A DNA stretch of 64,000 nucleotides from positions 11,284 to 75,283 of IMG/VR virus record IMGVR_UViG_3300042276_000119. The stretch is one strand, 5' to 3'. The position numbers were made by a program, and so were the translations under genes. The first letter of the stretch is position 1. The number at the start of each line of letters is the position of its first letter. The notes under the pieces were generated by a model that was given only the letters and a program-made list of their open reading frames with translations, searched no databases and was not told where the DNA came from. Positions 1 through 64,000 of this stretch are shown here, one piece after another. Source of the DNA: a virus. Lineage: Duplodnaviria > Caudoviricetes.

Positions 1-2
1 TT

Positions 3-554
3 ACCCGGCGCCGTGGGGCCTACTCTAACCAGAACGAAGAATACCTTAAAAGTGTGACAAGGCGACTTACACGCGCCCCAAAAGAGATTCTGGAAGCTGC
101 CATGAAGGAGGCAGCTTACTGGGCAGTCACAGCCACTATTCAAGACTCAGGTAACGCTGCTTGGCACTGGTCTATAACTGGTTTTCGCCAGGCCGACGAA
201 AGGACAGATCGTATGTCCCTAAGACAGAGATACAACGTGTGGCCAGTTGGTGACAGAGGGGATAAAGGGGCAAACAGATCAGAAGTGTTGGCCGACACTA
301 TACCCGCTATGAACCACCAGATAGAAGATATGATCTACCGGCAGGGGCGAGTAGCGTTTACCCTTTTCAACCCAATAGATCCTGCCAGCAAGTACGGAGA
401 GAGGGCCGGAATGGGTGAAATATCCCCAGAGATGCTAACTCACCACGCAATGGAGAAAGCTAGGGTGGCAGCGTCCAAGAAAGAGAATGAACTGCAGTCT
501 TTCAACGACGGTACGGGTTCAAAACGGTACCAAGCCGGTGAGAGAGTCTACTGA
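3..554 (+). CDS. 5'-partial virion morphogenesis protein (neck or tail-completion position)
   Basis: The frame of the 54..554 ORF is open back to the window edge. It lies directly upstream of the tail genes and its stop overlaps the next ATG (TGATG). Confidence 0.55.
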   Translation, partial: TRRRGAYSNQNEEYLKSVTRRLTRAPKEILEAAMKEAAYWAVTATIQDSGNAAWHWSITGFRQADERTDRMSLRQRYNVWPVGDRGDKGANRSEVLADTIPAMNHQIEDMIYRQGRVAFTLFNPIDPASKYGERAGMGEISPEMLTHHAMEKARVAASKKENELQSFNDGTGSKRYQAGERVY

Positions 555-985
555 TGCCAACAACACTCCCACAAGTAAAACTGGCCCTGATCAACCACCT
601 GCTCGACAACTGGCCGTCAACCCCCATCTGCGAGTCAGGTGCCGGTGGCGTAGACATCTCTGGGCAGGTGCAGGACAACCTGTTTGACAGTGAGTACGAA
701 TTTATTGAAATAGACATCGGCCTCACCGCTCGCGGTGCGGCCGGCGTAAGCAGGCACTCCGGTACCCGTGTGCTTGCGTACCTTGATGTACAAATGTACA
801 TAATGCCTGGAAGTGGTACCATGCGGTTGGCCGAATTGGAAAGCCAGCTATACCCGCTAGTTGAGAGGAAAACGATAGGCGGAGCGGAAATCCGTAACGC
901 CCAAGGACAGTCCAAACCCTACGAATTCCGTGGAAGGCTGACCAAGATCGTTTCATTCCCAATCGAGTATTTTGAAACAACCTAA
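554..985 (+). CDS. putative tail terminator / minor tail protein
   Basis: 143 aa, immediately before the tail tube gene. Size and position are typical of siphovirus tail terminators. Confidence 0.6.
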   Translation: MPTTLPQVKLALINHLLDNWPSTPICESGAGGVDISGQVQDNLFDSEYEFIEIDIGLTARGAAGVSRHSGTRVLAYLDVQMYIMPGSGTMRLAELESQLYPLVERKTIGGAEIRNAQGQSKPYEFRGRLTKIVSFPIEYFETT

Positions 986-995
986 GAGGTGACTT

Positions 996-2021
996 ATGAG
1001 TTTTACAGACTCGAATACATCACAGCTGGCATACGCGATTGATGCGGCTACCACGCTGGCTGGCCTGACGGCAACTGAACTGAAGCCGATCAACATCCTG
1101 AACGACAACCTGAAGCCGACGATCAGTGCCAAGACTTCAGACGACATCCGTGACGACGGCCAGTATTCCACTGCCCGCACCATGGGTGGCTCTGCTGGTG
1201 GCGCTGTGAACATGAACTTCCGTTATGGCGAGTACGATGACTTCCTCCGCGCTGCATTCCGCAACGATTGGGTGGAAGACACTGCCGACGCCACAGGCAA
1301 AACTCACGTTCTGTGGAATGGTCTGGAGAAGGTGCCGTTCTTCTTCGAGCGTAAGCTGAAGCGTCTGGACGATGCCGGTAACGAGTGGAACGACTTCAGA
1401 CGTTTCTTCTCTCAGTACCTGTCCACAGCGACTCTGAATCTGCCGTCTGAAGACTGGGTTACGCTGAATACCAATTTCCTGGGGCTGGGCTTCGCCTACG
1501 ACGAGCAGGACGCCTCCGTTGACCCGAAAGCGGGTGAGATCGCTGGCATCACCTACCTGGCCCGGGGCAACAGCGACCCCATCGACTCGTCCAACTCGAT
1601 CACGTCCATGATCGTGAAAGACGAAACTGGCACGCCCATGGACCTGGTATTGGAGCAGGGCTCTGTCGAGTTCAACTCCAACCTGCGTGAAGACAAGGCA
1701 GTTGGTCATCGGTTCTCTGCCAACATCGGCTTTGGTCGATTCGGCTGCATGGTGAATGGTACGTTCTACTTCCGCAACCAGGCTGTTCTGGACGCGATGT
1801 GGAACGACAAGAACCTGTCCGTCGAAATCACCTTCACTGTGAACGGCAACGCCTACACACTGGTAATGCCTGCTGTGCGTGTGATGCAGAACGATGAAGA
1901 CGTTCCGCAGGTGGATGTGACCATGCGTTCCCCGGTGCAGATGCAGGCGTTCCCGAAGACCGTTACGGTTGCGGGTGCTCCTGTAAACTGCACTGCTTAC
2001 ATTGTGCGTGTAGCAGCCTAA
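996..2021 (+). CDS. major tail tube protein
   Basis: 341 aa, beta-rich, strong GAGGT RBS, highly biased codon usage. N-terminal SDDIRDDGQ...GG pattern and position before chaperone and TMP fit a tail tube. Confidence 0.8.
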   Translation: MSFTDSNTSQLAYAIDAATTLAGLTATELKPINILNDNLKPTISAKTSDDIRDDGQYSTARTMGGSAGGAVNMNFRYGEYDDFLRAAFRNDWVEDTADATGKTHVLWNGLEKVPFFFERKLKRLDDAGNEWNDFRRFFSQYLSTATLNLPSEDWVTLNTNFLGLGFAYDEQDASVDPKAGEIAGITYLARGNSDPIDSSNSITSMIVKDETGTPMDLVLEQGSVEFNSNLREDKAVGHRFSANIGFGRFGCMVNGTFYFRNQAVLDAMWNDKNLSVEITFTVNGNAYTLVMPAVRVMQNDEDVPQVDVTMRSPVQMQAFPKTVTVAGAPVNCTAYIVRVAA

Positions 2022-2056
2022 GGTTGCTGGTCAATAACTAGACAGCCGTTTCGGCT

Positions 2057-2106
2057 TGTACAAATGTACAAATGTGCTGTAGTATCTTATGCACATTTGT
2101 ACATTT
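2057..2106. promoter_or_regulatory. inverted pair of TGTACAAATGT operator-like motifs
   Basis: TGTACAAATGTACAAATGTGC-N13-GCACATTTGTACATTT between the tail tube and chaperone genes. Confidence 0.65.
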
Positions 2107-2126
2107 TTCTTTTATAGGGTAGACCA

Positions 2127-2564
2127 ATGGCATTTTGCATCCATAACACTGTCACTGACGAAAAAGCTGAAATCGAAGGCATCTGGATGGACTACGATGG
2201 AGGCAGTCGTGTGAAGCTGGCCCGCTTCAACAATGAAAAAGCCCAGCGTATGCGCATGGAGTGGTACCAGGAAAATAAAGCCCTGTTGGAAGCCCTGGCC
2301 GATAAAGGCGAGGAAGGCGAACAGCAGCGCGAAGACCTGTTTAAGGCTGGCGAAGCCAAGATCATGTCTGAAGCAGTTCTGCTCGACTGGGACGGCTTTG
2401 AAGACCTGGAAGGCAAGAAGGTTAAACACACTCAGAAGACCGCTGAACAGTACCTGCTGCTGTCCAAGGACTTCCGAAAGGACATGAGCATGATGTCCGG
2501 CAACCGCGACAAGTACCTGCTGAAAAACCTGCAGGACGACGTTGAGGCCGCAAAAAAGTCGTAA
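2127..2564 (+). CDS. tail assembly chaperone (gpG-like)
   Basis: 145 aa between the tail tube and TMP genes. Has an LLDWDG motif and ends in the slippery A AAA AAG. Confidence 0.85.
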   Translation: MAFCIHNTVTDEKAEIEGIWMDYDGGSRVKLARFNNEKAQRMRMEWYQENKALLEALADKGEEGEQQREDLFKAGEAKIMSEAVLLDWDGFEDLEGKKVKHTQKTAEQYLLLSKDFRKDMSMMSGNRDKYLLKNLQDDVEAAKKS

Positions 2565-2908
2565 GCTGGTACGCTCGTCATGGGGATGTCAATCTGGCAT
2601 CCCTTCACGAAGCCTGGAGGCGATGGGGTGAAAAGCCAAAGGTTCTTCAGGAGCACGACGAACTCCCTCAGCTACCGTCGCACTTCAACGAAGCCTTCCA
2701 CGTTTTCAACTTCCTCAAGCAGCTAAGACCCTCCAATGAAACGGGCTACCAGCCTATCCCTCTCACCGATGTACAAATGTACATTTGTACCACGTTGCGG
2801 TATTCTGACCCCGTTTATACCCGGTGGCTCACCGAGGTTGTCGTGGGCTGTGACGCCGCCGAACGCCGGGTAATTTCACAGAAGCTCTCAGAGAAGCAGG
2901 GTACTTAA
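2552..2908 (+). CDS. -1 frameshift extension of the tail chaperone (gpT-like part of gpGT)
   Basis: A_AAA_AAG at 2552-2558. The -1 frame is open to TAA at 2906-2908 (KKVVSWYARHG...LRPSNETGYQPIPLTDVQMYI...EKQGT), ending 1 nt before the TMP ATG. Absent from the ORF track because it has no start codon. Confidence 0.8.
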   Translation, partial: KKVVSWYARHGDVNLASLHEAWRRWGEKPKVLQEHDELPQLPSHFNEAFHVFNFLKQLRPSNETGYQPIPLTDVQMYICTTLRYSDPVYTRWLTEVVVGCDAAERRVISQKLSEKQGT

Positions 2909-2909
2909 C

Positions 2910-5900
2910 ATGGCGTTTACTCTCGATATTGCGTTAGCTGGGCAGCAGTCTGTAGAGCGGGCTATCGAACAGATCGGGGGTAAGCTCAAAAAGGCGGGGC
3001 AGGAAGCAACTAGCCTATCATTCGCTGCTGAGAAAGCCGTTAAGGTAATAGGCACTGACTACGCAAAGGCAGCGGCTACCGCAGGAGCTGCCACCGGCAC
3101 CCTGAACGCTGGGCTTGAAGCAGAATCAAAGCTCCTTCAGAAAACCTGGCAGGAAACTCAGCGGTACAACAACGTCCTGAAAGACCAGCAGAAATTGCAG
3201 CAGCTGGTCCATAAGTCCTCCAAAGATTACAGCACCGCCCTCGAACAGCAAATCATGCAGATGAATCACGCAGGTATGCGTACAGCCTACTTGCGTGAAG
3301 CTGAGATGAAACTGGCTGAACAGCACAGGAAGCTGCAAGCCGAAGCCTCGCTGTTCAACACCACCATGGCTCAAACTGTACGAGGTATGGAAGCACAGCT
3401 AAAAGCCGCAAAGGCCACTGAGGAATCCGACCGCAAACGGGCACAGCGGGTCAAAGACCTCACTGCCGAACTGAAACACCTCAGCACCCAAGAGGGCAAA
3501 GACGCACTGCTGCTTGAGCATAAAATCAAGCTCACAAAGGAAGCAGCGCTCGCTGAGACAAAGCGAAAAGAACGGATTGGTGCCCTTCGTTCTGAGCTTC
3601 GCTACCTCGCCTCTGAGGAAGGCAAGAAGGCAGAATCGCTCGCCCTTCAAGTAAAACGCTCGAAGGAAGCTGCTGTCGCTGAAGAGACTCGCAAAAATCG
3701 CGTCAAAGACCTGCGAGCAGAGATACGTTACCTCAACTCTGAAGAAGGCAAGCTCCAGACTTCTTTGGAGGCTCAGGCCAAACGCACCAAAGAGCAATCC
3801 CAGCTCGAAGAGAAACGGGCAAACCGCCTAAAAGACCTGCGAGCAGAGATACGTTACCTCAACTCTGAAGAAGGCAAGCTCCAGACTTCTTTGGAGGCTC
3901 AGGCCAAACGCACCAAAGAGCAATCCCAGCTCGAAGAGACTCGCAAAAATCGCGTCAAAGACCTGCGAGCAGAGATACGTTACCTCAACTCTGAAGAAGG
4001 CAAGCTCCAGACTTCTTTGGAGACTCAGGCCAAACGCACCAAAGAGCAATCCCAGCTCGAAGAGAGACGCAAAAATCGCATCAAAGACCTGCGATCAGAG
4101 ATTAAGTACCTCAACTCTGAAGAAGGTAAGCTCCAGACTTCTTTGGAGGCTCAGGCCAAACGCACCAAAGAGCAATCCCAGCTCGAAGAGAGACGCAAAA
4201 ATCGCATCAAAGACCTGCGATCAGAGATTAAGTACCTCAACTCTGAAGAAGGTAAACGTAAGGCTGTTATGGAGCAGCAGTTGCGTGGCCAGCGCGAGTT
4301 GGTGGTGGAGGAAGAGAAGCGCCGACAGACGCTGAAAAAGCTCAAGTCTGAACTCGACTACCTGAAAACTGCAGACGGTAAGCGCCAAGAACTGATGAAG
4401 TCGGAGCTTGCACTTCAACGCCAGCTGATCCAACAAGGCGCAAAGCAGAACGCGGAACTTCGCTCCTCGGAAAACGCTCTCAAACGGTACAACTCTGAGA
4501 AGCAGCGAAGCATTGAGCTTGCCCGCCTAGAGTTGTCTGAAAAGAAAAAGGCTGACAAGGCATGGGCTGAAGAACAGCTTGGCATCAAGAGGACCACCAC
4601 TGCGTTTGATTCTCACAACGCGAGCATCAAACGCCTCCGAGAGGAGATTAAGTTTCTTCAGAGTGCTCAAGGTAAAGAATTTCTTGAATTAGAACGGCAG
4701 AGGCGTCTCCTAAAACAGACCCGTGACGAGCTTGTGAACGCAGGCACTGCCACTGACAGGTTCAGACGTAGCATTACGCAGCTGACGACATCGCTAAACC
4801 TTTCCAATCAGGCTACAGCTGGTTTCCGCGCTGGGTTGTCAGGCTTAGGCGCATCCTTTGGCATGTTTACAAGCTCAACTATCCTGGTTGCTTCTGCAAT
4901 ATACGGTACCACAGCTGCACTTCGGGAAAGCATCACTGCCGGCGCACAGTTTGAGTCCCAGATGGACCGTGTTAATGCCATCTTGGACTCAACCGGCAAC
5001 AGCAGTGTGATCCTAGAGGACCATGTACGAAACTTAGCTAAAGAAACTATATTCACGGCGCGTGAGGTGTCTGACGGTCTGATGTACCTCGGCATGGCAG
5101 GGCTAGACGCCGAACAAGCTATCGAGGCGCTGGAGCCATCTCTTCGGCTTGCATCCATTGGTATGTTGGACATGGGCACTACTGCCGACATCGTGACCAA
5201 CATCATGGTAGGTATGGGGCTGGAGGCATCTCAGATCGGAGGGATCGTCGATGACATGGCCACGGCGATCACTAGTTCCAACATGGACGTTCGCCAGCTC
5301 GGCAACGCCATGTCCTACGTTGCACCCCTGGCCAGAGAAGCCGACATCTCACTGCAGGAGATCACTGCGTCTCTCGAAGTCTTGCACAACACGGGTATCA
5401 AGGCATCTCGTGCAGGTACGGCGATGCGTACCTCCATGCTGGCGCTGCTGGCACCTACTGCCGAGGCAATGGAAGTCCTGCAGAGGTATGGGATTCGAGT
5501 AGACGATACCTCTGGAAGGATGCGAAATTGGACTGATCTGTTGACAGAGATGGCCGATGCCCAGATGACGCTCTCTGACATCGAGGCGATTGTCGGCAAA
5601 CGTCAGGCAGCTGGCCTAAAGGCTATGGTTGACTCCGCAAAAGCAACAGAGGCAGCAGCTGAAAAAGCCAAGAAACTGGGCCTTGAAGTAGGCAAAACTG
5701 CATCAGAACTGAAGGTGCTGACGCAGCAGCTACACGAGAACGCAGGCGCCGCCAAGGTTATGCAGGGGGTCATGGAAGACAACCTGACAGGCGACTGGCT
5801 GAAATTTCTGTCTGCCGCTGAAGACAAATACATTGAGTTCTATGATCTGAATAAAGAGGAGCTGAGGTTCCTCGTTCAGAGAGCCACAGACTTTGTAAAG

Positions 5901-8900
5901 GCTTTCGATGTCACACAGGTAGATACCTTTTTCAGAACGCTCCTTAGTTATTTAGATGAGACCATAGAGCTGCTTGCGGCTATGAAAGCTGCCTCTGTTA
6001 CCTCCGCTATGGGTAGCAGCATTGGCGCTGTGGTCGGGGGCATAGCCGGTGGTATCGTCACTAGAACCTCGGTAGGGGTGGCGGCTGGGGCTCAGATTGG
6101 GGCATCTGCTGGGCATTTCCTGGGTGGCGTAGCTGGTGGGGTCACAGCTGCTTACCAAACGGACAAGGGGCTGGACTCCCTTGCAGAGTCCATTTACGGC
6201 CCTGCTGGAGGCATGAATAGAGAGGAACTTGCGCTTGCCAATCGAGTAGCCCGTTACCGTGACCTTGCCGTAGACGAACTGCTCAAGACTTACGATGCGT
6301 TGGAAGCCTCTGCAGAGATAAACTCCAGGGCTTTAATCGAGGCTAGGGAAGCCAGAGACACTGCTTTAGCCATTGGAGACCAGGACAAAGCCTCTGAACT
6401 ACTGGAACTTATAGACCAGCTCACCAGAAAGACAAAAGAGCTTGAATTGCAGTTGAGAGCTGCGGGGGTTGCCCGTGAAGAGTCAGGGCTGTTTGGCTCC
6501 AGGGCAGAATTAGAGAATGAACTGGCCTTAGTTGACTCCCAAATTCAGATTGAAGTCGCACAGGTCGGCATCAAACGTGAAGCGGCCCTTAGGAACACAA
6601 AGGGAGCACCTGAATGGGTGCAGCAGTTCGAGCTGAAGGGGGCCGAAGAGGACCTTGTGGCGCTGATGGAACGGCGGGCGCTACTGCAGCAGAACTTGAA
6701 CGCCTACAAGGCGACGGAGGTCGAAACTGAAGAACGACTGCAAAGGGAAACCGGAGAGACGGTTAACAACGCTGAGAAGGTCTACCAGTCTTACCTGAAA
6801 CAGAACGCTGAGATTCGTGGGCAGGTTTCTGACCAAGAAAAACTAAATGCTATACGGCAACAGTACGCTGAAAAATCCAAGGAGATGGAAACTGCCCGGA
6901 CCACAAGCCTACTAGACACAAAAACTCTGAAGAAAGAGTTGCTTAAACTCTCGGAGGAGGAGGTCAGGCTTACTGAAAAAATCCGACAGGCTAACGTCAA
7001 GATTACCGAGGACTCTCGGAGAGCCAACGAACAGGCATTCAAACGCATGGTTTCCGCCAAGCAGGAAGCCGAGGCAGTTCGTGACCAATACGCGGCCATT
7101 GAGTACCGGAACGAGGCTTACGAGAACGGGGTCTTGCTGCTAGACGATGAGAACTACGAGCGGGAACGCGCTATTCGCCTGCAGGAAGAGGAGATTGAAA
7201 ACGCAGAACGTAACCTGCAGCTGAGGATAGACGAAGGGAAGATCACAGAGGAGGGCATAGCCAGCCTCAGAAAAGAGATTGGTTACCATAAAGACAAGCT
7301 TGGATATCTGAAACAGCAGAAGGTTGAGATTTCAGGAGCTCGCCGCTTTGCTGAACAGCAGGCGCAATCCCTGTCTCAGATGTACTCCACCATCGAGTCC
7401 GAAACCGTCGGTCTCCTGGAGCGTGGATTCAAAGACACCGAGAGCTTCTTCGATAGCATCGTAGGCTCATTCAAGCGAATGCTGGCCGAGCTGGCCTACC
7501 AAGCTGCTATCAAGCCGATCATCGTCAACATGGTTGCCAGTGTCGGTGGCATGATGGGAATGGGGCCAGCAGCAAATAAATGGGCTGCTGACCAGGGTGT
7601 GACCGTTGGCGGCGGCATGGGCAACCTTGTCGATATGGGCAAGAATGCCTGGAACTTCTGGAAGGGCGGCGGTCAGGCCGACGTAAGCTGGTTCAACGAT
7701 TTTGCTACCAGTGGGATGGGACAGTCGTTAGGGCTAAGCACTGCAGGCACTACGACCATTGCAACCGCGCTTCCAGGAGGTGGGCAGGCCCTGTCATCAG
7801 CGTTACCAGGGGTTGAAGGGGCACTAATGTCTCCGGTGGCACCACCAGCTGGTTCGTTCCAGGCCATATCTGGGGGTAGTCAGGTAGTGTCCTCCACAGC
7901 GCCAGTCATGTCTGAAGGCGCATCCCTTTTCAGCCAAGGCCTCTCATATTCCCCGTGGGGAGCAGTAGGGGGTCTGGCCGGGTCCGCGCTCGGCGTTGAA
8001 GGGTCTGGCAACATGTGGATTGACACGGCTATGACAACCGGAGGGTCCATACTGGGCAGTATGGCGGGTATCAGTATCGCCACTGCAATGGCTAGTGGGG
8101 CAGGAGGCGCCGCTGCAGGTGCGAGCGCTGGTTCAGTGGCAGGGCCTATAGGTGCAGCTATAGGCGCAGTTATTGGTCTCGCACTTGGAGGTGTGTTCGG
8201 CGGAAAACCCTCAAACAAAGAGGGTCGAGCTACCTACGATTTATCAACCATGGAAGTTGAAATAGGGGGGCAGACAGGTAAAAAGTTCAGCCAGGAGAAC
8301 CGTGACTCTGCAGAGGCGCTATCCGAGCTTATTGCTACCAACATAATACCGTCACTTGAACAGCTTGGTGACACGGACATATCTGGCCAGTTTATAGTTG
8401 GGGTAGGCAACAGGGACCCCATGCGATTCAGCTATAGGGAGCCAGGTTCAGAGCGAACAGGTAAGAATTGGGACTACGGATACGGGCGCGATAACTCTCA
8501 GGGCCATAGTTATTACGATGCTGTCTCAGGCAACACACGCGATCCAGAAACCTATATAGATAATGTTACTAAGTTTTTCGCTGGGACCATAGCGGGTATT
8601 CCTCTAGGCGTATACGACGCGCTGAAGAAAGCGGATGAAGGGTACATAGACACTATACGCAGAGTCGAGCTTGGAGCAGAGTTATTCAAAAACGCGGGAG
8701 ATCAGTTCTCCTTGATTACCCCGGATGTGTCTGCTTGGGTGCCGGAGACCGGCGTGGAAAATGGGCCTGACGAAGTTATAGCCAGATTAAGCGACAATTC
8801 ATCCAGAGGGGATACTCTCGCAGGCTTAGGGGGGGTGATGTTTGACGAAGTTATAGCCAGATTAAGCGACAACTCATCCAGAGGGAATATTCTCGCAGTT

Positions 8901-10976
8901 TTACGGGAGATGCTGCCTACTGAGGGTTTGGATGATGTAACAGCTGATTTTGCCGAGAACTTCTTAACCGCCACTGCACAAAACCTAGAAGCAGCTATAC
9001 AGGATTTCGGGGGCGTCTTCGGGGATGACCTGTCGGATGAACTAAAAAGTATAGTATCCACTGCGCTAGCCGACTTGAATGACTCCACTGGACTCTACGC
9101 ACAATTGATGGGTGAGTTCATCACTGAAGAAATATATGCAGCGTTTAAGCAGGGAGAAGAAAACGTCTTTCAAACCACCTCCAGGGTGGTAACCTCGTTT
9201 GAAGTTCTAGTTCAGGTGTTTGATAAGCTCGGCCTCGAACTAGAAGAAGTCGGCATGGAAGGATTCGCCTTAACCGAAAAGATGATCGAGCTTGCAGGTG
9301 ACTTTGAAACTCTGGCTGGCAATCTGGAATCCTACTACCAGAGCTTCTACAGCGAGGAAGAACGCGCCGCCAACGCGATGTCAGGATTGGTGGAATCCCT
9401 GGAGGCTCTGGGTTACGCGATACCCTTGACCAGAGAGGCGTTCAGAGCGTTGGTCACTGAGCTTGAAGCGGCCGGCAACCTTGAGGGCTTCAACACCCTG
9501 ATCGAGAACAACCAGTCCTACGCTGCTTACTACGCGCAGATGGAGCAGTGGACAGCCTCTCTGTTCGAGACATACCGTAACACCATTGGGCGCGACCCCT
9601 CTGCAATGGAGCTGTACCGGTGGCTGGATAAGCTGAAGACCGGAGAGGCCGTATTCAGCGATGTTGTTAAATCCCTCACCACAGGGCTATCAGAGGCTAC
9701 TGAACACCTGACCTGGCAGGATGTTAAAACCTTCCAGAGCGGCGCACAGGACATCTACGACGCCTACCAGTACACCTTGGAAATCGCTCAGGAAGAACAT
9801 GCCCTGACGCTGGATCGGATCAAGCAGGAAGAGAACCTGCTGAAATCCTTGCGTACTCTGATCGACAACCTGAAGCTCAGCGACATTTCCCCGCTGACGC
9901 CGGCAGAGCGACTGGCTGAGGCGCAGCGTCAGTATGCGTCTATTCTCACCGCTGTCGAAGGCGGAGACTTCTCAAGAGCCGGAGAGCTGGATTCCGCTGC
10001 TCAGGCTTACCTTGGTGAGGCATCAAGCTACTACGCCTCATCAGGTGCATACGAGAGTATTTTCAACGACGTTCTTGGTTCGCTTGAGAGCTTGGAAAAT
10101 CAGTACGGCCAAGAGACTGACTATGAGGCTCGAATTGAAGCTGCCAACAACGAGCTGCTGAACACCCAGATTCGGGCAGCTGAACTGCTGGATGCTCAGT
10201 TCAAACAACTCGCTGCAAGTGTCGGTCTCGAAGGCGATATCCTCTCAGCGATCCAGCTCCTGCCACAGGACCTGGCAACTGGCATAGGCGAAGTGGTGCA
10301 GGCTATCGCTGCTGGGCAACAGTTGAACCTGGAAGGTATTTCGTCTGAGGTTATAGCAGCCTACCAGACGGTACTTGGAAGGAACCCAGATGAACAAGGC
10401 GCCCAATACTGGCAGGGGCAGCTGGATTCCGGGGTATCCCTCGAAGAGATCGTGAAAGGGATGATCAACTCAGGAGAGTACCGTAGCGGCTCCGGTAAAT
10501 CCTATGACGGGCTGAGCCTGACAGGGGTTTCTTCCGACGTAATCAGCGCTTACGTCGACCTGCTCGGCAGGGCGCCAGATGCTCAAGGAGCTTACTACTG
10601 GCAGTCTCAGTTGGACTCTGGCACCTCCGTGCAGGAGATGCTCGCTGCATTCAAAAACTCTGCTGAGTACAAATCCAACGGCTCCCACTTCGGTGGTATC
10701 GAATCTGTACCTTACGACGGGTATAAAGCCATCCTCCATCGTGGGGAGAAGGTGGTTCCTGCTTCCCGTGCAAGGGCAGACGCTGACTCAGCCCTGGTTG
10801 CCGAGGTCCGGACGCTGCGAGAAGAAGTGTCCCGCCTGAGGTCTGACCAAGAGCGGCACACCCAAAAGATCACTTATGCCTCATACGACGCGGCAGAGCG
10901 AAGCTCCGACAAAGTAGCTGCATCGGTTAAGTCAGCCAAACCAAATACGACCAAGCACAAGGTAACTTTAAGATGA
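2910..10976 (+). CDS. tape measure protein
   Basis: 2688 aa, mostly helical or coiled-coil. Contains a TP901-type TMP core (FESQMDRV...GIKASRAGTAMR), Gly/Ala-rich hydrophobic stretches and a C-terminal VPYDGYKAILHRGEKV motif. Confidence 0.95.
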   Translation: MAFTLDIALAGQQSVERAIEQIGGKLKKAGQEATSLSFAAEKAVKVIGTDYAKAAATAGAATGTLNAGLEAESKLLQKTWQETQRYNNVLKDQQKLQQLVHKSSKDYSTALEQQIMQMNHAGMRTAYLREAEMKLAEQHRKLQAEASLFNTTMAQTVRGMEAQLKAAKATEESDRKRAQRVKDLTAELKHLSTQEGKDALLLEHKIKLTKEAALAETKRKERIGALRSELRYLASEEGKKAESLALQVKRSKEAAVAEETRKNRVKDLRAEIRYLNSEEGKLQTSLEAQAKRTKEQSQLEEKRANRLKDLRAEIRYLNSEEGKLQTSLEAQAKRTKEQSQLEETRKNRVKDLRAEIRYLNSEEGKLQTSLETQAKRTKEQSQLEERRKNRIKDLRSEIKYLNSEEGKLQTSLEAQAKRTKEQSQLEERRKNRIKDLRSEIKYLNSEEGKRKAVMEQQLRGQRELVVEEEKRRQTLKKLKSELDYLKTADGKRQELMKSELALQRQLIQQGAKQNAELRSSENALKRYNSEKQRSIELARLELSEKKKADKAWAEEQLGIKRTTTAFDSHNASIKRLREEIKFLQSAQGKEFLELERQRRLLKQTRDELVNAGTATDRFRRSITQLTTSLNLSNQATAGFRAGLSGLGASFGMFTSSTILVASAIYGTTAALRESITAGAQFESQMDRVNAILDSTGNSSVILEDHVRNLAKETIFTAREVSDGLMYLGMAGLDAEQAIEALEPSLRLASIGMLDMGTTADIVTNIMVGMGLEASQIGGIVDDMATAITSSNMDVRQLGNAMSYVAPLAREADISLQEITASLEVLHNTGIKASRAGTAMRTSMLALLAPTAEAMEVLQRYGIRVDDTSGRMRNWTDLLTEMADAQMTLSDIEAIVGKRQAAGLKAMVDSAKATEAAAEKAKKLGLEVGKTASELKVLTQQLHENAGAAKVMQGVMEDNLTGDWLKFLSAAEDKYIEFYDLNKEELRFLVQRATDFVKAFDVTQVDTFFRTLLSYLDETIELLAAMKAASVTSAMGSSIGAVVGGIAGGIVTRTSVGVAAGAQIGASAGHFLGGVAGGVTAAYQTDKGLDSLAESIYGPAGGMNREELALANRVARYRDLAVDELLKTYDALEASAEINSRALIEAREARDTALAIGDQDKASELLELIDQLTRKTKELELQLRAAGVAREESGLFGSRAELENELALVDSQIQIEVAQVGIKREAALRNTKGAPEWVQQFELKGAEEDLVALMERRALLQQNLNAYKATEVETEERLQRETGETVNNAEKVYQSYLKQNAEIRGQVSDQEKLNAIRQQYAEKSKEMETARTTSLLDTKTLKKELLKLSEEEVRLTEKIRQANVKITEDSRRANEQAFKRMVSAKQEAEAVRDQYAAIEYRNEAYENGVLLLDDENYERERAIRLQEEEIENAERNLQLRIDEGKITEEGIASLRKEIGYHKDKLGYLKQQKVEISGARRFAEQQAQSLSQMYSTIESETVGLLERGFKDTESFFDSIVGSFKRMLAELAYQAAIKPIIVNMVASVGGMMGMGPAANKWAADQGVTVGGGMGNLVDMGKNAWNFWKGGGQADVSWFNDFATSGMGQSLGLSTAGTTTIATALPGGGQALSSALPGVEGALMSPVAPPAGSFQAISGGSQVVSSTAPVMSEGASLFSQGLSYSPWGAVGGLAGSALGVEGSGNMWIDTAMTTGGSILGSMAGISIATAMASGAGGAAAGASAGSVAGPIGAAIGAVIGLALGGVFGGKPSNKEGRATYDLSTMEVEIGGQTGKKFSQENRDSAEALSELIATNIIPSLEQLGDTDISGQFIVGVGNRDPMRFSYREPGSERTGKNWDYGYGRDNSQGHSYYDAVSGNTRDPETYIDNVTKFFAGTIAGIPLGVYDALKKADEGYIDTIRRVELGAELFKNAGDQFSLITPDVSAWVPETGVENGPDEVIARLSDNSSRGDTLAGLGGVMFDEVIARLSDNSSRGNILAVLREMLPTEGLDDVTADFAENFLTATAQNLEAAIQDFGGVFGDDLSDELKSIVSTALADLNDSTGLYAQLMGEFITEEIYAAFKQGEENVFQTTSRVVTSFEVLVQVFDKLGLELEEVGMEGFALTEKMIELAGDFETLAGNLESYYQSFYSEEERAANAMSGLVESLEALGYAIPLTREAFRALVTELEAAGNLEGFNTLIENNQSYAAYYAQMEQWTASLFETYRNTIGRDPSAMELYRWLDKLKTGEAVFSDVVKSLTTGLSEATEHLTWQDVKTFQSGAQDIYDAYQYTLEIAQEEHALTLDRIKQEENLLKSLRTLIDNLKLSDISPLTPAERLAEAQRQYASILTAVEGGDFSRAGELDSAAQAYLGEASSYYASSGAYESIFNDVLGSLESLENQYGQETDYEARIEAANNELLNTQIRAAELLDAQFKQLAASVGLEGDILSAIQLLPQDLATGIGEVVQAIAAGQQLNLEGISSEVIAAYQTVLGRNPDEQGAQYWQGQLDSGVSLEEIVKGMINSGEYRSGSGKSYDGLSLTGVSSDVISAYVDLLGRAPDAQGAYYWQSQLDSGTSVQEMLAAFKNSAEYKSNGSHFGGIESVPYDGYKAILHRGEKVVPASRARADADSALVAEVRTLREEVSRLRSDQERHTQKITYASYDAAERSSDKVAASVKSAKPNTTKHKVTLR
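3681..4255 (+). repeat. 126-bp (42-aa) near-perfect tandem repeat, about 4.5 copies, inside TMP
   Basis: Units start at 3681, 3807, 3933, 4059 and 4185. Degenerate copies flank them. Confidence 0.95.
8768..8915 (+). repeat. 75-bp tandem duplication inside TMP (DEVIARLSDNSSRG x2)
   Basis: TGACGAAGTTATAGCCAGATTAAGCGACAA at 8768 and 8843. Confidence 0.9.
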
Positions 10977-12427
10977 TCTACCCAGAACTGACCGACTGGA
11001 TAATGTCAGATGACGCGCTACCAACCCTGCTGGTGGAGGTGACTGTTACTGCCCAGCAGGGGTTAGATAAAACTCTGTACCTCTCCACCAGCGGGTATGT
11101 AACTCGGCCAACTGATTCGCCAGCATCTGAAGTATATATACCCTGCATCAACAGAATCGGTAGTGTTAAGGAGACTCTTTCCCTTACCGGAACTCCGGCC
11201 TTAACCGCTGGAGATATAGAACTTAACAATAGTGAGCTGGATTTGGACCCGTGGCTGGACTACGTATGGAGCAACCGTGACATCAACGTCTATCTTGGGG
11301 ATGTGTCATGGCCACGGGCACAATTCAAACTCGTGTTCTCGGGAGTAGTGGACGACCTCAGCGTAAGGGACCGGTACACACTCAATATAGAGCTGAGAAG
11401 CTCACTTGACAGACTGAACTACCCGCTCAGTTCTGAATCCCTTGAGGACGGCACCCCTATACCTCTAGCGTTTGGGGAAGTCAGCAACGTCACACCCGTA
11501 CTAAAAGACGCATCTACCTTGCTGTACAAAGTGCATACCAGAGCAATCGGCGGCATAGCCGAGGTCAGGGACTCAGGAGTTCCGGTAGGCTTCACTGTGT
11601 CGGAAACAGACAGCTCCGAGTTCACGCTGAATAACCAGCCGTTTGGCACAATCACCTGCACTGTGCACGGCGACGCTGACCCTGTTTATGTCGACGACGC
11701 CGCCTCGCTGATACAGCGTATTGCCACTCAATTCGGCAACCCTTCAACGAGGCTACAGGAGAGTGACATTGACGCCTCTGCAATGAGCGGGTTCAGTGCT
11801 ACGCACCCACAATGCGTTGGCCTGTATGCTTCAGGCACTGACAACACGCTTTCAGTCATGCAGGAACTCGCTGCAAGTCTAGGTGCAGGGGTGTTGGTCG
11901 ATAAGTTCGGTAAACTGTCTATCTCCAGCTTGAACGACCCAACTGGCAACCCTGTTATGACGGTGACTGACTTCGACATTGAAGAAGGGTCTTTCTACCG
12001 AAGCGATAGGCTAAAGCCGATGCCAGCCAGGAAACTGGCGTTCAACCAAAATCATACTCCGCAAACCGATACCGCAGCAGGTATCCCTGAAGCCCACAGA
12101 AAAGAATGGGCAGAGGAATGGAAGTATGTAACCGCCAAGAACGACACCGCTGCCGAGTTATTCAGAATATCCGATCCACCGGAGGCGGAGGCTACCAACC
12201 TGCAGGTTCACACCGATGCCCAAGCAGAAGTCACTCGCCGGCTTTCCATGTTCGACAGACAGAGGTATATCGCTGAATTTGAGGGGCTTAGAAAACTCCT
12301 ATTGGTCGAGGTAGGTGACGAAATCCTGCTGGAGTTTAGTGAACTTGAAACGCCGATACCTTGTGTGGTCGTGTCCACGGAACCTGACTGGGTAGAGATG
12401 ACAACTAAAATGGAGGTACTGCTGTGA
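10973..12427 (+). CDS. tail tip / baseplate hub-like structural protein
   Basis: 484 aa, overlaps the TMP stop (ATGA). Has an IPLAFGEVSNVTP motif common in phage tail-tip proteins. Confidence 0.65.
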   Translation: MIYPELTDWIMSDDALPTLLVEVTVTAQQGLDKTLYLSTSGYVTRPTDSPASEVYIPCINRIGSVKETLSLTGTPALTAGDIELNNSELDLDPWLDYVWSNRDINVYLGDVSWPRAQFKLVFSGVVDDLSVRDRYTLNIELRSSLDRLNYPLSSESLEDGTPIPLAFGEVSNVTPVLKDASTLLYKVHTRAIGGIAEVRDSGVPVGFTVSETDSSEFTLNNQPFGTITCTVHGDADPVYVDDAASLIQRIATQFGNPSTRLQESDIDASAMSGFSATHPQCVGLYASGTDNTLSVMQELAASLGAGVLVDKFGKLSISSLNDPTGNPVMTVTDFDIEEGSFYRSDRLKPMPARKLAFNQNHTPQTDTAAGIPEAHRKEWAEEWKYVTAKNDTAAELFRISDPPEAEATNLQVHTDAQAEVTRRLSMFDRQRYIAEFEGLRKLLLVEVGDEILLEFSELETPIPCVVVSTEPDWVEMTTKMEVLL

Positions 12428-15400
12428 CACTGCCAGTTAAGAATACACGCGGCTCAACGGTTATTGGGTCACAGGTTCGCCTGCTTCCGGTTGGACTTCC
12501 AGATAATGTGGTGCTGCCTGGGCTGAAACGCCTCGAATTGCACTCTGACCATCAGTTCTTCAGGTTCGATCAGTATGGTCAGTTCATACCGTTTGGGTTC
12601 GACGAGGTGACAGGAGACCCGCTGCCAGGGGTTATCAACGTAACTGCTGAACTTATAGCGATCACGGGTGACGCGGTGTTCACCTGTAGCGACCCAAACA
12701 TCACACTGGCCCCGATTTTGGACGAGAGTGTGGAGGTGGAGCCAAAACCGCAAATCGGGGTACAGGTTCAACTCTCTGACGTAGAAGCCGGGCCGTTGGT
12801 GATCACCTGCACGGTAGAGGACACCTCTACGTTCAAGTCAGCCCCTGACGCAGAGAACGAAGTGTTCACTGCATCGGTTGAGGTAAGCGCCCTGCGAGAT
12901 GGCAGGGCGCCGTTCTCTGTGCGAATCAATGAAGGGCAGGGCACCACAGTGTACCCGTCATCCGGCGTAGGCAGCGCACTCGCTCCATTGGAGTTCTCTG
13001 CTGAAGTCACTGGCCTTAGCCCTAGTGTAACCGTCTACTACGCCTGGTACGTAGACGGGGCCCTAATGCAACATACCGAGTCAGAAACCCTGCAAGTGCC
13101 CACCCCTGAGAACTCCCAAGACTTCCCCTCGTCAGTGTCTGTGGAAATCCGGCAAGGGGCTCTTGATGGAGAGGTTCTGGGCTCGGACACAGCGTATCTG
13201 TCCAAAGTGGTCGCTGCTTCGTCCGGGATCACTGTAGCAATGAGCAATGAGTCTCATACAGTGCCCTTCAGTGGTGGGGTTGCGGACTACACTGGCTCTG
13301 GCACTACCATTGAAGTGTGGGAAGGCTCTGTAAAGCTATCAACTGGCTCAGGGGCCGGCACCTTCAACGTAGTCGCCACAGGCTCTGGACTCACCGTAGG
13401 GGCCAAAACAACAACCGCTGATGCTATCACCTACGGTGACCACTCTGCGCTCTCAGGGGCGCGTGGGGAGGCATTGTACGACATCACGGTTACTCGTCTC
13501 GATGGCAGTCAACTGTTTCTCTCTCGGAAACAGTCCATCACTGCTGCTACCCAGGGCGAGACCCCTAAAACTGCTTCACTGTCAGGTACCAGGACGGCAG
13601 GCGTCTACCAGCCAGACGGCACTCAGCCGGACCCCAGGTATATCACCTTCACGGCGGCGGCTACCGGGGTCTCTGGCACGGTGTATTACCGTTGGCTGGT
13701 AAATGGGTCACAGGTAGCTCACTCCACATCCAGCTCTCGCTCTGTGTCTCTGCCTTCCACCAAAACATCAGACAGCTTCACTGTAAAAGTGGAGGTCAGA
13801 GAAGGCAGCTCCTCAAATCCAGTAGTAGCTACTGACACTATAACAGTGCCACTGTTAAAGGACGGGGTTGATGGAGTAGGGTCTGATGGAACTGATGGTA
13901 CAGACGGGTCTGACGGTATCTCTGTAGCGCTGAGCAACGAGGCACATGTCCTGCCAACAACTGCAGCAGGTGTTGTTGACTACGTTGGCTCCGGCACCGA
14001 CATCAGGGTATGGGAGGGATCTACCCCTCTAGTTTATGCAACCTCCGGTGCAGGTACTTTCTCTGTCACAGTCTCTGACACCAACGTGAATGTCGGCAGT
14101 GCGTCCACGGTGTCAAGCGTCATTCGGCGGTATGCAAACTGCTACAACATGACGGCGGATCGGGCGGTAGTCACATTCACTATCGCTGTCAGACCCTCTA
14201 CTGGCGGCACTTTATCCTTCACCAGGTATCAGTCGCTTGCGAAGTCTACAGCGGGTAAGAGTGCCACAGTGACCAATAACGGGAACGGGACCTACACCCT
14301 CACTGACGGTAGTGGTAACAGTGTGCTCATCAGCGATGGTGATCCAGGTACTCCGGCGCCTATACCAACGGTCACTGACAACGGCGATGGCACCTACACT
14401 ATTTCAAACGGCGCTGGGCAGACAGTTGTCCTAAGGGAACCAGTGAAGGGGGTGGACTACTTCGACGGCAACGATGGGTCGTTTAAGAGCTTCATCTTCA
14501 GAAAGTCAGCAACCAAACCAGCAACGCCCACTGGAGGGTCTTTCAACGGTTCAACGGAGTCCATACCTACCGGTTGGTACGACACCGCTGCGGGCACTGG
14601 CTATACGGAGAGCGACACCGTATGGGTGTCTGAGCGCAGGTACACTCACAACGGTACCTCCTGGACTTATTCAGCCTGGTCTTCCCCGGCTGAGTTCTAC
14701 AAGAAAGGCGCAACCGGCGATAAGGGAGACACCGGCGATAAGGGAGACGCCGGGGACAAAGGAGACACAGGACCTAGAACGGCGTCGTTCTTGATCTACT
14801 ACCAGTCATCTGCGGCATCAGCACCTGCCGCGCCTTCTGTCAGCAGTGCGTCTTACAATTTCGCTACCGGTGTCCTGAGCGGAGTTTCCACTTCTTGGAA
14901 GACAACGCCTCCGGTGTTCCAAGCTGGTAACAGCAACAAATACTGGTACACCAATATCACTGTCACTGAGGCTACATACCAAGGCTCACAAGGGTTCCAA
15001 ATCGGCACCGTTAAACAGGGCATAGGCTTCTCTGGTCTGGTCACCTTCTCAGGGGAAACCCTGACGAACGGTACATCTTCGTTTACCTACACCCAGATCG
15101 ACGGTGGGTGGATCAAGACCGGGACGTTGGATGCTTCCCAAGTCAACGTGGTGAATTTGAACGCTGACAACCTGACCGCTGGCACCTTAACTGGCAGGAC
15201 GATAAGAACCTCTGCAACCGGCATGAGGTATCAGATAGATAGCTCAGACCACACGGCAAAATTCTACGACGCGTCCAACAGGGTGGTTTTCCATTCCGGG
15301 GCAGGGTATGAGCCCGCTGGAGCCAACTGGTTGAACAATGTCTCATTGGCCAGGGGGGACTATGTTGGTGGCGCAGGGGTTATAGGTATTGGCGGCAAAT

Positions 15401-15936
15401 ACGGACAACTGCCCCTTCCTGGGCTTATGGGAAAGTATGGTGGGTTTCCAACCACGATAACCCAAATTAGCAACGGAAGTGAGGTAGGTGTAACAGGTTT
15501 GGCCGAGGGCAGTGTTCAGGTAGGTGTAATGGGTCAGGCACGTTCCGGTGGCACGGGGATGTTCGCCTACGCATACGACTCTGGCTCTACACCTTTAAGG
15601 GTTGATGGCCCTGAAGGCGGAGCTTACGTAGACGGTGGCGACAACGGCACCTTGATCATCAGGGGTTGGTCAACCCAAAATAGGCGAATGACTCTGGTCA
15701 CCAACATTGATACCCCTACCGACTATCCCGTAGGCGGAGTTGTGTTGGCCATGCACCAGAATTTTGGCACAGCATATTCCTATGGAGATGCTATAGCTGG
15801 CAGCTACCTTAACCCTGCTAATGTAGGGGGCGCTCCAGGCGCACCACTGTCTGGAACTTACAGGTGCCTTGGTCACGCCTTAGCTGACGAGGTACCTTTT
15901 GAAGGTAGAATTACTTTGTGGGTGAGAGTTTTATGA
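12424..15936 (+). CDS. tail fibre / host-specificity protein
   Basis: 1170 aa, Ser/Thr/Gly-rich. Has duplicated SNEsH..P...DY.GSGT.I.VWEG modules, NGDGTYT repeats, a collagen-like GDKGDT run near 14710-14770 and a fibre-type C-terminus (PVGGVVLA...LSGTYRCLG...LWVRV). Confidence 0.8.
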   Translation: MTLPVKNTRGSTVIGSQVRLLPVGLPDNVVLPGLKRLELHSDHQFFRFDQYGQFIPFGFDEVTGDPLPGVINVTAELIAITGDAVFTCSDPNITLAPILDESVEVEPKPQIGVQVQLSDVEAGPLVITCTVEDTSTFKSAPDAENEVFTASVEVSALRDGRAPFSVRINEGQGTTVYPSSGVGSALAPLEFSAEVTGLSPSVTVYYAWYVDGALMQHTESETLQVPTPENSQDFPSSVSVEIRQGALDGEVLGSDTAYLSKVVAASSGITVAMSNESHTVPFSGGVADYTGSGTTIEVWEGSVKLSTGSGAGTFNVVATGSGLTVGAKTTTADAITYGDHSALSGARGEALYDITVTRLDGSQLFLSRKQSITAATQGETPKTASLSGTRTAGVYQPDGTQPDPRYITFTAAATGVSGTVYYRWLVNGSQVAHSTSSSRSVSLPSTKTSDSFTVKVEVREGSSSNPVVATDTITVPLLKDGVDGVGSDGTDGTDGSDGISVALSNEAHVLPTTAAGVVDYVGSGTDIRVWEGSTPLVYATSGAGTFSVTVSDTNVNVGSASTVSSVIRRYANCYNMTADRAVVTFTIAVRPSTGGTLSFTRYQSLAKSTAGKSATVTNNGNGTYTLTDGSGNSVLISDGDPGTPAPIPTVTDNGDGTYTISNGAGQTVVLREPVKGVDYFDGNDGSFKSFIFRKSATKPATPTGGSFNGSTESIPTGWYDTAAGTGYTESDTVWVSERRYTHNGTSWTYSAWSSPAEFYKKGATGDKGDTGDKGDAGDKGDTGPRTASFLIYYQSSAASAPAAPSVSSASYNFATGVLSGVSTSWKTTPPVFQAGNSNKYWYTNITVTEATYQGSQGFQIGTVKQGIGFSGLVTFSGETLTNGTSSFTYTQIDGGWIKTGTLDASQVNVVNLNADNLTAGTLTGRTIRTSATGMRYQIDSSDHTAKFYDASNRVVFHSGAGYEPAGANWLNNVSLARGDYVGGAGVIGIGGKYGQLPLPGLMGKYGGFPTTITQISNGSEVGVTGLAEGSVQVGVMGQARSGGTGMFAYAYDSGSTPLRVDGPEGGAYVDGGDNGTLIIRGWSTQNRRMTLVTNIDTPTDYPVGGVVLAMHQNFGTAYSYGDAIAGSYLNPANVGGAPGAPLSGTYRCLGHALADEVPFEGRITLWVRVL

Positions 15937-16439
15937 AAGGTTACAGAAATCCAGAAAGTTGGAATTTGTCGGAGTTCATCAACTGCGAACTATGGACTGG
16001 GGACGTGGACAGCTACGGAGACCCAACTGGTGCAGGGGAATGGGTGCCTTTTACACTGACACCTGACCACAACGACTTCCATTCAGTGGCTTCTATGGAG
16101 GTTAAGACGATAGCGCCACCACGGGACTTGGCAGGAGAGCTTTCAGCCGCCCTGCGCCGGGGGGCTCCGTGGTCAGGGCTAAGGCTGGAGGCGTTTGACC
16201 CAGATTCCAGGCAACGACTGATGGCGGCTGCCCAGCGGTGGACTGCTGTTGGCACCCTCCCTATGGCGGCTTCGGAGTTTAGTTATCCAACCGCGAATGG
16301 CGCAACGGCACTGATTCAGGGGAAGGACATTATGGAGGCCAGTCTTGCGGTGCAGGACTACGCTGAGAGCTGTTATGCCAGGTACAAAGAGTTGGCTGAG
16401 GACCCTACAGGTGACGTGCGCTACGGGTGGCCAGAATGA
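15933..16439 (+). CDS. putative tail fibre assembly chaperone
   Basis: ATG overlaps the fibre stop. Has INCE...EWVPFT and a C-terminal GWP typical of fibre chaperones. Confidence 0.55.
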   Translation: MKGYRNPESWNLSEFINCELWTGDVDSYGDPTGAGEWVPFTLTPDHNDFHSVASMEVKTIAPPRDLAGELSAALRRGAPWSGLRLEAFDPDSRQRLMAAAQRWTAVGTLPMAASEFSYPTANGATALIQGKDIMEASLAVQDYAESCYARYKELAEDPTGDVRYGWPE

Positions 16440-16501
16440 CCTTTGTGGGTGACTTTGCTCATGTGTTAATGTACATTTGCACATTATGAGAGGACTGTGC
16501 A

Positions 16502-17332
16502 ATGCGCCTTGTATATGACAATTTGGCCGATTCAGCGACCCTAAGCGCAAGCAGCGTTTCTGGGTCGCTGGTGGTGGACAATATGAAGAACAACTACCGG
16601 GCGAAAGTCTGGAGGTCTACTGGCACGTCCGCCGTACTCACCGCTGTGTTCTCGGCTCCACAATTTGTCAGCATGGTTTCAATGCCATTTTGTAATCTGA
16701 CATCCACAAGCTACATGCGAGTGAAGCTCTTTTCAGACGCTGCTGGAACTACTGCCGTGTACGACTCAGGCAACGTGCTTGCCGTCCCTCCCGCCTCATT
16801 CGGAAATTTTGGCTGGGGCTCTGAGCCTCTTGGGGTAAACCACTACACGTATTCTGGTGTAGGTGTGTACGCCACGCATTGGGTTACGGCAGGGCATGTC
16901 ACATGCCGACGAGTTGAGATTTCGATCACCGACAGTCAGAACTCTTCAGGTTACATTGAAGCGTCAAGGCTGGTGATCGGAAGCCACTGGTCACCAGAAG
17001 TCACTGCTGATGTTGGGGTACAGCTGGGGTTTGATGACCGCAGCTCGCATTCAAAAACACAGTCTGGGGACACTCGCACCACCCTGAGACCTCGGAAGAA
17101 AACGCTGAATTTCAACCTTGGGTCGCTTACCGATCAGGAGGGGGCAAAGGTGTTCGGCATCCTGAACGGCATACCGCTAGGAAAACTCCTGTTTGTCAGC
17201 CTATTTCCAGAGAATCAGGACTCTGGAAAAGAGCAGGCTTACCAGATGTTCGGGCGCAGAAGTAAAGTCTCTGCAGTGGTGTTAGCGCAGTTCAATGCAG
17301 CGTCTCATGCTTTTGCCTTGGAGGAGATATGA
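16502..17332 (+). CDS. minor tail protein (distal tail-like)
   Basis: 276 aa with YDNLAD.ATL and GYIEASRLVIG motifs seen in siphovirus tail-tip partners. Confidence 0.55.
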   Translation: MRLVYDNLADSATLSASSVSGSLVVDNMKNNYRAKVWRSTGTSAVLTAVFSAPQFVSMVSMPFCNLTSTSYMRVKLFSDAAGTTAVYDSGNVLAVPPASFGNFGWGSEPLGVNHYTYSGVGVYATHWVTAGHVTCRRVEISITDSQNSSGYIEASRLVIGSHWSPEVTADVGVQLGFDDRSSHSKTQSGDTRTTLRPRKKTLNFNLGSLTDQEGAKVFGILNGIPLGKLLFVSLFPENQDSGKEQAYQMFGRRSKVSAVVLAQFNAASHAFALEEI

Positions 17333-17544
17333 TCCAGAAACTATTTGCCCCGGAAGACAAGGACTACATAGACAAACTGAACCAGTTGTACACGGCATTT
17401 CTCGCTACAGGTTCTGAGGACATTGCACCAAAAGTCAGTGCCGACCCGAATAATCGTGCAGTTCTTGGCTCTGACAACGGGGTGTATGTATCAGATGACC
17501 TAAACCCTGACCCTCTCGCTTATTACATACTGGCCAGGAGTTAA
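17329..17544 (+). CDS. small virion/fibre-associated protein
   Basis: GGAGG RBS, coupled to the previous stop. Confidence 0.6.
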   Translation: MIQKLFAPEDKDYIDKLNQLYTAFLATGSEDIAPKVSADPNNRAVLGSDNGVYVSDDLNPDPLAYYILARS

Positions 17545-17546
17545 GT

Positions 17547-18047
17547 ATGTCCTTAGAAACAAAATTGGTATCGCTGGCTCAGGCAGTTGGTGCTGACGTA
17601 AAGCTGCTGACGGACAGGCAAGGTTCTCTCACTGCCCTGTCAACTACCGACAAGACCAGCCTTGTGGGCGCCATCAATGAAATTTTCTCTGCGTTAGGCA
17701 GCTCAGGGGCTCAGATAGACGACAACGCTGGAGACGGGGCCGTTCTCGTAACTTGGTCAGCCAACCGCATCTATGACGCAATCGAAGCCGCCAAAGCCGC
17801 AGTTAAGAATGAGCTTACCAACGGCGCCTCTGCAGCGTTGGACACACTTGCGGAGTTCGAGGCAGCGATAGGCAACGACCCTAATTTCGCTGCTACGATT
17901 TCCACTCAGATTGCAAACCGGGTTCGTTTTGACTCAGCACAAACCCTAACCGCAGCGCAACAACTGCAGGCGTGTACAAATATTGGGGTTGGCAACCCTG
18001 ACGTTGACCTCGCCAACGCCTACACCTCTGCGAGGGATTCGGTTTGA
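17547..18047 (+). CDS. fibre-associated structural protein
   Basis: LSTTDKTSLVGAINE and ALDTLAE...NDPNFA motifs typical of phage fibres. AGGAG RBS. Confidence 0.7.
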   Translation: MSLETKLVSLAQAVGADVKLLTDRQGSLTALSTTDKTSLVGAINEIFSALGSSGAQIDDNAGDGAVLVTWSANRIYDAIEAAKAAVKNELTNGASAALDTLAEFEAAIGNDPNFAATISTQIANRVRFDSAQTLTAAQQLQACTNIGVGNPDVDLANAYTSARDSV

Positions 18048-18226
18048 GCACTAAACTAGAGCAGAGGCTTCTGGAATTGGCGCAGGTAATCGGCGCTGAT
18101 GTTAAGGGACTAAAGGCGTCCCTCGCAGCAGGCACAGGATCAACCTCATCCAGAGTAGACGGCGGAAGAGCCGACACGGTGTACACGAGCGGCCAGGTGT
18201 TTGACGGCGGAGGTGCAAATGGCTGA
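18044..18226 (+). CDS. small fibre-associated protein
   Basis: N-terminus (LAQVIGADVK) resembles that of 17547..18047 (LAQAVGADVK). C-terminal DGG motifs. Confidence 0.55.
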   Translation: MSTKLEQRLLELAQVIGADVKGLKASLAAGTGSTSSRVDGGRADTVYTSGQVFDGGGANG

Positions 18227-18572
18227 TGTGATACAGCTTAGGCGAGATTTTCTGCCTGCTTGGGAATCCGCCAACCCTGTGCTGGCTCAAGGCGAACTTG
18301 GGGTCGTACTTGATGATAGCAGCGTGAAAATAGGCGACGGGATTACTCCTTGGGTTGACTTGCCAACTTATTTTTCCCCTGCGTGGATGGTAACCCTGCT
18401 GCAAGGGGTGTCCGAACTGGACGGAAGGGCCACTGCCGTTGAGCAAGGGGTGTCCGAACTGGACGGAAGGGCCACTGCCGTTGAGCAAGGGGTGTCCGAA
18501 CTGGACGGAAGGGCCACTGCCGTTGAGCAAGGGGTGTCCGACATTGAAATTCTGGCATTGGCAGGACTATAG
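18219..18572 (+). CDS. Mtd_N / hyaluronidase-N-like anchor domain with coiled coil
   Basis: IQLRRD...W...NPVLAQGELG......KIGDG..PW..LP matches the Mtd N-terminal anchor pattern. GGAGG RBS before ATG 18219. Confidence 0.75.
   Translation: MADVIQLRRDFLPAWESANPVLAQGELGVVLDDSSVKIGDGITPWVDLPTYFSPAWMVTLLQGVSELDGRATAVEQGVSELDGRATAVEQGVSELDGRATAVEQGVSDIEILALAGL
18401..18541 (+). repeat. perfect 42-bp tandem repeat, about 3.3 copies (EQGVSELDGRATAV)
   Basis: Units at 18401, 18443 and 18485, partial unit at 18527. Confidence 0.95.
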
Positions 18573-18581
18573 GAGGGCCAA

Positions 18582-18848
18582 ATGGCTTTAGATTTCACGG
18601 CGTTTAACGCAACACTTCAAGGTCTTTTGGACTCAGAAACTGACCCAAAACAACTTTTACTGATAACCAAATCCCTGGAGAGCGCTGGCAACCACAGCGC
18701 TTTTGAAATTCGTATAGTGGCTATTGAAGACCAGCTAGGTGCTGCCCAACTTCAGTTGACTACGGTTGAAGGCCGTACATCTGACCTCGAAAAGGTCACG
18801 AGCAAGCCTTTCTTAACACAATATATTTTTGGAGCTATCCATGGCTGA
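18582..18848 (+). CDS. small coiled-coil fibre-associated protein
   Basis: AGGAGG RBS, heptad pattern, sits in the fibre module. Confidence 0.6.
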   Translation: MALDFTAFNATLQGLLDSETDPKQLLLITKSLESAGNHSAFEIRIVAIEDQLGAAQLQLTTVEGRTSDLEKVTSKPFLTQYIFGAIHG

Positions 18849-20088
18849 GACTTTGAAGATCGTATATGACGGAGAAATAACCGCCGAAGACGTGGAAATG
18901 GCAGATGCGGGAAAAATTACCCTTGCCACAGCCGCCCCTGGGTCGCAGCTAATTGTCACTAACGCGCTCCTCTCAGGCGAACTGGCAAAACTGAAACCGT
19001 CGCTATCAGTCAATGGGTCATCATTCGGAAACGAAATTGAGTTACACGCTCTGAAAAACATGTTGGTTGACCAGGGTGAAACGGTAGAGTTGGATTTTTC
19101 CAGTATTGATTTAGGCGCTACCTCCTTGTGTCTGTCTACTTACGATTCGAGAACCGGTTACAACGGGTCACACTGCATCCTCGTCCCAAACTCTAGCGAG
19201 GTCGCCTCTGTACTAAACGAAGCCATCCAATTTGAATTTTCAAGTTCTCAAAGCATTAATAACTTCAGCCGTGGATTTGTTTATAACAATTACGCCTGGT
19301 ATTTCTACTACGATGGCAATAGCTCCAGCGGGTTATATCGCAGCACCTCCACCGTTGATATGTATCAGGATGGCGTAATCAACGAATGGACCTCTGCCCA
19401 CACAGGTAACTACGGCAACGGCGGTTACGACGGGAACCAATATTTCTACATGACGGACGCAAGCGAACGCTGGGTGCGTTATGACTTGCAAAACCTCCAA
19501 GTAGAATATGCGTCAGGAGTCCACTACGCTGTGTCTTCGTATGCTCAAAGTTCCGGGGATGCTGGCCTACATCTGGTGGTGCCGTCGTCAAGCTACGGTT
19601 CTAATGTAAGCGTCTATAACTGGGATACTCAGCAGATTAGAAACTGGTCTTTGCCGTCCAGCCACAGCGCATCTAGCTTCGACTTCACTGATACGTGGGT
19701 AGACGCTCAGAACGACTGGGTATACTGGGTATACATCTACTACTCCACTGCATATTTCTATCGCATACCATACTCCACGATCATGGTTTCAGACGGAGGC
19801 GAGGAGTTCATCGGCTCGGTTAACCTGGCAGGATATATAACTGCTAACCAGTCTCGCAGAGTGCCTACTGTTAAGGGCGGTTACCTTTGGTTTGTTGGGC
19901 TAGGTGACAACCGGGTATACAGATTGCCATTGTCCAACATTAACGCAGAGCCAGAGCTTGTGTTCTCAACAGATAGCCCTTACATCCAGTTTGTGAACAT
20001 CTCCAGAGTCTCAGAAGACACTCTCAGCTGGTCCGACTTTGCTGGTATGAAAGCCAAAGCAAGGCTTACAGCAGTGGAATTGCAATGA
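18841..20088 (+). CDS. putative second receptor-binding protein (beta-propeller-like)
   Basis: Tyr/Ser/Asn/Trp-rich repeated beta strands, lower GC. GGAG RBS before ATG 18841. Confidence 0.55.
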   Translation: MAETLKIVYDGEITAEDVEMADAGKITLATAAPGSQLIVTNALLSGELAKLKPSLSVNGSSFGNEIELHALKNMLVDQGETVELDFSSIDLGATSLCLSTYDSRTGYNGSHCILVPNSSEVASVLNEAIQFEFSSSQSINNFSRGFVYNNYAWYFYYDGNSSSGLYRSTSTVDMYQDGVINEWTSAHTGNYGNGGYDGNQYFYMTDASERWVRYDLQNLQVEYASGVHYAVSSYAQSSGDAGLHLVVPSSSYGSNVSVYNWDTQQIRNWSLPSSHSASSFDFTDTWVDAQNDWVYWVYIYYSTAYFYRIPYSTIMVSDGGEEFIGSVNLAGYITANQSRRVPTVKGGYLWFVGLGDNRVYRLPLSNINAEPELVFSTDSPYIQFVNISRVSEDTLSWSDFAGMKAKARLTAVELQ

Positions 20089-20101
20089 TGGAGGGTGTGG
20101 T

Positions 20102-20311
20102 ATGGTATCTGTAAAACTAACAGGGATTATTGGTGAAGTGGCCTATGTCGTGGACCCTTCCAAGATTTTGAAACTGGACGTTGAACCTGGAACAAGGATC
20201 AGGTTCAACGGCACGAAACATGTCGTTGCCCATTCCCCTACCGAGGTAGGTGGGGGAACCGTCATCTCTAGTGACCTTGACGCAGTGAAACTAACCGGGG
20301 AATTAAGATGA
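20102..20311 (+). CDS. hypothetical protein
   Basis: GGAGG RBS, coupled to the next gene. Confidence 0.55.
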   Translation: MVSVKLTGIIGEVAYVVDPSKILKLDVEPGTRIRFNGTKHVVAHSPTEVGGGTVISSDLDAVKLTGELR

Positions 20312-20850
20312 TTGAAGTAGCTATAGCTGACAGAGAAGTGCATGTCACTTGTGACGACGGCAGGTTTCTCGTCTTACGAAATAACCCCATTACTGGTAAG
20401 GGCTTTGCCACTGACTCTGACGCTGATAATTTCTACAGAGAAGTTGTTGAACCGAGTATCGAGCAGTGGTTGCAGCGGCCTCCCTCTACATCGGACTTAA
20501 TCGAAGCAAAAACTGCTGAAGTCCGGCATATAGCTGAGCAATATTTCACCGCAGAGGTAACCACCTCAGATGGAAAAGTCTGGCGTGGCGGCAAAGCCTC
20601 AGCGGAGTCCATAAAAGGTGCAGTTGAACTGGCGCAATTCGCAGGTATGACAGAGATTACTTTGAGGGATGCAAACCGAGAACCGCATGTTATGGCCTTG
20701 GAAACCGCTATGGGTGTAGCCGTAGCTATAGCAATGGACTACCAGATGAAGTTTCAGGCAGAAGAGGACGCCTTACTTGCTCTGAGCAGAATAGACCTCT
20801 CATCTGAGGATGCTATCCAGCAAATCGAAGCTGTAGAGCTGGTCGTATGA
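20308..20850 (+). CDS. DUF4376-like fibre assembly protein
   Basis: C-terminal half (KTAEVR...WRGG...TLRDANRE...L..I) resembles DUF4376 fibre chaperones. Confidence 0.55.
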   Translation: MIEVAIADREVHVTCDDGRFLVLRNNPITGKGFATDSDADNFYREVVEPSIEQWLQRPPSTSDLIEAKTAEVRHIAEQYFTAEVTTSDGKVWRGGKASAESIKGAVELAQFAGMTEITLRDANREPHVMALETAMGVAVAIAMDYQMKFQAEEDALLALSRIDLSSEDAIQQIEAVELVV

Positions 20851-21350
20851 AGCTGATTATCGTCGCTGCGGCAGGGGCCTTGGTAACAGCCTGCTCCCTA
20901 CAGCCCGCCAACACCCTGTCGGTTATCAGCTCAGCCGCCGACCTTTCGTACCACTACGAGTCAGGTCAAGCTGTGGAGTTTATCGACAACGCCACCCTGA
21001 CCGATCTGGAAGTCACTGTGGTGCTTGAGGCGCTGGATCAGATAGACCGGTCTAAAGCCCGGCTCAAAGCGTTCACGGATGAGCCTGAGCGGTTTGTAAC
21101 CGACATCACCCTGGTGAGCTTTGAATACGCCAAAATAAAGTCGTCCTACCTCAGCATCCGACAGGTTGTGCTGGATAATCGAGAAGAGTACACGCCAGAG
21201 GAATGGCGTGTGTTCGAGGAGTTCGACGCCGCCGCTGGCAATCTTGACCAGCGGTTTGCCAGCCTCGTAGCAGCGCTGGAGGCCAACACTGCATTGCAAA
21301 CTGCGTTCAGGCTGGCTGACACCGCTGTAAAGATCGCAACTCTACTGTGA
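20847..21350 (+). CDS. lipoprotein
   Basis: MKLIIVAAAGALVTAC lipobox followed by a helical body. Confidence 0.7.
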   Translation: MKLIIVAAAGALVTACSLQPANTLSVISSAADLSYHYESGQAVEFIDNATLTDLEVTVVLEALDQIDRSKARLKAFTDEPERFVTDITLVSFEYAKIKSSYLSIRQVVLDNREEYTPEEWRVFEEFDAAAGNLDQRFASLVAALEANTALQTAFRLADTAVKIATLL

Positions 21351-21357
21351 GGTGACC

Positions 21358-21927
21358 ATGGCCGAGATACAGATTGACCTGTTCCAGTATCGGTCCATAC
21401 CGCAGAACTTCGGTAGAGTAGTCGCTGTAGATCAGGACAAGGACGCCATCCTACTGCGTGGAGGTCTTGACGCCTATGAGCTGAGCCCCAAGCCAAACGA
21501 GTGGCTGGTCACCAGGGACTGGGCATTCTGGTCAACCAGACTGCAACAGGTGATCTACATCCCGGCTTGGTTCGTTACTGATTTGGCGTCTATCCCGAGG
21601 CTCGCAAGAATCCTGGTGCCCCGTGGCGAGAACGAGCGCATCCCGGCACTGATCCATGACTACCTATACGCACTGTTCGGGGAGAAGCTGGAAACACCCG
21701 TGAGGGAGGACGCTGACGCTGTATTCCGGGACTTCTGCAAGCTGTGTGGGGTTGGACTGTTCCGCAGAAACGCGATGTACTTCGCGGTGCGGGGTTTTGG
21801 CTGGACCCACTACAGTGAGTCAGATGGAAGGTTCTTTGCTCCTATGGAGCATAGAAAATACTATTTGGAAGCGGCAGAGTGGGGTGTTCCTCCGCTTGAT
21901 TCTGATCCACTTTCTGTCGGGTCGTAA
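21358..21927 (+). CDS. DUF1353 family protein
   Basis: IPAWFVTDLASIP...ALIHDYLY...ADAVF...MYFAVR.FG signature. Confidence 0.85.
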   Translation: MAEIQIDLFQYRSIPQNFGRVVAVDQDKDAILLRGGLDAYELSPKPNEWLVTRDWAFWSTRLQQVIYIPAWFVTDLASIPRLARILVPRGENERIPALIHDYLYALFGEKLETPVREDADAVFRDFCKLCGVGLFRRNAMYFAVRGFGWTHYSESDGRFFAPMEHRKYYLEAAEWGVPPLDSDPLSVGS

Positions 21928-21942
21928 TGTGCAAATGTACAT

Positions 21943-21968
21943 CCCCGGCCAATGGCCGGGGCTTTTCT
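21943..21968 (+). terminator. intrinsic terminator at the convergence of the late and replication arms
   Basis: CCCCGGCCA-A-TGGCCGGGG dyad (hairpin CCCCGGCC-AAT-GGCCGGGG) followed by CTTTTCT. Confidence 0.8.
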
Positions 21969-21980
21969 GGGGATTTTGTT

Positions 21981-22589
21981 TCAGTGTGCAGCTTGGACTT
22001 TCTGACGTTCTGTGTACCTGACCACCACGTCGGTTATACCGCCTAGATCAGTCTTCTCAGCTGCTCGCTCCGAAATACCTGCTTCCAGCTGGCCCAGTCT
22101 CAGCATGACCATCAGAAAGTCTGCCTGATCCTGCAAGTCCTTCAGAGAGCCGTTGTTGTCGATCACAACGTCAGCATCGCCCTTACGGAGCTGCATACTT
22201 TCCATAGGCTCAGGTAGCAGGTGCTCTGACCGGTCCACCCAGACCACTGCATCGAAGACGCCTGCTGCTTTACACGCTTCCAGTTCTTCCCGGTTGCGCA
22301 CTCCGCAGTAGATGTCGTTGTCTTTTGTGACCAGACGAGCCAGGCGAGTCAGATCGCCCTCGTTAAAATCCCTGATCTCGTCGTGCATCCAGGGGCGGAC
22401 TTCGCCACGGCGCTTGTACAGGTCTTCGGGGGACACGAAGCCCAACCCGTGCTCAACGGACAGGTCAAACAAGAACTCTCTGCAGGCGATCAAACTGGAG
22501 GACTCAAAGCGCATCCCGTAGCGATCTCTCAACATTTCGCAGAAGGTGTCTTTGCCATGTCGGGCGTGGCCAATTACGAGTAGTTTCAT
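21981..22589 (-). CDS. deoxynucleoside monophosphate kinase
   Basis: N-terminal P-loop IGHARHGKDT, plus G.RN..E and ADVVIDNNGSL motifs. Confidence 0.8.
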   Translation of the reverse strand: MKLLVIGHARHGKDTFCEMLRDRYGMRFESSSLIACREFLFDLSVEHGLGFVSPEDLYKRRGEVRPWMHDEIRDFNEGDLTRLARLVTKDNDIYCGVRNREELEACKAAGVFDAVVWVDRSEHLLPEPMESMQLRKGDADVVIDNNGSLKDLQDQADFLMVMLRLGQLEAGISERAAEKTDLGGITDVVVRYTERQKVQAAH

Positions 22590-22912
22590 TACGAAGCCCT
22601 CTCTACACGGTATAGCTTGTCTGAGTCGGACAGGGCTTCTCCGCTTTCAGGGACCTCTGTGTAAGTCTCAAGCTGCTCTTTCAGTCGCTGGTTCTGATTC
22701 GTCAGCCTCGTAACCTCCTCCAGACACATGGCTTCTTGTTTGGACTCAGAGGCGATCAGCCACAACAGGGTTGAGTAGGCAACAACATCTGCCAATGTCC
22801 ACCAGTCGAATCCGACGATTGCCAGGTGCAGAACGCCTGCAGAAGCGTATGCCCACGCCAGAGCAAAGAACAGGTTCGCCCAGGTTGCGTGCTTCTTGAT
22901 CCAAGTTTTCAT
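22589..22912 (-). CDS. membrane protein
   Basis: Two hydrophobic segments followed by a coiled coil. Coupled to its neighbours. Confidence 0.65.
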   Translation of the reverse strand: MKTWIKKHATWANLFFALAWAYASAGVLHLAIVGFDWWTLADVVAYSTLLWLIASESKQEAMCLEEVTRLTNQNQRLKEQLETYTEVPESGEALSDSDKLYRVERAS

Positions 22913-23118
22913 GCTTCCGCTCCCTTGGAATTGATCTGCGCCATCACCTCAGATTGGCTGCACAGAGCCGTCAACGACTCTCCGTTGTGCAGTGTGATCT
23001 GGCACCGGTTGTTGGCGTAGGTGTCATCTGAAATCATAGCGATGGCGTCTACAGCGAGGGTTACGGTGCCGACCATGCCGGCACCAAGGTTTCTGTTCAC
23101 TGAAATGAACTTGCTCAT
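22909..23118 (-). CDS. small FlbD/SwrD-like fold protein
   Basis: I.MI......ITLHNGE......SQSEV...I pattern. GAGGT RBS. Confidence 0.5.
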   Translation of the reverse strand: MSKFISVNRNLGAGMVGTVTLAVDAIAMISDDTYANNRCQITLHNGESLTALCSQSEVMAQINSKGAEA

Positions 23119-24494
23119 ACGGCCACCTCTGCCTTGATCGCAGGGTGTGGGTCGTAGAACTCGACACTGAAGTCGCTAACCTCGTAGTTACCAATGGACT
23201 TAGGCTCGAAAACCAGCTTTGGCAGTTCACGAGGCTTTCGGCTCAGCAGTTCCATAGCTTGCTCGAAATGATTGTGGTACAGGTGTAGGTCGCCAAACGT
23301 GTACGAAAGGTCTCCTACTTCAAGGCCGCACTCTGCGGCGATAATGTGGGTAAGCAGGGCGTAGGATGCGATGTTCACTGGCACCCCGAGAAATATATCA
23401 GCTGACCTCTGGTAGACTTGGCAGCTGAGCTGCCCGTCACACACGTAAAACTGGATAACTGACCCATGACAGCAAGGCAACTGTGCGTGTTCCATTGCTG
23501 GCGTAGCCCAAAGATTTACTACGTGCCGGCGCGACTCTGGGTATTCTTTGATGTTGGCTATTAACAGTTTGAGCTGGTCTAACTGCCGAAATCTCTGCAC
23601 CTTGCCAGGTTCTTCGGACGTGTATTTGAACTCTGACCAGCCGTGGTGTGTGTGCAACTTCCCGTTTAGGCATCTATGAACTGCTGACAAATTCAATCCG
23701 AACAGTCTTTTTGCCTCCCCTATTGAAGGGAACAGTATGTTCTCGCCCTCTGGACTAACAGCGGTGAATGCCCTCTGGTTTGACACGTTGAAACCTTGCT
23801 CGTCATGCGAGGCCCAGCAGCAGGTCTCTTTTGAGTACCTGTTACTCGCGTGAAGTATGTCCTTGTCTATGCTGTAGTCTTTTGGGAAATGTTTCTTCAG
23901 CGTGTAGCCTATGAGAGTCTTGGCATCCTCAAAGAACTTACCAAAGTTCAGCCATTCCGGCGCAACATGAACCCCTACAGCTCCGTACGCTGCGTAACTT
24001 CTGCAGGTTGGGTCGTAACATCTGCGAAGCATGTTTCTCCACACCTCTTTGAGCATCGCTTCTTCCGGCTCTACCCCATGGTGTGGCTTGCGTTTAAATT
24101 CGCCCAGGTCACCCACTCCGTAAACGAGCCCTTCTTTTGGCTCCGGCACGTAGGGCTCGAAAGTTTTCACTTCTGTAAGGAACCACCAACGGGCGTACCG
24201 GTACTGCTCCCCGTAGATTGGTCCAAGACTGCCATCTGCCTTTTGCCAGGGCGTCCACCAATGCCTGACACTTTTTGGCAAGTCCTGTGTGTTCGTCGAG
24301 CCAGACAAGAACCACAGCAATTCTGCTACAGTGCCGCCTACAAACATTTTCTTCGTCGTCAGCAGCGGGAACCCTTGGCTCAGATCGAACCGCACCTGCC
24401 GACCGAATACAGATCGGGTGCCGGTGCCGGTGCGGTCACCACGGTCTTTGCCGTTGGTCATCACGTCTTCAAGCAGCGTGTGATATTGCTTCAT
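23115..24494 (-). CDS. thyA: thymidylate synthase with an in-frame HNH endonuclease insertion
   Basis: DRTGTGT, GFPLLTTKK, ELLWFL, LGPIYG.Q, SRR, LPCCH (catalytic Cys), YQRSADIFLGVPVN, GDLHLY and PAIKAEVAV are all present. About 200 aa longer than canonical ThyA. Confidence 0.95.
   Translation of the reverse strand: MKQYHTLLEDVMTNGKDRGDRTGTGTRSVFGRQVRFDLSQGFPLLTTKKMFVGGTVAELLWFLSGSTNTQDLPKSVRHWWTPWQKADGSLGPIYGEQYRYARWWFLTEVKTFEPYVPEPKEGLVYGVGDLGEFKRKPHHGVEPEEAMLKEVWRNMLRRCYDPTCRSYAAYGAVGVHVAPEWLNFGKFFEDAKTLIGYTLKKHFPKDYSIDKDILHASNRYSKETCCWASHDEQGFNVSNQRAFTAVSPEGENILFPSIGEAKRLFGLNLSAVHRCLNGKLHTHHGWSEFKYTSEEPGKVQRFRQLDQLKLLIANIKEYPESRRHVVNLWATPAMEHAQLPCCHGSVIQFYVCDGQLSCQVYQRSADIFLGVPVNIASYALLTHIIAAECGLEVGDLSYTFGDLHLYHNHFEQAMELLSRKPRELPKLVFEPKSIGNYEVSDFSVEFYDPHPAIKAEVAV
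23583..24194 (-). mobile_element. HNH-type homing endonuclease domain with C-terminal NUMOD1-like HTH, inserted in frame in ThyA (approx. aa 101-304)
   Basis: VYGVGD, W.NML.RCY, YG..GV.V..EW.NF..F, IDKDIL...NRYS.ETCCW and F.SI.EA.R..G...S.V..CL.GK....HGW motifs. Confidence 0.8.
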
Positions 24495-24676
24495 AGTTTG
24501 CAGGCGCCTCCAGCGCAGTCGTCGAGGTCCATGGACTCCAGCTCTTCCTTCTCGGCCAGGGTCTTTTTCAGGGCACCTGCAACGTCGTCATCTTCCTGGT
24601 AAGTGCCTTCGCTGTCTTCGTAGCTCTTGAACCATCCGAGGATGGTTCTGAGTTCTGCAATGGTCAGGTCGTTCAT
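24491..24676 (-). CDS. 61-aa acidic protein ending in an NrdA-like C-terminal CxxxxC tail
   Basis: Ends DLDDCAGGACKL. ACCAAAGGACC leader upstream, stop overlaps the thyA start. Confidence 0.7.
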   Translation of the reverse strand: MNDLTIAELRTILGWFKSYEDSEGTYQEDDDVAGALKKTLAEKEELESMDLDDCAGGACKL

Positions 24677-24703
24677 GTAGTGGTCCTTTGGTTAGAGAGT
24701 TGG

Positions 24704-24943
24704 TTACTTCAGTTTTCGGTTCGCAGTGATTCGCTCGTAGTCATCACGGCAGTCTGAGTCACAGAAGAGCTTCACCTGCCGGTCCTGCATCTCGAAGGGT
24801 TCGTCACAGTTGTAGCAAATGCCTTTCGGGCTGAGCTTTGGCCCCGTGTTCAGCTGCGCTCTGGCGTTTGCGATGCCCATGTCGACAGTGCGTTGAATTT
24901 CAATGTCAGCCCTGTCGGCTGGGTCTCCGAAGTGAATACTCAT
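24704..24943 (-). CDS. DksA/TraR-like zinc finger protein
   Basis: DPADRAD N-terminal motif and CYNC...FCDSDC. Confidence 0.65.
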   Translation of the reverse strand: MSIHFGDPADRADIEIQRTVDMGIANARAQLNTGPKLSPKGICYNCDEPFEMQDRQVKLFCDSDCRDDYERITANRKLK

Positions 24944-25290
24944 GGATACGTCCACTCAAATTTTCCAGTTATCTTGTTGCCAAATTCGTCAATGTAGGTT
25001 GGCGTTGCATCTTTGCTGCGTTCCCAGTGTTCTCGGTGCACCAGAAGCAGAACAGGGTGATCCATCTCCCAGATGTGCCCACTCTCGAAGTAGGGGAATC
25101 TGGTTCCGGCGGGTACTTTGATCAGCAGAGGGCAGTCAACAGGTGGGAGTTCCTTGTTCAAATGCAGGTCGGTGCCAGGCAGCAGGAATCCCGCCACCGG
25201 CAACTCTGGGTGTTTCATCGCCTTGAAATACATCAGTGGAGCCTGGCCAGGCTCCCCGAGTTCCAGTGCGCAGTTAGGACACCGCTGCAT
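24940..25290 (-). CDS. hypothetical protein
   Basis: Likely start MQRCPNC overlaps the dUTPase end. Stop is coupled to the next ATG. Confidence 0.55.
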   Translation of the reverse strand: MQRCPNCALELGEPGQAPLMYFKAMKHPELPVAGFLLPGTDLHLNKELPPVDCPLLIKVPAGTRFPYFESGHIWEMDHPVLLLVHREHWERSKDATPTYIDEFGNKITGKFEWTYP

Positions 25291-25906
25291 AGCGAGACTC
25301 CAGCGCTTGGTACAGCCCATCCACATCTGAAAACTCTGCAGCGAGTTCCACCAGGTGCTCATTGTCTTCACGACCGTCAGCCCAGACCTTGGTGTACTCG
25401 CCGCGAGTCTGGCCGTGATTGATACGGAACCGGTTGAGGGTGTACTTGATGAAGTAGGCTTCGGCAATTTCACTGAAGCTGAAGCCGCAAGCTACGCACA
25501 GTTTGGTGAACCAGAACACGTCGAATTTGCCTTTCGTGGCTGCCTTCGCAAGGTCCCTGGCGTACTTGGCAACAGAACCCGCTGCAAGGTCTCCAGAGGG
25601 CCGTTCAGCCCCTGCAACCATGTTGGCGACTGCTTCTGCCGCTGCGTCCTGCATCAGCAAGACAGACAGGCCGAAGTGCATGATGTCCACCAGTTCCAGT
25701 TTAACCTGCTCCGTATCGCACACCTGCTTGCGGTAGTGGAAGATGCTGCCATCGTGGTTGAGCAGTTCGCCGGTTTCGATCCAGATGTAGTCTGCGAAAG
25801 GGTGGCCTTTGGTGCGCCACTCGGGGCAGTCGTATTGTGCATTCAGAAAATCCTGCGCTTCAAGAAGCTGTTCAATGGTCTTTGTGCAAAGGTGCATTTT
25901 GTACAT
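25274..25906 (-). CDS. dimeric (all-alpha) dUTPase
   Basis: Q..LN, ETGEL, KLELVDIMHF, Y..K..LNRFR..HG...G.Y.K.W..GREDNE signature. Confidence 0.9.
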   Translation of the reverse strand: MYKMHLCTKTIEQLLEAQDFLNAQYDCPEWRTKGHPFADYIWIETGELLNHDGSIFHYRKQVCDTEQVKLELVDIMHFGLSVLLMQDAAAEAVANMVAGAERPSGDLAAGSVAKYARDLAKAATKGKFDVFWFTKLCVACGFSFSEIAEAYFIKYTLNRFRINHGQTRGEYTKVWADGREDNEHLVELAAEFSDVDGLYQALESRYAAVS

Positions 25907-25917
25907 CCTTGGTTGTT

Positions 25918-25940
25918 AAAAACCCCGGCAATGCCGGGGT
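25918..25940 (-). terminator. intrinsic terminator after the SbcC-like gene
   Basis: On the minus strand, ACCCCGGC-ATT-GCCGGGGT followed by TTTT. Confidence 0.7.
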
Positions 25941-25965
25941 CATGGATCAGATTTTGTGGCCGAAC

Positions 25966-28131
25966 TCACTGGCCGACGTGAATCACGTTCTGGGCCGCAA
26001 GCTGCTCAAATGGCCGATGGGTGATCATAACACACTGCCCACCGATGCCCATCAGTGCGCCTGCCAGTTGCAGAGCATTCTGATCATTCATTGCTTCAGT
26101 CGGTTCGTCAAGTATCAGTAGGCCGGTGTTGCCGTACAACGCTGCAGACAGTCCCACTCGCATGGCCACGCCGATGTGACCTTTCTGGGCACCGCTGCAG
26201 TTTGCGATGGGTACCCACTTTCCGTTTTCCTCAGCAACAAACCCGCCGTTCTCGTCTCTGGCGATACGTCGAATTGCACCGGCAGTGCTGATGGCCACCT
26301 TGGCGCTGGCAACGCCGAGAATCTGATCCCACACCTGCTTCAGGTACTCAGTGCGGGACTCGACCAGGAACTTTTCCAGGCGTTTGTGGCGGTCAAGGTC
26401 CTCGGCAGTTCGGCGCAGCTGATCCAGTTGTTGAGTAAGCTGTTCCAGCTTATTACCAACGCCAGCCAGCTCCACTGACAGAGTTCGCAGGTGGCCAGAC
26501 AGTTCAACCTGCTGTGGGGCCAGCTTTGCGATCTTTGCCGCAGTGTCTTCACGCTGTTGCTCTACGTCCCGCAACTCTTGGCGCCGGGCATCCAGTACAT
26601 CAGGTAGGCATCTTGGCCCACGCTCTGTGACCTGTACCGCCGTGTCTCGCAACTTGGTGCGAAGCTCATCTACTCGCTTGCTGAGTTTGGCGCGATTTCG
26701 AGCAAGCTGTTCGGCGCCGGCAATCCTGGCTTCCAACTCCGCAGCGGTACGCTCCATCTGCTCGGCCTGTGCGGTGGCGTCGGCAGGGTTGCCCACCTCC
26801 ATCTGCTCTAATTCCTCCAGGCGCATCTGTGCAGCGTTGTACTCTGCTGCTTTCATGCCACTGAGGTAACGTCCGTATTTCTTCTCCAGACCTTGCAGTC
26901 GCTCCACTTCCCTCTCGGTCTCGACGCGAGCAGATTCAACCTCCTGCAGCTGGGTAACCGCCAGGTCGATCCGCCCCTGGATCTCTGCAGGGTTATGATC
27001 ATCGAATGGGCGGTCACATGCACTGCACACACCGGCTTTCAGCTCCTGTTTCAGCTTGGCGATGTGTTTCTGCAGCGTTCTCACCTCCTGGTACGTATCT
27101 GCATCAGCCCTTAGAGCCTCCTTAATCTGCTCAGCCGGAGGAACCCTGCTGGCCAAAACCTCTTCCTCATCAGTGGCTTCGCGCAGCTTTGGCAACTGCT
27201 TCTCCAGCTCAGCTTTGCGGTCGAGTGTATTCTGCCACTGCTGGGCGAGCTTGCGGGCTTCCTTGGCGCCTTTCCGCATAGCCTCGGCATCGGATTCGTC
27301 TTGGCCTAGGTCAGGCACCTCAGGCAACGCCGCCAAGTCTTCTTCTGCCGATTCGAGTGCAGTTTGATACTCCTGACCCTGGAACCTCAGGTTCTCAAGC
27401 TCCTGCTGCTCACGCTCCAGTGCGCTGATTCTCGACCGTAGTGAAGTCTCGGCCGCTTTCAGCTGGTCGTCGTCAGTGCGGTACGTGGCGAGGGTACGTG
27501 AGAGTGAGTCCAACTCCCCCTCTGACTTGGCGATCTCTTGCTCCAACTCTGCCTGGCGGGTTTGCAGCGGGGCGATCTCTGCCTTAACTGCCTCGGGGTC
27601 GGATGATGCCGCGCTGGCCTTCAAAACGCCCATCTGGTGACGAACGGCAACCAACACACTGTCGATTACCTCCGCCCCTGAAAACGCCTCTACGCGCTTC
27701 TGGAGGGCCGTAGCGCCGAATGTCAGTACGCCGGCTGTCTCGCCCTGCATAGACAGGATGAACAGCGCGAAGTCTTTGAAGGCCAGGCCCAACAGTTCTT
27801 CGATGAACTTGGTGCAGGTGGTGTTGCCGGAGGCTACGATGTTGCCGTCCAGCTCGACCGCGCCGTTCCTAAGGTCTCTGGTAATAGTGTAGACATCCTG
27901 ATCGTGCTCGATCACCATCTTGATCTTGAAGTTCTTCTGGCCCCATGTGGGGATGTCCTCTTTCTTGCCGGGGATCGCAGTGAGTCCGTACAGGCCGGTC
28001 ACGACGGCATGGAGCAGGGTGGTCTTGCCGGCCCAGTTGTCACCGATAATAGTGTTTAGCCCGTCAGTGAAGTCGGCGCGGAAGTCGCGCAGCTTCTTGA
28101 AATTCTGTACTTCGATGCTGATGAGTTTCAT
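25966..28131 (-). CDS. SbcC/Rad50 (gp46-like) ATPase
   Basis: Walker A GDNWAGKTT, Q-loop, long coiled coils with a CSAC zinc hook, CSGAQ signature, LILDEPT and ITH. Confidence 0.92.
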   Translation of the reverse strand: MKLISIEVQNFKKLRDFRADFTDGLNTIIGDNWAGKTTLLHAVVTGLYGLTAIPGKKEDIPTWGQKNFKIKMVIEHDQDVYTITRDLRNGAVELDGNIVASGNTTCTKFIEELLGLAFKDFALFILSMQGETAGVLTFGATALQKRVEAFSGAEVIDSVLVAVRHQMGVLKASAASSDPEAVKAEIAPLQTRQAELEQEIAKSEGELDSLSRTLATYRTDDDQLKAAETSLRSRISALEREQQELENLRFQGQEYQTALESAEEDLAALPEVPDLGQDESDAEAMRKGAKEARKLAQQWQNTLDRKAELEKQLPKLREATDEEEVLASRVPPAEQIKEALRADADTYQEVRTLQKHIAKLKQELKAGVCSACDRPFDDHNPAEIQGRIDLAVTQLQEVESARVETEREVERLQGLEKKYGRYLSGMKAAEYNAAQMRLEELEQMEVGNPADATAQAEQMERTAAELEARIAGAEQLARNRAKLSKRVDELRTKLRDTAVQVTERGPRCLPDVLDARRQELRDVEQQREDTAAKIAKLAPQQVELSGHLRTLSVELAGVGNKLEQLTQQLDQLRRTAEDLDRHKRLEKFLVESRTEYLKQVWDQILGVASAKVAISTAGAIRRIARDENGGFVAEENGKWVPIANCSGAQKGHIGVAMRVGLSAALYGNTGLLILDEPTEAMNDQNALQLAGALMGIGGQCVMITHRPFEQLAAQNVIHVGQ

Positions 28132-28161
28132 GGTCTGGTCCTTTGGTCTTTTGGTCAGTCT

Positions 28162-28347
28162 TCAGGCTGATGTAGCTTTCCAGGTAATTGCCACTACCTC
28201 TCTCTGGACTCGTTCGTCCCCAATGCCTCGGGGTAGCTGTCTGGTTTCAAACTCCACTGATTCCAGATGAACATTGTGCTCTTTTTCTACCTGTTTAAAC
28301 GCCGCTTCCAGGATTTTATGGGTAGAGTTCGGCTCGCCTATGATCAT
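28162..28347 (-). CDS. hypothetical protein
   Basis: ACCAAAAGGAG leader precedes ATG 28347. Confidence 0.6.
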   Translation of the reverse strand: MIIGEPNSTHKILEAAFKQVEKEHNVHLESVEFETRQLPRGIGDERVQREVVAITWKATSA

Positions 28348-28363
28348 TTTTAGCTCCTTTTGG

Positions 28364-28633
28364 TCAGTCTTTGTCCGGTACGACATACGATTTGGTCACC
28401 GTCACTCTGCCGTGAGTTCGCTCGCCAAAAGCGTCTACCGGGGGCAAAGTGGGCGACAGCGTGAACTTCCTCAAAAACACTGCAAGTGGCCTGGCCCATA
28501 CATTGCCGTCCACGTCCCGGTACACCACCTCGGTCTCCCAAGACTCTGCCTTTTCGTTGGCTACGCAGATGATCTTGTACAGTCTCCCGCTGTGGTGCTG
28601 CCAGACTTGGTTTGTGATTGGGGTTTGCATCAC
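28364..28633 (-). CDS. DUF1653 family protein
   Basis: H.SG..Y.I...A.......VVYR...G.VWARP...F signature. Confidence 0.8.
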   Translation of the reverse strand: MMQTPITNQVWQHHSGRLYKIICVANEKAESWETEVVYRDVDGNVWARPLAVFLRKFTLSPTLPPVDAFGERTHGRVTVTKSYVVPDKD

Positions 28634-28881
28634 TGTACCTCCTGCTTCATCAGCATATACGGGCCCTTCCTACTGATAAACGCATTGAACTCTGTCCCAG
28701 ATAACCCTCCTTGGACTTTAGTAGTGTGCAACAGTAGCGCCTTGGCCAACTTGTACCCTGCCTCAAAATCCATCTCGAAGTGCTCCTCGAACCGCGAGGG
28801 GAGGTAGTCGTCGTCCTCCCGTTGTTCATCGGTGATGTCCAGAATCTCTGCTACCAACTCTTCAAAATCGAAAATGTCCAT
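28630..28881 (-). CDS. acidic hypothetical protein
   Basis: GGAGG RBS, coupled at both ends, D/E-rich N-terminal half. Confidence 0.65.
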   Translation of the reverse strand: MDIFDFEELVAEILDITDEQREDDDYLPSRFEEHFEMDFEAGYKLAKALLLHTTKVQGGLSGTEFNAFISRKGPYMLMKQEVQ

Positions 28882-29930
28882 CACTGTACCTCCGCCCGAT
28901 AATGGTTCCACAATTCGCCCAAGTCAGACCCAGACAAATCCGAACTGATCTGCGCCTCAAGATCGTGAATCTTGCCGCCCTCACTGGCCTCTGACACCAG
29001 AATGTCGGTGGTATAGCCAACTCGGTTGCGTACCATCAACCTGCCCATGGCATCGAACCAGCGGGTCACATACTCTGCCAGCTCTGGGCCGTGTTCCGGG
29101 GCTATGGTGCCGACTAGATCGACGAACTCACTGTGGATGTTTGGCGTTGGCCACTCTGAAGGTTCGCCTGAAATTTCGATCTCGGCGTAGCCCATGTGGG
29201 CGTCCCAGATCAGGTGTTTCTCCAGCTTGCCGTGAGTGTAGGTCCACAGGTACTTGTCGCTGATGTCGCCCATGCTGGTGGGGTAAGTGTTGCCAAGGTT
29301 CACGAACCGGCCACCCAAGTGGGTTGAGTGGGCATGTTCGTGTCCGTTCAGAATGTATTCGTACCCGGCATCCAAAAGCTGTTGTGCCTGCTCACGGGTG
29401 ATGTTCAAACTGGCATCGTCGTGTGTGGCACGTTCACTGTCGAAGTTGCAGTGGGTGATGACCAGCCCACCTATCGGGTTGTTGAGCGCAGCCTGGATAG
29501 CTTCGTCGAACAGCTGCTGCGTGGCGTGGTGAGGGATCAACGTGATATTGGTGCCACACTTGGCAGCGCCTTGCTCGATGCGAACACCTCCGACCGGTGG
29601 GATCACAACGGTACCGTCACATCCGCTCAACTCGTCCAGCAACTGCACTGTGCTGACCTTGTTGGCTCGGTTGGGTAGGTCGTGGTTGCCGGCGAGGATC
29701 ACATCGCATTTACGCATAACCTGCAGTCCTTGCAGGATCGCGGCTTCGTCGTTGGTGTCCTTGTCGAACAGGTCTCCGGCGATAATTTTGGTCACCCCGG
29801 GCCCGTTGTACGTGCTCAAGTTGTTGTCGAGCTGCTTGAACAACGTCTGTTTCAGGTGCTGCCGGCTGGCCACAGTTGTGTTTGCACCTCGGTTCGTGCC
29901 GAGGTGCGGGTCACTCATTATGACGATCAT
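28881..29930 (-). CDS. SbcD/Mre11 (gp47-like) metallophosphoesterase nuclease
   Basis: SDPHLG, AGDLFD, GNHD, TH and GHEH motifs. Leader motif precedes ATG 29930. Confidence 0.9.
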   Translation of the reverse strand: MIVIMSDPHLGTNRGANTTVASRQHLKQTLFKQLDNNLSTYNGPGVTKIIAGDLFDKDTNDEAAILQGLQVMRKCDVILAGNHDLPNRANKVSTVQLLDELSGCDGTVVIPPVGGVRIEQGAAKCGTNITLIPHHATQQLFDEAIQAALNNPIGGLVITHCNFDSERATHDDASLNITREQAQQLLDAGYEYILNGHEHAHSTHLGGRFVNLGNTYPTSMGDISDKYLWTYTHGKLEKHLIWDAHMGYAEIEISGEPSEWPTPNIHSEFVDLVGTIAPEHGPELAEYVTRWFDAMGRLMVRNRVGYTTDILVSEASEGGKIHDLEAQISSDLSGSDLGELWNHYRAEVQ

Positions 29931-29977
29931 GGTCTGGTCCTTTGGTCTTTTGGTTAGGGGCCAGAGGCCCCATGGTT

Positions 29978-30208
29978 TCACTGCACCTGCATAATCAGGT
30001 CCAGAGGGCGATCTTCCGCCATTCGCAGAGCCTCGTTCCGAGTCTCATATGTGCCAGGCAGTTTATGGTAATCCAAACTTCCGTTGTCCTTTGGGTACAC
30101 CAAGGTGATTCCGAACTCCTTGCCGACCCGATCGACCAGAAAAACGACATCCATTTTATCGGCCAGTCTGATTGATCGGCAGAAATCATAATTCGGGGTA
30201 CTACTCAC
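29978..30208 (-). CDS. hypothetical protein
   Basis: AGGAGG RBS, GTG start coupled to the upstream stop. Confidence 0.55.
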   Translation of the reverse strand: MSSTPNYDFCRSIRLADKMDVVFLVDRVGKEFGITLVYPKDNGSLDYHKLPGTYETRNEALRMAEDRPLDLIMQVQ

Positions 30209-30495
30209 GTTGCATTCCTCCTGAATGAATCAAAGTCATCGAACGCTTTGTCAACGTCGGCCAGGTTAATAACCCCGGTAAGGCTGATAACCTGAGTGCA
30301 GGTTCCAGAACCTCTGCGATGGGGGAACCAATAGGCATCGCAATGGCAAAGTGTCGTCTTGTGCTCTTTTCTCAATCTGTAGCTGTCAACGGAGTATTCA
30401 CCGCCACAGCTACAGCGTTTTGGCACCTTGTAATCTGCGGGGTGCCGTTTAAAACTTCTCCGGCCCCTGCAGCGTTTGCAGCGGCATGGGTACAT
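30205..30495 (-). CDS. small Cys/His-rich zinc-binding protein
   Basis: CRCKRC, CSCGG and CHC...HRRGSGTC. Confidence 0.65.
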   Translation of the reverse strand: MYPCRCKRCRGRRSFKRHPADYKVPKRCSCGGEYSVDSYRLRKEHKTTLCHCDAYWFPHRRGSGTCTQVISLTGVINLADVDKAFDDFDSFRRNAT

Positions 30496-30534
30496 ATCAA
30501 AGGTCCTCTCGGAATCTTAGATGTCCTCGGAATC

Positions 30535-31704
30535 CTAGACATCCTCTCGCAATCCGAGGGCTACTGGCTGCAGCGGTATGCCGTCATCAGATAACGCGAA
30601 GAACTTGATCGTAGCGATCTTGCCGATCACGTCATCGCGCCGCTGCCACCAGCGGTCTTTCTCGTACATGTCGCCAGGCGCAGTGGCCTCAAACTGCTCG
30701 AAGTTGTCCGCAACCAATTGCCACACAGCTACCTCAAGCCATCTGTCTTCAGCTGCCAAGTAGCGTGGACTGCCCTTGGTGACGCCGACGATTGTGAACT
30801 CAGCATCCTGGTAGTCTTTGAGCTTCAACAGGTTGCGGCTGCGCTTATCATCTTCGTACCCGGCTGTACCGTGACGAAGGATGGCCCCTTCATAACCTGC
30901 CGCAACTGCTTGGGCTTGAAGCTGTTGAGCTTCTGCGACACTGGTTATTTTTACAGTATTTAACAACCGTATGAACGATCCGTCAATATCTTCTGATGAA
31001 AGATAATCCTTCAGCATCTCCAAGCGGTGTTCATACGCCATGTCCTTCACGCAGTCGTAGACGTGGTACACCAGCTGTGTGGACTCTTCACGAGGCCGTT
31101 TGACCAACGATCCAATCTGCTGCAGGGGTGTACCGTGGCAGTAGAGTTCTCCGTCAAGGTGCAACGAGTAGCCAAGTTTGTTTTCCAGCGCCTCAAGCTG
31201 GTCTTTAATGTGAGGCAGGTTGATCTCCTTGCCTTGACGGCTGTAGAGAACTCCGTCCTTGTACATCGCCCGGTGGCCGTCCAGCTTGTACTGGCCGAAA
31301 CAGTTCGCCCAGTCGATGCTCTCAGGCTTCACCTTGCTCCACACGGTAGCCAGCATGGGCTTGGCCAGGCCCAGGGAGTTGGTGGCCTGGGCGCCTGCCT
31401 CAGGCATGACCAGGGTGTACCCCTTGTCTTCCTGCTTGCGAATGCGGCTGGCCATTTCGGACATCGCCTGTTCCCAGGGAGTCGTCTCGTTGGCCCGGCC
31501 AATGTTCTTGCCTTTCACTGGCACACGGCTACCCGTCGCCTTGCCATCCAGGGTCTTGGCGTGGCTGATCACCAGGTATGCCTCGTCGCCACCATCTGGC
31601 ATCTCGACGTTGATGTTCCAGTAGCCCACGCTGTTGGCGTGGGACTTGTACAGGGTCGTCTGTTCGCTGGCGTTCACCAGCTGAGTCATGGTCTGTGCGG
31701 TCAT
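30535..31704 (-). CDS. ATP-dependent DNA ligase with N-terminal WGR-like domain
   Basis: KPMLA, KLDGHR (motif I), LDGELY, YEGAILR, LLKLK, and C-terminal OB fold. Confidence 0.93.
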   Translation of the reverse strand: MTAQTMTQLVNASEQTTLYKSHANSVGYWNINVEMPDGGDEAYLVISHAKTLDGKATGSRVPVKGKNIGRANETTPWEQAMSEMASRIRKQEDKGYTLVMPEAGAQATNSLGLAKPMLATVWSKVKPESIDWANCFGQYKLDGHRAMYKDGVLYSRQGKEINLPHIKDQLEALENKLGYSLHLDGELYCHGTPLQQIGSLVKRPREESTQLVYHVYDCVKDMAYEHRLEMLKDYLSSEDIDGSFIRLLNTVKITSVAEAQQLQAQAVAAGYEGAILRHGTAGYEDDKRSRNLLKLKDYQDAEFTIVGVTKGSPRYLAAEDRWLEVAVWQLVADNFEQFEATAPGDMYEKDRWWQRRDDVIGKIATIKFFALSDDGIPLQPVALGLREDV

Positions 31705-32156
31705 GTGGTCAGTATCTCTAACATCTTTTGGTCAAGTTGGTCCCAGGGGAATTCGTCTATAAGGCCGGACTTCGGCAGTGGTGTGCCTTGGGCACGACAC
31801 ACTGCAAGAGTCATACCGTCCCACACCTCTATCATGTTTCGGGGCTCCGAATAGAACCAGAAGGTGTAGTGTTCACCGAGGTCACACCACTTCCGTGCAA
31901 AGGCACACTGCTGGTCTCGCACCATCTGAAAGCAGTTACGCAGTGAGTTGTGTTTCTCGCTGGCCTTCACTTCCACAAAATGTGTGTGCGAGAACGGAGT
32001 TGCCTTCACCATGAAATCCGAGGGTTGAGCCCGGACGAACCTGGCGGCTTGGCGGGTGTCCACAAATTCGTGAACGAGCCCACACGATTCAAAGTGTTTT
32101 CGGAGCCGGTCCCAGGACTCTGCCTGGAACCAGTCGCCTATGTTGTTCTTTGCCAT
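31701..32156 (-). CDS. PD-(D/E)xK nuclease, probable Holliday junction resolvase (RecU-like)
   Basis: QPSDF...FVEVK followed by a downstream Q. Adjacent to the polymerase. Confidence 0.7.
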   Translation of the reverse strand: MAKNNIGDWFQAESWDRLRKHFESCGLVHEFVDTRQAARFVRAQPSDFMVKATPFSHTHFVEVKASEKHNSLRNCFQMVRDQQCAFARKWCDLGEHYTFWFYSEPRNMIEVWDGMTLAVCRAQGTPLPKSGLIDEFPWDQLDQKMLEILTT

Positions 32157-32178
32157 ACGTCCTCCCAAAGGAGCGGCG

Positions 32179-35100
32179 TTAAGCCGCTCTATTTGTAGCC
32201 CGCTCCCACAGGTGCAGGCGCTGCTGGTTTTCTTCCCAGGCCGCTCGTGCCGCCTGTTCGATCACCTCACGTTCCGGCAGTCGTCCCAGCTCTTTCACCT
32301 TGCCCCAATCAGGGCCGACGGAGAACTCAGGCACCTGCGGCACCACATGCCCCGGAGGAGTGGCCTCGGACATCAGCTCGTTCATCTCAACGCAGTAGTC
32401 CCACACGTCATCAACGTGAACCCAGGACACTACCTCGTCGTAGATCGGAGCGAAGAACACCATCCGCAGGCGCTGGATCAAGCCACGCTGCCAGATGCCG
32501 GTCAGGACTTTCTTCAGCATGTCTGCAGCGGTGCCCTGGATTTCAAAGTTCGCACCCTGACGTTCCATACGACTGCGCTTGCCGGCTTCCTTGCTGAAGA
32601 TGTCATCCGTCATGTGGCGGCGGGTGCCAAACGTTGTCTGGGTGAAACCGTAGGCACGGGCAAAGTCAGCAGAGCGTTCCTGCCAGATGCCGATGCCGGG
32701 GTAGGTGGCGTGGGCGGCTGACAGCAGTTGTTCTGCTTCTTCGACCGGCACTGTCAGGTTTCGAGACAGGGTTTCGGCCCCGGCACCGTATGACAGGCCG
32801 AAGTTTGTACCCTTTGCCTTCTTGCCACGCACCTTGCTGTAGTCCTTGTGATTAGCGTGACCTTCATCGTTGTAGGCTTCGATGAAGGTCTCGTAATCCA
32901 CGCCGATGATCCCTGATGCGGTCATGCCGTGCAGGTCTTTCTCATCTTCAGTGCGGTGGTAGTACGTGCCGTGCTCAGTGCGGGTGACCCCATACACTGA
33001 CAGCAGGTTGGTATCCATCGTCTGGCAGGCCATGATGCGAAGCTCCTGGCCAGAGTAGTCGATAGGCACTGCCACGTAGTCAGGGTGCGGCGGCAGGAAC
33101 AGGCTTCGCATACGAAGTCCACTGTCACGCCGAGTTTCGCCCTTCGACACCTGTAGGATGTTCGGCGCACCTCCGGCAGGGCGGCGGGTCACCGTTCCGC
33201 AGTTGCGGACAGACGGATGAATACGGCCGTCTGTCGGTCGGACCCAGTTCGGGTACGGCTTGTGGTACAGGCCGAGACGGGTGAGTGCCGCTTTCGCTTC
33301 AAGGACCAGGTTCAACACCTCTGCCTTCCACTCGTGCTCGCCTTCGCAGTCGTTTGCCAAGGCCATCTTGATCACCTTGTCATCGGTGCCGGGGGAGCCT
33401 TCAAGCCCGAGGTTCATGCGCGAGGACCCTACCTGAGGCTTGGTCCGCAGTCGTAACGGCAGAGCCAGCTTGCAGTACAGTAGTTCCTGCATCTGGTTTG
33501 GTGAGTTAAGCGACAGCTCATCGCCGTACTCCGAGATTTTCGGCTCGAAGAACTGTGCACAAAACTCGCACAATTGTTCGTAGGCTTCACCCTCGCGCTT
33601 GTTCAGCAGTTTTGAAGAGGCGCCCAGGAGCGTGACGAACTTCTGCTGCTGGGGCGTCAGCATCATCACTTCTTCGGTTTCAAAATCAACGCTGTGCTTG
33701 GCCAGCCACTCGGATACAGCAGCCTGTGTGACTTTCTCAAGAGGGTCCATGCCAAGGGCATTGGTGACTCTCTCAAACTGCTTCACCGTAGGGGTGAACA
33801 CCGGAGGAATCTCATCACGGCCATAGGGGACATAAGGCACTGCCGCCTGCAGCTTGGTCTCCCAACGCTGCAACGCTGCGTCTGTCTGCTGACGAATCCA
33901 GACAGCCTGCTCGGTGTCCATGTTCTTGCCAGCCTCAGCCTGCTTCTTGTACTTCGATCTGAGGAGCTTTTTCTGGATCGGCTTCTCTGCCTCGATCAAA
34001 CCCTCGACGCCGCTGTAGTCAAGCTGTGGGCCGTCCAGGCAGTGTTCTGAAAGGATCGCCCGAATCTTCTCGATAGCTTCCTGTGAGACGCGCTCGTCGT
34101 CTTCGCGGATACGGGACATCAGTTCAGTGTCCATCACCACCCCTTCCATGAACGCCTGCATCAACACGTTGGCTGTGTACAGCTCATTCTCTTCGTAGAA
34201 GTCGATGGTGCCTTCCAGCTGCAGGACCATGTGCATGAAATCGAACAGGTAGGCAGTGACAACGCCATCGTCCACGCCGTAGCTGAACACCTGCTCAGGT
34301 GTCAGTTCGGACATGTTGCTGACGCCGGCCGCTGCCAGGGTGTCCATGTAGCTGACTTGATCGTAGTTCAGGATCGACTTACTCAGGTACTTGAGGCCGG
34401 AGCGGCTGTTCTCGTCCACGTAGCTGGACATGATGTTGGTGTCGTACAGGCCTTCCAGCTCGATACCCGCATTGGTCTTGGTCACCGTCATCTCAAACAT
34501 GGCGTTGTGGGCAACGAGAGGTTTGTTCTCGTAGGCGAACATTACCAAGTCGATCAGGGTTTCGAGTGGTAGGTTGTGATCGCTCTTGTGACCCACGCTG
34601 ACGTAGACAGAGGATTCAAGGTTCTGACCGAACGTCAGGACGCCACCCGTGATTTTCTGGCTGAGCACGTCCACGTAATCAGGGTCGTTCAGTCGGTAGC
34701 ACTCAAACTGCTGGTCATCCCAGGATTCATAGTCGAACGTGACGAAGGGCGATTTCAGAATTTCGTTCTTGATCGCTGCAATGAATCCGGGGTCGTATTC
34801 CTTCTGCGTGAGCAGGTATGCCACGGGGAGGAACGGTTCAAACACGCTGAACAGGTCCTGGCAGTTGGCCGAGGCCAGTAGCTCCTGTACTTTTACCCGG
34901 TCGGCAACCCGGCGAGTCCACAACATCTTCGGCAGTTTCTTGCCGGCCGGCTTCCAGCACAGTTCTGGGTGCAGCTTGGCAACCTGCCACTGACGGCGGA
35001 ACTCGTCCCAGTTGTTGACCAACAGCTGCAGGGATTTGAGGCCGGTCAGCTCCAGCGCTTGCTGGATAGGCTCGATGTCCTTGGCCTCCACTGCCGCTTC

Positions 35101-35793
35101 GATCTCCTTGATACCGTCATACCCAACAGCGTTTACCAGCTCGTCCCACTTGGCAGGGCCGAAGCCTGGGACGCCTTTGTAGCCATCAGACGTGTCGCCC
35201 AGCATGGCTTTGCTGATCGAGATGCAATTCTCTGCAGAGTTGAGCGGGAAGGTGTCTTTGTACCAGTCGTCGTCGGTGAAGCAGTCTTCTTTCAGGTTGA
35301 CGATGGTGTCTTCGTTCACAAGGGCCAGCAGGTCGGAGTCTACGGTGCGGACCTGCTTGATGCCCTTGAGGTTTCCGCACAGGTAGGCAATCACGTCGTC
35401 GGCTTCAACACCGTCCGCACCCACCTGCATGACGCCCAGGCGCTTGTACAGCTCGACCAGCAGCTTGTGCATACGCTCCATCTGCTCGTCTTCAATCTCG
35501 CAACGCTCCCGCTCGCCACGCTTCTGCTTGTATTCAGGCAGCAGGTTCTGGCGGTATTTGATGCCCATGTCGTGGGCCACGATGATCTGTCGGGGAGCGT
35601 ACTCGGCCAGCGCCGGCTCCAGATACCGTTCAATGAACTTGGCAAAGGTAAATTCTGCGGTAGGCACTACCTTGTCGCGGACGGCTGAGAAGATACCCTC
35701 CTGGTCGCCACCGGCATGGTAGATGTGTTTGTAGCAGGCTTTATGGTCAAGGATCAGCCAGGACTCTGGCTTGTAGAGTGGTTGCTTACGCAT
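32179..35793 (-). CDS. polA: family A DNA polymerase with 5'-3' and 3'-5' exonuclease domains
   Basis: 5' nuclease (EADDVI, DSD, GDTSDGYKGVPGFG), proofreading (FDYES, HNAMFE, YGVDD), and polymerase motifs A (DYSGQELR), B (K..NFGLSYG, Phe at the 762-equivalent) and C (IYDE). Confidence 0.95.
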   Translation of the reverse strand: MRKQPLYKPESWLILDHKACYKHIYHAGGDQEGIFSAVRDKVVPTAEFTFAKFIERYLEPALAEYAPRQIIVAHDMGIKYRQNLLPEYKQKRGERERCEIEDEQMERMHKLLVELYKRLGVMQVGADGVEADDVIAYLCGNLKGIKQVRTVDSDLLALVNEDTIVNLKEDCFTDDDWYKDTFPLNSAENCISISKAMLGDTSDGYKGVPGFGPAKWDELVNAVGYDGIKEIEAAVEAKDIEPIQQALELTGLKSLQLLVNNWDEFRRQWQVAKLHPELCWKPAGKKLPKMLWTRRVADRVKVQELLASANCQDLFSVFEPFLPVAYLLTQKEYDPGFIAAIKNEILKSPFVTFDYESWDDQQFECYRLNDPDYVDVLSQKITGGVLTFGQNLESSVYVSVGHKSDHNLPLETLIDLVMFAYENKPLVAHNAMFEMTVTKTNAGIELEGLYDTNIMSSYVDENSRSGLKYLSKSILNYDQVSYMDTLAAAGVSNMSELTPEQVFSYGVDDGVVTAYLFDFMHMVLQLEGTIDFYEENELYTANVLMQAFMEGVVMDTELMSRIREDDERVSQEAIEKIRAILSEHCLDGPQLDYSGVEGLIEAEKPIQKKLLRSKYKKQAEAGKNMDTEQAVWIRQQTDAALQRWETKLQAAVPYVPYGRDEIPPVFTPTVKQFERVTNALGMDPLEKVTQAAVSEWLAKHSVDFETEEVMMLTPQQQKFVTLLGASSKLLNKREGEAYEQLCEFCAQFFEPKISEYGDELSLNSPNQMQELLYCKLALPLRLRTKPQVGSSRMNLGLEGSPGTDDKVIKMALANDCEGEHEWKAEVLNLVLEAKAALTRLGLYHKPYPNWVRPTDGRIHPSVRNCGTVTRRPAGGAPNILQVSKGETRRDSGLRMRSLFLPPHPDYVAVPIDYSGQELRIMACQTMDTNLLSVYGVTRTEHGTYYHRTEDEKDLHGMTASGIIGVDYETFIEAYNDEGHANHKDYSKVRGKKAKGTNFGLSYGAGAETLSRNLTVPVEEAEQLLSAAHATYPGIGIWQERSADFARAYGFTQTTFGTRRHMTDDIFSKEAGKRSRMERQGANFEIQGTAADMLKKVLTGIWQRGLIQRLRMVFFAPIYDEVVSWVHVDDVWDYCVEMNELMSEATPPGHVVPQVPEFSVGPDWGKVKELGRLPEREVIEQAARAAWEENQQRLHLWERATNRAA

Positions 35794-35824
35794 TGGTCTA
35801 TCCCTTTATGGGTTGGTCTTTTGG

Positions 35825-36256
35825 TCAGTCGCAGCTGGAAGAGCTGCTTGAAGAACTTGAACTGCTGGAGGCGCAGGAACTTGAGGAATGGCTCGAACTG
35901 CCCGATACGCTGCTGATTGCCAGGCCACCGTCAGAGAAACTACTGATTGAAGCATTGTGATTAGTGTCAGTGGCTACTCTGACTGGCCGGGCAGGTTGCT
36001 TGTATCGGGTCGCAGTGTGTTTCGCTGAAGCGGGCTTATCTGTCTTGGCTACGGCTTGTAGGCTTCGAGTTCGGCGGATAGTATCTGCCTCAGCTCGGAA
36101 CCACTTCAGGTCGGAAGTAAGGGCTTCAATTCTGAGCCTGGCATCTACCAGTTTATTTCGAGCGTCAGCGGCTATCCCGCTGAGTACGAGGGTTGTCACA
36201 CCGAGCACACACACTGCAGCTGTGCCAAGGTCAATTCCTGTGTTCGGGTCTGTCAT
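35825..36256 (-). CDS. membrane-anchored protein with poly-Ser tail
   Basis: N-terminal hydrophobic helix, coiled coil, C-terminal SSSSSSSSSSSCD. Full leader motif upstream. Confidence 0.65.
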   Translation of the reverse strand: MTDPNTGIDLGTAAVCVLGVTTLVLSGIAADARNKLVDARLRIEALTSDLKWFRAEADTIRRTRSLQAVAKTDKPASAKHTATRYKQPARPVRVATDTNHNASISSFSDGGLAISSVSGSSSHSSSSCASSSSSSSSSSSSCD

Positions 36257-36280
36257 TGGTCTGGTCCTTTGGTCTTTTGG

Positions 36281-36355
36281 TGGTGGCCCCGAGGAGAATC
36301 AAACTCCAGTCGTCTCGGTTATGAGCCAAGCTGCTTTATCATAAGCTACAGGGCC
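36281..36355 (-). tRNA. tRNA with CAT anticodon, most likely Ile2 (lysidine type, reads AUA)
   Basis: GGCCCTGTAGCTTATGATAAAGC...CTTGG-CTCATAA-CCGAG...GGAG-TTTGATT-CTCC...GGGGCC-A-CCA. The GGCCC acceptor stem resembles Ile2 more than Met. Confidence 0.85.
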
Positions 36356-36356
36356 T

Positions 36357-36432
36357 TGGCACCCTCGGCAGGACTCAAACCTGCAACCAACGGAGTAGAA
36401 ATCCGATGCTCTTTCGATTGAGCTACGAGGGC
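36357..36432 (-). tRNA. tRNA-Arg(TCT)
   Basis: GCCCTCGTAGCTCAATCGAAAGAGC...CGGA-TTTCTAC-TCCG...GCAGG-TTTGAGT-CCTGC-CGAGGGT-G-CCA. Confidence 0.88.
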
Positions 36433-36441
36433 TTTAAAGGT

Positions 36442-36652
36442 AAGTGGATCACACTGCCGGTGTCTTAAACGCCCGGCGCACCAACAATTGGTAAGGGAGT
36501 AACGGCAGATGAACCACTTGGGGTGTTGGGTCGGCTGTAAGCAGAACGCCTATTCCGACAACACTGACTAGATGTTAAGTAGAAAAAGTTTAAGTTCTTC
36601 CGACCCAACACTCCGAGTGATTCAGGCTCTGACCGGCCGAAGCCGGTCAGAG
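36442..36652 (-). ncRNA. candidate structured RNA upstream of the tRNAs
   Basis: ORF-free region with a cUUCGg-capped hairpin (36627-36652), a 25-bp stem (36510-36534 with 36600-36624) and an overlapping stem (36442-36459 with 36502-36519). Confidence 0.45.
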
Positions 36653-36666
36653 AAAAACTCTACCGA

Positions 36667-37464
36667 TTACTTGGCGAGTTTGAAGTTCCACGGGTAGAAC
36701 CCGTTGTTACCGTGCTTCACCTTCTTGCCGACAGATGCTTCGATCTCGAAAGCGTCGAAGCCACCGTACAGCTTGGCACCGCGAGCCATGACACCAGCGA
36801 AACGGCCTTGGCCAGACTTCGGGATGGACAGCATCACTGTTTCGCCTACCAGCTCCTGAGCCTGCTCAGAAGTCGGGTCTGCTTCAAGGATGGTCGCTAC
36901 CACGTCAACGTATTTCTTGATGACGGGACGGTAGTTTTCTTCGCCGGAGTCAGCAGCCCACTGTGCCAGCATAGCCTCAGCAGATGTGCCATCAGCCTTG
37001 GTCATGCCAGTGGCGTCGTAGGTCATGTAGTGCTCGGCATCGTCATCATCAGTTTCTGAGATGCGGTAACGAGCACGAGTGCTTTCAGCCTGGAAGACGA
37101 AAGACTTACCCAAGTTGGATTCGTCATCGCCCAACATCTGGAAGAAGCCTTCACCAGGCAGGTTGATTACCGGGAAAGAGAACGCATCAAGTTCCAAGCC
37201 TTCAAAGCCCTGTTCAGCAGCGACTTTGGTGAAGTTGTAGCCACCCAGCATCGGCGCCGCTGCGGCAGGGCGAGCTGCTACTGCGGTGTTTGCCTGGACG
37301 GCCGGGGCTTTCACTTCTTCAACATTGACTGCTTCAGCTACAACTTCCTCAGCAACGGCTTCAACACCAGCTGCGGAGACTTCCTGAATGGTTTCCTGTG
37401 CAACTTCCTGAGTGACTACAGTTTCAACTTCAGTCGCGGTTACGGTCGGTTTTGCAAGTGCCAT
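36667..37464 (-). CDS. putative ssDNA-binding / annealing protein
   Basis: Highly biased codon usage, own promoter, acidic low-complexity N-terminus, located between helicase and polymerase. Function inferred from context only. Confidence 0.5.
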   Translation of the reverse strand: MALAKPTVTATEVETVVTQEVAQETIQEVSAAGVEAVAEEVVAEAVNVEEVKAPAVQANTAVAARPAAAAPMLGGYNFTKVAAEQGFEGLELDAFSFPVINLPGEGFFQMLGDDESNLGKSFVFQAESTRARYRISETDDDDAEHYMTYDATGMTKADGTSAEAMLAQWAADSGEENYRPVIKKYVDVVATILEADPTSEQAQELVGETVMLSIPKSGQGRFAGVMARGAKLYGGFDAFEIEASVGKKVKHGNNGFYPWNFKLAK

Positions 37465-37547
37465 GATATTCACCTTTGGTCTTTGGTTAGGGACTTTCAA
37501 TTTCATTTTCATCGTCTTGCCTACCGTCAAATGCGATAGGTACAAGT

Positions 37548-37603
37548 ATTTAAATGCAGAATGTACATTGTGTCAATATGTACAAGTGCATATTTTGCAC
37601 ATT
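37548..37603 (-). promoter_or_regulatory. sigma70-like promoter overlapped by TGTACA/TGTGCA motif variants
   Basis: TTGACA-17-TTAAAT (37576 to 37548) with ATGTACA in the spacer and motif variants just upstream. Confidence 0.65.
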
Positions 37604-37609
37604 ACGCTG

Positions 37610-39175
37610 CTACTCGCCCATAAGTTCGTGAAGCAGCTTACGTTTATCACGCATCACCTCGTTGTTTACGAGGTCTTTCTTCAGGAGGGTACGGACGTGC
37701 CCCCCGGAAATCGTCTTCATCACCCGGAAGAAATAGGCGATGACTTGGTGTTTCTGGCCCGAGCGGTCTGCCCTGGCGATGGCCTGATAGGCATCTTTGG
37801 GTACCGTGGGCACCTCTGCAAACAGGATGTAGTGCGCTGCACTCTGCAGGTTCAACCCGGCCCCACCAGACTGCCAGTTGACCACTATCACCCTGCAGCT
37901 GTCGTCCTCCAGAAACTTCTTCCGGTTGGCATCTTTATCTGCAGATGTGCCGTTGATCACAGCAGGGTTGAACTGCTCGTAGTGCTTGGCCAGCGCCGCC
38001 ACCGTTGCCTTGTAGTAAGCAAAGATGATGACCTTCTTCTTGCTCAGGTCGATACCTTCGATCACTGTATCCATGCTCTGACGTAGAGCATTTGCAGGTG
38101 CCTTCTCAGTGTACATCTCTGGCACGGACACCAACTGCTTCGCCAACTGCCGCATCTTGGAGTCGTTGATCGCGTCGATTCTGCCTTCTGGCAGGTCGAG
38201 CATCCTCTGCTTGATCACCTGGTCGTAGAGCTTCTTGTGAGCGGTCTCCAGATGTACCTTCACCTCAATGATCTGGGGTTCTGATACCGTCCTGAACACC
38301 TCGCTGGAGACCCTCACAGCATTCTGATACAGGTTCTCGTGCAGTAGGTCCAGGTTCTTGAATCCAAGCACATGCCTGAACTTGCTGTCATTGTCGAGTA
38401 TGACATGTTGCCGGTCGAAAGCCCGCTTTGACGGGTACGCCTCCGGGGTTTTCAGTCTGATCAAGCCGAACGTGTCCTCCGGGGTGTTGCCGGATGGAGT
38501 GCCGGTGGCCAGGTACAAGATGTGCTCGCCCACCGTGTCGGTGACATACTCCCAGAACCGCTGGTGTATCTGACTGCCGGGGTTCTTCAAGGCGTGGGCC
38601 TCGTCAGCGATGAGTACGTTGTAGCCGGCCCGTTTCAGTGTGTCCCAGTTTGGGTTGGGTACTTTGACCTTCTTGGGTCTGGGCCGACCCTCTTCTTTCA
38701 CCATTTTGGTGTGCGTCTTTCGCTGATCTGAGTACTTCCTGAACATCTCGTAGGACATAATCAGGATGTCAGGCCAGCCGTCTTCGTCCCATTGGGCAAT
38801 TAATTGCTCCCGCTTTTTGACAGGTTCGTCGAGCAGGTGGATTTTAAGGTGGTCGTGAATCCCGACGAAGAAATCAGCGAACGTCTCAGCGAACTGGCCG
38901 CACAGCGTGGGCGGCATCACCACACACACTTTGTTGCCATAGAACGCATAGGTCACCGCAGCGAACTGCATGGGAAAGGTCTTCCCAGTGCCTGGGTCAG
39001 AGAAGTCAGCGAACCGCTCGTAACGAAACATCTGCTGCATCGTCTGAAACTGCCAGGGGAACGGCTGGTATGGCAGTTTGACTTGCTTGGCCCACTGAGG
39101 GGCGTCGGTGATACCGACGCCGCACATCAGGTCATAGAGAGCAGTCTCTGCAGGTTGCACAGCGGCTTCACTCAT
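37610..39175 (-). CDS. SNF2-family (SF2) helicase
   Basis: DPGTGKT, IADEAH, ATGTP, GAGLNLQ and QAIARADRSGQ. Confidence 0.92.
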   Translation of the reverse strand: MSEAAVQPAETALYDLMCGVGITDAPQWAKQVKLPYQPFPWQFQTMQQMFRYERFADFSDPGTGKTFPMQFAAVTYAFYGNKVCVVMPPTLCGQFAETFADFFVGIHDHLKIHLLDEPVKKREQLIAQWDEDGWPDILIMSYEMFRKYSDQRKTHTKMVKEEGRPRPKKVKVPNPNWDTLKRAGYNVLIADEAHALKNPGSQIHQRFWEYVTDTVGEHILYLATGTPSGNTPEDTFGLIRLKTPEAYPSKRAFDRQHVILDNDSKFRHVLGFKNLDLLHENLYQNAVRVSSEVFRTVSEPQIIEVKVHLETAHKKLYDQVIKQRMLDLPEGRIDAINDSKMRQLAKQLVSVPEMYTEKAPANALRQSMDTVIEGIDLSKKKVIIFAYYKATVAALAKHYEQFNPAVINGTSADKDANRKKFLEDDSCRVIVVNWQSGGAGLNLQSAAHYILFAEVPTVPKDAYQAIARADRSGQKHQVIAYFFRVMKTISGGHVRTLLKKDLVNNEVMRDKRKLLHELMGE

Positions 39176-41981
39176 CGTAGCCCTCCTCATCCTCCTCTCG
39201 GAAGTTGTTGATCTGGATGCCCTTTGTGCGCATTCCGAGCAGGTCCATCCGGGTTACAGATGTACCTTCCCGAGTCGGGTGTGGTCCGTCGCCAAGGTGG
39301 TAGTTCTCTCCACGCAGCAGTGTGCGCAGTTGCCCGGCGTTGGCCACCACTGGTCGGTCTCCAATACTGCGGGAGAACTTGGCATACATCGGGAACGCCA
39401 GCTGGGTGTCTACCATCAGTTCGTTGCCACGTCGGAAGTAGTGCAGGCCAGGTATCAGGCGCTCTGCTACGCTCGACGGCTGCGCAGCCATGGTGGACAT
39501 GGCTTCGATAACGATATCGGACTCTGAACGGGACTTCTCCTTGCTGATGTTGTCCTGCTCTTCGCAGAGCCATTCCAACAGACCGTCAATCAGTTCCTGA
39601 ATCTCATCGTGTACACCCAGCTCCAGCGTATCAGTGACCGTCTGCAGCCACTCCAGACCGGTCAGGACCACCGTGTAGGAGTAGTGTGCCCGGGTACCTA
39701 CTGCAGTAGGTACCCGAGGAGCGTACTTGGCCATAATGGTGTGCACCGGTCGCTGCGTGGTTCTCAGTGCGGTTGCCACCATCTCTTTGCCCAGATCAGC
39801 CAGCCTGTGCCGCATCTCGAACGCATACATGAAGTTGCTTTCGCGCCCCGGCACCTCTCGCTGCCGCTGTGACATTCCCACCATCACGGTACGCTGCCGA
39901 AGGGCAGGGCGCTCTGGCGGTTGCTCAGACAGGTACAGGATGGGGCCGGTCAGCTTGACCTTGCTCACCGCTGCCCCGCGATCAGGACGGGAGGACAGGG
40001 TGCCCTTCGACTCTTCCAAGCCAGCCCAGGCGGCTTTCGCCACGCCGACGAACTTGTCGTACACCCGGCGCGGCACCAGTGATGGGTTCACCTCGTCGAT
40101 GATGCGCACCACAGTGGTGGAACTGGCTACCATTGCAGTGATCGCATACGGCGTGGTGGTCTCCAAGTCCAGCGGGCTGTCCCGCATTTCGTAGTCACAG
40201 CCGTGGAGGTAACCCATCAGGTGCGCTGTTTTGGATTTACCGGAGCCGGCGTTGCCGTAAAGGTTCAGCAGAGGGAACTGGTTCAGTTTGGTGATGATCT
40301 GCTGCTTCAAGAAGCAGGCCACTGTCCAGCCCAGACACTGTGCCACTACATGAGGGTCGTTGATCTTGCACAACGCTCTCAGTGTGTCGGCCATCTCCTG
40401 GTCCTGGTTCTCTACTCCGCTTGCAGCGAACAGGGTTGGTGGGGCCTGGATGTTGTCCACCACCAGCTTGTGGGTGCCTATCTCTGACGAGCTGGTCAGG
40501 GAGAATGAAGGCTCCACATACACCATGCTCTTGCTCGCCCCGATCCGATACCAGTGGAATCCACTGGCTTTGACTTCGTGAATTTCGCCTATCATGTCGA
40601 TGTCTCTGAAAATGCTGTGACGAAGGCGCTGTATCTCAGCGTCGTTTGCGTACACTGCGCAGTTGCCAATACCATTCATGGCTCTGATCAGGCTGGACCT
40701 GCTGTTCCACGCATCATCTGGAATCATGTGGGTGTGACTGCAGGAATGTCCCTCTCGGTTGAGCCAGAGCACCTTGGCAGATACCCCGGTGCGGAGCTTG
40801 CCGCTTTCCTCGGTCTCTGCTGTGTAGAAGGTGGTAGGTTCGATAGTGAAGGTGGTCAGCTGCTTCTCGCCGGCTTTGAACATCGCAAAATAGCCGGTTG
40901 GCCTGGCTTCAATGAAGTCCAACTCGCCCATCTCGACTGATTCGCCGTCCTGGGTTTTGCAGATGAGGCAGTCGCCACAGGGTCGGATTACCTTGAACAG
41001 GGCTCGGCGGCTGAAGACGAAGTTCTGATCCTTAAACGCTCGAAAGATGGCCCCTTTGATGTGGCGCAACCGGTCAGCCTCGCTCCGGTAACTGCCGGAG
41101 GTCACGTTCTTGGCCATCGTTCTGGCCAGGGCCATCCAGCCGTCCCGGTCGTCAATCGTGTATTTAACTTTGACGAACGCAGCCAGCTGCATCGCTGCCT
41201 GGTTGAAGTTCGAGCCGTCCTTATCGCCCTTGGTGATCAGTTTCTGTATGCAGCCGTCCTCTGCAGAGAATTCAGCCAGCAGTTCCTCGTCTATCTGCTC
41301 ATGGCCTTGGAACTCCATGATCTGCTGGTGGACGGCTTTCTGCGCTTGGTCGAACAGGTTCGTCAGGCCGAGAGATGGCATCCCGGAATACTTGTACTCA
41401 AGCTCGCGGGACTCACTGCACAGCTTTTCGTACTTCTGTGGGTTGAGCTGTTCCAGCTCGGCAAAGGTCAACGGGACCTTGTACTGCCCGTTCTCTCGCT
41501 GGACGTTGGGGGTACGCCACATCCGGCCACGACCGCCGCTGTAAACCACCATGTCGAGGTTTTCAACGAAGAGCGACTGTGCCATCTCCCTGTAAATCCA
41601 GGGCAGGGCGACAAAGCACTTGGTCTTGCCTTGGCCAAACACCTGCTGGTCGATCAGGATGTGGAAACCCTTTTTGCCTGTGGCCCAAATCTGCAGGTCT
41701 TGCGGCTGTACACCCTCTGCCATCAGGTGGGAGCACAGCTCAATAGCCGACTGGATAGAGGCGTTGATGTCTTGCGAGTCGATGTCGAAGTAAAGTGGCC
41801 CTCGGTACCGCAGCGATTTCGTGTCGAAGTCCTCGTCGTTCTCCGCATATTCGATCATCTGGCCAACCGCCAATATGGTCGTCATCGGCGCAGCTTCGAT
41901 CATGTGAGCCCACTTGTTATCGTCCGGGCAGGCCCGCCAAGCGGTCTTCTTCTCTGTGGTGGTTTGGATGTATTTGTACAT
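39168..41981 (-). CDS. primase-helicase (AEP primase-polymerase fused to a P-loop domain)
   Basis: LYFDIDS, TGKKGFH, D...Y...R..R.PN AEP motifs. C-terminal GNAGSGKS Walker A and IIDE Walker B. Confidence 0.85.
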   Translation of the reverse strand: MYKYIQTTTEKKTAWRACPDDNKWAHMIEAAPMTTILAVGQMIEYAENDEDFDTKSLRYRGPLYFDIDSQDINASIQSAIELCSHLMAEGVQPQDLQIWATGKKGFHILIDQQVFGQGKTKCFVALPWIYREMAQSLFVENLDMVVYSGGRGRMWRTPNVQRENGQYKVPLTFAELEQLNPQKYEKLCSESRELEYKYSGMPSLGLTNLFDQAQKAVHQQIMEFQGHEQIDEELLAEFSAEDGCIQKLITKGDKDGSNFNQAAMQLAAFVKVKYTIDDRDGWMALARTMAKNVTSGSYRSEADRLRHIKGAIFRAFKDQNFVFSRRALFKVIRPCGDCLICKTQDGESVEMGELDFIEARPTGYFAMFKAGEKQLTTFTIEPTTFYTAETEESGKLRTGVSAKVLWLNREGHSCSHTHMIPDDAWNSRSSLIRAMNGIGNCAVYANDAEIQRLRHSIFRDIDMIGEIHEVKASGFHWYRIGASKSMVYVEPSFSLTSSSEIGTHKLVVDNIQAPPTLFAASGVENQDQEMADTLRALCKINDPHVVAQCLGWTVACFLKQQIITKLNQFPLLNLYGNAGSGKSKTAHLMGYLHGCDYEMRDSPLDLETTTPYAITAMVASSTTVVRIIDEVNPSLVPRRVYDKFVGVAKAAWAGLEESKGTLSSRPDRGAAVSKVKLTGPILYLSEQPPERPALRQRTVMVGMSQRQREVPGRESNFMYAFEMRHRLADLGKEMVATALRTTQRPVHTIMAKYAPRVPTAVGTRAHYSYTVVLTGLEWLQTVTDTLELGVHDEIQELIDGLLEWLCEEQDNISKEKSRSESDIVIEAMSTMAAQPSSVAERLIPGLHYFRRGNELMVDTQLAFPMYAKFSRSIGDRPVVANAGQLRTLLRGENYHLGDGPHPTREGTSVTRMDLLGMRTKGIQINNFREEDEEGYDE

Positions 41982-41983
41982 GG

Positions 41984-42247
41984 TCAAACCTCCATCTGAG
42001 TTGCGGTGAGTTTCTTAACGAATAGCCTGCGGTCTACCAACGAGGTCTGAAAATCAACTTGGGGTTTAAGGCCCCGACGCTGCAGGTAGTGGATGGTACC
42101 CACCTGCCGGGATCGGCCTGCGTTCACTGTGTCTGCGGTAAGGACTTCCACTACTGTGCCTGGATCGACACTTGAATACCGCTCAGCAAAGGCTTCGTAG
42201 TCAAACCTGGGCTGAGTGAAGACAGGGTTACTCATAACAATACTCAC
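41984..42247 (-). CDS. hypothetical protein
   Basis: Fills the gap between the helicase and primase genes. Exact start uncertain. Confidence 0.55.
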   Translation of the reverse strand: MSIVMSNPVFTQPRFDYEAFAERYSSVDPGTVVEVLTADTVNAGRSRQVGTIHYLQRRGLKPQVDFQTSLVDRRLFVKKLTATQMEV

Positions 42248-42280
42248 TAATGCCCCGCACCCTTGGATGCGGGGTGCAGG

Positions 42281-43606
42281 TTATACAGCGATAAATTTCT
42301 TGCGATTTACATACAGCTCGTTGGCCGGTCGTGTAGCGCCAACGTAGAGGAGCTTCAATTGCTCCTGCAGGACTTTCTGTTTCTGGATGTCGATCACGTC
42401 AAGGAACACGGTGCCGAAGGTAGAGCCCTGTGACCGGTGAACCGTGATGGCGTAGCAGTGTTTAACCTGGTGGACAGATTCTTTCACCTCCCAGTACATC
42501 CCCCAGTCGCCAGTCTTTTTGGCGTAGGCAGCGATATCTCTCAGGTGTCCGTAGAACTCGTCCTGGTGGTTACGGTGAAGTACATGCACCACAACGTCTC
42601 TTGCCTGGGAGTGCAGAGGTTCGATCACCAGCGTCCACACTGGAAATAGCAGGGAGCTGTTGAACGCGCTGGGCACCACGTCCTGCTCGACAGCTTTAAC
42701 AACGCATTCTTCATCTGTAGGGAGCAGTATGTTGCCGTCATCATCTTTAACCACGTCTGTGGTCACCACCCGGTCACCAACGATGAACTGCGGCACCTTT
42801 TTGCCGTGCCAGTGTTGCCTGAAGGCGTGGTTCAGTTCGTCCACACGGCGGTTGGTCCATGCCAACATGCGGCACTTGTCGGTGTCTTCCGGGTCAATGC
42901 GATCCAGGGCCAGCTTCACAAACGCCGGTCCGAGCGCGGCTTCCACACCTGAACCATCGCTGCCTCTCGACTCCTCGATGGCGGGGAGTCGCTTGCGGTT
43001 GTCGATGCAGGAGCGGAGCTGGTTGGCCAGGGTCAGGATCGGACCGGAGTAGCGCTCAACCTTTGTGAGGGTGTAGGAATCGCCCATATCGAACGCTTCG
43101 CAGCGTTGCTCCATAACCGGTGGCAGCTGGTAAGGGTCGCCCATGAACAGGATTTTTGTTGGGGTACCCACCACGGCGTCTTCGAGAATGTCCAGCGCCC
43201 GGCTCGGGCACATGGAGGCTTCATCGACTACCACAATGTCGTAGTTGCCGATCTTCGCTTTGCCGGCCCGGACAATGGATTTGCGCTCCTCGTTGGGCAG
43301 CACGGCCAGGCCCAGGGCAGAATGCAGGGTGGAGCAGTCGTACATAACGCCGTATGCGGATGCCATCTTGGCCAACACCCTTACAGCCTTGTTGGTTGGT
43401 GCACACAGCAGAATCTTGCAGCCTTTCTCACGGTAGGGCTCTAAAACGTGAAAAACCGAAGTGGACTTGCCGGTACCGCCTCCGCCTTGCAGCGAGAAGT
43501 AACGATTACTGCCTCGGGCGGGTAAACCCTCGACAACCTTGGTGCTGAGAAACGTATCAATCTTCTGGGTAGCCTCAAGCTGCCCATCATTGAGTTTGAT
43601 GGTCAT
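42281..43606 (-). CDS. Dda/RecD-like SF1B helicase
   Basis: GGGGTGKS, APTNKA, TLHS, VVDEASM, GDPYQLPPV, YAITVHRSQGSTF and YVGATR. Confidence 0.92.
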   Translation of the reverse strand: MTIKLNDGQLEATQKIDTFLSTKVVEGLPARGSNRYFSLQGGGGTGKSTSVFHVLEPYREKGCKILLCAPTNKAVRVLAKMASAYGVMYDCSTLHSALGLAVLPNEERKSIVRAGKAKIGNYDIVVVDEASMCPSRALDILEDAVVGTPTKILFMGDPYQLPPVMEQRCEAFDMGDSYTLTKVERYSGPILTLANQLRSCIDNRKRLPAIEESRGSDGSGVEAALGPAFVKLALDRIDPEDTDKCRMLAWTNRRVDELNHAFRQHWHGKKVPQFIVGDRVVTTDVVKDDDGNILLPTDEECVVKAVEQDVVPSAFNSSLLFPVWTLVIEPLHSQARDVVVHVLHRNHQDEFYGHLRDIAAYAKKTGDWGMYWEVKESVHQVKHCYAITVHRSQGSTFGTVFLDVIDIQKQKVLQEQLKLLYVGATRPANELYVNRKKFIAV

Positions 43607-43638
43607 GGTCGTTCCTTTTTGGTCTGGTCTTTTGGTCG

Positions 43639-43688
43639 TGTACAAATGTACAAAGGCACATTAAAGCGTTAGCACGTCAGTAAGTCAA
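43639..43688 (-). promoter_or_regulatory. sigma70-like promoter with operator motif over the +1 region
   Basis: TTGACT-17-TTTAAT followed directly by GTGCCTTTGTACATTTGTACA. Confidence 0.7.
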
Positions 43689-43709
43689 CGCAATAATGTT
43701 TCGGAGGTG

Positions 43710-43982
43710 TTACGGGAATGTAACGTCGTGGATGCGATCTGAGATGAGTGTCAGTTTAGCGTAGGTCTGAAAGTCTGGAGCTATAGAGTGCATTGCGAGT
43801 TCTGACGAATCATCAATAGCTATTGAGTCCCCACCTATATACACCCACTGATCTTCCTCAGTTTTGTCTGGCTGAGTAATCTTCAGATTTGCACCACCGT
43901 TGAGGTGGTCCACTTCTTTGAGTTGGTATTGGGCACCGTCAATCTTCAGGGTTTGCCCGATCTTGATAGAGATGTGAAGCAT
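43710..43982 (-). CDS. small beta protein, possibly CsrA-like fold
   Basis: ML.IS.K.GQTL.ID...L..V....A.L.I..P resembles the CsrA N-terminal pattern. AGGA RBS. Confidence 0.5.
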   Translation of the reverse strand: MLHISIKIGQTLKIDGAQYQLKEVDHLNGGANLKITQPDKTEEDQWVYIGGDSIAIDDSSELAMHSIAPDFQTYAKLTLISDRIHDVTFP

Positions 43983-44217
43983 ACGCGTTCCTTTTGGCTA
44001 TGGCTTGCTGTTCTGCAAGTCTGAGGTGTTTTCGTTGGTAGTACCAATTCACAAAGAAGGTTGCCATGCCTAAGACAACCCCGAATGCGAGGGCGTTGTT
44101 GTTCAAGAAATCCAGCATACCCGCTGCAGTGAGTCCACCACTGGCTGTGTACGAAACTCCAGTGCTAACTTTAGCTGCAAGGGTAGTCGTGTGTTCTGAT
44201 AGAGTAGGGCCTGCCAT
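43939..44217 (-). CDS. holin (HP1-like)
   Basis: Follows the endolysin. Hydrophobic segments ending in TFFVNWYYQRK. Confidence 0.8.
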   Translation of the reverse strand: MAGPTLSEHTTTLAAKVSTGVSYTASGGLTAAGMLDFLNNNALAFGVVLGMATFFVNWYYQRKHLRLAEQQAIAKRNAYASHLYQDRANPED

Positions 44218-44705
44218 TATCGAACCACCTCTACGTGAGGGAGGTCAATAAATGACTGGTCCAAACGGTCGTGATCTCTGTCCCAATCGTCTCCGAAGCG
44301 TAGCTTTACGCCGTGCACCTTACCGAACGCCATGAGAACCCCCTTCATCGTGGCGTATTCCTGCAGGACGAGTTCCCAGATGCGTTTTTCAGTTTTGCCG
44401 GTGGCTTTGGCAAGCGCTTTGATCTGGTCGGGGTGCCCGGAGAGGGCGGATGAAACCCGGATACCTGCCAGGTTTGTGACGTAGGGCCATAGGTCTACAG
44501 CGTCTGATGGGTAGGTGTTGTGTTTTCCGTTTGGCCACTTTACCTTGGTAACACCTTTGGCAAAGTACCGGTCTTGGGTCTCTTGGTCACGGTGACCTTC
44601 AATCATGGAGAAGTTGTAGACCTGAATAGCAGAATCTACTATCAACTTCAGCTCATCGCAGAGGGTTTCCCGTACTTCTGATGACTTGCGACCGAATGAA
44701 AACAT
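44217..44705 (-). CDS. endolysin, M15 L-Ala-D-Glu peptidase type
   Basis: F.FG..S...L, EGHR....Q, KHN...SDAVD, G.DW and DLPHVE zinc-peptidase motifs. Confidence 0.88.
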   Translation of the reverse strand: MFSFGRKSSEVRETLCDELKLIVDSAIQVYNFSMIEGHRDQETQDRYFAKGVTKVKWPNGKHNTYPSDAVDLWPYVTNLAGIRVSSALSGHPDQIKALAKATGKTEKRIWELVLQEYATMKGVLMAFGKVHGVKLRFGDDWDRDHDRLDQSFIDLPHVEVVR

Positions 44706-44728
44706 GGCGGGCTCGTGTGTTGGTTGTT

Positions 44729-44754
44729 CATAATGTACAAATGTACATTTTGCA
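44729..44754. promoter_or_regulatory. operator-like motif upstream of the lysis genes
   Basis: CATAATGTACAAATGTACATTTTGCA. Confidence 0.65.
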
Positions 44755-44783
44755 ACCGAACTTTTCCACCCTACGTTTTTGGG

Positions 44784-45149
44784 CTATTTGACCAGTTTGA
44801 GTACCGGTCGAGGCCGCTTGCTGTCGCTTTCCCTTGTAGCTTGCGCCGTTTTCTTCCTGTGCAGGTTCATAGCATGTCTTGCTGAATTGGCCATTCCAGA
44901 GTGAATTATTTCCATCAGCAAGTCTCGCGGTTGCAGGTTGTGCTGTCTGGCGTGACTGATCAGGATTGCCCAATCCATTGGACTGAACGACTCCACGATG
45001 TCCCTGGGCAAAACGGATTCGATGTCCAGCAACAGGCGCTCCACTGCTGGCAGCAGGCTTTCAACCGTGTAGGTCTTGCCTTGCTGGGCCGCGCTCATGC
45101 TCATGCACTCACATATTTGGGTTGTCAGTCTTCTCATGGGTCCTGCCAA
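44784..45149 (-). CDS. hypothetical protein with C-terminal RPVLKLVK
   Basis: Co-oriented ORF. True start probably near 45105-45116. Confidence 0.55.
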   Translation of the reverse strand: MAGPMRRLTTQICECMSMSAAQQGKTYTVESLLPAVERLLLDIESVLPRDIVESFSPMDWAILISHARQHNLQPRDLLMEIIHSGMANSARHAMNLHRKKTAQATRESDSKRPRPVLKLVK

Positions 45150-45510
45150 ATGGCAAATGGACCACGTTTCCCTTTACAGTGGGCTTGAGGCTCGGTGGTT
45201 CGGGTACAAGGTACACGTCATCCTTCAAATCGGAAAACTGTCTCGCACCTATTACCAGCAAGTCTGTAATGAAGGCTTTACCGCTCATACCTTTGACCAT
45301 TCCGGCCGGCAGCGCGTTGATGATGTGGTTCCATTCAGGTTGGGTAAGCTCCATCTCCAGAAGTACCTTCCACAGTTGTGGACCCACCCAATTTCTCATT
45401 CTGTGGAACGCGGCTATCGCACCACCTCTACCTTGTCCGATCTTTGCTTCCCACTGTGCAAGAAACAGGGTCTCTATTTCTCTTTCAGTGTGTTTTTTGG
45501 CCTCAGTCAT
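45109..45510 (-). CDS. hypothetical protein
   Basis: ACCAAAAGACCACAGGAG leader precedes the ATG. Confidence 0.7.
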   Translation of the reverse strand: MTEAKKHTEREIETLFLAQWEAKIGQGRGGAIAAFHRMRNWVGPQLWKVLLEMELTQPEWNHIINALPAGMVKGMSGKAFITDLLVIGARQFSDLKDDVYLVPEPPSLKPTVKGNVVHLPFGRTHEKTDNPNM

Positions 45511-45533
45511 TGGTCGCTCCTGTGGTCTTTTGG

Positions 45534-45764
45534 TTATCGTTTACCTTGTGCTCTTTCTTCAAACAGCTTGTCCAGTGCCTCAATAATTATGGCTCTCATC
45601 GTGGTGCCTTCTACGGCGGCTATGACCTTGAGCTTATTTCTGTAGCTCTCTGGTACGTTAACAGGTATTCGTATGTCTGCTCCTGTGCCGCCTTTACCTC
45701 CTTTGGAGTTGCTTTTCGCCTGTTCTAGCAGGGCTTTCAGTTCTGTGTTAGCTGTGTCTGACAT
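45534..45764 (-). CDS. ribbon-helix-helix DNA-binding protein (ParG/omega/CopG-like)
   Basis: Flexible N-terminal tail, then IRIPVNVP (strand), ESYRNKLKVIAAVEG and TMRAIIIEALDKLF (helices). GGAGG RBS. Confidence 0.82.
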   Translation of the reverse strand: MSDTANTELKALLEQAKSNSKGGKGGTGADIRIPVNVPESYRNKLKVIAAVEGTTMRAIIIEALDKLFEERAQGKR

Positions 45765-45803
45765 GTGGCCTCCGAGTACCTATCTTATCCGACAGATAGG
45801 CTA

Positions 45804-46154
45804 TTAAGTAAAGCTGAACCTATTACATCGCCTCGTCCTTTTTGACAGATGAATAAACTCGCTTCTTTTAATAAAGATTGTATCCCTCGCCAGAAATTCT
45901 GACTGAGACAGCATGGACACAGTAGCAGTGGTGAGGTCTATCTGGTCAGCTCTCACATTTGGCAACCGATTGTCGGATTCTCCCGCAGTGAAATTGCCGT
46001 AGACCTCAAGTTGGTAGGGTAGGGGTTCGTCGGTGTTACCTACGAATGTGACGCTTCCGTGTACCTCAGCCCACACTCTACCGTACCCGTCAACGCGGGT
46101 TTCCACGCTTCCGGGGCCGTCGAGATACTGGGTTAAATTGGTACACGAAATCAA
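45804..46154 (-). CDS. hypothetical protein
   Basis: TTG start with AGGTG RBS, preceded by an inverted TGTACAAATAG pair at 46177-46209. Confidence 0.55.
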   Translation of the reverse strand: MISCTNLTQYLDGPGSVETRVDGYGRVWAEVHGSVTFVGNTDEPLPYQLEVYGNFTAGESDNRLPNVRADQIDLTTATVSMLSQSEFLARDTIFIKRSEFIHLSKRTRRCNRFSFT

Positions 46155-46226
46155 GGAAACACCTACTAGCTATTGCCTATTTGTACATTTAGCTACTGTG
46201 TACAAATAGTGTAGATGTTTCATTAG

Positions 46227-46904
46227 TCAGTCGTCAATTAATTGGTATAACCAAAGCGATAGTTTATTGACAGTGTTATGGGATATTGGTGCGTATTTTT
46301 CACTCAGGTACGTGGCTATTTTTCGAGTGGATTTACCCTTTGCCCAATGCAAATCTGCGAGTTCCGCAAGCGCCTGTTGGTACCAGTCAGACTCCTGCAG
46401 GTACTTCACACCCTGCAGCTCTATGACTGTGTGACCCCAGGGTACGTAACCGCCCATGAACCGGCCTTCCTCTGAATGGGCGACCTTTACATCTCGGATA
46501 CGCTCGGCAATCCGACTGCGCTCAAAGTCAGCCACTGCAGCGAGAATGGTGTAGATCAGCTTACCTACCCCGTCACCCGTCACTTCGCCACCCATGTCCA
46601 TTATATAGAGGCGAATGCCTTGCTCTTTGAACCGGTTGATCGAGTACAAAGCATCTTCAGAATTGCGGAACAGTCGGTCAAACTTGGCAATCAGCAGATG
46701 GTCACCTTCCTTCAACAGGTTGATAAGTTGTCCACCGGCCGGCCGTTCAGCCAGTCGTACAGAACCTGACACACCTTCATCAGCGAAGTGCTGGTCAACT
46801 TCCATCTGCATGGTGGTGGCGTAGGCCCGCAAAGTATTCTCTTGCACCTTGAGGGACATGCCCTGGGTCCCGGTAGAAACTCGGGCATAGGAGTAGACGG
46901 CCAT
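46227..46904 (-). CDS. small serine recombinase (resolvase/invertase family)
   Basis: YARVST (catalytic Ser), D.GVSG...RP, GD.L...KFDRLFRN, A.FER..I.ER, GRFMGG..P.G and a C-terminal HTH. Confidence 0.92.
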   Translation of the reverse strand: MAVYSYARVSTGTQGMSLKVQENTLRAYATTMQMEVDQHFADEGVSGSVRLAERPAGGQLINLLKEGDHLLIAKFDRLFRNSEDALYSINRFKEQGIRLYIMDMGGEVTGDGVGKLIYTILAAVADFERSRIAERIRDVKVAHSEEGRFMGGYVPWGHTVIELQGVKYLQESDWYQQALAELADLHWAKGKSTRKIATYLSEKYAPISHNTVNKLSLWLYQLIDD

Positions 46905-46906
46905 GC

Positions 46907-47350
46907 CTACTGCCCCTGGCCGGTCAGGATTGACGACGGCAGTTTTGACACGCTCAGCATCCGGACTGCAGCGACCTCTGCATGGGCCTCTGCCCGGTAG
47001 CGTTCGCGGTCTACAAAACTGACTTCGTTGAACCCTTCTCGAAGGTTGCGCACCACCCTTACAACTGACTCAGGTGACAGTGTGCAGATGCGGGCAAGCT
47101 GGAAATGGAGGTAGGGGTGCTTGGCGGCATACTTCGGAGCGAACTTCTTGATCCACTCGATGTACTTGGCCGCTTTGAATTCGGTGATCACTCGCTGCTG
47201 AGCTTCTCGTTCAGCGTCGTACTTTTTGCCGGGCGGGATGAAATCCAGAGGGAGGCTCAGTGCTTCCAGTTCAACCATCTGCACCATGTCCTCAATGTCG
47301 CTAATGATTTGCCTTTCGTTTTCAACTCGGCAGTTTGGCATGTTCATCAC
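46907..47350 (-). CDS. hypothetical protein
   Basis: GAGGT RBS, ends 2 nt before the resolvase start. Confidence 0.65.
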   Translation of the reverse strand: MMNMPNCRVENERQIISDIEDMVQMVELEALSLPLDFIPPGKKYDAEREAQQRVITEFKAAKYIEWIKKFAPKYAAKHPYLHFQLARICTLSPESVVRVVRNLREGFNEVSFVDRERYRAEAHAEVAAVRMLSVSKLPSSILTGQGQ

Positions 47351-47504
47351 TTATGTACCTCAGTGTAACGGTGTAACGGCGGTTTTGGTGTACATCTCTG
47401 TCACCCCGCAAATGCGCCGTTACACTCATGGTCAGTTTGTACCAATGGTCTTCTGGTCGAAGGTGGGTGCCTGGGCCGAAGCCCAGGACTTTTGGAGGTC
47501 GCAC
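47322..47504 (-). CDS. small hypothetical protein
   Basis: Lies downstream of the 47526-47555 promoter. Weak RBS. Confidence 0.35.
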   Translation of the reverse strand: MRPPKVLGFGPGTHLRPEDHWYKLTMSVTAHLRGDRDVHQNRRYTVTLRYISDEHAKLPS

Positions 47505-47519
47505 ATGTCAGGGTGCTCA

Positions 47520-47555
47520 TGTACAAATGTACAATTGCACCTTAGCTATTGTCAA
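47520..47555 (-). promoter_or_regulatory. sigma70-like promoter with operator motif, upstream of the resolvase/RHH cluster
   Basis: TTGACA-18-TACATT. The -10 lies inside GTGCAATTGTACATTTGTACA. Confidence 0.6.
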
Positions 47556-47698
47556 CCTTCTTCAACAACTGCTGACAATGCTTCTCCAACTGCCGGCCAT
47601 CCTTACTCAACAGTTCTACGCCAGTGATCAAGATGCGCTCTCCTTCCCCGTACTAGAAGTACGGGGAAGGAGAGCGCGAACCGCGCAAGCGGTTCTTG

Positions 47699-47727
47699 TT
47701 GACAGGCTAAATATACACAGTTACTAT
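47699..47727 (+). promoter_or_regulatory. tnpB promoter
   Basis: TTGACA-17-TACTAT, with the ATG 6 nt after the -10. Confidence 0.75.
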
Positions 47728-47733
47728 TCGGAC

Positions 47734-48891
47734 ATGACTACCGTACACCGTGCCTACAAATACCGCTTCTATCCGACGACCGGGCAAGCCGAACAGCTTG
47801 CCCGGTCGTTCGGGTGTTCGAGGTACGTGTACAACCACTTCTTGCGGCTGCGTACCGATGCCTGGTACGAACGGCAGGAGCGAATAGGGTATACCGACAC
47901 CGCCAAGCTGCTTACTGCGCTCAAGAAGGAACCGGGGACTGCCTGGCTTCAAGAGGTGTCGAACGTCTGCCTGCAACAGTCTCTGCGCAATCTCGACACC
48001 GCCTTCAAGAACTTCTTTCAGGGTCGAGCCAAGTATCCGACCTTCAAGAAGAAGACGGCGCGTCAGTCTGTTCGCTATACCACCAGCGGGTTCTCCTGGC
48101 GAGATGGCCAGATCAAACTGGCCAAGCAGAAAGAGCCGTTGGATATCCGCTGGAGCCGTCGCTTTACCGGCACGCCTTCCAGCGTAACGGTCAGCAAGGA
48201 CAGCGCGGATCGCTACCACATCTCAATTCTTGTCGAGGAAGATGTGGCAGCGTTGCCGTTCAGCAAGAAGGAAGTAGGAATCGACCTGGGGCTGACCCAC
48301 GCGGTCATCACCAGCGGCGGCCAGAAGGTCAACAACCACCAGTATTTCAAGCAGTCCGAGAAGAAACTGGCTCGCGCGCAGCGCAGCCTGTCACGCAAGA
48401 AGAAAGGGTCAGCCAACCGGGCCAAGGCGAAACTCAAGGTCGCGCGTATCCACGCAAAGATAGCCGACCAGCGCCAGGACTTCGCGCACAAGCTGACCAC
48501 GCAGCTCCTTCACGAAAACCAAGTCGTAGCTGCGGAAAGCCTTCAAGTGAAGAACATGCTCAAGAACCGCTCGCTGGCGAAAGCCATCAGCAACGTGGGG
48601 TGGCATCAGATCACCACCATGCTGGGTTACAAGGCCGAGTGGTACGGACGAGACTTTGTTCAGATCGACAAGTGGTACCCTTCAAGCAAGCGTTGTCACG
48701 CCTGCGGCCATATATCCGATGCCATGCCGCTAACAGTCCGCGTCTGGGACTGCCCTACCTGCCATGCGCATCACGACCGCGACATCAACGCTGCCAAGAA
48801 CATTCTCAAGGCGGGCAAGGCCATTCTGGCCGGTGCCGACAAGCTGCGAGAGCACGAGCAGAAAACTACCGTGGGGCGCGCGGGAGGTTAA
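47734..48891 (+). CDS. tnpB: RNA-guided endonuclease TnpB
   Basis: RAYKYRFYPT...FGC.RYVYN, RuvC GIDLG / AESL / DRDINAA, zinc ribbon CHAC...CPTC. True start is 47734, not 47428. Confidence 0.95.
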   Translation: MTTVHRAYKYRFYPTTGQAEQLARSFGCSRYVYNHFLRLRTDAWYERQERIGYTDTAKLLTALKKEPGTAWLQEVSNVCLQQSLRNLDTAFKNFFQGRAKYPTFKKKTARQSVRYTTSGFSWRDGQIKLAKQKEPLDIRWSRRFTGTPSSVTVSKDSADRYHISILVEEDVAALPFSKKEVGIDLGLTHAVITSGGQKVNNHQYFKQSEKKLARAQRSLSRKKKGSANRAKAKLKVARIHAKIADQRQDFAHKLTTQLLHENQVVAAESLQVKNMLKNRSLAKAISNVGWHQITTMLGYKAEWYGRDFVQIDKWYPSSKRCHACGHISDAMPLTVRVWDCPTCHAHHDRDINAAKNILKAGKAILAGADKLREHEQKTTVGRAGG

Positions 48892-49029
48892 GCCTGTGGA
48901 GTCTGTGTCAGCCTCTGCGGGCAATCCCAAGGAGCAGCGGACTATGAAGCAGGAAACTGGAAGGCAACAACCAGGAATCCCCTTCCTTCAGGGATGGGGA
49001 GGACGTCAAACTGATCTCCTGTTCTGGCG
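48865..49029 (+). ncRNA. TnpB omega/reRNA scaffold plus predicted guide
   Basis: ACCGTGGGGCGCGCGGGAGGTTAAGCCTGTGGAG...GAAGCAGGAA...GGAATCCCC...TCAA matches the usual right-end RNA layout. Guide would be 49010-49029. 5' end approximate. Confidence 0.7.
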
Positions 49030-49130
49030 GTTCTTTAAAATCGGCATCCAACCTTTCAGGGTCGAGAGGATGCCAATGCTGCAACTGGTGTTGTTGTCGG
49101 CGCCGGTCGTGCTCGTCCAGCGCCCGGAGG

Positions 49131-49271
49131 TCACTTGCCTCCAGTTCGATGTCGATGTTCATCCATACCTCCGGTCTTTACCAACGGGGATAGGGCAGGG
49201 AGCCACATCAGCAGTGTTGCGGTGCCCACGATTGCGCTCGCTGTGAACGCGGCTTTTACAAATGGGTGCAT
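49131..49271 (-). CDS. 46-aa membrane peptide (not in ORF track)
   Basis: GGGAG RBS, MHPFVKAAFTASAIVGTATLLMWLPAL... Confidence 0.45.
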   Translation of the reverse strand: MHPFVKAAFTASAIVGTATLLMWLPALSPLVKTGGMDEHRHRTGGK

Positions 49272-49417
49272 CGTTTCTCCCGTTTAACAGGTTCTTGTAT
49301 ACGTGCCAGGTAGGTGTCGATCACAAACTCCCACGGCAGTTCTGGGTTGCTGGCCTTCGACACCTTCAGAGACTCAAGCATGCCGATCTGCACCTGCTTT
49401 ATCTGTTCAGTTGTCAT
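49256..49417 (-). CDS. 53-aa hypothetical protein (not in ORF track)
   Basis: MTTEQIKQVQIGML..., GGAGG upstream, packs against its neighbours. Confidence 0.5.
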   Translation of the reverse strand: MTTEQIKQVQIGMLESLKVSKASNPELPWEFVIDTYLARIQEPVKREKRCTHL

Positions 49418-49420
49418 ACG

Positions 49421-49699
49421 TCATACCTCCAGATGGAACGTGTTTCTGAGTACGCCTGCCAGCTCGGTCTTGCGAACCTGAAGGCTTGTTACCGCTCCTT
49501 GCAGTGCGATCTCACTCGTACTGCGGCGTTTCCCCAAAGGGATGGAGTCGCCTACCCTGTGGCCGGTGTACAGCGCCAAGTTGCAAGAGTTTGAGCGCAC
49601 TTTGGCTTCCAGCTCGCGCAGTTCATCGCTCAGCTCCGTGTACTCCTCCCACAGTTCTTTCGTTTGCAGGAAGCGATCGAGGTTCGGGGTCTCACTCAT
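49421..49699 (-). CDS. coiled-coil hypothetical protein
   Basis: Likely start MSETPNL with GGAG RBS. Confidence 0.6.
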   Translation of the reverse strand: MSETPNLDRFLQTKELWEEYTELSDELRELEAKVRSNSCNLALYTGHRVGDSIPLGKRRSTSEIALQGAVTSLQVRKTELAGVLRNTFHLEV

Positions 49700-50174
49700 G
49701 GTCGGCTCTCCACTCTGCCGGCACGTCATAGCCGGATTCACTGCCATCCAGGGTGTCGAGGATGCAGGCGCCTGGTACACAGGGGCTGGCCAGGCGACCC
49801 TTGTCGGTTGTGACGGGGGACTCGAAAATCCAGAAGTTGAGGGCTCCGCCCAGCCAGCTGGACTGATAAGAAACACCTTCGTAGGTGCCGGTGACGATCC
49901 ACTCTTCAGTATCTGGAATATCGTCTTCCCAGTCCTGGCAATTGTCTTCAAGCCAGCGCCTTGCCTCGAACGCGTCCTCCGGTGACGTACCTTTGGCAAG
50001 GAATCCCTCGTTAACTGCGAAGTTAACCATCACCTCGTTTTCTGTATGGTTCACTGCTTGCATACCATGCAGCAGTTCAAAAACCACTTCCTGGTCCAGC
50101 TGGTTGGCAGAGATGTAGCCGTAAGCAACCCCTGTTTTCGGATTGCGATTGAGCATTTCCAGTTGTGCATTCAT
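49692..50174 (-). CDS. early hypothetical protein
   Basis: Hairpin plus leader motif precede ATG 50174. Contains WLGGA and SPCVPGA. Confidence 0.7.
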   Translation of the reverse strand: MNAQLEMLNRNPKTGVAYGYISANQLDQEVVFELLHGMQAVNHTENEVMVNFAVNEGFLAKGTSPEDAFEARRWLEDNCQDWEDDIPDTEEWIVTGTYEGVSYQSSWLGGALNFWIFESPVTTDKGRLASPCVPGACILDTLDGSESGYDVPAEWRADHE

Positions 50175-50242
50175 GGTCGTTTCCTTTTGGTCTTTTGGTT
50201 GTGCCCCAGGCACCGTGCCGGAGCTGATTGGTTACAGACTGT

Positions 50243-50461
50243 TCACAAAAACACGTCGTTATCGAAGGCCCATTCCTCGGTTTCTTCGGTCAGGATGATG
50301 TAGTATTTCAGCTTTTCCGGGGCCACTTCATGCTGGGCCTGGCCAGTGGCATTGCCGCTATCATCCAGGGTGTACAGTGAGAATGTATCGTCCGTCTCCC
50401 ACCACACCTCTACAAGTTCACCACCGCAGCTAAGCTGGGCCTGGCCGACATACTCGTTCAT
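50243..50461 (-). CDS. acidic hypothetical protein
   Basis: AGGAGG RBS, coupled to the upstream stop. Confidence 0.6.
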   Translation of the reverse strand: MNEYVGQAQLSCGGELVEVWWETDDTFSLYTLDDSGNATGQAQHEVAPEKLKYYIILTEETEEWAFDNDVFL

Positions 50462-51351
50462 GCCGCCTCCTTCCATTCCTGTTCCTCTGAGCCGTTCACA
50501 ACGATCCGGTAGTTCTCCCAGTCTTCCGGCCAGTGATCCACCATGCCCATCTCGTTCCAGTCGGAGCCATAGTCGGCGCTGAAGAATCCCCAACAACTGC
50601 CAACCTCTTCACCCCCTTCAGGGTTGTAGCCCTCGACGTGCTCGTAGATGGTGAATCCGTATATCTGCCCGGTCAGGTACTGGTCATAAGTCTTGACCTC
50701 CCCTTCAAGATGCTTGCGGGCAGATTCGATCACCTTCTTGGTCAGGCGGGTGTTGCCACAGTTCTCAACTGCGGTGGTCCCGGTGCAGAAAATCCAGCCG
50801 ACCTGACCTGAATCCCAAGGGCAGGAGAAACTTCCGGTGGACATGGTGATTCCCGAGTGGTCATAGAGATAGAGAGGCAGGTAGATCAGGCGATTGTCAG
50901 GGCTGACAAGGTGCTCATAGCGGTCATACACTTCAAGGGCAGCGGCGTAATCAGCCGGACTATCACCGATCCAGAAGGGGTTCTCAGTCGTGCCCCAACC
51001 TTCACAGTGCGGGCACTCGGATTCCTCGTGCATTCCAGCGCTATCCGGCTCGGAACAGCCGCGAGGGCAGGGCACCTCGGCATCGTCAGCAGAGTAGTTG
51101 CCCTTCAGCGCCGGCCGGCGCTTCCACATGATGTCGTTCAGTGCGTTTTCCAGTGCTTCACGGAACTCGTAGGGGCCGTCGGTGCCGTAGGCACTGCCTG
51201 CCTGAGTGCGGGTCTCGACATCGCCCAGGTTGTAGCGGCTGTGCCAACAGGCCATGATGCCTACGTTGTCGTAATCAACACGCGGGTTCAGCGGGTCGCT
51301 ATCCTGCTTGATAACGATAGTGCGCTGCATTTTTACGGTCTTGGTAGCCAT
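50458..51351 (-). CDS. early protein with inserted zinc finger
   Basis: D.DP.NPR..DN.G, LPLYLYDHSGITMS, WDSGQVGWI, YL.G..YGF, SCWGF, with internal CPRGC...CPHC. Leader motif present. Confidence 0.75.
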   Translation of the reverse strand: MATKTVKMQRTIVIKQDSDPLNPRVDYDNVGIMACWHSRYNLGDVETRTQAGSAYGTDGPYEFREALENALNDIMWKRRPALKGNYSADDAEVPCPRGCSEPDSAGMHEESECPHCEGWGTTENPFWIGDSPADYAAALEVYDRYEHLVSPDNRLIYLPLYLYDHSGITMSTGSFSCPWDSGQVGWIFCTGTTAVENCGNTRLTKKVIESARKHLEGEVKTYDQYLTGQIYGFTIYEHVEGYNPEGGEEVGSCWGFFSADYGSDWNEMGMVDHWPEDWENYRIVVNGSEEQEWKEAA

Positions 51352-51380
51352 GGTCGTAATTCCTTATGGTGGTCTTTTGG

Positions 51381-52286
51381 TTACGCTGCAAACACCCTGA
51401 CGCTGTTATGCAGCGGTTTGTAAAACTCTATCAAGCGGTTCTCAAGGTTTCTTAGGCCCTGCAATTCAGGTCCATAGGCGTGGTCGTAAAAATGGATATG
51501 CACCATCGCTTCAGGATGTCTCTTCATTACATGCTTTAGCTTGTGGTGTTGTGCTACGTTTCCTACCCTCCTAGAAAGCATTGTTGACATCCCTACGTAT
51601 AGCGGTGTCGTGCCCTCAAAAACTATGTAGATACCAGGCCCGTCCCTGTTGAACCTTTTTAAAAACCTGATTGGCGTGGATATGTCAGCTAACTTGACTC
51701 CGCACCCGTTCAGCCAACCTAAAGATGGGACCTCTACCTCTCTCAGAGTCACGCAATTTGAGTCAATATGTGAATTTTTAGCTACATAACTGGCCAATTC
51801 ATTTTCAGATATACCTGAGCCTAGCTCGCCTGAAGACAGGTGCCTGACGCTATAAACTATAGGCCAGTGTCCCTCTTGCTTTTTGCAGAGGTGCCGCACT
51901 ATCTCCAAAGCCGTAGGGTGTTCTGTGCAGGGAGTCTCCTCATAGTGTTCTGTGCAGGAAGTCTCCTCATAGTGGTGGAACGATGGATGGCCAATTTCCC
52001 AGTTTCTTTCAATATGCCTTTCCCAAAGTCTAGGGTCGTCAACCCTCACTGTACTCAGTGAAGCAAACTCCTTGAAAACGGAGGCTAGTAACGAACTCCT
52101 GCTAAGTCTTGGGCACTTAACTTCCAAAAAGAAAGTTAACTCAGGGTAGCATCCTACCAAGTTGGCCTTTTCTTCTTCAAAAGCATCTACTGGCCTCAGT
52201 GGTGAATGTTTAACCGTTACCACTTTACGGATTGAGCCCGAGGGGCCAGGCTTGATTGTATGCGTAACTATGATCGCGGTACCCAT
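51381..52286 (-). CDS. C-terminal GIY-YIG nuclease domain protein
   Basis: PGIYIV......LYVGMS..L..R....H...E..LI....P.HN. Lower GC than its neighbours. Confidence 0.75.
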   Translation of the reverse strand: MGTAIIVTHTIKPGPSGSIRKVVTVKHSPLRPVDAFEEEKANLVGCYPELTFFLEVKCPRLSRSSLLASVFKEFASLSTVRVDDPRLWERHIERNWEIGHPSFHHYEETSCTEHYEETPCTEHPTALEIVRHLCKKQEGHWPIVYSVRHLSSGELGSGISENELASYVAKNSHIDSNCVTLREVEVPSLGWLNGCGVKLADISTPIRFLKRFNRDGPGIYIVFEGTTPLYVGMSTMLSRRVGNVAQHHKLKHVMKRHPEAMVHIHFYDHAYGPELQGLRNLENRLIEFYKPLHNSVRVFAA

Positions 52287-52296
52287 GTTTAACCCC

Positions 52297-52620
52297 TCAA
52301 GGTTCGTATGAAGTAATGCCGTGCTCCTGCAGTCGGCACAACCTCAGGTGCTTGTCTGCAAATGCGAGGATGATTCGGTTCTGGTCTGCAGGGTAGGCGT
52401 ACAGCGGGTACCGGCTGGCGTCTTCAGCGAAGGGTGAATTCGCATACTCCCAACGAAGTTGCCGGGCCTTCATCACCTCAACCGCTTCTGCTTCAACAGC
52501 GTGGCAAGGGTCCATAACAGGCTCTGGCGGGGCGCTGTCCTCGGTCCATGCTGTTGGGGTGAGGCCAACTGAAAAGATCGCCACGGCGGCGAGTAGCGTC
52601 CTCATGTGTGACTGCTCCAT
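52297..52620 (-). CDS. secreted protein, paralog of 57191..57511
   Basis: Signal peptide and C......A..VM.AR...P......FA......C pattern. Confidence 0.6.
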   Translation of the reverse strand: MEQSHMRTLLAAVAIFSVGLTPTAWTEDSAPPEPVMDPCHAVEAEAVEVMKARQLRWEYANSPFAEDASRYPLYAYPADQNRIILAFADKHLRLCRLQEHGITSYEP

Positions 52621-52976
52621 TGCGGTTCGTCTTCTGTGCCGTGGTTGATCAGGGCACCTACCAATGGGTGACCACCTTTGTGGTTGCTCAGGTTGAGGTA
52701 GTACCACTCGGGGTCGTGGATCAGTTTGTCCACGCCTTCAGTGCAGATGCTGTCCCACTTGAAACTGATCTCCTTGGCAATGCCGTTCTCACTGACATAG
52801 GCACGGCTGATCATCAGGTTCACGTCTTGATGGCACATCATCAGGAAGTTGGTGGCGTAGTCGAGGAAGGTGCGGTGGCCGTCCTTGCTGTGCTCGTTGA
52901 AACCCTCGGCATTTGCCATGTGTTGCAGGGTTTTGCTGAACACGAATTTTGAGTAGTCGTCTGCGAAAGTAATCAT
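52602..52976 (-). CDS. early hypothetical protein
   Basis: Leader motif and operator upstream. Ends GALINHG......WSSHT. Confidence 0.7.
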   Translation of the reverse strand: MITFADDYSKFVFSKTLQHMANAEGFNEHSKDGHRTFLDYATNFLMMCHQDVNLMISRAYVSENGIAKEISFKWDSICTEGVDKLIHDPEWYYLNLSNHKGGHPLVGALINHGTEDEPQWSSHT

Positions 52977-53008
52977 AGTCTTGGTCCTTTTGGTCATTGT
53001 TCCACTAT

Positions 53009-53029
53009 TGCACATTTGTACATTTGTGC
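53009..53029. promoter_or_regulatory. operator-like motif
   Basis: TGCACATTTGTACATTTGTGC in an intergenic region. Confidence 0.65.
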
Positions 53030-53079
53030 CTATAGTGAAAGCTCTTCGTTGTGATTCTTGCTTTAAACATTTCTCCATT

Positions 53080-53111
53080 CGGATGGGCTGACTAGCCCAT
53101 CCGGCTTTTTT
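53080..53111 (+). terminator. hairpin with T-tract on the + (antisense) strand
   Basis: CGGATGGGCT-GACT-AGCCCATCCG-GC-TTTTTT. Confidence 0.6.
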
Positions 53112-53299
53112 CAGTCGCTCTCCCTCAGTTCTGCAAACCCTACTTTGTTGCCGTTGTCGTCGAACAGCTTGCAGTGTTCACTGAACTCGTCCCGCTGCAG
53201 TTTCTTGCCAAGCTGGATCAGGATGCGCCCGATCTCGTAGTGCTCGTTGTCGTCAAACGCAGCGTTGCCGGTCTCGATTTGTACTTTGAAATATGCCAT
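53111..53299 (-). CDS. early hypothetical protein
   Basis: I.TGNAAF.....EI.RIL...L.D.NGNKVG. Hairpin and leader upstream. Confidence 0.7.
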   Translation of the reverse strand: MAYFKVQIETGNAAFDDNEHYEIGRILIQLGKKLQRDEFSEHCKLFDDNGNKVGFAELRESD

Positions 53300-53358
53300 G
53301 GTCATTGGTCCTTTTTGGTTAGGGATGCCCCGGCACATGGCCGGGGAGCGTTGGTTAA

Positions 53359-54459
53359 TCAGAAGTTGTATGGGTCAGCCAGGGCTTCATTGAGCCGGTT
53401 GTACATGTACTCGGCATCCTGCTTGGTGCGGAAGTCGGCAATGGCAGCGCACTCGCCGTCCACCTTGTAGGCGTAGAGGGTGAACAGAACCTCATGGATT
53501 CGGCCCTCGTTATGGAGTCGATTCAGATCAACGTCGTCGGCTCGCTCGATGTAGGTTTCGTCGCCGTCGATGACCTCTACACACGCAGCCATGTCGAACC
53601 GGTTATACTCATCCTTGTACCCAAGATCGCGGTGCCAGTTGAGCCCTTCGCCCGGAATTTTGGCTTCTTTGCGAGCCCGCTTCAGGTGCTCGTCGATGTC
53701 CCTCTCACTGAACAAGGTTTCGGCCACCTCCCCATCGGCGTAGGCGGAGAACACCTCCTCACGGGTGATCCATGTGGATTTGTCTCGGGCATCGACCATG
53801 CGGCTGGCACAGATGTGCTTGCCTTGATAGGTGACGCAGGCATGTTGGGTGGTGTAACTGCCGGTCCAGTATTCCGACATCAGGAACCGCTCAAACCCAA
53901 GGTCGGCATCACACTGCCACTTCTGAGGCGGCAGAACCTCCAGTGCGTCCATGAACTCCCGGTAGGTCTCCATGTGCAGCTCGGCATTGCCCAGCAGGTG
54001 TTCCCGCTCCATCTGAAACCATTGCTCGATAGTTACGGCCTGCAGAGTGTTCGAAATGTCACGCAGCGGCGCATTGAACTGCTTCTGCCATGCCTCTGGC
54101 GTCCAAGTCTTGCACGTCTCCAGGTACTCTTCGTGCAGTTTGGCTTTCAGACTGGACAGCAGCTGTGGCAGCTGAGATTCAGTGGTCTCGCGGATGGTGT
54201 AGACCCGAGGCATTGCGCCTGGCTTGGCAAACTTGTCCTCGTAGATGATGGCCCATTCCTGCACCTTCTCAACCTGAGTGATGCAATACTCTACTGTGTA
54301 ATCCATCTCTTTGGTGTTGGGGCCGGCATAGGCACTGTTGTGGATCACCCGCACTGTACGGGCCTCCTGATCAATGTCGAGTACCAGGGCCAGGCCGTCC
54401 GGGGTCAGAACGTGATCTTCCAAGGCGATGTTGTTCGGGTTGAAATCGGTCATGGTCAT
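53359..54459 (-). CDS. early multidomain protein with a DUF1419-like segment
   Basis: F..ALEVLPP..W.......F.MSE...G..T motif. Leader motif present. Confidence 0.7.
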   Translation of the reverse strand: MTMTDFNPNNIALEDHVLTPDGLALVLDIDQEARTVRVIHNSAYAGPNTKEMDYTVEYCITQVEKVQEWAIIYEDKFAKPGAMPRVYTIRETTESQLPQLLSSLKAKLHEEYLETCKTWTPEAWQKQFNAPLRDISNTLQAVTIEQWFQMEREHLLGNAELHMETYREFMDALEVLPPQKWQCDADLGFERFLMSEYWTGSYTTQHACVTYQGKHICASRMVDARDKSTWITREEVFSAYADGEVAETLFSERDIDEHLKRARKEAKIPGEGLNWHRDLGYKDEYNRFDMAACVEVIDGDETYIERADDVDLNRLHNEGRIHEVLFTLYAYKVDGECAAIADFRTKQDAEYMYNRLNEALADPYNF

Positions 54460-54624
54460 TTCCTTTTGGTTGTTTTTCTGCCAAAAGCAGATGGTTAAAG
54501 TGTTGCACTGATGTACATTTGTACATTATGATTGGCTTTCACGTGTGGTAACCGTGTACTCGGTTAGGTGGTCTGGTCTGCCATCTACCACCCTGACCGC
54601 CTGAGCGGTCAGGGCTCCTATCCC

Positions 54625-55293
54625 TCAGCTTGCTTCCCGTCTTGCGTCTATCTGGTTCACCAGCTCTACCCATTTCTCCGGTGCGTTATTCCAGACAGCG
54701 TTGTGTATATCGCCTGCCTCTGCCATCGCTTCGATCACAGCCATCTCGACAGTGCTGAAGTCGTCTATACCGCTACCTCGAAGCCACGCCTCGCATAGCA
54801 GCTCCAGTTTGGCCGGTCCCCAGTCCTTGTACTGAGTCAAATCCCAGTCGTCAGAGCGAACGTCGTTGGAGTAGAAGGGGGCAAAGCCGTCCCGCGCTGC
54901 CAGTCGTTCTTTGATCAGCTCAGCCCAGACATTGTGATCCAGTGTCTCGATCATGTGCTGAATCGTTTCCTCCGGCACCTTAACGAATATGCGGTCGGTC
55001 TCGAAGTTGTACTCACGAGGTGACCATAGTTCGGCAAACTCGGCTTTCAGGTCGAAGCCGAGTTCACGCTTGATGTGCCATTCCCACGCCAGTACATACT
55101 CCTTCGCATAGTCCTGCAGCAGGCTGTTGGCGTAGTAGAAGGCGTTCTTCGCTTCTACAGCGAGTTCGTCATTCTCGTCGATAAAGCCGCCGTTGTCCGC
55201 ACTCACTGATGACTCAACTTCGCTGTCAATCGCATGAGTGTGCAGGGACTCGTAGAAGCCGGTGAAGGTCGGGATTGCCATTGCGAGTTTCAT
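54625..55293 (-). CDS. acidic early protein, candidate anti-restriction factor
   Basis: FTGFYES, L.SPREYNFETDRIF and RDGF.PFY motifs, strongly D/E-rich. Function is inference. Confidence 0.65.
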   Translation of the reverse strand: MKLAMAIPTFTGFYESLHTHAIDSEVESSVSADNGGFIDENDELAVEAKNAFYYANSLLQDYAKEYVLAWEWHIKRELGFDLKAEFAELWSPREYNFETDRIFVKVPEETIQHMIETLDHNVWAELIKERLAARDGFAPFYSNDVRSDDWDLTQYKDWGPAKLELLCEAWLRGSGIDDFSTVEMAVIEAMAEAGDIHNAVWNNAPEKWVELVNQIDARREAS

Positions 55294-55294
55294 A

Positions 55295-55582
55295 TCAATT
55301 CCCCTTGATCAGCAGGCTACGGATGTCACGAATATCCTGGTCGTAGTCTTGGCGGGCACACAATGTCCACTTGGTCGAGCCATCAGAGAACTCCTCCTTG
55401 GTGACGCGCTCATAGACCGGCCAAGCCGGTTGAGTTGTGATGTACTGGATGCTGAGGCTCATCTGTCTCACTGTGTTGGCCCGGCAGCGGTGTGTCAGCA
55501 GGTAGAGGATTTCCTGTCGGTCTTGCTCGGTCAACTCGTACTCGCCCTGAATGGCGGTGTAGAGGGAGATTTGTTTCTTCAT
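55295..55582 (-). CDS. early hypothetical protein
   Basis: Hairpin and leader upstream. Confidence 0.7.
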   Translation of the reverse strand: MKKQISLYTAIQGEYELTEQDRQEILYLLTHRCRANTVRQMSLSIQYITTQPAWPVYERVTKEEFSDGSTKWTLCARQDYDQDIRDIRSLLIKGN

Positions 55583-55642
55583 GGTCTTGGTCCTTTTGGT
55601 TAGGTGCCCGGCACCATACCGGGCGCTTTGGTCAGATAGCGG

Positions 55643-55867
55643 TCAGTCCAGGGTCCACTGAGTCACTTCATGGGCTCCGGTGATGTCGCGCAGGAACTTC
55701 TGTACCTCATGGGAGGTGAAGATTTCGTGGGTGTTGAAGTCATCGCCAAAACTGAAGGTCGTAACCCGTGGGCCGTGTGCCCAGAACCGGTGATACACGC
55801 TCACCTTACGGTCTTCTGTGAGGGATATTTCGTAGCCCTTGCTACGGAGGAATTCAAAGAGTTCCAT
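55643..55867 (-). CDS. early hypothetical protein
   Basis: Leader motif precedes ATG 55867. Confidence 0.65.
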   Translation of the reverse strand: MELFEFLRSKGYEISLTEDRKVSVYHRFWAHGPRVTTFSFGDDFNTHEIFTSHEVQKFLRDITGAHEVTQWTLD

Positions 55868-55896
55868 GGTCGTATTCCTTTTGGTTAGGGAAGGGT

Positions 55897-56003
55897 TCAA
55901 AGTGGGCGCTCAAGCGCCCTCAAAGTGGTCGCTCAAGCGCCCTCAGAGTGGCCGTTCAAGAGTCCTCAAAGCGGTCGCTCAAGAGTCCTCAAAGCGGTCG
56001 CTC
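55897..56003. repeat. 23-bp degenerate tandem repeat, about 4.7 copies, derived from a gene end
   Basis: Units at 55897, 55920, 55943, 55966 and 55989 with consensus TCAAAGYGGTCGCTCAAGMGYCC. Confidence 0.9.
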
Positions 56004-56210
56004 GATGAAGTACCGGCCTTCCTGCTTGTTCACGAGGAGGATTTCGTCCACACCTACCTGAGGCTGGCCGATGACGATCTCGCCTTCCTTGATCTTGGTC
56101 TCCACTGCGAACCGGGCTTCCCGGTAATTGCCATCGTAGTAGGGCAGGTAGTACCGCAGGGCGGCGTTCTCGTCGATGAAGTGGTTGGTGCCTACTGAAA
56201 TTGTGTTCAT
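55989..56210 (-). CDS. early hypothetical protein
   Basis: GGAG RBS, 73 aa. Confidence 0.65.
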   Translation of the reverse strand: MNTISVGTNHFIDENAALRYYLPYYDGNYREARFAVETKIKEGEIVIGQPQVGVDEILLVNKQEGRYFIERPL

Positions 56211-56212
56211 GC

Positions 56213-56491
56213 CTACTCTCCAAAAATTCGTTCAAAGTCTTCGGCGCCGATCTCGCCCTCGAAAATAGTCGTCGGCACACTGCCGGCAATGACCTCTGCC
56301 CAAGGCCGCAGGGCATGATCCAGGCAGACAATCTGCAGGTTGCCGTCCAGCAGGCCCACCTCTTTGGCCAAGTGGGCGTACTTGGGACGTAGGTCACAAG
56401 GATACTGATTGGGCCTCATGTGGGTGGGCCAAAGGTACATGCGGCATTGAGTGTTGCCGGGGTGTACTTCGAGGGTGACTGGCTTTTTCAT
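56213..56491 (-). CDS. early hypothetical protein
   Basis: GAGGA RBS, ATG overlaps the upstream stop. Confidence 0.6.
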   Translation of the reverse strand: MKKPVTLEVHPGNTQCRMYLWPTHMRPNQYPCDLRPKYAHLAKEVGLLDGNLQIVCLDHALRPWAEVIAGSVPTTIFEGEIGAEDFERIFGE

Positions 56492-56892
56492 GCCGCATCC
56501 TCCTCTTCCTCTCCGTTCAGCCTGATGTTCAGGTGGTCGCAATAAATCGCTTCCTCCGTCTCATCCACGTTGAGCAGGCCGACTACACGCCAACCTGTAG
56601 ATGCCCCGTTCTGGAAGTCCCAGACGACATTCTTGAACTCAGCCCGGACGGCGGCGAAGGACAAGATGCCCCCGTCCTGAGTGACGAAAGCGAGGCGGTA
56701 CCCTCCGGGCCAGGAGAACTCCCCGGCACGGAGGGTGGCCTTGAGCCGAGACAGGGTGGTGATGTCGTTGAAGTGGTACTGGAACTTCTCACGCAGCGGC
56801 GGCATTACGTTCCAGATAGGTTTGCGGGTGTCGTACAGGTCGCCAGAGGAGGTGACGAACAGATGGTCTGGTCGTTGAATGTTCATGGTCAT
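56488..56892 (-). CDS. early hypothetical protein
   Basis: WPGGY.L.F.T.DG..L and YCDH motifs. Leader motif present. Confidence 0.7.
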   Translation of the reverse strand: MTMNIQRPDHLFVTSSGDLYDTRKPIWNVMPPLREKFQYHFNDITTLSRLKATLRAGEFSWPGGYRLAFVTQDGGILSFAAVRAEFKNVVWDFQNGASTGWRVVGLLNVDETEEAIYCDHLNIRLNGEEEEDAA

Positions 56893-56918
56893 TGGTCCTT
56901 TTGGTTAGGCGGCAGGCG

Positions 56919-57179
56919 TCAGCCCACCAAGCTGTCTGGATTTACCCGGGCACCTTTCTCGATCAGGCGCTGAAGACGCTCATGGGCGGCGGCGAACAGG
57001 GCGGCGCCACGCTGGTCACCCAGCTCCTTATAGCGCCGGGACGAACGGGCATAGCCGGTCACGGTTTCGTCAAAGAACAGGCGGTGTCTTCGCGCCTGCC
57101 CTTTGACCATGATCAGGAGGGTTTCGGGCTTTCTGGCTCGGGAGAAGAACACTCGGTACTCTGATTCGAGGTTGGTCAT
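56919..57179 (-). CDS. basic early hypothetical protein
   Basis: GAGG RBS, packs in the operon. Confidence 0.6.
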   Translation of the reverse strand: MTNLESEYRVFFSRARKPETLLIMVKGQARRHRLFFDETVTGYARSSRRYKELGDQRGAALFAAAHERLQRLIEKGARVNPDSLVG

Positions 57180-57190
57180 GCCTCAGTTCC

Positions 57191-57511
57191 TTACTTGTTA
57201 AAAGCCTTCATACAGGTCAACATCTCTTGGTTCGCAAACTCCCTTGCACTGCGCTGGATAGCCTGCTCTGTTCTGAACTGAGGGTGCTCGAAAGACCGCA
57301 TGACGATAGCCACCCCTATGTCATCATCTGCCATAATTTCCAGCATCCTAGACATATCCACCCCGGCATGTCGGGAAAGCATGACCTGTTTAGCCATGGA
57401 GCTGTATGAGGAACAGACTGTCATAGCCGGGGAGGATTCCTCTTTGGGTTCAGCCATTACCGGCAGGGAGAATGAAATAACTGCGAGCGCTGTAATGATG
57501 TTCTTACGCAT
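57191..57511 (-). CDS. secreted protein
   Basis: MRKNIITALAVISFSLPVMA signal peptide and two Cys. Operator-like motif upstream at 57533-57548. Confidence 0.7.
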   Translation of the reverse strand: MRKNIITALAVISFSLPVMAEPKEESSPAMTVCSSYSSMAKQVMLSRHAGVDMSRMLEIMADDDIGVAIVMRSFEHPQFRTEQAIQRSAREFANQEMLTCMKAFNK

Positions 57512-57549
57512 AATATGTACCTATTGGTTATTTGTGCAAATGTACATTG

Positions 57550-57930
57550 TCACGCCGGGCAAAGTCCAGCGAGTTCTCCATGCCCCTTGAATACCTTCTG
57601 GTGAGGAGGCAACTTCTTGCGGAGCTTGATCTGCTCCGGTCTGTAACCGAGGCTGAGCAGTTTGCGCCACGCCAGCCAGTGGAATGATTTCACCTCCTCG
57701 TACTTGAAGCCCCGAGTTTGATCCCGGTACCACGTGAAGTGGCCAGACTGGTAGACCACCTCTTCCTCTTGGGCCTTTCTCGGGTCCATCGGCCACTTGT
57801 CCAGCGTGATCACGCCGAGGTAAGGGTAGTGGCTGGGTGAGTCACTGCGGGCCAGCACAGCGTATGGCTGGCCCGTCTTGGTTGAGATTCGGTAGACCAC
57901 GGTCACCGAGTCAGTTGGGTTTGGCATCAC
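57550..57930 (-). CDS. early hypothetical protein
   Basis: AGGAG RBS, coupled to the upstream stop. Confidence 0.6.
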   Translation of the reverse strand: MMPNPTDSVTVVYRISTKTGQPYAVLARSDSPSHYPYLGVITLDKWPMDPRKAQEEEVVYQSGHFTWYRDQTRGFKYEEVKSFHWLAWRKLLSLGYRPEQIKLRKKLPPHQKVFKGHGELAGLCPA

Positions 57931-58985
57931 TCAATCTCCTGTAACCGGCTGATCACTCCAGTGATCTCGTGCTTCATCGAATCCATCTCATTGCGCAAGT
58001 CTTGGGCACGTTGCTCGGCATCTCGGGCTTCACGTAGAGCCCGCTGCAGCAGCATGTAGGGCGCCAATGGGGCCTCTGGCCATTCAGTTGTGCCACATGC
58101 ACAAGACGCCAGAGGCTCGTCCTCGTGGTGCTCATACATGTCGCCACAGTCAGTGCAGACCCCGTGCTTGGCGAGGAGGGTGGCATAACGGTCGCGCTCT
58201 TTGCGCAGGTTGTCTTCAATGTCGGAGGAGATGGCGGCATTGTGCTCTAGCTTGGCTTCAGCAGCTTCAGCTCGACCTTTCCACTCGGCCAGCTTGGCTT
58301 GGGCATCGTATCCGTCAATCTGCTTCCTGATCCGCGCCGTGGCACCGGCCAGCTGGCTTTTCAGGCGGCGGTTCTCCTCGGCCAGGTCGCCTTGGAAGGC
58401 AGGTGAGGGAGGCTGAGCAGAGAGTATCGCAATGCGGTTTTCCAACTCCTCGTTCACCTCCTCAGACTCGTTAAGCATCCGGGTAGCCTCCCGCAGTTTT
58501 GCCTGCAGCTCCTTCACCCACTGATCCCGAGCGGCCAGGATGGTCTTGATCTCCTGATCCTTGCTGGCAATTACATCGGACATTTCCTTGTTCAGGCGCC
58601 GCACCTCAGCGGAGGGCGGGGATGCCTCTAACTCCGTGATCCGGCGCAGGGCCAGGGCGTAATCCGCCTCCAGCTTCTTGATGGTCTCGCGGAGATGGGG
58701 GATTTCCCACGTCATTTCCCGCATGGTGTTGCGGTAATTGCGGAACATAGCAGATGTTGCCTTGAGCTGGAGTTCAGCCTGCAGGAGTTCTGATTGGCGG
58801 CAGGCTGGCATGTGGTGCTTCCTCATGTACTGAATACCGGAGGTGTCCCAGATGGTCATGCGGCCGTCTGTCAACTGCTGCAGGTCGATGACGAGGTAAT
58901 CGTCACCTTTATAGCTGAATTCCGCTTCGCTGTACTCGGAAGCGTCGAGGTAGGTGGCGTCAGGCCACACGTAGATTTTTGTCAT
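57927..58985 (-). CDS. coiled-coil protein with zinc-ribbon insertion
   Basis: Long heptad repeats with CTDC...CAC. Leader motif present. Confidence 0.7.
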   Translation of the reverse strand: MTKIYVWPDATYLDASEYSEAEFSYKGDDYLVIDLQQLTDGRMTIWDTSGIQYMRKHHMPACRQSELLQAELQLKATSAMFRNYRNTMREMTWEIPHLRETIKKLEADYALALRRITELEASPPSAEVRRLNKEMSDVIASKDQEIKTILAARDQWVKELQAKLREATRMLNESEEVNEELENRIAILSAQPPSPAFQGDLAEENRRLKSQLAGATARIRKQIDGYDAQAKLAEWKGRAEAAEAKLEHNAAISSDIEDNLRKERDRYATLLAKHGVCTDCGDMYEHHEDEPLASCACGTTEWPEAPLAPYMLLQRALREARDAEQRAQDLRNEMDSMKHEITGVISRLQEIE

Positions 58986-59026
58986 TGGTTTGGTCCTTTT
59001 TGGTTAAGGGAAATTAGGTGTCGAGG

Positions 59027-59281
59027 TCAGCACGACAGCTGCACAAGCCCGCCACGCGGGCCAGTGCGGTAAGCCCGGTCAGGCAGGCAATCACACGGGA
59101 ACATGCCTTCCGGTTTGCCGAAGAACACCAGCATTTCGCTTGGCCCTTCAGCAAACGAGCTTACATCGTCATGCTGACGCAGTAGGCTGCGCTTGGCATC
59201 TGCGAGGCTGTGGAACTCCTCATAGTCATCCGGCATTGGGCTGGCACAGCCAGCGAGGAATACTTGGGCGTAGCATTTCAT
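59027..59281 (-). CDS. early hypothetical protein
   Basis: Ends PDR....GPRGG. Leader motif precedes ATG 59281. Confidence 0.65.
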   Translation of the reverse strand: MKCYAQVFLAGCASPMPDDYEEFHSLADAKRSLLRQHDDVSSFAEGPSEMLVFFGKPEGMFPCDCLPDRAYRTGPRGGLVQLSC

Positions 59282-59318
59282 TGGTCGTAATTCCTTTTGG
59301 TTGAGGGGAGCCTTTTGG

Positions 59319-59936
59319 CTAGTAGAAGCCCAGGGTGCATTCACGGTCGTCAATCACCCAGTGCGGCACCTCGACACTGGCTCTGATCATGCCGTCAGCA
59401 GTGGCCCCGCAAGTGCCCCAACGCTTGAACAGGCGGGCCTTAGTGCCGTCCCGGCGTATCTGCGGGGTGTCGGTGGGTACGGCGTGGAAGTACCCACCGG
59501 ACACTGAGGTTTGCAGTTTGCCGCCACGCACCTCTACAAACGGGATGTAAGGGTTGGTACACACGGCTAAGTGTGGCACCTGTAGGTGTTCGTCGGCGTG
59601 TGCGGTGACAATAGCCTCGCTGTATATGCGGTAGCCTTCCTCGTCCCGCTTATCGTCGTAGAACAGAGGTCCGCCAGTGGGCTTTGCGATCACCCTGACG
59701 GAGTGCATCAGAGTCGGAGTGGAGGCGTCCATCTCCTTGGCGAAGTACGCCTCCAGCTCGGCCTTGTACTGCTGGTACAGGGCGAAATCACCTTCCCAGT
59801 CGCCGTGTGAGAGGTTCAGGAGGAAGAATTCCGCCTCCTCGACGGAGAGGGCTTCGTACTTGGCCTCTGAGGCGTCGATGCTCATCCGGCGCTGGAACAG
59901 GCCAACAAGTAGGTCGCGGGTGTGGATTGGATTCAT
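59319..59936 (-). CDS. early hypothetical protein
   Basis: SVSGGYF, F..WG..GA.ADG motifs. Leader variant upstream. Confidence 0.7.
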   Translation of the reverse strand: MNPIHTRDLLVGLFQRRMSIDASEAKYEALSVEEAEFFLLNLSHGDWEGDFALYQQYKAELEAYFAKEMDASTPTLMHSVRVIAKPTGGPLFYDDKRDEEGYRIYSEAIVTAHADEHLQVPHLAVCTNPYIPFVEVRGGKLQTSVSGGYFHAVPTDTPQIRRDGTKARLFKRWGTCGATADGMIRASVEVPHWVIDDRECTLGFY

Positions 59937-59990
59937 TGGTCGTTTCCTTGCTCCCGCAAGGGGAGCCTTTTGGTTGAGTGGTGGGTTCGT

Positions 59991-60182
59991 TTACAGTCGC
60001 CACTCGTTGTGGTCAAGCACATACAAGACGGAGCAAACGCCGTAGGCTATGCCGTAGATTACGGCCACAAACAGCGGGATGAATAGCCACATCTGCACCA
60101 ACATCGTCAGCACAATGAAAAAGATGATGGCAGCTGCGCTAAACACCATGCGGGGCGTGGGGTTGGGGAATTCGTTATTCAT
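59991..60182 (-). CDS. small membrane protein
   Basis: Two hydrophobic helices, GGAGG RBS. Confidence 0.65.
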   Translation of the reverse strand: MNNEFPNPTPRMVFSAAAIIFFIVLTMLVQMWLFIPLFVAVIYGIAYGVCSVLYVLDHNEWRL

Positions 60183-60919
60183 TGATACCCCTCCTCGGCC
60201 TGTTCCGCATTACACCGGCAGAGTGTGCCGTGGGCACCACATTCCAGTTCGCAGCCATCATTAGATGGCTGGTGGAGTTGGTTGGCATCATTAGATGGCT
60301 GGTGGAGTTGGTTGGCAATAATGTCGAACTCCCATTTCGTTATACAGGTTCGAATCCTGCCCTCATTGAATAGTGCACGCTTAACCTGATCAATCACCTC
60401 GGCATCGTGAACGGCGAGACTTTGATTGGGCGACATGGCCAGCACCTCATCCACAGTAAGATCAAGAGCAGGAATGTAGTTTAGGTGACTGTTCATCGCT
60501 TTAAGCGCGGTTCTGAGCTGGTTGTTCTGAGCTTTCAACTGATCGCGCTTTTGTCTAACCGAGTCCAGCGTTTTACCTCGCTGATAAAAAGCATACTGTT
60601 TATCAGCGAGCTGCATTTTCAACGCATCAATCTGGCGGTGTAGTTGCTCGACTTCTTGCTCCGTAGCGACCAGCTTGCGAGACAGCCAGCGGATGCGCTG
60701 TTTTGCCGCAGTCAGCAGCGTGATCGAAGAGGACTCACCGGACATAACGGCCGCAAGGTCGAGTTCTCTGTGATTATGTGCAAACACGGCGTTGGCCAGC
60801 TGATCATCACTCAGGTGCCCGAGTGCCAGCGCCTCTCGTTCACAACTGTAACGGTCTCCATGCGGGTCGTCTTGACCTGCTTCTCGCCATTCGGCGCTTG
60901 GTGTTTTGTTCGTAGTCAC
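60179..60919 (-). CDS. coiled-coil protein, Ead/Ea22-like mosaic
   Basis: Coiled coil followed by SLA.HDAEVI. Contains a 30-bp duplication at 60256-60317. Confidence 0.6.
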   Translation of the reverse strand: MTTNKTPSAEWREAGQDDPHGDRYSCEREALALGHLSDDQLANAVFAHNHRELDLAAVMSGESSSITLLTAAKQRIRWLSRKLVATEQEVEQLHRQIDALKMQLADKQYAFYQRGKTLDSVRQKRDQLKAQNNQLRTALKAMNSHLNYIPALDLTVDEVLAMSPNQSLAVHDAEVIDQVKRALFNEGRIRTCITKWEFDIIANQLHQPSNDANQLHQPSNDGCELECGAHGTLCRCNAEQAEEGYQ

Positions 60920-61113
60920 GATTTTGTCTCCAACTCACTATTCAAAGGCACCACCTCCTCTGGCTCCGGTGCCTCGCAAGGCATCCACGCCGAGAAATGC
61001 TCGTTGTCCACAAACACAAAGCATTTCCTGCTGGACAACTGGTAATACTGGCCAAGCAGGTCTTTGTGAGTGGCACCTGCCTGTATCATTGTTAAGTCCA
61101 TTGAGACCGTCAT
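60916..61113 (-). CDS. small hypothetical protein
   Basis: GGAGG RBS, coupled at both ends. Contains GATH. Confidence 0.6.
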   Translation of the reverse strand: MTVSMDLTMIQAGATHKDLLGQYYQLSSRKCFVFVDNEHFSAWMPCEAPEPEEVVPLNSELETKS

Positions 61114-62879
61114 TTCTCATCCTCCGTTACATTGTCACTCTGGGAAGGAGAAGGGGAAGGGGAAGGATCGGAGGAAGGAGAAGAAGGCTGGGGCTCGTCA
61201 TCCTTCTCCCAAAACGGCTTGTACTCCTCCTTGCTCGGGAGCCGGAACCGCTCACCCTCAGGCGTCTGGGGGATGAAGAATCCCTCATCCTCGTCATCCT
61301 CTGAGGAGGCTAGGGCATCCAGCAGCGATACAGCAGGTTCATCATCGTCCTCGTCAGGGTCGTAACCATGCAAGTCAGACGGCCGCACCACCTCAGGATC
61401 GTTACGGTTCTCGATCCGCTTGATCTCCCTGTCGGAGAGGGGGTTGGTGGCGTAGTTATTCGGTGCACCTATGATCATCTCGTAGAAAGCCGACAGCTCC
61501 TCGACCGGCTCCTCTCCACGCTGAATCTTGTCAGGGTCTATGCCAATGAGCCTGTCCGCCACTGCCTTCATATCGCAGTACCGGGATGCTTTGCTTGATG
61601 ACAGTGTATTGGTGAAGTGTGCATACGGGCGGTAAAACGCCTCGTCATACACCGGCAAGCTGATATTGCTGAACTCACAGATGTTTCGCTTCACCGACAT
61701 CACTGTATGGTCAGTCGCAAACCTTCTCCGGTACACAACCGCTGCCTCCATCACCCACAGCAGTAGGCAGTGGAGGGGAACGTGGTAATACAGTGCAATG
61801 GCCAACAACTGCGTGTCCGTCCACTTCAGGTTCACCTCGGAGGCTATGGCGTAGCAGAACAGATCGTTAAGCAGGATTTCGTCTACTGTGTCGAACACAC
61901 TAGGAGAAGACGCAAGGTAGTTCGCTCGGTACTTCCGTGCCTCGTCGTAACGCCGTTTAAGTTCAGGGGTGAACGTGGCCTGCACCGTACAGGGGAATGG
62001 ACCAGAACGTAGTCGGGCCGAAAAATCCTGCTGCAGCGATGCGATGTCGAATCTACCAAACTGGAACAGTTCGTCTGGCAAGCTCTTCGCCTTGTAGTGG
62101 GACGTACCATATTCCCAGTGAAGGTTGGATGAACTGCCGAATGCTAGTGCAGTGAGTCTAGCCGCCTTCTCTGCAAGCACCTTCTTGGGCACGAGATTTG
62201 CCCCCTCATTCTGCAGAGTTGCGCTTCCAATGTGGTGATTCTTCATCGAGTAAAGCGTGGTAGTAGATGCTGCTTTTCGCCATGCACCTATCTGGGCCGG
62301 AGCGCCAGGATCGCCCTTGAACTTATCTGCGTATTTCTCCAGCAGAAACTTTGAGAATCCGCTTACCCACTTAGGTGTAGAACCTGCCAACAGATCGTAA
62401 GGGGATACAGACCTGTCCCAGGCACCCATCTCGTGCAGCTTTTCATAACTAGGGTATATGTGGGCGAGAGGGTAGATCACCTTCTCTTTCAGCTCAGGTT
62501 TAGCCAGCAGAATAGGTACCCACCTGTCCATGATCTGCGAGAAAATGGGGTCAGGGCCAAATCGGCAATCCGACTGCATCCAGAACTCGGTCAATGCTTC
62601 AGCCACCTTATCCCACAGCGGCCACACTCCGTACTCGTGACTTGAATTGGGTCTCGCGGGGTCAAGTCCTGTAGAAGCGTAGGTGTCGAGAAACTTCACC
62701 AGCTTCGACGCGCTGGGAGTGTGGCCCTGATAGGCCATGCGGTAGAGGCTCGACCGGGACAGGTGCCACTCCATGTGGCTCAGGTCATTCAGTGCGTGAT
62801 GAGCCATGTCGGCAATGAAGCTGCCGGATAGTACATAGATGTTTTGGTGTCGTGAAGTGGGTTGGTCGTGATTGGTCAT
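61110..62879 (-). CDS. 589-aa orphan with possible N-terminal HTH and acidic/Pro-Ser tail
   Basis: First gene of the leftward arm, with promoter and ACCAAAGGACC leader. LSRSSLYR...G.TPS..KL.KF resembles an XRE-type HTH. Confidence 0.75.
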   Translation of the reverse strand: MTNHDQPTSRHQNIYVLSGSFIADMAHHALNDLSHMEWHLSRSSLYRMAYQGHTPSASKLVKFLDTYASTGLDPARPNSSHEYGVWPLWDKVAEALTEFWMQSDCRFGPDPIFSQIMDRWVPILLAKPELKEKVIYPLAHIYPSYEKLHEMGAWDRSVSPYDLLAGSTPKWVSGFSKFLLEKYADKFKGDPGAPAQIGAWRKAASTTTLYSMKNHHIGSATLQNEGANLVPKKVLAEKAARLTALAFGSSSNLHWEYGTSHYKAKSLPDELFQFGRFDIASLQQDFSARLRSGPFPCTVQATFTPELKRRYDEARKYRANYLASSPSVFDTVDEILLNDLFCYAIASEVNLKWTDTQLLAIALYYHVPLHCLLLWVMEAAVVYRRRFATDHTVMSVKRNICEFSNISLPVYDEAFYRPYAHFTNTLSSSKASRYCDMKAVADRLIGIDPDKIQRGEEPVEELSAFYEMIIGAPNNYATNPLSDREIKRIENRNDPEVVRPSDLHGYDPDEDDDEPAVSLLDALASSEDDEDEGFFIPQTPEGERFRLPSKEEYKPFWEKDDEPQPSSPSSDPSPSPSPSQSDNVTEDEK

Positions 62880-62926
62880 TTTGAGGTCCTTTGGTATGGG
62901 TGGTCTGAGGGTGTAACAGAGGTGCC

Positions 62927-62956
62927 AAATGTACCTTTGTACATCGTGGTTGTAAA
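62927..62956 (-). promoter_or_regulatory. sigma70-like promoter with operator variant
   Basis: TTTACA-17-TACATT. The spacer and -10 form ATGTACAAAGGTACATT. Confidence 0.6.
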
Positions 62957-63813
62957 TACCCTCTTCAGGTTATGTTGAAAGTGAGGACTGCTTAGGTTAG
63001 TGAGTACACTTGTAAATTTATGGACTAGGTTAATGTATGTAGGACATTAGTTAGGCAGGAACTGGATCACGCCTGTTGTTGATAGGTATTCTTATTAAGG
63101 CTATGAGGGTTGTACAGATTTTGGAAAAACGAAAGAATGCGGCTTCCAAAGGTATTTGAATAGAGTTGAAAGATTCGTGGAAATCCACAATTGTCTCAAG
63201 CCAGTTTGGTATTTTAGTAGTGTATTCGATAGTTTGACTAATGCTCAGTTTGATTGTAAGTCTACCAGTTGTGCTAGCAGATCGTGGTCGGTGCCAGTAA
63301 CCACGCAGGATACATGACGGTTTGGGCGTGCTTGCGGGCTTGTTTGAGGCTTTCAGTGTCAGAATATGGACAAAAAACTGCGAAAATTCACGTCTGGGGC
63401 AGACGGTGAGCGCGAGGGGCAAAAGTGCCATCTTGTGAAAGATTTTCTGGACTGGAGGCCCCACAGATATCCAGTCGGTGCAACTCCAAAGAGTTATGAG
63501 CGATTCTGAGACAGACCCCTATAATATAATATAAAAATATTTTTCTTCTTATATTTATATATACCTATAGGGACCCCCCTCTCACCCTCTTTGCCCTTTA
63601 CCTACTGCCACTTCGTTCAACCCGCTGCAACCTACTGACCTTCTTCTCTGTTTTTACCCCGCTGCGCTATGCACCACTGCAGCGAACGGTCAGGGCGGGT
63701 CAGGCGGAGGTCAGCGGCCAGCCAGCTCAGGCATCATGCGGCCTGCAGCCAGATTCGCTGGGCCACCTATAGAGGTTATTGGCCTTGGTTTGGGGGCTAG
63801 ATGGAGACGGAAA

Positions 63814-63957
63814 GGGTACCCACATTATGGGTACCCTGAGATCAGCCTGATATGCACGCCGTGCATATCAGGTCCGGAGCGGGTACCCATAATGTGGGTA
63901 CAGGCACGAAAACGGGGCCAAAAAGCATCAAAAAGGGTACGCACATTAGCCGTACCC
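63814..63957. repeat. nested palindrome with three GGGTAC..CACATTA..GTACCC boxes
   Basis: Central CCTGATATGCACG-C-CGTGCATATCAGG (63846-63872), flanked by perfect 21-bp inverted arms (63816-63836 and 63881-63901). Third degenerate box at 63935-63957. Confidence 0.9.
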
Positions 63958-64000
63958 TTGGCGGAAACCCAGCAACCATGCGGGTTACAGCAAGGGGGGG

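Follow-up and report, generated by a model that had tools for sequence, protein, structure and literature searches.

The window is the whole 64,000-nucleotide stretch of viral DNA that was analysed (Duplodnaviria; Caudoviricetes). It contains a thymidylate synthase gene, thyA, on the minus strand. The gene is one unbroken reading frame, and within it the enzyme is interrupted by a long in-frame insert. The parts of the gene are as follows, with residues numbered in the 459-aa protein.

23115..24494, minus strand: thyA reading frame with in-frame insert, 459 aa plus stop (unbroken frame, PF00303, TIGR03284, structure model)
24198..24494, minus strand: N-terminal ThyA core, residues 1-99, with the LGPIYGEQYR motif at its end (aligned with E. 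coli ThyA 1-99)
23589..24197, minus strand: the insert, residues 100-302 (203 aa), in place of E. coli ThyA 100-106, a 7-residue surface loop (alignment, phrog_2081, insert-only model)
24171..24197, minus strand: first strand of the stalk, residues 100-108 (DSSP on the full-length model)
24069..24170, minus strand: linker with a GVG motif, residues 109-142, where 'long' relatives have a beta domain of ~70 aa (alignment, two size classes)
23877..24068, minus strand: helical bundle, residues 143-206 (DSSP helices 143-160, 165-169, 179-191 and 197-202)
23787..23876, minus strand: HNH-derived beta-beta-alpha unit, residues 207-236 (DSSP, hhalign against I-HmuI, conservation)
23616..23783, minus strand: I-HmuI-type NUMOD-like helix-turn-helix DNA-binding domain, residues 238-293 (PF22083, 1u3e_M match)
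23577..23603, minus strand: second strand of the stalk, residues 298-306 (GKVQRFRQL), returning into ThyA (DSSP; consensus G.V.R.R..DQL)
23118..23588, minus strand: C-terminal ThyA core, residues 303-459, with catalytic C342 (aligned with E. coli ThyA 107-264)

Outside of the insert, the protein is a thymidylate synthase. PF00303 (Thymidylat_synt) was identified in two stretches of it by Pfam (E 5.3e-91, 304.9 bits against a cut-off of 24.3), and TIGR03284 of NCBIfam was matched with 305.6 bits (cut-off 108.35). The full-length model has a pLDDT of 90.7 and a pTM of 0.87. ThyA structures align with this model with Z 31.6-32.9 and rmsd 1.4-2.2 over 240-281 residues. Counterparts of E. coli R21, E58, W80, Y94, R126, R127, C146, R166, D169, N177, H207, and Y209 are all present, and the same 12 residues are invariant across 41 insert-bearing relatives. 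In the E. coli enzyme, these positions comprise the catalytic Cys and residues that bind substrate or folate. The insert-bearing ThyA is very probably active as a thymidylate synthase.

Insert-bearing genes are annotated as plain 'thymidylate synthase', so the feature goes unseen. A megablast search with the thyA gene found nothing among 50,697 phage records. In the open-access full-text literature, no description of an endonuclease-family insert in ThyA was found. A paper on an Achromobacter N4-like phage (PMC3915230) and a survey of jumbo phages (PMC7824862) each name thymidylate synthase genes and HNH genes, but as separate items.

The first-pass annotation had placed about 200 aa, inserted in frame into an unbroken reading frame with intact ThyA catalytic motifs, at 23583..24194. 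The reading frame, Pfam, and the alignment with E. coli ThyA bear out each of these points, and the alignment boundaries (23589-24197) lie 3-6 bases off. The insert had also been described as a domain in a surface loop. In the structure models it does appear as a folded domain, held on a two-stranded beta stalk in a loop of the ThyA small domain, and the insert modelled alone has a pLDDT of 93.0. The module is single-copy within the window's 75-kb record.

The C-terminal part of the insert can be recognized as a DNA-binding domain. Residues 245-287 match PF22083 (I-HmuI_NUMOD-like) with E 8e-10 and 38.6-39.4 bits, above its cut-off of 27. NCBIfam gives 0 families on the insert at E<=10. The domain superposes on residues 119-172 of 1u3e_M with Z 8.7 and rmsd 1.0 (53 aligned, 28% identity), and a second structural comparison with 1u3e (I-HmuI) gave Z 8.9 and rmsd 2.8 over 64 aligned residues. 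The Pfam match and the fold confirm the NUMOD-like helix-turn-helix that had been read from the sequence. I-HmuI is the best non-ThyA structural match of the insert (Z 8.7-8.9; Foldseek E 1.7e-5 over 109 columns), and a further search of PDB structures returned only I-HmuI and AcrVA3. The module probably still binds DNA. A ThyA dimer would most likely carry two such modules, which would bind in a sequence-specific manner.

The helical bundle is also conserved. W152, M155, R158-C159-Y160, G171, G174, W181, and F187 are invariant in the 41 insert-bearing sequences, and R158, G171, and W181 are still invariant when 55 free-standing relatives are added. For the bundle and for the first strand of the HNH-derived unit, the structure searches gave no clear match among solved structures, which is not evidence of a new fold. 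Photosystem I PsaD rows were considered as homologues and rejected as chance-like; phmmer of the insert against PDB sequences gave E 0.34-0.56 only.

Between the bundle and the helix-turn-helix lies the HNH-derived unit. By DSSP on the model, it consists of a strand YSID (207-210), a loop with K211, D212, N218, and Y220, a strand CWAS (226-229), and a helix (230-235) that carries Q233. An hhalign comparison of 56 family members with I-HmuI gave a probability of 96.9% and E 1.5e-10, with T224..Q233 aligned to N87..N96 and the first strand outside the match. The unit of one relative (P0261) and the HNH region of I-HmuI match the same positions of phrog_4578. D210-K211-D212 stand where I-HmuI reads D74-H75-K76-D77, so that Lys is in place of the catalytic His. 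The general-base His is absent from the window protein, from 40 embedded relatives, and from 55 free-standing relatives. D210, K211, D212, N218, Y220, T224, W227, and Q233 are invariant in 41 embedded sequences. The D, K, and D are each conserved in >=90% of 56 rows (the 55 free-standing relatives and the window insert); other relatives have D-R. Y220, in the loop, is one of only 4 columns that remain invariant after the 55 free-standing relatives are added. Q233 aligns with N96 of I-HmuI, a metal-site position on the helix at which the free-standing consensus is Asn. No Pfam HNH model (PF01844, PF13392, and the like) was found on the insert at E<=10, nor in any of 145 relatives at E<=0.001. 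The HNH motifs quoted in the first-pass annotation are real and conserved, but the label itself has to be narrowed: the unit is derived from HNH and has neither the catalytic His nor a Pfam HNH match.

The family to which the insert belongs is phrog_2081 ('HNH endonuclease'), which it matches at E 3.1e-41 over profile positions 76-266 of 433. ORFs of phrog_2081 are found within group I introns that interrupt the DNA polymerase genes of Bastillevirinae, and DNA-binding signatures are the only ones they carry (PMC11878797). There are two size classes of insert, long and short. Long ThyA inserts cover phrog_2081 positions ~23-282 and the free-standing Chotacabras gp46 covers 25-249, which is the same profile span; the basal long forms correspond to a whole free-standing-type protein. 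The window insert is of the short form. It lacks the N-terminal ~50 phrog_2081 positions that are present in long inserts and in free-standing members. On the tree, short forms are nested among long ones.

Two related phages show the module in both settings (cf. PMC11878797). In the Bacillus phage Chotacabras, thyA is uninterrupted and a family member is encoded two genes upstream of it. In the Bacillus phage Kioshi, the module is inside thyA, at the same site as in the window. The same module also follows the first ~45 residues of a DHFR (P0320), and some relatives have two or three tandem copies. An origin of the insert from a homing element is well supported. The derivation from a homing-endonuclease-type family, as first proposed for this insert, is borne out by phrog_2081 members that are free-standing or group-I-intron ORFs (PMC11878797).

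The ThyA-embedded arrangement is common among relatives of the module. PF00303 flanks the same site in 75 of 76 close insert homologues, and among the best 150 cluster representatives, 58 have the module within ThyA (53 of 145 scanned plus 5 already scored). When a junction-spanning piece was searched against phages with tblastn, 2 of 193 records reached >=80% query coverage. One of these two, Stenotrophomonas phage ANB28, was considered as a cultured carrier and was rejected; it has an ordinary 843-nt thyA.

On the tree of ThyA cores, a branch marked 99 (starred) separates all 74 insert-bearing rows and a single insert-less row from 112 insert-less rows. With more insert-less relatives in the tree, 8 of them are nested among 77 insert-bearing ThyAs; this takes 4 changes of state, 2 or more of them forced. 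The insert-less rows are the best matches to two queries and no census of phage ThyAs. The nested insert-less ThyAs have ordinary loops, and they could be ancestral empty sites instead of losses. On the tree of modules, 11 changes are required to explain the embedded state, of which 2 or more are forced, and more than one insertion event is possible. The ThyA of Kioshi branches off separately and its branch is long. Compared with the C-terminal half of the window's ThyA, the closest insert-less ThyA is only 59-61% identical, which is the level of bacterial ThyAs. As to the patchy distribution on the ThyA tree that had been suggested as a check, the 8 insert-less members are nested, and insert-bearing ThyAs form essentially one clade. 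The insert is neither a one-off nor recent, and it marks a large and old ThyA clade. In this respect the earlier reading of the insert as a permanent domain is supported, and the insert is about as conserved as the enzyme.

The insert appears to have descended largely with the core. Mean identity is 0.428 for the insert and 0.458 for the core, with a Pearson r of 0.70 over 7140 pairs. Core and insert trees have 18 of 116 splits in common, against 0.175 (maximum 2) in 200 label permutations. In AU tests run on a 55-row subset of the 119-row set, core clades were not rejected by the insert data (p-AU 0.50 and 0.46). There is no compositional break between insert and core, with GC 0.506 against 0.52-0.56 and CAI 0.556 against 0.579. 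In pairs with core identity <0.4, the insert identity is 0.55 at most, and there is no case of a near-identical insert in a distant core.

Some of the data do conflict. In quick trees, 34 core splits and 18 insert splits have strong support, and 12 of the former clash with 8 of the latter. One group of five in the insert tree, picked after the tree was inspected, is rejected as a clade by the core data of the 55-row subset (lnL difference 230.6, p-AU 6e-70). P0225 and P0249 are 71% identical in the core and 35% in the insert, while P0225 and P0271 are 36% identical in the core and 54% in the insert. This clash and the discordant pairs mean that old lateral exchange of inserts is possible. No recent gain or transfer is visible in the identity, tree, or AU comparisons. 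The first-pass annotation had named a nuclease-dead domain with strictly vertical inheritance as a refuting result; of its two halves, the evidence leans toward vertical inheritance of the insert.

The explanation that fits best, and which is likely to be correct, is that the window encodes a ThyA of the working type with an unspliced in-frame module that comes from a phrog_2081-type protein, is old, and descends mainly with the enzyme. A whole homing-endonuclease-type gene would have inserted in frame between the conserved YG.Q.R and DQL motifs of thyA. It may have been tolerated because the two ends of the module adjoin. The insert would then have become fixed in a large phage ThyA lineage. 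Later it would have descended mainly with the enzyme, under purifying selection, and the N-terminal beta domain was probably lost in several lines, including that of the window.

A second possibility is that the insert is an active homing endonuclease that needs no splicing. It would cut or nick insert-free thyA in co-infecting phages or the host while ThyA still works, and it would spread by gene conversion or be used as a weapon, possibly with a PacI-like His-less site made up of Tyr220, D210, and Q233. Homing endonucleases usually target conserved motifs, and the insertion point is flanked by two ThyA motifs that are among the most conserved. The invariance of D210, K211, D212, N218, Y220, and Q233 in embedded forms would suit such a site, as would the loop Tyr that PacI uses without a catalytic His (PMC5714182). 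The structural match to PacI is weak (Z 5.0) and within the range of scores that are commonly seen. Relatives that are intron ORFs and free-standing genes, the contrast between the Chotacabras and Kioshi thyA genes (PMC11878797), the insert-less alleles within the clade, the module in the DHFR of P0320, and the tree conflicts with their discordant identities are also consistent with mobility. Against this, the general-base His is absent throughout and no Pfam HNH match was found in any of the 145 relatives. Gln occupies the I-HmuI N96 position, the window form has lost the N-terminal domain, and two or three tandem copies of a module are more typical of DNA-binding units. The insert does not exceed 0.55 identity where the core is below 0.4, the core tree is compatible with the insert data, and the closest insert-less ThyA is distant in the C-terminal half. 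It is somewhat doubtful that the module still nicks or cuts DNA, and an active splice-free homing endonuclease is rather unlikely. The bifunctional ThyA-nuclease of the first-pass annotation, which was to cut insert-free alleles, is unsupported as stated: it has no general-base His and a Gln at the N96 position, the N-terminal domain of the ancestral insert is gone, and no recent gain or transfer can be seen.

The module could also be a passenger that has no function of its own and persists since clean deletions are rare and a frameshift or misfolding would be fatal to ThyA. Stops or frameshifts would indeed destroy an enzyme whose catalytic residues are intact. Parts have been lost repeatedly, as with the beta domain that is missing in the short forms nested among long ones. 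However, 20 residues of the insert are invariant in 41 sequences and many of them are polar. These include R158, D210, K211, D212, N218, and Q233, and in the helix-turn-helix H273, R274, and H283 are near-invariant. Polar invariance that is kept while ThyA diverges to ~25-40% identity goes beyond what foldability alone would require. In addition, the insert evolves no faster than the core, and the insert-less members indicate that loss is possible. A functionless passenger is very unlikely.

The best explanation takes the insert to be unspliced, and no splicing apparatus was found. Rfam gave 0 matches over window positions 22500-25200 at E<=10 and thus no group I or group II intron. Pfam on the insert at E<=10 gave the NUMOD-like domain alone, with no Hint, intein, or HNH model. 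The group I search by Infernal and the Hint HMM search that the first-pass annotation had proposed are negative in these results. The first residues of the insert are Y-A-R-W-W and its last are V-Q-R-F, after which the protein continues with R-Q-L-D. Across 41 sequences, a nucleophile (Cys/Ser/Thr) is conserved at neither junction, and there is no His-Asn at the end of the insert. The Rfam, Pfam, and junction results together agree with the earlier statement that no intron or intein signature is present. Homology to phrog_2081 accounts for 188 of the 203 residues; the remainder, 19 and about 0-10 residues, is too small for Hint halves or for a ribozyme core of ~250 nt. Other-frame ORFs over the insert (23437-23673 and 24109-24315 on the minus strand, 23850-24602 on the plus strand) have no PHROG match at E<=1e-5.

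The assembled contigs were also compared with the insert. DNA contigs from two other runs span all of it. One contig from an RNA library is unspliced across the junction of insert and C-terminal core; it is a contig rather than reads and may derive from DNA in the library. The RNA-library contigs leave 24133-24186 uncovered, and the N-side junction is not bridged with 31 letters on each side. Three contig 'joints' that skip 1015-1062 nt or 62 nt were rejected as splicing. Their sides are 24-65 letters at 85% likeness, and one has 424 other letters between its sides. They are read as insert-less thyA genes of other organisms that match the conserved motifs. An assembly chimera was rejected in view of the error-free or near-identical contigs of other runs across the insert and of ~130 related proteins with the same architecture. 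Programmed translational bypass was rejected because the insert is conserved as a protein. Splicing of the insert is almost certainly absent at both the RNA and the protein level. Phages continue to yield self-splicing elements of new architecture (bioRxiv 10.1101/2025.01.02.630785), but a novel type of intein or intron that removes the insert and leaves an ordinary ThyA is extremely improbable here, given the lack of Rfam, Hint, or intein matches, of a junction nucleophile, and of a terminal His-Asn, the small leftover beside the free-standing family homology, the in-frame conservation of the entire insert as protein, and, weakly, the unspliced RNA-library contig.

Group I introns with GIY-YIG endonucleases are present in thymidylate synthase genes; T4 td carries I-TevI and B. 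mojavensis thyA carries I-BmoI. In the Bacillus phages beta22 and Bobb, such thyA/td introns likewise place a homing-endonuclease gene in a phage thymidylate synthase gene (PMC4528723). These belong to another nuclease family, use another site in the gene, and are removed by RNA splicing, whereas the window thyA has no intron. [quoted passage not shown] Inteins have Hint halves and conserved junction nucleophiles and are excised, and the window insert has neither feature. I-HmuI, from the DNA polymerase intron of Bacillus phage SPO1 (PDB 1u3e), has in common with the module the C-terminal NUMOD-like helix-turn-helix and, within the HNH unit, the helix and the strand before it. It differs in being a separate protein in a group I intron, in belonging to phrog_59, and in having D74-H75 and N96 where the module has D210-K211 and Q233. 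The module also has no linker between the HNH helix and the C-terminal domain, and it has an extra helical bundle in front.

Proteins of phrog_2081 are of the same family, and the long ThyA inserts match them end to end. Table 2 of PMC11878797 likewise lists no recognized nuclease signature for them. Elsewhere these proteins are encoded by stand-alone frames that are neutralised by RNA splicing or by an intergenic position, whereas the window copy is fused to an enzyme at both ends. The ShiLan domain in DNA methylase genes of mycobacteriophages (PMC11855218) is likewise a frame-preserving insertion into an enzyme without intron or intein features, and it is predicted to be an appendage away from the enzyme body. 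Its HNH endonuclease lies in another frame, the in-frame product is a featureless hairpin, and the element is patchy and reportedly homes actively. The window insert is unlike ShiLan in that the in-frame product is itself of an endonuclease family, the alternative frames gave no match, and the insert is ancient and close to fixation in its ThyA clade. PacI (PDB 3m7k/3ldy; PMC5714182) is a His-Me finger enzyme in which a loop Tyr substitutes for the missing catalytic His, and the corresponding loop of the module also contains a Tyr that is invariant. PacI itself is a restriction enzyme, a homodimer with zinc sites, and its match to the module (Z 5.0, rmsd 3.6, 95 aligned) is a lead and not a sign of membership. 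Finally, ThyAs of the Lactobacillus/Listeria type have an insertion of ~50 aa that is likewise lineage-specific and tolerated in the variable small domain. It lies upstream of LG.IYG.QWR (P0119) and has no relation to endonucleases, whereas the window insert lies downstream.

By the usual account, homing endonuclease genes persist within essential genes only if an intron or intein takes them out again, and otherwise lie between genes. Here, a central enzyme of DNA-precursor synthesis has a protein of an endonuclease family joined into it at both ends, and this protein has long been kept and is as conserved as the enzyme itself. A selfish gene can thus settle in an essential enzyme without an intron or an intein. 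The insertion site also offers a loop of ThyA whose tolerance of added domains has been validated by nature. It is unlikely that the insert represents a third home, besides introns and inteins, for a homing endonuclease in an essential gene: an in-frame domain that needs no splicing and is an active nuclease or nickase with a PacI-like, His-less Tyr site. If this nuclease reading were true, the ThyA dimer would cut the uninterrupted thyA of rival phages or the host, and the insert would be a built-in gene drive or weapon rather than a fossil. The module in DHFR and in one further protein would then point to a general class of enzyme-embedded homing elements. An active module would widen both the strategies of selfish elements and the repertoire of His-less His-Me nucleases. 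If the module is only a DNA binder, it would be a clear natural case of an endonuclease domesticated as an inserted domain, and it would raise the matter of what role a DNA-bound thymidylate synthase has for the phage.

The window encodes a ThyA with intact catalytic residues that carries, in frame, a stalked module related to I-HmuI. There is no splicing apparatus, and the architecture is old and widespread. The gene, 23115-24494 (-), is a single open frame of 459 codons. Pfam identifies two Thymidylat_synt stretches in the 459-aa protein (E 5.3e-91) and, between them at residues 245-287, an I-HmuI_NUMOD-like domain (E 8e-10, above the curated cut-off). Alignment against solved structures places residues 1-99 on E. 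coli ThyA 1-99 and residues 303-459 on E. coli 107-264. The insert is therefore 203 residues long (100-302; window 23589-24197) in place of seven in the E. coli enzyme, and the first-pass annotation had located it correctly within a few bases. The catalytic and binding residues of E. coli ThyA (C146, R126/R127, R166, D169, N177, H207, Y209, R21, E58, and Y94) all have counterparts, which are invariant in the relatives; C146 corresponds to C342 and R126/R127 to R322/R323. Around thyA, the tailed phage has a block of genes for nucleotide metabolism and replication. Its neighbors encode a dNMP kinase, a DksA-like protein, a MazG-like pyrophosphohydrolase, SbcCD, ligase, polymerase, helicases, and primase. 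A 250-codon frame antisense to thyA, 23850-24602 (+), has no PHROG matches and most likely reflects codon composition.

The insert matches phrog_2081, "HNH endonuclease" (E 3e-41, profile positions 76-266 of 433). AlphaFold2 models the whole protein with a pLDDT of 90.7 and a pTM of 0.87, and the insert alone with a pLDDT of 93.0. In the model, a two-stranded stalk made of strands 100-108 and 298-306 holds the folded module off the ThyA body.

Parts of the module (residues of the window's ThyA, minus strand)
Residues 143-206: helical bundle; invariant W152, M155, R158, C159, Y160, G171, G174, W181, F187
Residues 207-236: beta-beta-alpha unit; invariant D210, K211, D212, N218, Y220, T224, W227, Q233
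Residues 238-293: small strand-HTH domain; superposes on the I-HmuI C-terminal DNA-binding domain

The HTH domain matches 1u3e_M residues 119-172 (Z 8.7, rmsd 1.0, 53 residues, 28% identity), and the insert-only model matches I-HmuI with a Z of 8.9 (Foldseek E 1.7e-5, 109 columns).

Profile comparison shows that the beta-beta-alpha unit is HNH-derived, because it aligns with I-HmuI and shares phrog_4578 positions with it. A profile of the window's insert and 55 free-standing relatives (the module as its own gene) matches I-HmuI with a probability of 96.9% (E 1.5e-10). T224-C-C-W...E232-Q233 falls on N87-L-R-W...I95-N96, the second strand and helix of the HNH unit. The same positions of phrog_4578 are matched by the unit of one relative and by the HNH region of I-HmuI. 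The HNH nuclease of the first-pass annotation is thus upheld in its ancestry. However, the general-base His is absent throughout the module family, and no Pfam HNH model matches the insert or any of 145 relatives scanned. D74-H75-K76-D77 of I-HmuI stands against D-K-D in the family (D-R in some members), and the Asn aligned with I-HmuI N96 is Gln in the ThyA-embedded forms. D74, H75, and N96 are functional residues of the I-HmuI HNH site.

The missing His is no proof of inactivity, as PacI provides a precedent. PacI is an enzyme without the catalytic His that relies on a Tyr of the inter-strand loop instead (PMC5714182). Y220 of the module lies in the inter-strand loop, and only four columns, its own among them, are invariant when embedded and free-standing members are taken together. 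The structural match between PacI and the module is weak (Z 5.0, rmsd 3.6, 95 aligned), in a range rated as common by the search tool. The whole module is repeated in tandem, two or three times, in some relatives; this speaks against a catalytic role, being more typical of DNA-binding units. For phrog_2081 proteins in Bastillevirinae introns, a NAR 2025 survey lists DNA-binding signatures only (PMC11878797).

The view that neither an intron nor an intein is involved has held. Rfam, searched with permissive filters at E<=10 over 22500-25200, gave no matches. The insert alone, searched against Pfam at E<=10, returned the NUMOD-like domain only and no Hint or intein model. The insert starts with YARWW and ends with VQRF, followed by RQLDQL; across 41 aligned relatives, neither junction has a conserved Cys, Ser, or Thr, and there is no terminal His-Asn. 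Homology to the free-standing family covers residues 119-306, which leaves about 19 residues spare on the N-terminal side and none on the C-terminal side. Contigs from four of the public runs containing the stretch were compared with thyA. A 177-nt contig from an RNA library (23495-23669, one difference) crosses the junction of insert and C-terminal core unspliced, and may derive from DNA in the library. DNA contigs that span the insert include one of 1325 nt with no differences and one 97%-like contig covering 23115-24400. Three other-frame ORFs over the insert have no PHROG match, and the ShiLan arrangement, an out-of-frame HNH gene, is therefore ruled out.

The ThyA-embedded module is a family trait and not a one-off. 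Residues 100-302, searched against 5.8 billion proteins, gave 76 matches; 75 have PF00303, and their inserts share 41-58% identity with the window's. In a further match, P0004, the insert is identical. When 1.84 billion cluster representatives were searched exhaustively without a profile, 14,985 proteins matched at E<=1e-3, of which 787 reached E<=1e-10. Among the best 150 representatives, 58 are ThyA-embedded (35 of 76 and 18 of 69 scanned, plus five known from the first search). Most of the others are free-standing, 140-360 aa long, and have the NUMOD-like domain as their only Pfam domain. Inserts are either short (197-217 aa) or long (264-281 aa), and the long ones have an extra N-terminal beta domain and match phrog_2081 from about 23 to 282. 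A long insert is a whole free-standing-type protein, because free-standing gp46 of Bacillus phage Chotacabras has the same span (phrog_2081 positions 25-249); the window's copy is a shortened form. Among cultured phages, Bacillus phage Kioshi has a long insert at the window's ThyA site in gp41 (548 aa), for which the sole annotation is "thymidylate synthase." In Chotacabras, the family member stands two genes upstream of an uninterrupted thyA. These related Bastillevirinae differ in having the member inside thyA (Kioshi, 1856-3502) or free-standing (Chotacabras, 2318-4255).

Other arrangements were found among the search proteins. P0320 (metagenome, 307 aa) begins with ~45 residues that match phrog_316, dihydrofolate reductase (E 3e-6), and weakly Pfam DHFR_1, and a long-form module follows up to the protein end, where the contig end may cut the protein. 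This may be a second folate-pathway enzyme with the insert. P0203 (557 aa) and P0338 (420 aa) have the module in mid-protein, between N- and C-terminal parts with no Pfam or PHROG match, and may represent a third host protein; the C-terminus of P0203 bears another module, of D-R-I-D type. Two or three tandem whole-module copies occur among P0261 (409 aa), P0287 (661 aa), P0274 (460 aa), and P0256 (362 aa). P0261 has three, each L-D-R-I-D...Y...N-C-R-W-A...E-Q..N with Cys-rich knuckles in front, and in P0256 the module is fused to an RNase_T-type exonuclease. P0080 (295 aa) is ThyA-like but unusual, as its ~100 N-terminal residues lead straight into C-terminal segments that seem to occur twice; gene rearrangement or faulty assembly may be the cause.

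Descent of the insert was mainly vertical in our reading. Core trees were built with insert columns removed. In the FastTree core tree, the 74 insert-bearing rows all lie, together with a single insert-less row, across a branch with a value of 99 from 112 insert-less rows, mostly bacterial-type. A few more insert-less rows were found by searching with that lone protein. A 117-row IQ-TREE quick tree, rooted on Listeria ThyA, groups 77 insert-bearing rows, with 8 insert-less ones nested deep inside. Four state changes are needed, and well-supported branches force at least two of these. The basal inserts are long, and short ones appear at several points. The nested insert-less ThyAs have ordinary loops of the bacterial kind, and are either losses or surviving empty sites.

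Inserts are conserved to nearly the same degree as cores; mean pairwise identity is 0.428 for inserts and 0.458 for cores, and the two are correlated (Pearson r 0.70, Spearman 0.65; 7140 non-independent pairs, 120 proteins). No pair among these combines a near-identical insert with a distant core. For 119 proteins, 18 of 116 splits are common to the core and insert trees, whereas 200 label permutations gave 0.175 (maximum 2); strong splits conflict in 12 of 34 core cases and 8 of 18 insert cases. One clash was re-examined on 55 rows. An insert-tree clade of five, chosen post hoc, is rejected by core data (lnL difference 230.6, p-AU 6e-70), and core-tree clades of two and seven rows are not rejected by insert data (p-AU 0.50 and 0.46). 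P0225 and P0249 have cores 71% and inserts 35% identical; for P0225 and P0271 the values are 36% and 54%. Unequal rates in shortened inserts could explain these discordant identities; old lateral exchange of inserts is possible. A tree of the module, with 129 embedded rows and 85 free ones, requires 11 changes of the embedded state, at least two of them forced, against 66.9 with shuffled labels. More than one insertion event is possible.

In composition, the window's insert does not stand apart from the remainder of thyA, whether in GC (0.506 against 0.52-0.56), GC3 (0.586 against 0.61-0.67), or CAI (0.556 against 0.579). The whole gene is somewhat lower in GC3 than the replication genes. The 75-kb virus record has one module copy. 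The stretch is present in 24 public runs. Of these, 12 are flagged as possible sources; the remaining 12, from 12 studies, are wastewater, bioreactor, and riverine samples and one metatranscriptome. The close relative P0004 matches the window's ThyA exactly over residues 1-417 and differs at 12 of the last 42 (window 23118-23243). Differences in a riverine-metagenome contig are likewise crowded at 23157-23241. This looks like a recombination breakpoint between related phages near the thyA 3' end. Elsewhere, a serine recombinase/invertase-type gene (46227-46904 (-), phrog_95/125) adjoins a transposase (47428-48891 (+), phrog_506, E 1.9e-136), and the pair looks like an insertion sequence or recombination module. 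The tape measure protein (2910-10976 (+)) is very long at 2688 aa and matches several PHROG tape-measure families (best E 1.3e-71).

The proteins nearest to the module are I-HmuI and intron-borne phrog_2081 ORFs. The classical thyA cases include T4 td with I-TevI, and I-BmoI, which are spliced introns with another site and nuclease family. The thyA introns of beta22 and Bobb, also among these cases, are likewise spliced, at another site and with another nuclease family (PMC4528723), and actinophage thymidylate synthase inteins are true inteins (bioRxiv 10.1101/2025.01.02.630785). The nearest published idea is the ShiLan insertion, which has an out-of-frame nuclease and is a patchy element (PMC11855218). 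Full-text searches of literature with few subscription journals turned up no ThyA described as having an in-frame domain of an endonuclease family.

The most likely history starts with the in-frame insertion of a complete homing-endonuclease-type gene into thyA, at a point flanked by the YG.Q.R and DQL motifs, which are two of the most conserved thyA stretches. Homing endonucleases typically target highly conserved sequences. Tolerance of the insert would be owed to its adjacent termini and to a permissive loop. The insert would then have been fixed and maintained by selection for a function of its own. We rate it as a homing-endonuclease-type gene neutralised as a permanent inserted domain of its host enzyme. 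The module probably retains DNA recognition, because the beta-beta-alpha unit and HTH have invariant polar residues. That its His-less site nicks or cleaves DNA is possible, though we lean slightly against it. A DNA-bound ThyA dimer could cut or block uninterrupted thyA of rivals or of the host, tether dTMP synthesis to DNA, or serve in autoregulation.

Follow-up and report, generated by a model that had tools for sequence, protein, structure and literature searches.

A common A/C-rich ribosome-binding leader before about 20 early and replication genes of an uncultured wastewater phage

In this uncultured phage from wastewater, one common A/C-rich ribosome-binding leader precedes about 20 genes of the early and replication groups. 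The window that we analyzed is the whole stretch of 64,000 nucleotides from position 11,284 to position 75,283 of IMG/VR record IMGVR_UViG_3300042276_000119. Judging from the sequence and from structure models, we consider it probable (about 0.58) that the leader acts in cis as a C/A-rich cassette for translation initiation at self-starting genes and doubles as a recombination joint.

The initial annotation had described a leader on about 20 genes, and the counts bear this out. The window contained 19 exact matches to ACCAAAAG, against 2.0 expected (100 dinucleotide shuffles: mean, 2.01; sd, 1.36; maximum, 5; 0/100 reached 19). It is the commonest 8-mer across the full 75,283-bp record. Eighteen of the 19 matches were on the minus strand. 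All 18 were at most 40 nt upstream of a curated minus-strand start (binomial P = 5e-23, for 60 curated minus-strand starts whose upstream 40-nt stretches make up 5.8% of the region). The lone plus-strand match in the window, at 17427, was within an ORF. The start list is our own heuristic curation. Four starts opposite the TnpB gene (48930, 48500, 48197, and 47976) were left out, as were 47504 and 21942, and five were exchanged (49999 for 50174, 57424 for 57511, 37512 for 37464, 56280 for 56397, and 47278 for 47350).

From its 5' end, the leader contains a stop codon or G+C hairpin, one to three T(A/G)ACCAAAAG units of 8 nt each, AAGGA, 3 to 5 nt, and GACC(A) directly before ATG. The unit variants are T(A/G)ACCAAAAG, ACCAAAGG, and ACCAGACC. 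ATG is the start codon after all 21 leaders, with the purine core 6 to 9 nt before it. AAGGA is present in 18/21 leaders, and 8 leaders contain ACCAAAAGGA. The 24-mer ACCAAAAGACCAAAGGACCAGACC is the same at 28131, 29930, and 36256, as had been claimed. Nonorthologous leader-bearing genes share identical 3' halves of 12 to 14 nt. All 21 starts listed initially carry the leader, but position 54459 is better replaced by 54453. The corrected start yields AAGGAAATGACC-ATG, which closes with GACC-ATG as is usual; in relative G003, ACG stands in place of the 54459 ATG. The leaders and adjoining elements are as follows.

62880..62895 (-): leader ACCAAAGGACCTCAAA; start 62879, 589-aa ORF
62930..62943 (-): TGTACAAAGGTACA box upstream of the 62879 leader, overlapped by a weak sigma-70-like match; possible promoter or operator, comparable to the cluster K ESAS
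59937..59974 (-): leader with internal hairpin, ACCAAAAG-GCTCCC..GGGAGC-AAGGAAACGACCA; start 59936; orthologous form in G012
59282..59319 (-): composite leader, GCCAAAAGGCTCCCC (truncated hairpin-type unit) then AACCAAAAGGAATTACGACCA; start 59281
58986..59004 (-): leader ACCAAAAAGGACCAAACCA; start 58985; hairpin-type leader in G001
56887..56905 (-): leader ACCAAAAGGACCAATGACC; start 56886; in G001, two leader copies enclose an 814-bp insert here
56910..56929 (-): G+C-rich hairpin immediately 5' of the 56886 leader
55868..55885 (-): leader ACCAAAAGGAATACGACC; start 55867
55904..55942 (-): long hairpin with a fold z-score of -3.98, upstream of the 55867 leader
55583..55600 (-): leader ACCAAAAGGACCAAGACC; start 55582; G001 similarity stops at its 5' edge
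55606..55624 (-): hairpin CCCGG..CCGGG immediately 5' of the 55582 leader
54454..54470 (-): leader ACCAAAAGGAAATGACC; corrected start 54453
54512..54525 (-): TGTACAAATGTACA box upstream of the 54453 leader
53300..53319 (-): leader ACCAAAAAGGACCAATGACC; start 53299
53328..53346 (-): hairpin CCCCGGC..GCCGGGG 5' of the 53299 leader, with TAACCAA on either side
52977..52994 (-): leader ACCAAAAGGACCAAGACT; start 52976
53009..53022 (-): TGTACAAATGTGCA box upstream of the 52976 leader
51352..51381 (-): leader ACCAAAAGACCACCATAAGGAATTACGACC; start 51351; its TAA ends an upstream GIY-YIG-like ORF that is missing in G001
50175..50199 (-): two-unit leader ACCAAAAGACCAAAAGGAAACGACC; start 50174; one unit in G001 and G003
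50203..50224 (-): hairpin 5' of the 50174 leader
45511..45534 (-): leader ACCAAAAGACCACAGGAGCGACCA; start 45510; its TAA terminates the upstream gene
43607..43636 (-): leader ACCAAAAGACCAGACCAAAAAGGAACGACC; start 43606, Dda-like helicase gene
43639..43652 (-): TGTACATTTGTACA box abutting the 43606 leader
43983..43998 (-): leader-like GCCAAAAGGAACGCGT; start 43982, overlapping (coupled) 90-aa ORF
37465..37487 (-): leader ACCAAAGACCAAAGGTGAATATC; start 37464; same in all six compared genomes (G000 to G005)
36257..36281 (-): three-unit leader ACCAAAAGACCAAAGGACCAGACCA; start 36256
35794..35825 (-): leader ACCAAAAGACCAACCCATAAAGGGATAGACCA; start 35793, DNA polymerase I gene; its TGA is the upstream stop codon
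31705..31732 (-): ACCAAAAG box 28 nt before start 31704 (ligase gene, coupled), inside the preceding coding sequence
29931..29954 (-): three-unit leader; start 29930, SbcD-like gene; same in the six genomes G000 to G005, flank differs
29957..29971 (-): hairpin GGGGCC..GGCCCC 5' of the SbcD leader; in relatives the stem is kept and the loop varies
28348..28364 (-): leader ACCAAAAGGAGCTAAAA; start 28347, 61-aa ORF
28149..28358 (-): 210-bp cassette (61-aa ORF) in this genome only, bounded by GACTGACCAAA(A)G leader repeats
28132..28155 (-): three-unit leader; start 28131, SbcC-like gene; two-unit form in relatives
24677..24692 (-): leader ACCAAAGGACCACTAC; start 24676; a second TAACCAAC before it contains the upstream stop codon

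The leader marks uncoupled genes, as had been proposed. A relaxed leader (CCAAARG or CCAAAAAG at most 40 nt from the start) was found at 21/34 uncoupled starts versus 2/26 coupled starts (Fisher P = 1.5e-5); the other 13 of the 34 uncoupled genes have none. GGAG or GAGG is present at 19/26 coupled and 9/18 late starts. The initial annotation had also noted that one part of the leader was not seen before the plus-strand late genes. In the window, the relaxed leader is indeed at 0/18 plus-strand starts, but the left arm outside it differs. There, one leader-like plus-strand copy precedes an integrase/excisionase-like ORF, another lies upstream of the terminase gene but away from its start, and TAACCAAAGACCA precedes the major head gene. 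These copies had been missed.

The leaders are 75% A+C over positions -30 to -1, versus 47 to 51% in the other start classes. Over -20 to +6, the mean unpaired probability, which was predicted on 100-nt pieces and largely follows from composition, was 0.65 for the 21 leaders. It was 0.47 for 10 leaderless uncoupled starts, 0.45 for 26 coupled starts, and 0.45 for 16 late starts (Mann-Whitney P = 5e-5, 1e-7, and 4e-6, respectively). In the centroid structure the leader is open beside a hairpin in 6/8 folded intergenic regions. Some leaders have a stable hairpin between box and Shine-Dalgarno (SD) sequence (59936; the G001 and G012 forms). Partial sequestration is predicted for the 54453 leader, where an upstream CUUUUGG is able to pair with the CCAAAAG box. 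The 16S rRNA of Halomonas, a gammaproteobacterial stand-in that may not be the host's, ends GGATCACCTCCTTA and contains no sequence complementary to the ACCAAAAG box or GACC. The leader is therefore not plain SD pairing, and the earlier statement that conservation extends beyond the SD core agrees with this.

The leader is kept in six close relatives with 73 to 99% nucleotide identity, and 19 loci of relatives with PolA identity of at most 42% lack it. In 29 pairwise orthologue comparisons at 16/21 leaders, among relatives that are not independent, differences affected 7.7% of leader positions and 7.0% of the first 30 nt of coding sequence, versus 19.1% of the 30 nt upstream, a value inflated by replaced segments. 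The leader is unchanged before the core genes for PolA, SbcC, SbcD, and the helicase despite diverged flanks. Unit number and spacer are freely variable between orthologues (1 versus 2 units at 50174 and 2 versus 3 at 28131).

Leader units are also joints for the gain and loss of gene cassettes, which the initial annotation had not noticed. Small cassettes were gained or lost exactly between leader copies. Structural differences of at least 40 bp have a leader boundary in 6/15 cases versus G001, 3/4 versus G003, and 1/5 versus G005; the other 9/15 breakpoints versus G001 are away from leaders. Three inserts have direct leader repeats on both sides, and several replacements end within a leader. 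A coupled-type ribosome-binding site (RBS) repeat, GGAGGTRCAGTGATG, likewise flanks the cassette at 28642-28879.

In the mechanism that we propose, the one to three G/U-poor units would form an unstructured C/A-rich landing (standby or enhancer) stretch for the 30S subunit, probably via ribosomal protein S1, as we infer. The AAGGA core would then act as the SD sequence, and the GACC(A) context would end at the ATG. The cassette would be used wherever the ribosome loads unaided, at the first gene in each short block. Where a gene overlaps the preceding stop codon, translational coupling and a GGAG/GAGG site would take its place. Leader copies could also act as short homologies for insertion, deletion, and swapping of gene blocks, because about 20 near-identical copies share one orientation, and recombinational copying would maintain their likeness. 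Among the enhancer, regulator site, and RNase signal suggested initially, a putative translation enhancer is best supported because of the SD-ATG spacing, the A+C content, the predicted unpairedness, and the use only at self-starting genes. The interpretation in the initial annotation is, as a whole, partly supported.

Retention of the exact 8-mer in 18 copies, and not just of A/C composition, is left unexplained by a generic unstructured enhancer. Such conservation would suit an operator for a dedicated trans-acting regulator, as would the ACCAAAAG box kept even where a hairpin parts it from the SD sequence, the restriction to one gene class and one strand, and the lineage-specific motif. The factor, an RNA-binding protein of phage or host or a G/U-rich small RNA, would bind the ACCAAAAG/GACC units and switch about 20 early and replication genes jointly on or off. 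T4 RegA acts on early mRNAs as a group regulator. GcvB is reported to target C/A-rich enhancers (PMC5934652). We consider such a regulator possible but unlikely, since no RNA-binding domain was found in a Pfam scan of 49 early/middle proteins or a PHROGs scan of 56, the leader complement occurs on early-strand transcripts only inside the 54453 leader itself, and unit number and spacer are free to vary. Recombinational copying without selection could also account for the likeness. Leaders would then ride mobile gene blocks and be homogenized by recombination, and the repeat would chiefly be a PeSL-like joint with the expression role of an ordinary RBS. The inserts between direct repeats, the replacements ending in leaders, the variable copy number, the identical 3' halves, the GGAGGTRCAGTGATG-flanked cassette, and the T4-type PeSL precedent (PMC2839356) all point that way. 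We find it rather improbable: the leader is unchanged before the core genes, its strict SD-ATG spacing and A/C composition indicate RNA-level selection, and most G001 breakpoints are not at leaders.

A transcription or processing signal is very improbable. It could be a phage promoter or start element giving near-leaderless mRNAs, and the 24-nt conserved stretch is about as long as a phage RNA polymerase promoter; sigma-70-like promoters in the region are not above chance (12 versus 10.2 expected and 2 versus 7.4 expected). However, the motif holds a correctly spaced SD sequence and ends at ATG, no RNA polymerase gene was found among the proteins scanned against Pfam (49 early/middle) and PHROGs (56), and the separate TGTACA-type box is a better promoter or operator candidate. 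An RNase site cutting a long early transcript would fit the hairpin directly 5' of many leaders, but it is unsupported, as the leader is nearly free of U and lacks a duplex, and we take it to be unlike RNase E or RNase III sites. It is just as doubtful that the leader is the usual ribosome-binding context of the host. An unrelated 48%-GC phage contig (G011/G013) from the same sample series does carry three hairpin plus ATAAACCAAA(A)GGAG..GACC-ATG leaders, and ACCAAAAGGA-N3-4-GACCATG is about 2.3 times commoner than its reversed control in IMG/VR outside both phage types (65 versus 28 loci). Yet coupled and late genes of the same phage use GGAG/GAGG without A/C units, and five candidate host-clade genomes (2.7 to 4.4 Mb) contain only 0 to 3 copies of ACCAAAAGGA each, versus 3 to 13 for the reversed control.

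T4 RegA is a translational repressor, and T4 RegB cleaves at GGAG in early SD sequences. As with their sites, the leader marks an early mRNA class at the initiation region, by which it could be handled as a group. The sequences are unrelated, and no RegA or RegB homologues were found among the scanned proteins (Pfam, 49 early/middle; PHROGs, 56). The putative enhancer also resembles E. coli C/A-rich enhancers and standby sites in having an unstructured C/A-rich tract immediately upstream of the RBS. In published tests, C/A-rich and CA-repeat tracts upstream of the RBS strongly raise translation by a length-dependent standby effect, and the cases described (CA-repeat tails and GcvB-targeted regions) are synthetic tails or single host leaders (PMC5934652). 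In contrast, the phage reiterates one defined sequence before 20 genes, and its enhancer role is read from sequence. Like the PeSL cassettes of T4-type phages (PMC2839356, PMC4122927), the leader is a repeated intergenic regulatory module between small accessory genes, and close relatives differ by genes inserted, deleted, or swapped through recombination between its copies. A PeSL is an early promoter plus a terminator stem-loop, whereas the present element is an RBS leader with only sometimes an adjacent hairpin; recombination here is known from genome comparison rather than from minicircles.

Elements of this kind have been described before in other phages. Start-associated sequences (SAS), with the extended ESAS, are known from cluster K mycobacteriophages (PMC3203893), and others from Microbacterium cluster EF phages (PMC7302621). 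Citrobacter phage Mordin has a comparable 26-bp repeat (PMC4611695). The analogy with cluster K, drawn initially, agrees in every testable defining feature. Both are short asymmetric repeats with an SD core a few nucleotides before ATG starts. Both have 10 to 20 copies in a single orientation at nonstructural genes mostly set apart from the upstream neighbor. The upstream stop codon is sometimes within the repeat, and neither repeat is common in the host or in other phages. Some copies come with an additional element upstream, which in the present phage is a TGTACA-type box or a hairpin. Unlike SAS, whose cluster K consensus is the unrelated GGGATAGGAGCCC, the present leader has reiterated 8-nt C/A-rich units in variable number, a weaker AAGGA core, and no G3..C3 flanks. 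Its host is probably a proteobacterium, whereas that of cluster K is actinobacterial. Its copies, unlike SAS, come with junction evidence that they serve as recombination joints.

The leader, an A/C-rich ribosome-binding stretch repeated before about 20 minus-strand early and replication genes, is a real and clean feature of this genome. It is most likely a ribosome-loading cassette, as suggested by its sequence and by the published behavior of C/A-rich tracts in Escherichia coli. The virus record contains 75,283 bp and is about 90% complete, and the window covers its bases 11284-75283. The minus-strand half (window positions 22000-63500) encodes a DNA polymerase I (PolA), a primase, two helicases, an SbcCD-like nuclease and a ligase. 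It also encodes a resolvase-like protein, a thymidylate synthase, a dNMP kinase, a lysis cassette and many small ORFs without assigned function. The tail genes are on the plus-strand half, and the terminase, portal, protease and major head genes are in the left arm outside the window.

The 8-mer ACCAAAAG was found 19 times in the window, 18 times on the minus strand. It is the most frequent 8-mer of the whole genome. Shuffled windows contained 2.01 ± 1.36 copies, and 0/100 shuffles reached 19. All 18 minus-strand copies lie at most 40 nt upstream of one of 60 listed minus-strand starts (heuristic ORF calls and manual choices, with some rows dropped or replaced), and 5.8% of the region falls in such stretches (P = 5e-23). 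The initial annotation named 21 leader starts, and a leader was present at 21/21. One of these starts was moved from 54459 to 54453, because the usual GACC-ATG ending then results and the first ATG is replaced by ACG in the close relative G003. The 24-mer reported as identical before 28131, 29930 and 36256 is indeed identical at all three.

Read 5' to 3' on the minus strand, the leader contains a stop codon or G+C-rich hairpin, then T(A/G)ACCAAAAG units, an AAGGA-type core, GACC(A) and the ATG. The T(A/G)ACCAAAAG part has one to three 8-nt units (ACCAAAAG, ACCAAAGG or ACCAGACC). At 35793, 45510, 51351 and 28347, its T(A/G)A doubles as the stop codon of the gene upstream. Three to five variable bases, mostly A or C, separate the purine core from GACC/GACCA. 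The leader ends 0-1 nt before the ATG in 21/21 cases, with the core 6-9 nt upstream, and A+C makes up 75% of the tract. At 59936 and 59281, and in forms from the relatives G001 and G012, a GCTCCC..GGGAGC hairpin separates the ACCAAAAG box from the Shine-Dalgarno (SD) sequence. Box and SD are separable modules, since a hairpin can intervene between them.

The predicted unpaired probability from -20 to +6 is 0.65 for leaders; the three remaining start classes have 0.45-0.47. In predicted folds of eight intergenic regions, the leader was open and preceded by a hairpin in 6/8. In these models a single-stranded C/A-rich tract would lie directly 5' of the ribosome-binding site (RBS), as in C/A-rich enhancers or standby sites. 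Upstream of the 54453 leader, positions 54471-54500 (CUGCUUUUGGCAG) contain CUUUUGG, which is complementary to the leader's CCAAAAG and is duplicated in G001. In the predicted fold the box is sequestered. A second hairpin family, CCCCGGC..GCCGGGG without U tracts and with (T)AACCAA on both flanks, is present at 53328-53346, 50203-50224 and 55606-55624, and in L019 at about 25835-25860. The distant Pseudomonas phage UAntarctica has a near-identical hairpin ahead of its SbcD-like gene.

The leader marks genes that are separated from the upstream stop, as the initial annotation proposed. It was found at 21/34 such uncoupled starts and at 2/26 coupled starts, which overlap or abut that stop (Fisher P = 1.5e-5). 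The SD type also differs, with AAGGA in 18/21 leaders and GGAG or GAGG at 19/26 coupled and 9/18 late (plus-strand) starts. From both observations, each leader heads one to four translationally coupled genes. The initial annotation did not see one part of the leader before the plus-strand late genes. Within the window the leader is indeed at 0/18 plus-strand starts, but there are plus-strand copies outside it. One stands with a TGTACA-like box ahead of an excisionase-like ORF overlapping the integrase gene. The major head gene has a partial copy, TAACCAAAGACCA, 5' of a GAGGA site, and the terminase start has a leader-like remnant 110 nt upstream.

The tyrosine integrase gene is in the left arm (L227, 3210-4544), between the terminase and portal genes. 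The excisionase-like ORF encodes 108 aa and overlaps its start in another frame, and the arrangement could reflect a frameshift or a gene fusion. An integron-like reading was dropped, as this recombinase, which has an arm-binding domain, is a phage-type integrase of the ordinary kind. A 2688-aa tape-measure-like gene contains a 126-bp periodic repeat at 3186-4215. In this repeat, AAAGACC (plus-strand sense) occurs at 3711, 3837, 3963, 4089 and 4215.

Four leaders (62879, 54453, 52976 and 43606) are downstream of a TGTACA(A/T)3TGTACA-type box. The 14-bp form TGTACA(A/T)3TG(T/C)(A/G)CA occupies about 16 intergenic sites in both arms and both orientations, often just 5' of genes, and TGTACA itself occurs 51 times in 75 kb.

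TGTACA-type boxes (window positions; either orientation)
2057-2103, 2770-2783, 16470-16483, 21928-21941, 43639-43652, 44734-44747, 47520-47533, 53009-53022, 54512-54525, 57533-57546: in the window, with further boxes in the left arm

The box is likely a phage promoter or operator, and it is a better candidate for that role than the leader. Sigma-70-like promoters and intrinsic-terminator-like sites were found at chance level only. A reading of the leader as a promoter or RNase signal fits poorly. Its fixed distance to the ATG, built-in SD and strand specificity argue for a function on the mRNA at translation initiation.

Six IMG/VR contigs (G001-G005 and G012) are close relatives of the present genome, G000. 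They are mosaic, with 73-99% nucleotide identity to it over shared segments. A PolA profile search of IMG/VR recovered relatives at 97-98% or at most 42% identity and none in between, and megablast of 10 kb against GenBank phages gave no match. The closest named phages by PolA (37-40% identity) are Pseudomonas phages UAntarctica, PMBT3 and Lana and Vibrio phage SHOU24. The 24 sequencing runs listed with window positions 50000-59999 were all wastewater or bioreactor DNA, and none was RNA. The best matches of the TnpB protein are 85-87% identical proteins of Halomonadaceae and Ectothiorhodospira, a weak host hint rather than a host assignment. The host is probably a proteobacterium.

All six relatives carry the leader on the gene-sense strand. 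ACCAAA[AG]G was counted 23 times in G001, 9 in G002, 14 in G003, 10 in G004 and 11 in G005. The exact 19-mer ACCAAAAGACCAAAGGACC was retrieved from IMG/VR only in five of the close-relative contigs. The 19 loci with at most 42% PolA identity contained 0-2 copies each, and in UAntarctica these had no link to starts. By these counts the leader is a feature of the present lineage. The full leader string matched 74 IMG/VR loci vs 28 for a reversed control, which is uninformative because any SD+ATG string would be expected to show such a modest excess.

Orthologues were available at 16 leaders, giving 29 pairwise comparisons among relatives that are not independent. Leader positions differed at 53/689 (7.7%), the first 30 coding nt at 61/870 (7.0%), and the 30 nt upstream at 166/870 (19.1%, inflated by replaced segments). 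The leader differences were mostly changes in unit number. The SbcD leader is the clearest case of conservation. Its 24 nt are identical in 6/6 genomes (G000-G005), while the upstream hairpin loop and adjacent flank differ in each lineage.

The leaders are also sites of gene exchange. Structural differences were counted as alignment breakpoints of at least 40 bp. The boundary was inside a leader in 6/15 vs G001, 3/4 vs G003 and 1/5 vs G005. Three of the differences are inserts flanked by direct leader repeats.

Inserts between direct leader repeats
28149-28358: 61-aa gene, only in the present genome, between two GACTGACCAAA(A)G copies
56886 leader: 814-bp gene insert in G001
Near 47446, at a degenerate leader: 680-bp gene insert in G003

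At 55582, 58985, 59936 and 51351, the similarity to a relative starts precisely at the leader or inside it. Leaders of non-orthologous genes can have the same 12-14-nt 3' half, for instance AAGGAATTACGACC at 51351 and 59281, and unit number differs between orthologues at 50174 and 28131. Joints are not confined to leaders. The cassette at 28642-28879 (83-aa gene) is absent from G001 and G003 and replaced by a different 834-bp segment in G005. It is flanked by the 15-nt repeat GGAGGTRCAGTGATG, which is a coupled-type RBS (the SD and start of coupled genes). The other differences were a TnpB element, a GIY-YIG-like ORF and an HNH insertion.

Elements at these other differences
47629-49009: 1381-bp insert with an IS605-type OrfB/TnpB (Cas12f-like TNB domain) on the plus strand, absent from G001; it interrupts a minus-strand ORF
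51381-52286: 301-aa ORF that weakly matches GIY-YIG and probably encodes a free-standing homing endonuclease; absent from G001, with other sequence there in G003
23115-24494: thymidylate synthase gene with an in-frame HNH-endonuclease-like insertion; 23455-24290 is 834 bp here vs 297 bp in G005

The initial annotation held that conservation extends beyond the SD, and the pairing agrees with this. Of the leader, AAGGA alone can pair with the ...CCTCCTTA 3' end of Halomonas 16S rRNA, a gammaproteobacterial stand-in that may not be the host's. No complement of the ACCAAAAG box was found in this 16S, so extended 16S pairing or an epsilon-like enhancer was rejected for the stand-in. Unstructured C/A-rich tracts and CA repeats 5' of the RBS strongly raise translation in E. 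coli, as reported in PMC5934652. There, the effect is length dependent and mediated by ribosome standby, and such enhancers are targets of the sRNA GcvB. The mRNA position, the lack of 16S pairing beyond the core, the predicted open C/A-rich tract and the E. coli effect together point to a standard "load here" ribosome cassette that would head each gene block. Its uniformity may be maintained by copying between copies, which would make the leader a hot spot for gene exchange. Pure copying without a role in expression would account for the junction data. It does not account for the strict spacing or for core genes that keep an unchanged leader while their flanks have diverged.

Alternatively, the ACCAAAAG/GACC units may be the recognition code of a dedicated trans-acting factor from phage or host (a protein or a G/U-rich RNA). 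It would switch translation of the roughly 20 early and replication genes on or off as one regulon, and the units would also be exchange points that admit new genes to it on insertion. This better explains why an exact 8-mer is retained rather than merely a composition, and why the box persists where a hairpin separates it from the SD. We consider it unlikely, since neither an RNA-binding protein nor a complementary RNA was found. No RNA-binding, RegA-like or RegB-like family was present among 56 proteins scanned with PHROGs or 49 scanned with Pfam, and the only antisense partner on early transcripts was CUUUUGG within the 54453 leader. The leader could also, though improbably, be the host's usual ribosome-binding context, and some host influence is favored by three similar leaders in G011, a phage contig of 48% GC that is unrelated but comes from this sample series. 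These consist of a hairpin and ATAAACCAAA(A)GGAG..GACC-ATG. The 48-nt hairpin + ATAAACCAAA(A)GGAGACTGACC-ATG module of G011 (L226, 7050-7140, 7340-7430 and 9040-9125) stands before two genes, with a similar one before a third. Host context is weakened by the different RBS of coupled and late genes in the same phage. It is also weakened by the 0-3 copies of ACCAAAAGGA in each of five Halomonadaceae/Ectothiorhodospira genomes, candidate host clades chosen for the TnpB identity that may not be the host's.

A ribosome-loading leader of this type resembles the start-associated sequences (SAS) of cluster K mycobacteriophages, to which the initial annotation likened it. The likeness is one of descriptive features. 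According to PMC3203893, SAS are SD-containing asymmetric repeats 3-7 bp before mostly ATG starts, with an upstream extension in a subset, and the leader is alike in both respects. SAS number about 10-20 per genome in one orientation, with 11-19 copies in cluster K; here there are 21 leaders, and 18/19 ACCAAAAG copies are on the minus strand. SAS are in the non-structural arm, as is the leader within the window, with exceptions outside it (the integrase-region ORF and the major head gene). SAS genes stand apart from their neighbors with gaps of >50 bp, whereas leader gaps are 16-208 nt and often shorter. SAS are rare in the host and in other phages; here the candidate host-clade genomes have 0-3 copies of ACCAAAAGGA each, and the unrelated contig G011 has three similar leaders. 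The published cluster K and EF consensus sequences (GGGATAGGAGCCC; GGGAAAGGACCCC) differ from the leader. Similar elements of Microbacterium cluster EF phages (PMC7302621) and Citrobacter phage Mordin (PMC4611695) also have no sequence homology to it. Membership is therefore of kind and not of descent. T4 RegA/RegB-type control differs, as the scanned proteins of this phage include no homologue. The recombination behavior parallels that of the PeSLs, repeated regulatory cassettes of T4-type phages, as described in PMC2839356. Indels and replacements between close relatives are bounded by repeat copies here too, but the repeat is an RBS leader and does not have the promoter and terminator stem-loop make-up of PeSLs.

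SAS were first described in 2011, and papers from 2024 and 2025 (PMC11373665 and PMC12699233) still describe their role as unknown. The present system has three useful properties. It is outside the actinobacteriophages (probably in a proteobacterial phage), its C/A-rich tract is of a type with a measured translational effect in E. coli, and six diverged relatives reveal the conserved parts and the sites of gene exchange. With these properties, it is a simple and testable model for the entire SAS class, in which the element would be a portable expression plug that makes an inserted gene translatable and marks the next insertion site. If cis-acting and host independent, the 18-25-nt leader could be used as a compact RBS part. 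The leader belongs to the already known but functionally unsolved SAS kind, to which it adds a C/A-rich modular build and direct junction evidence.
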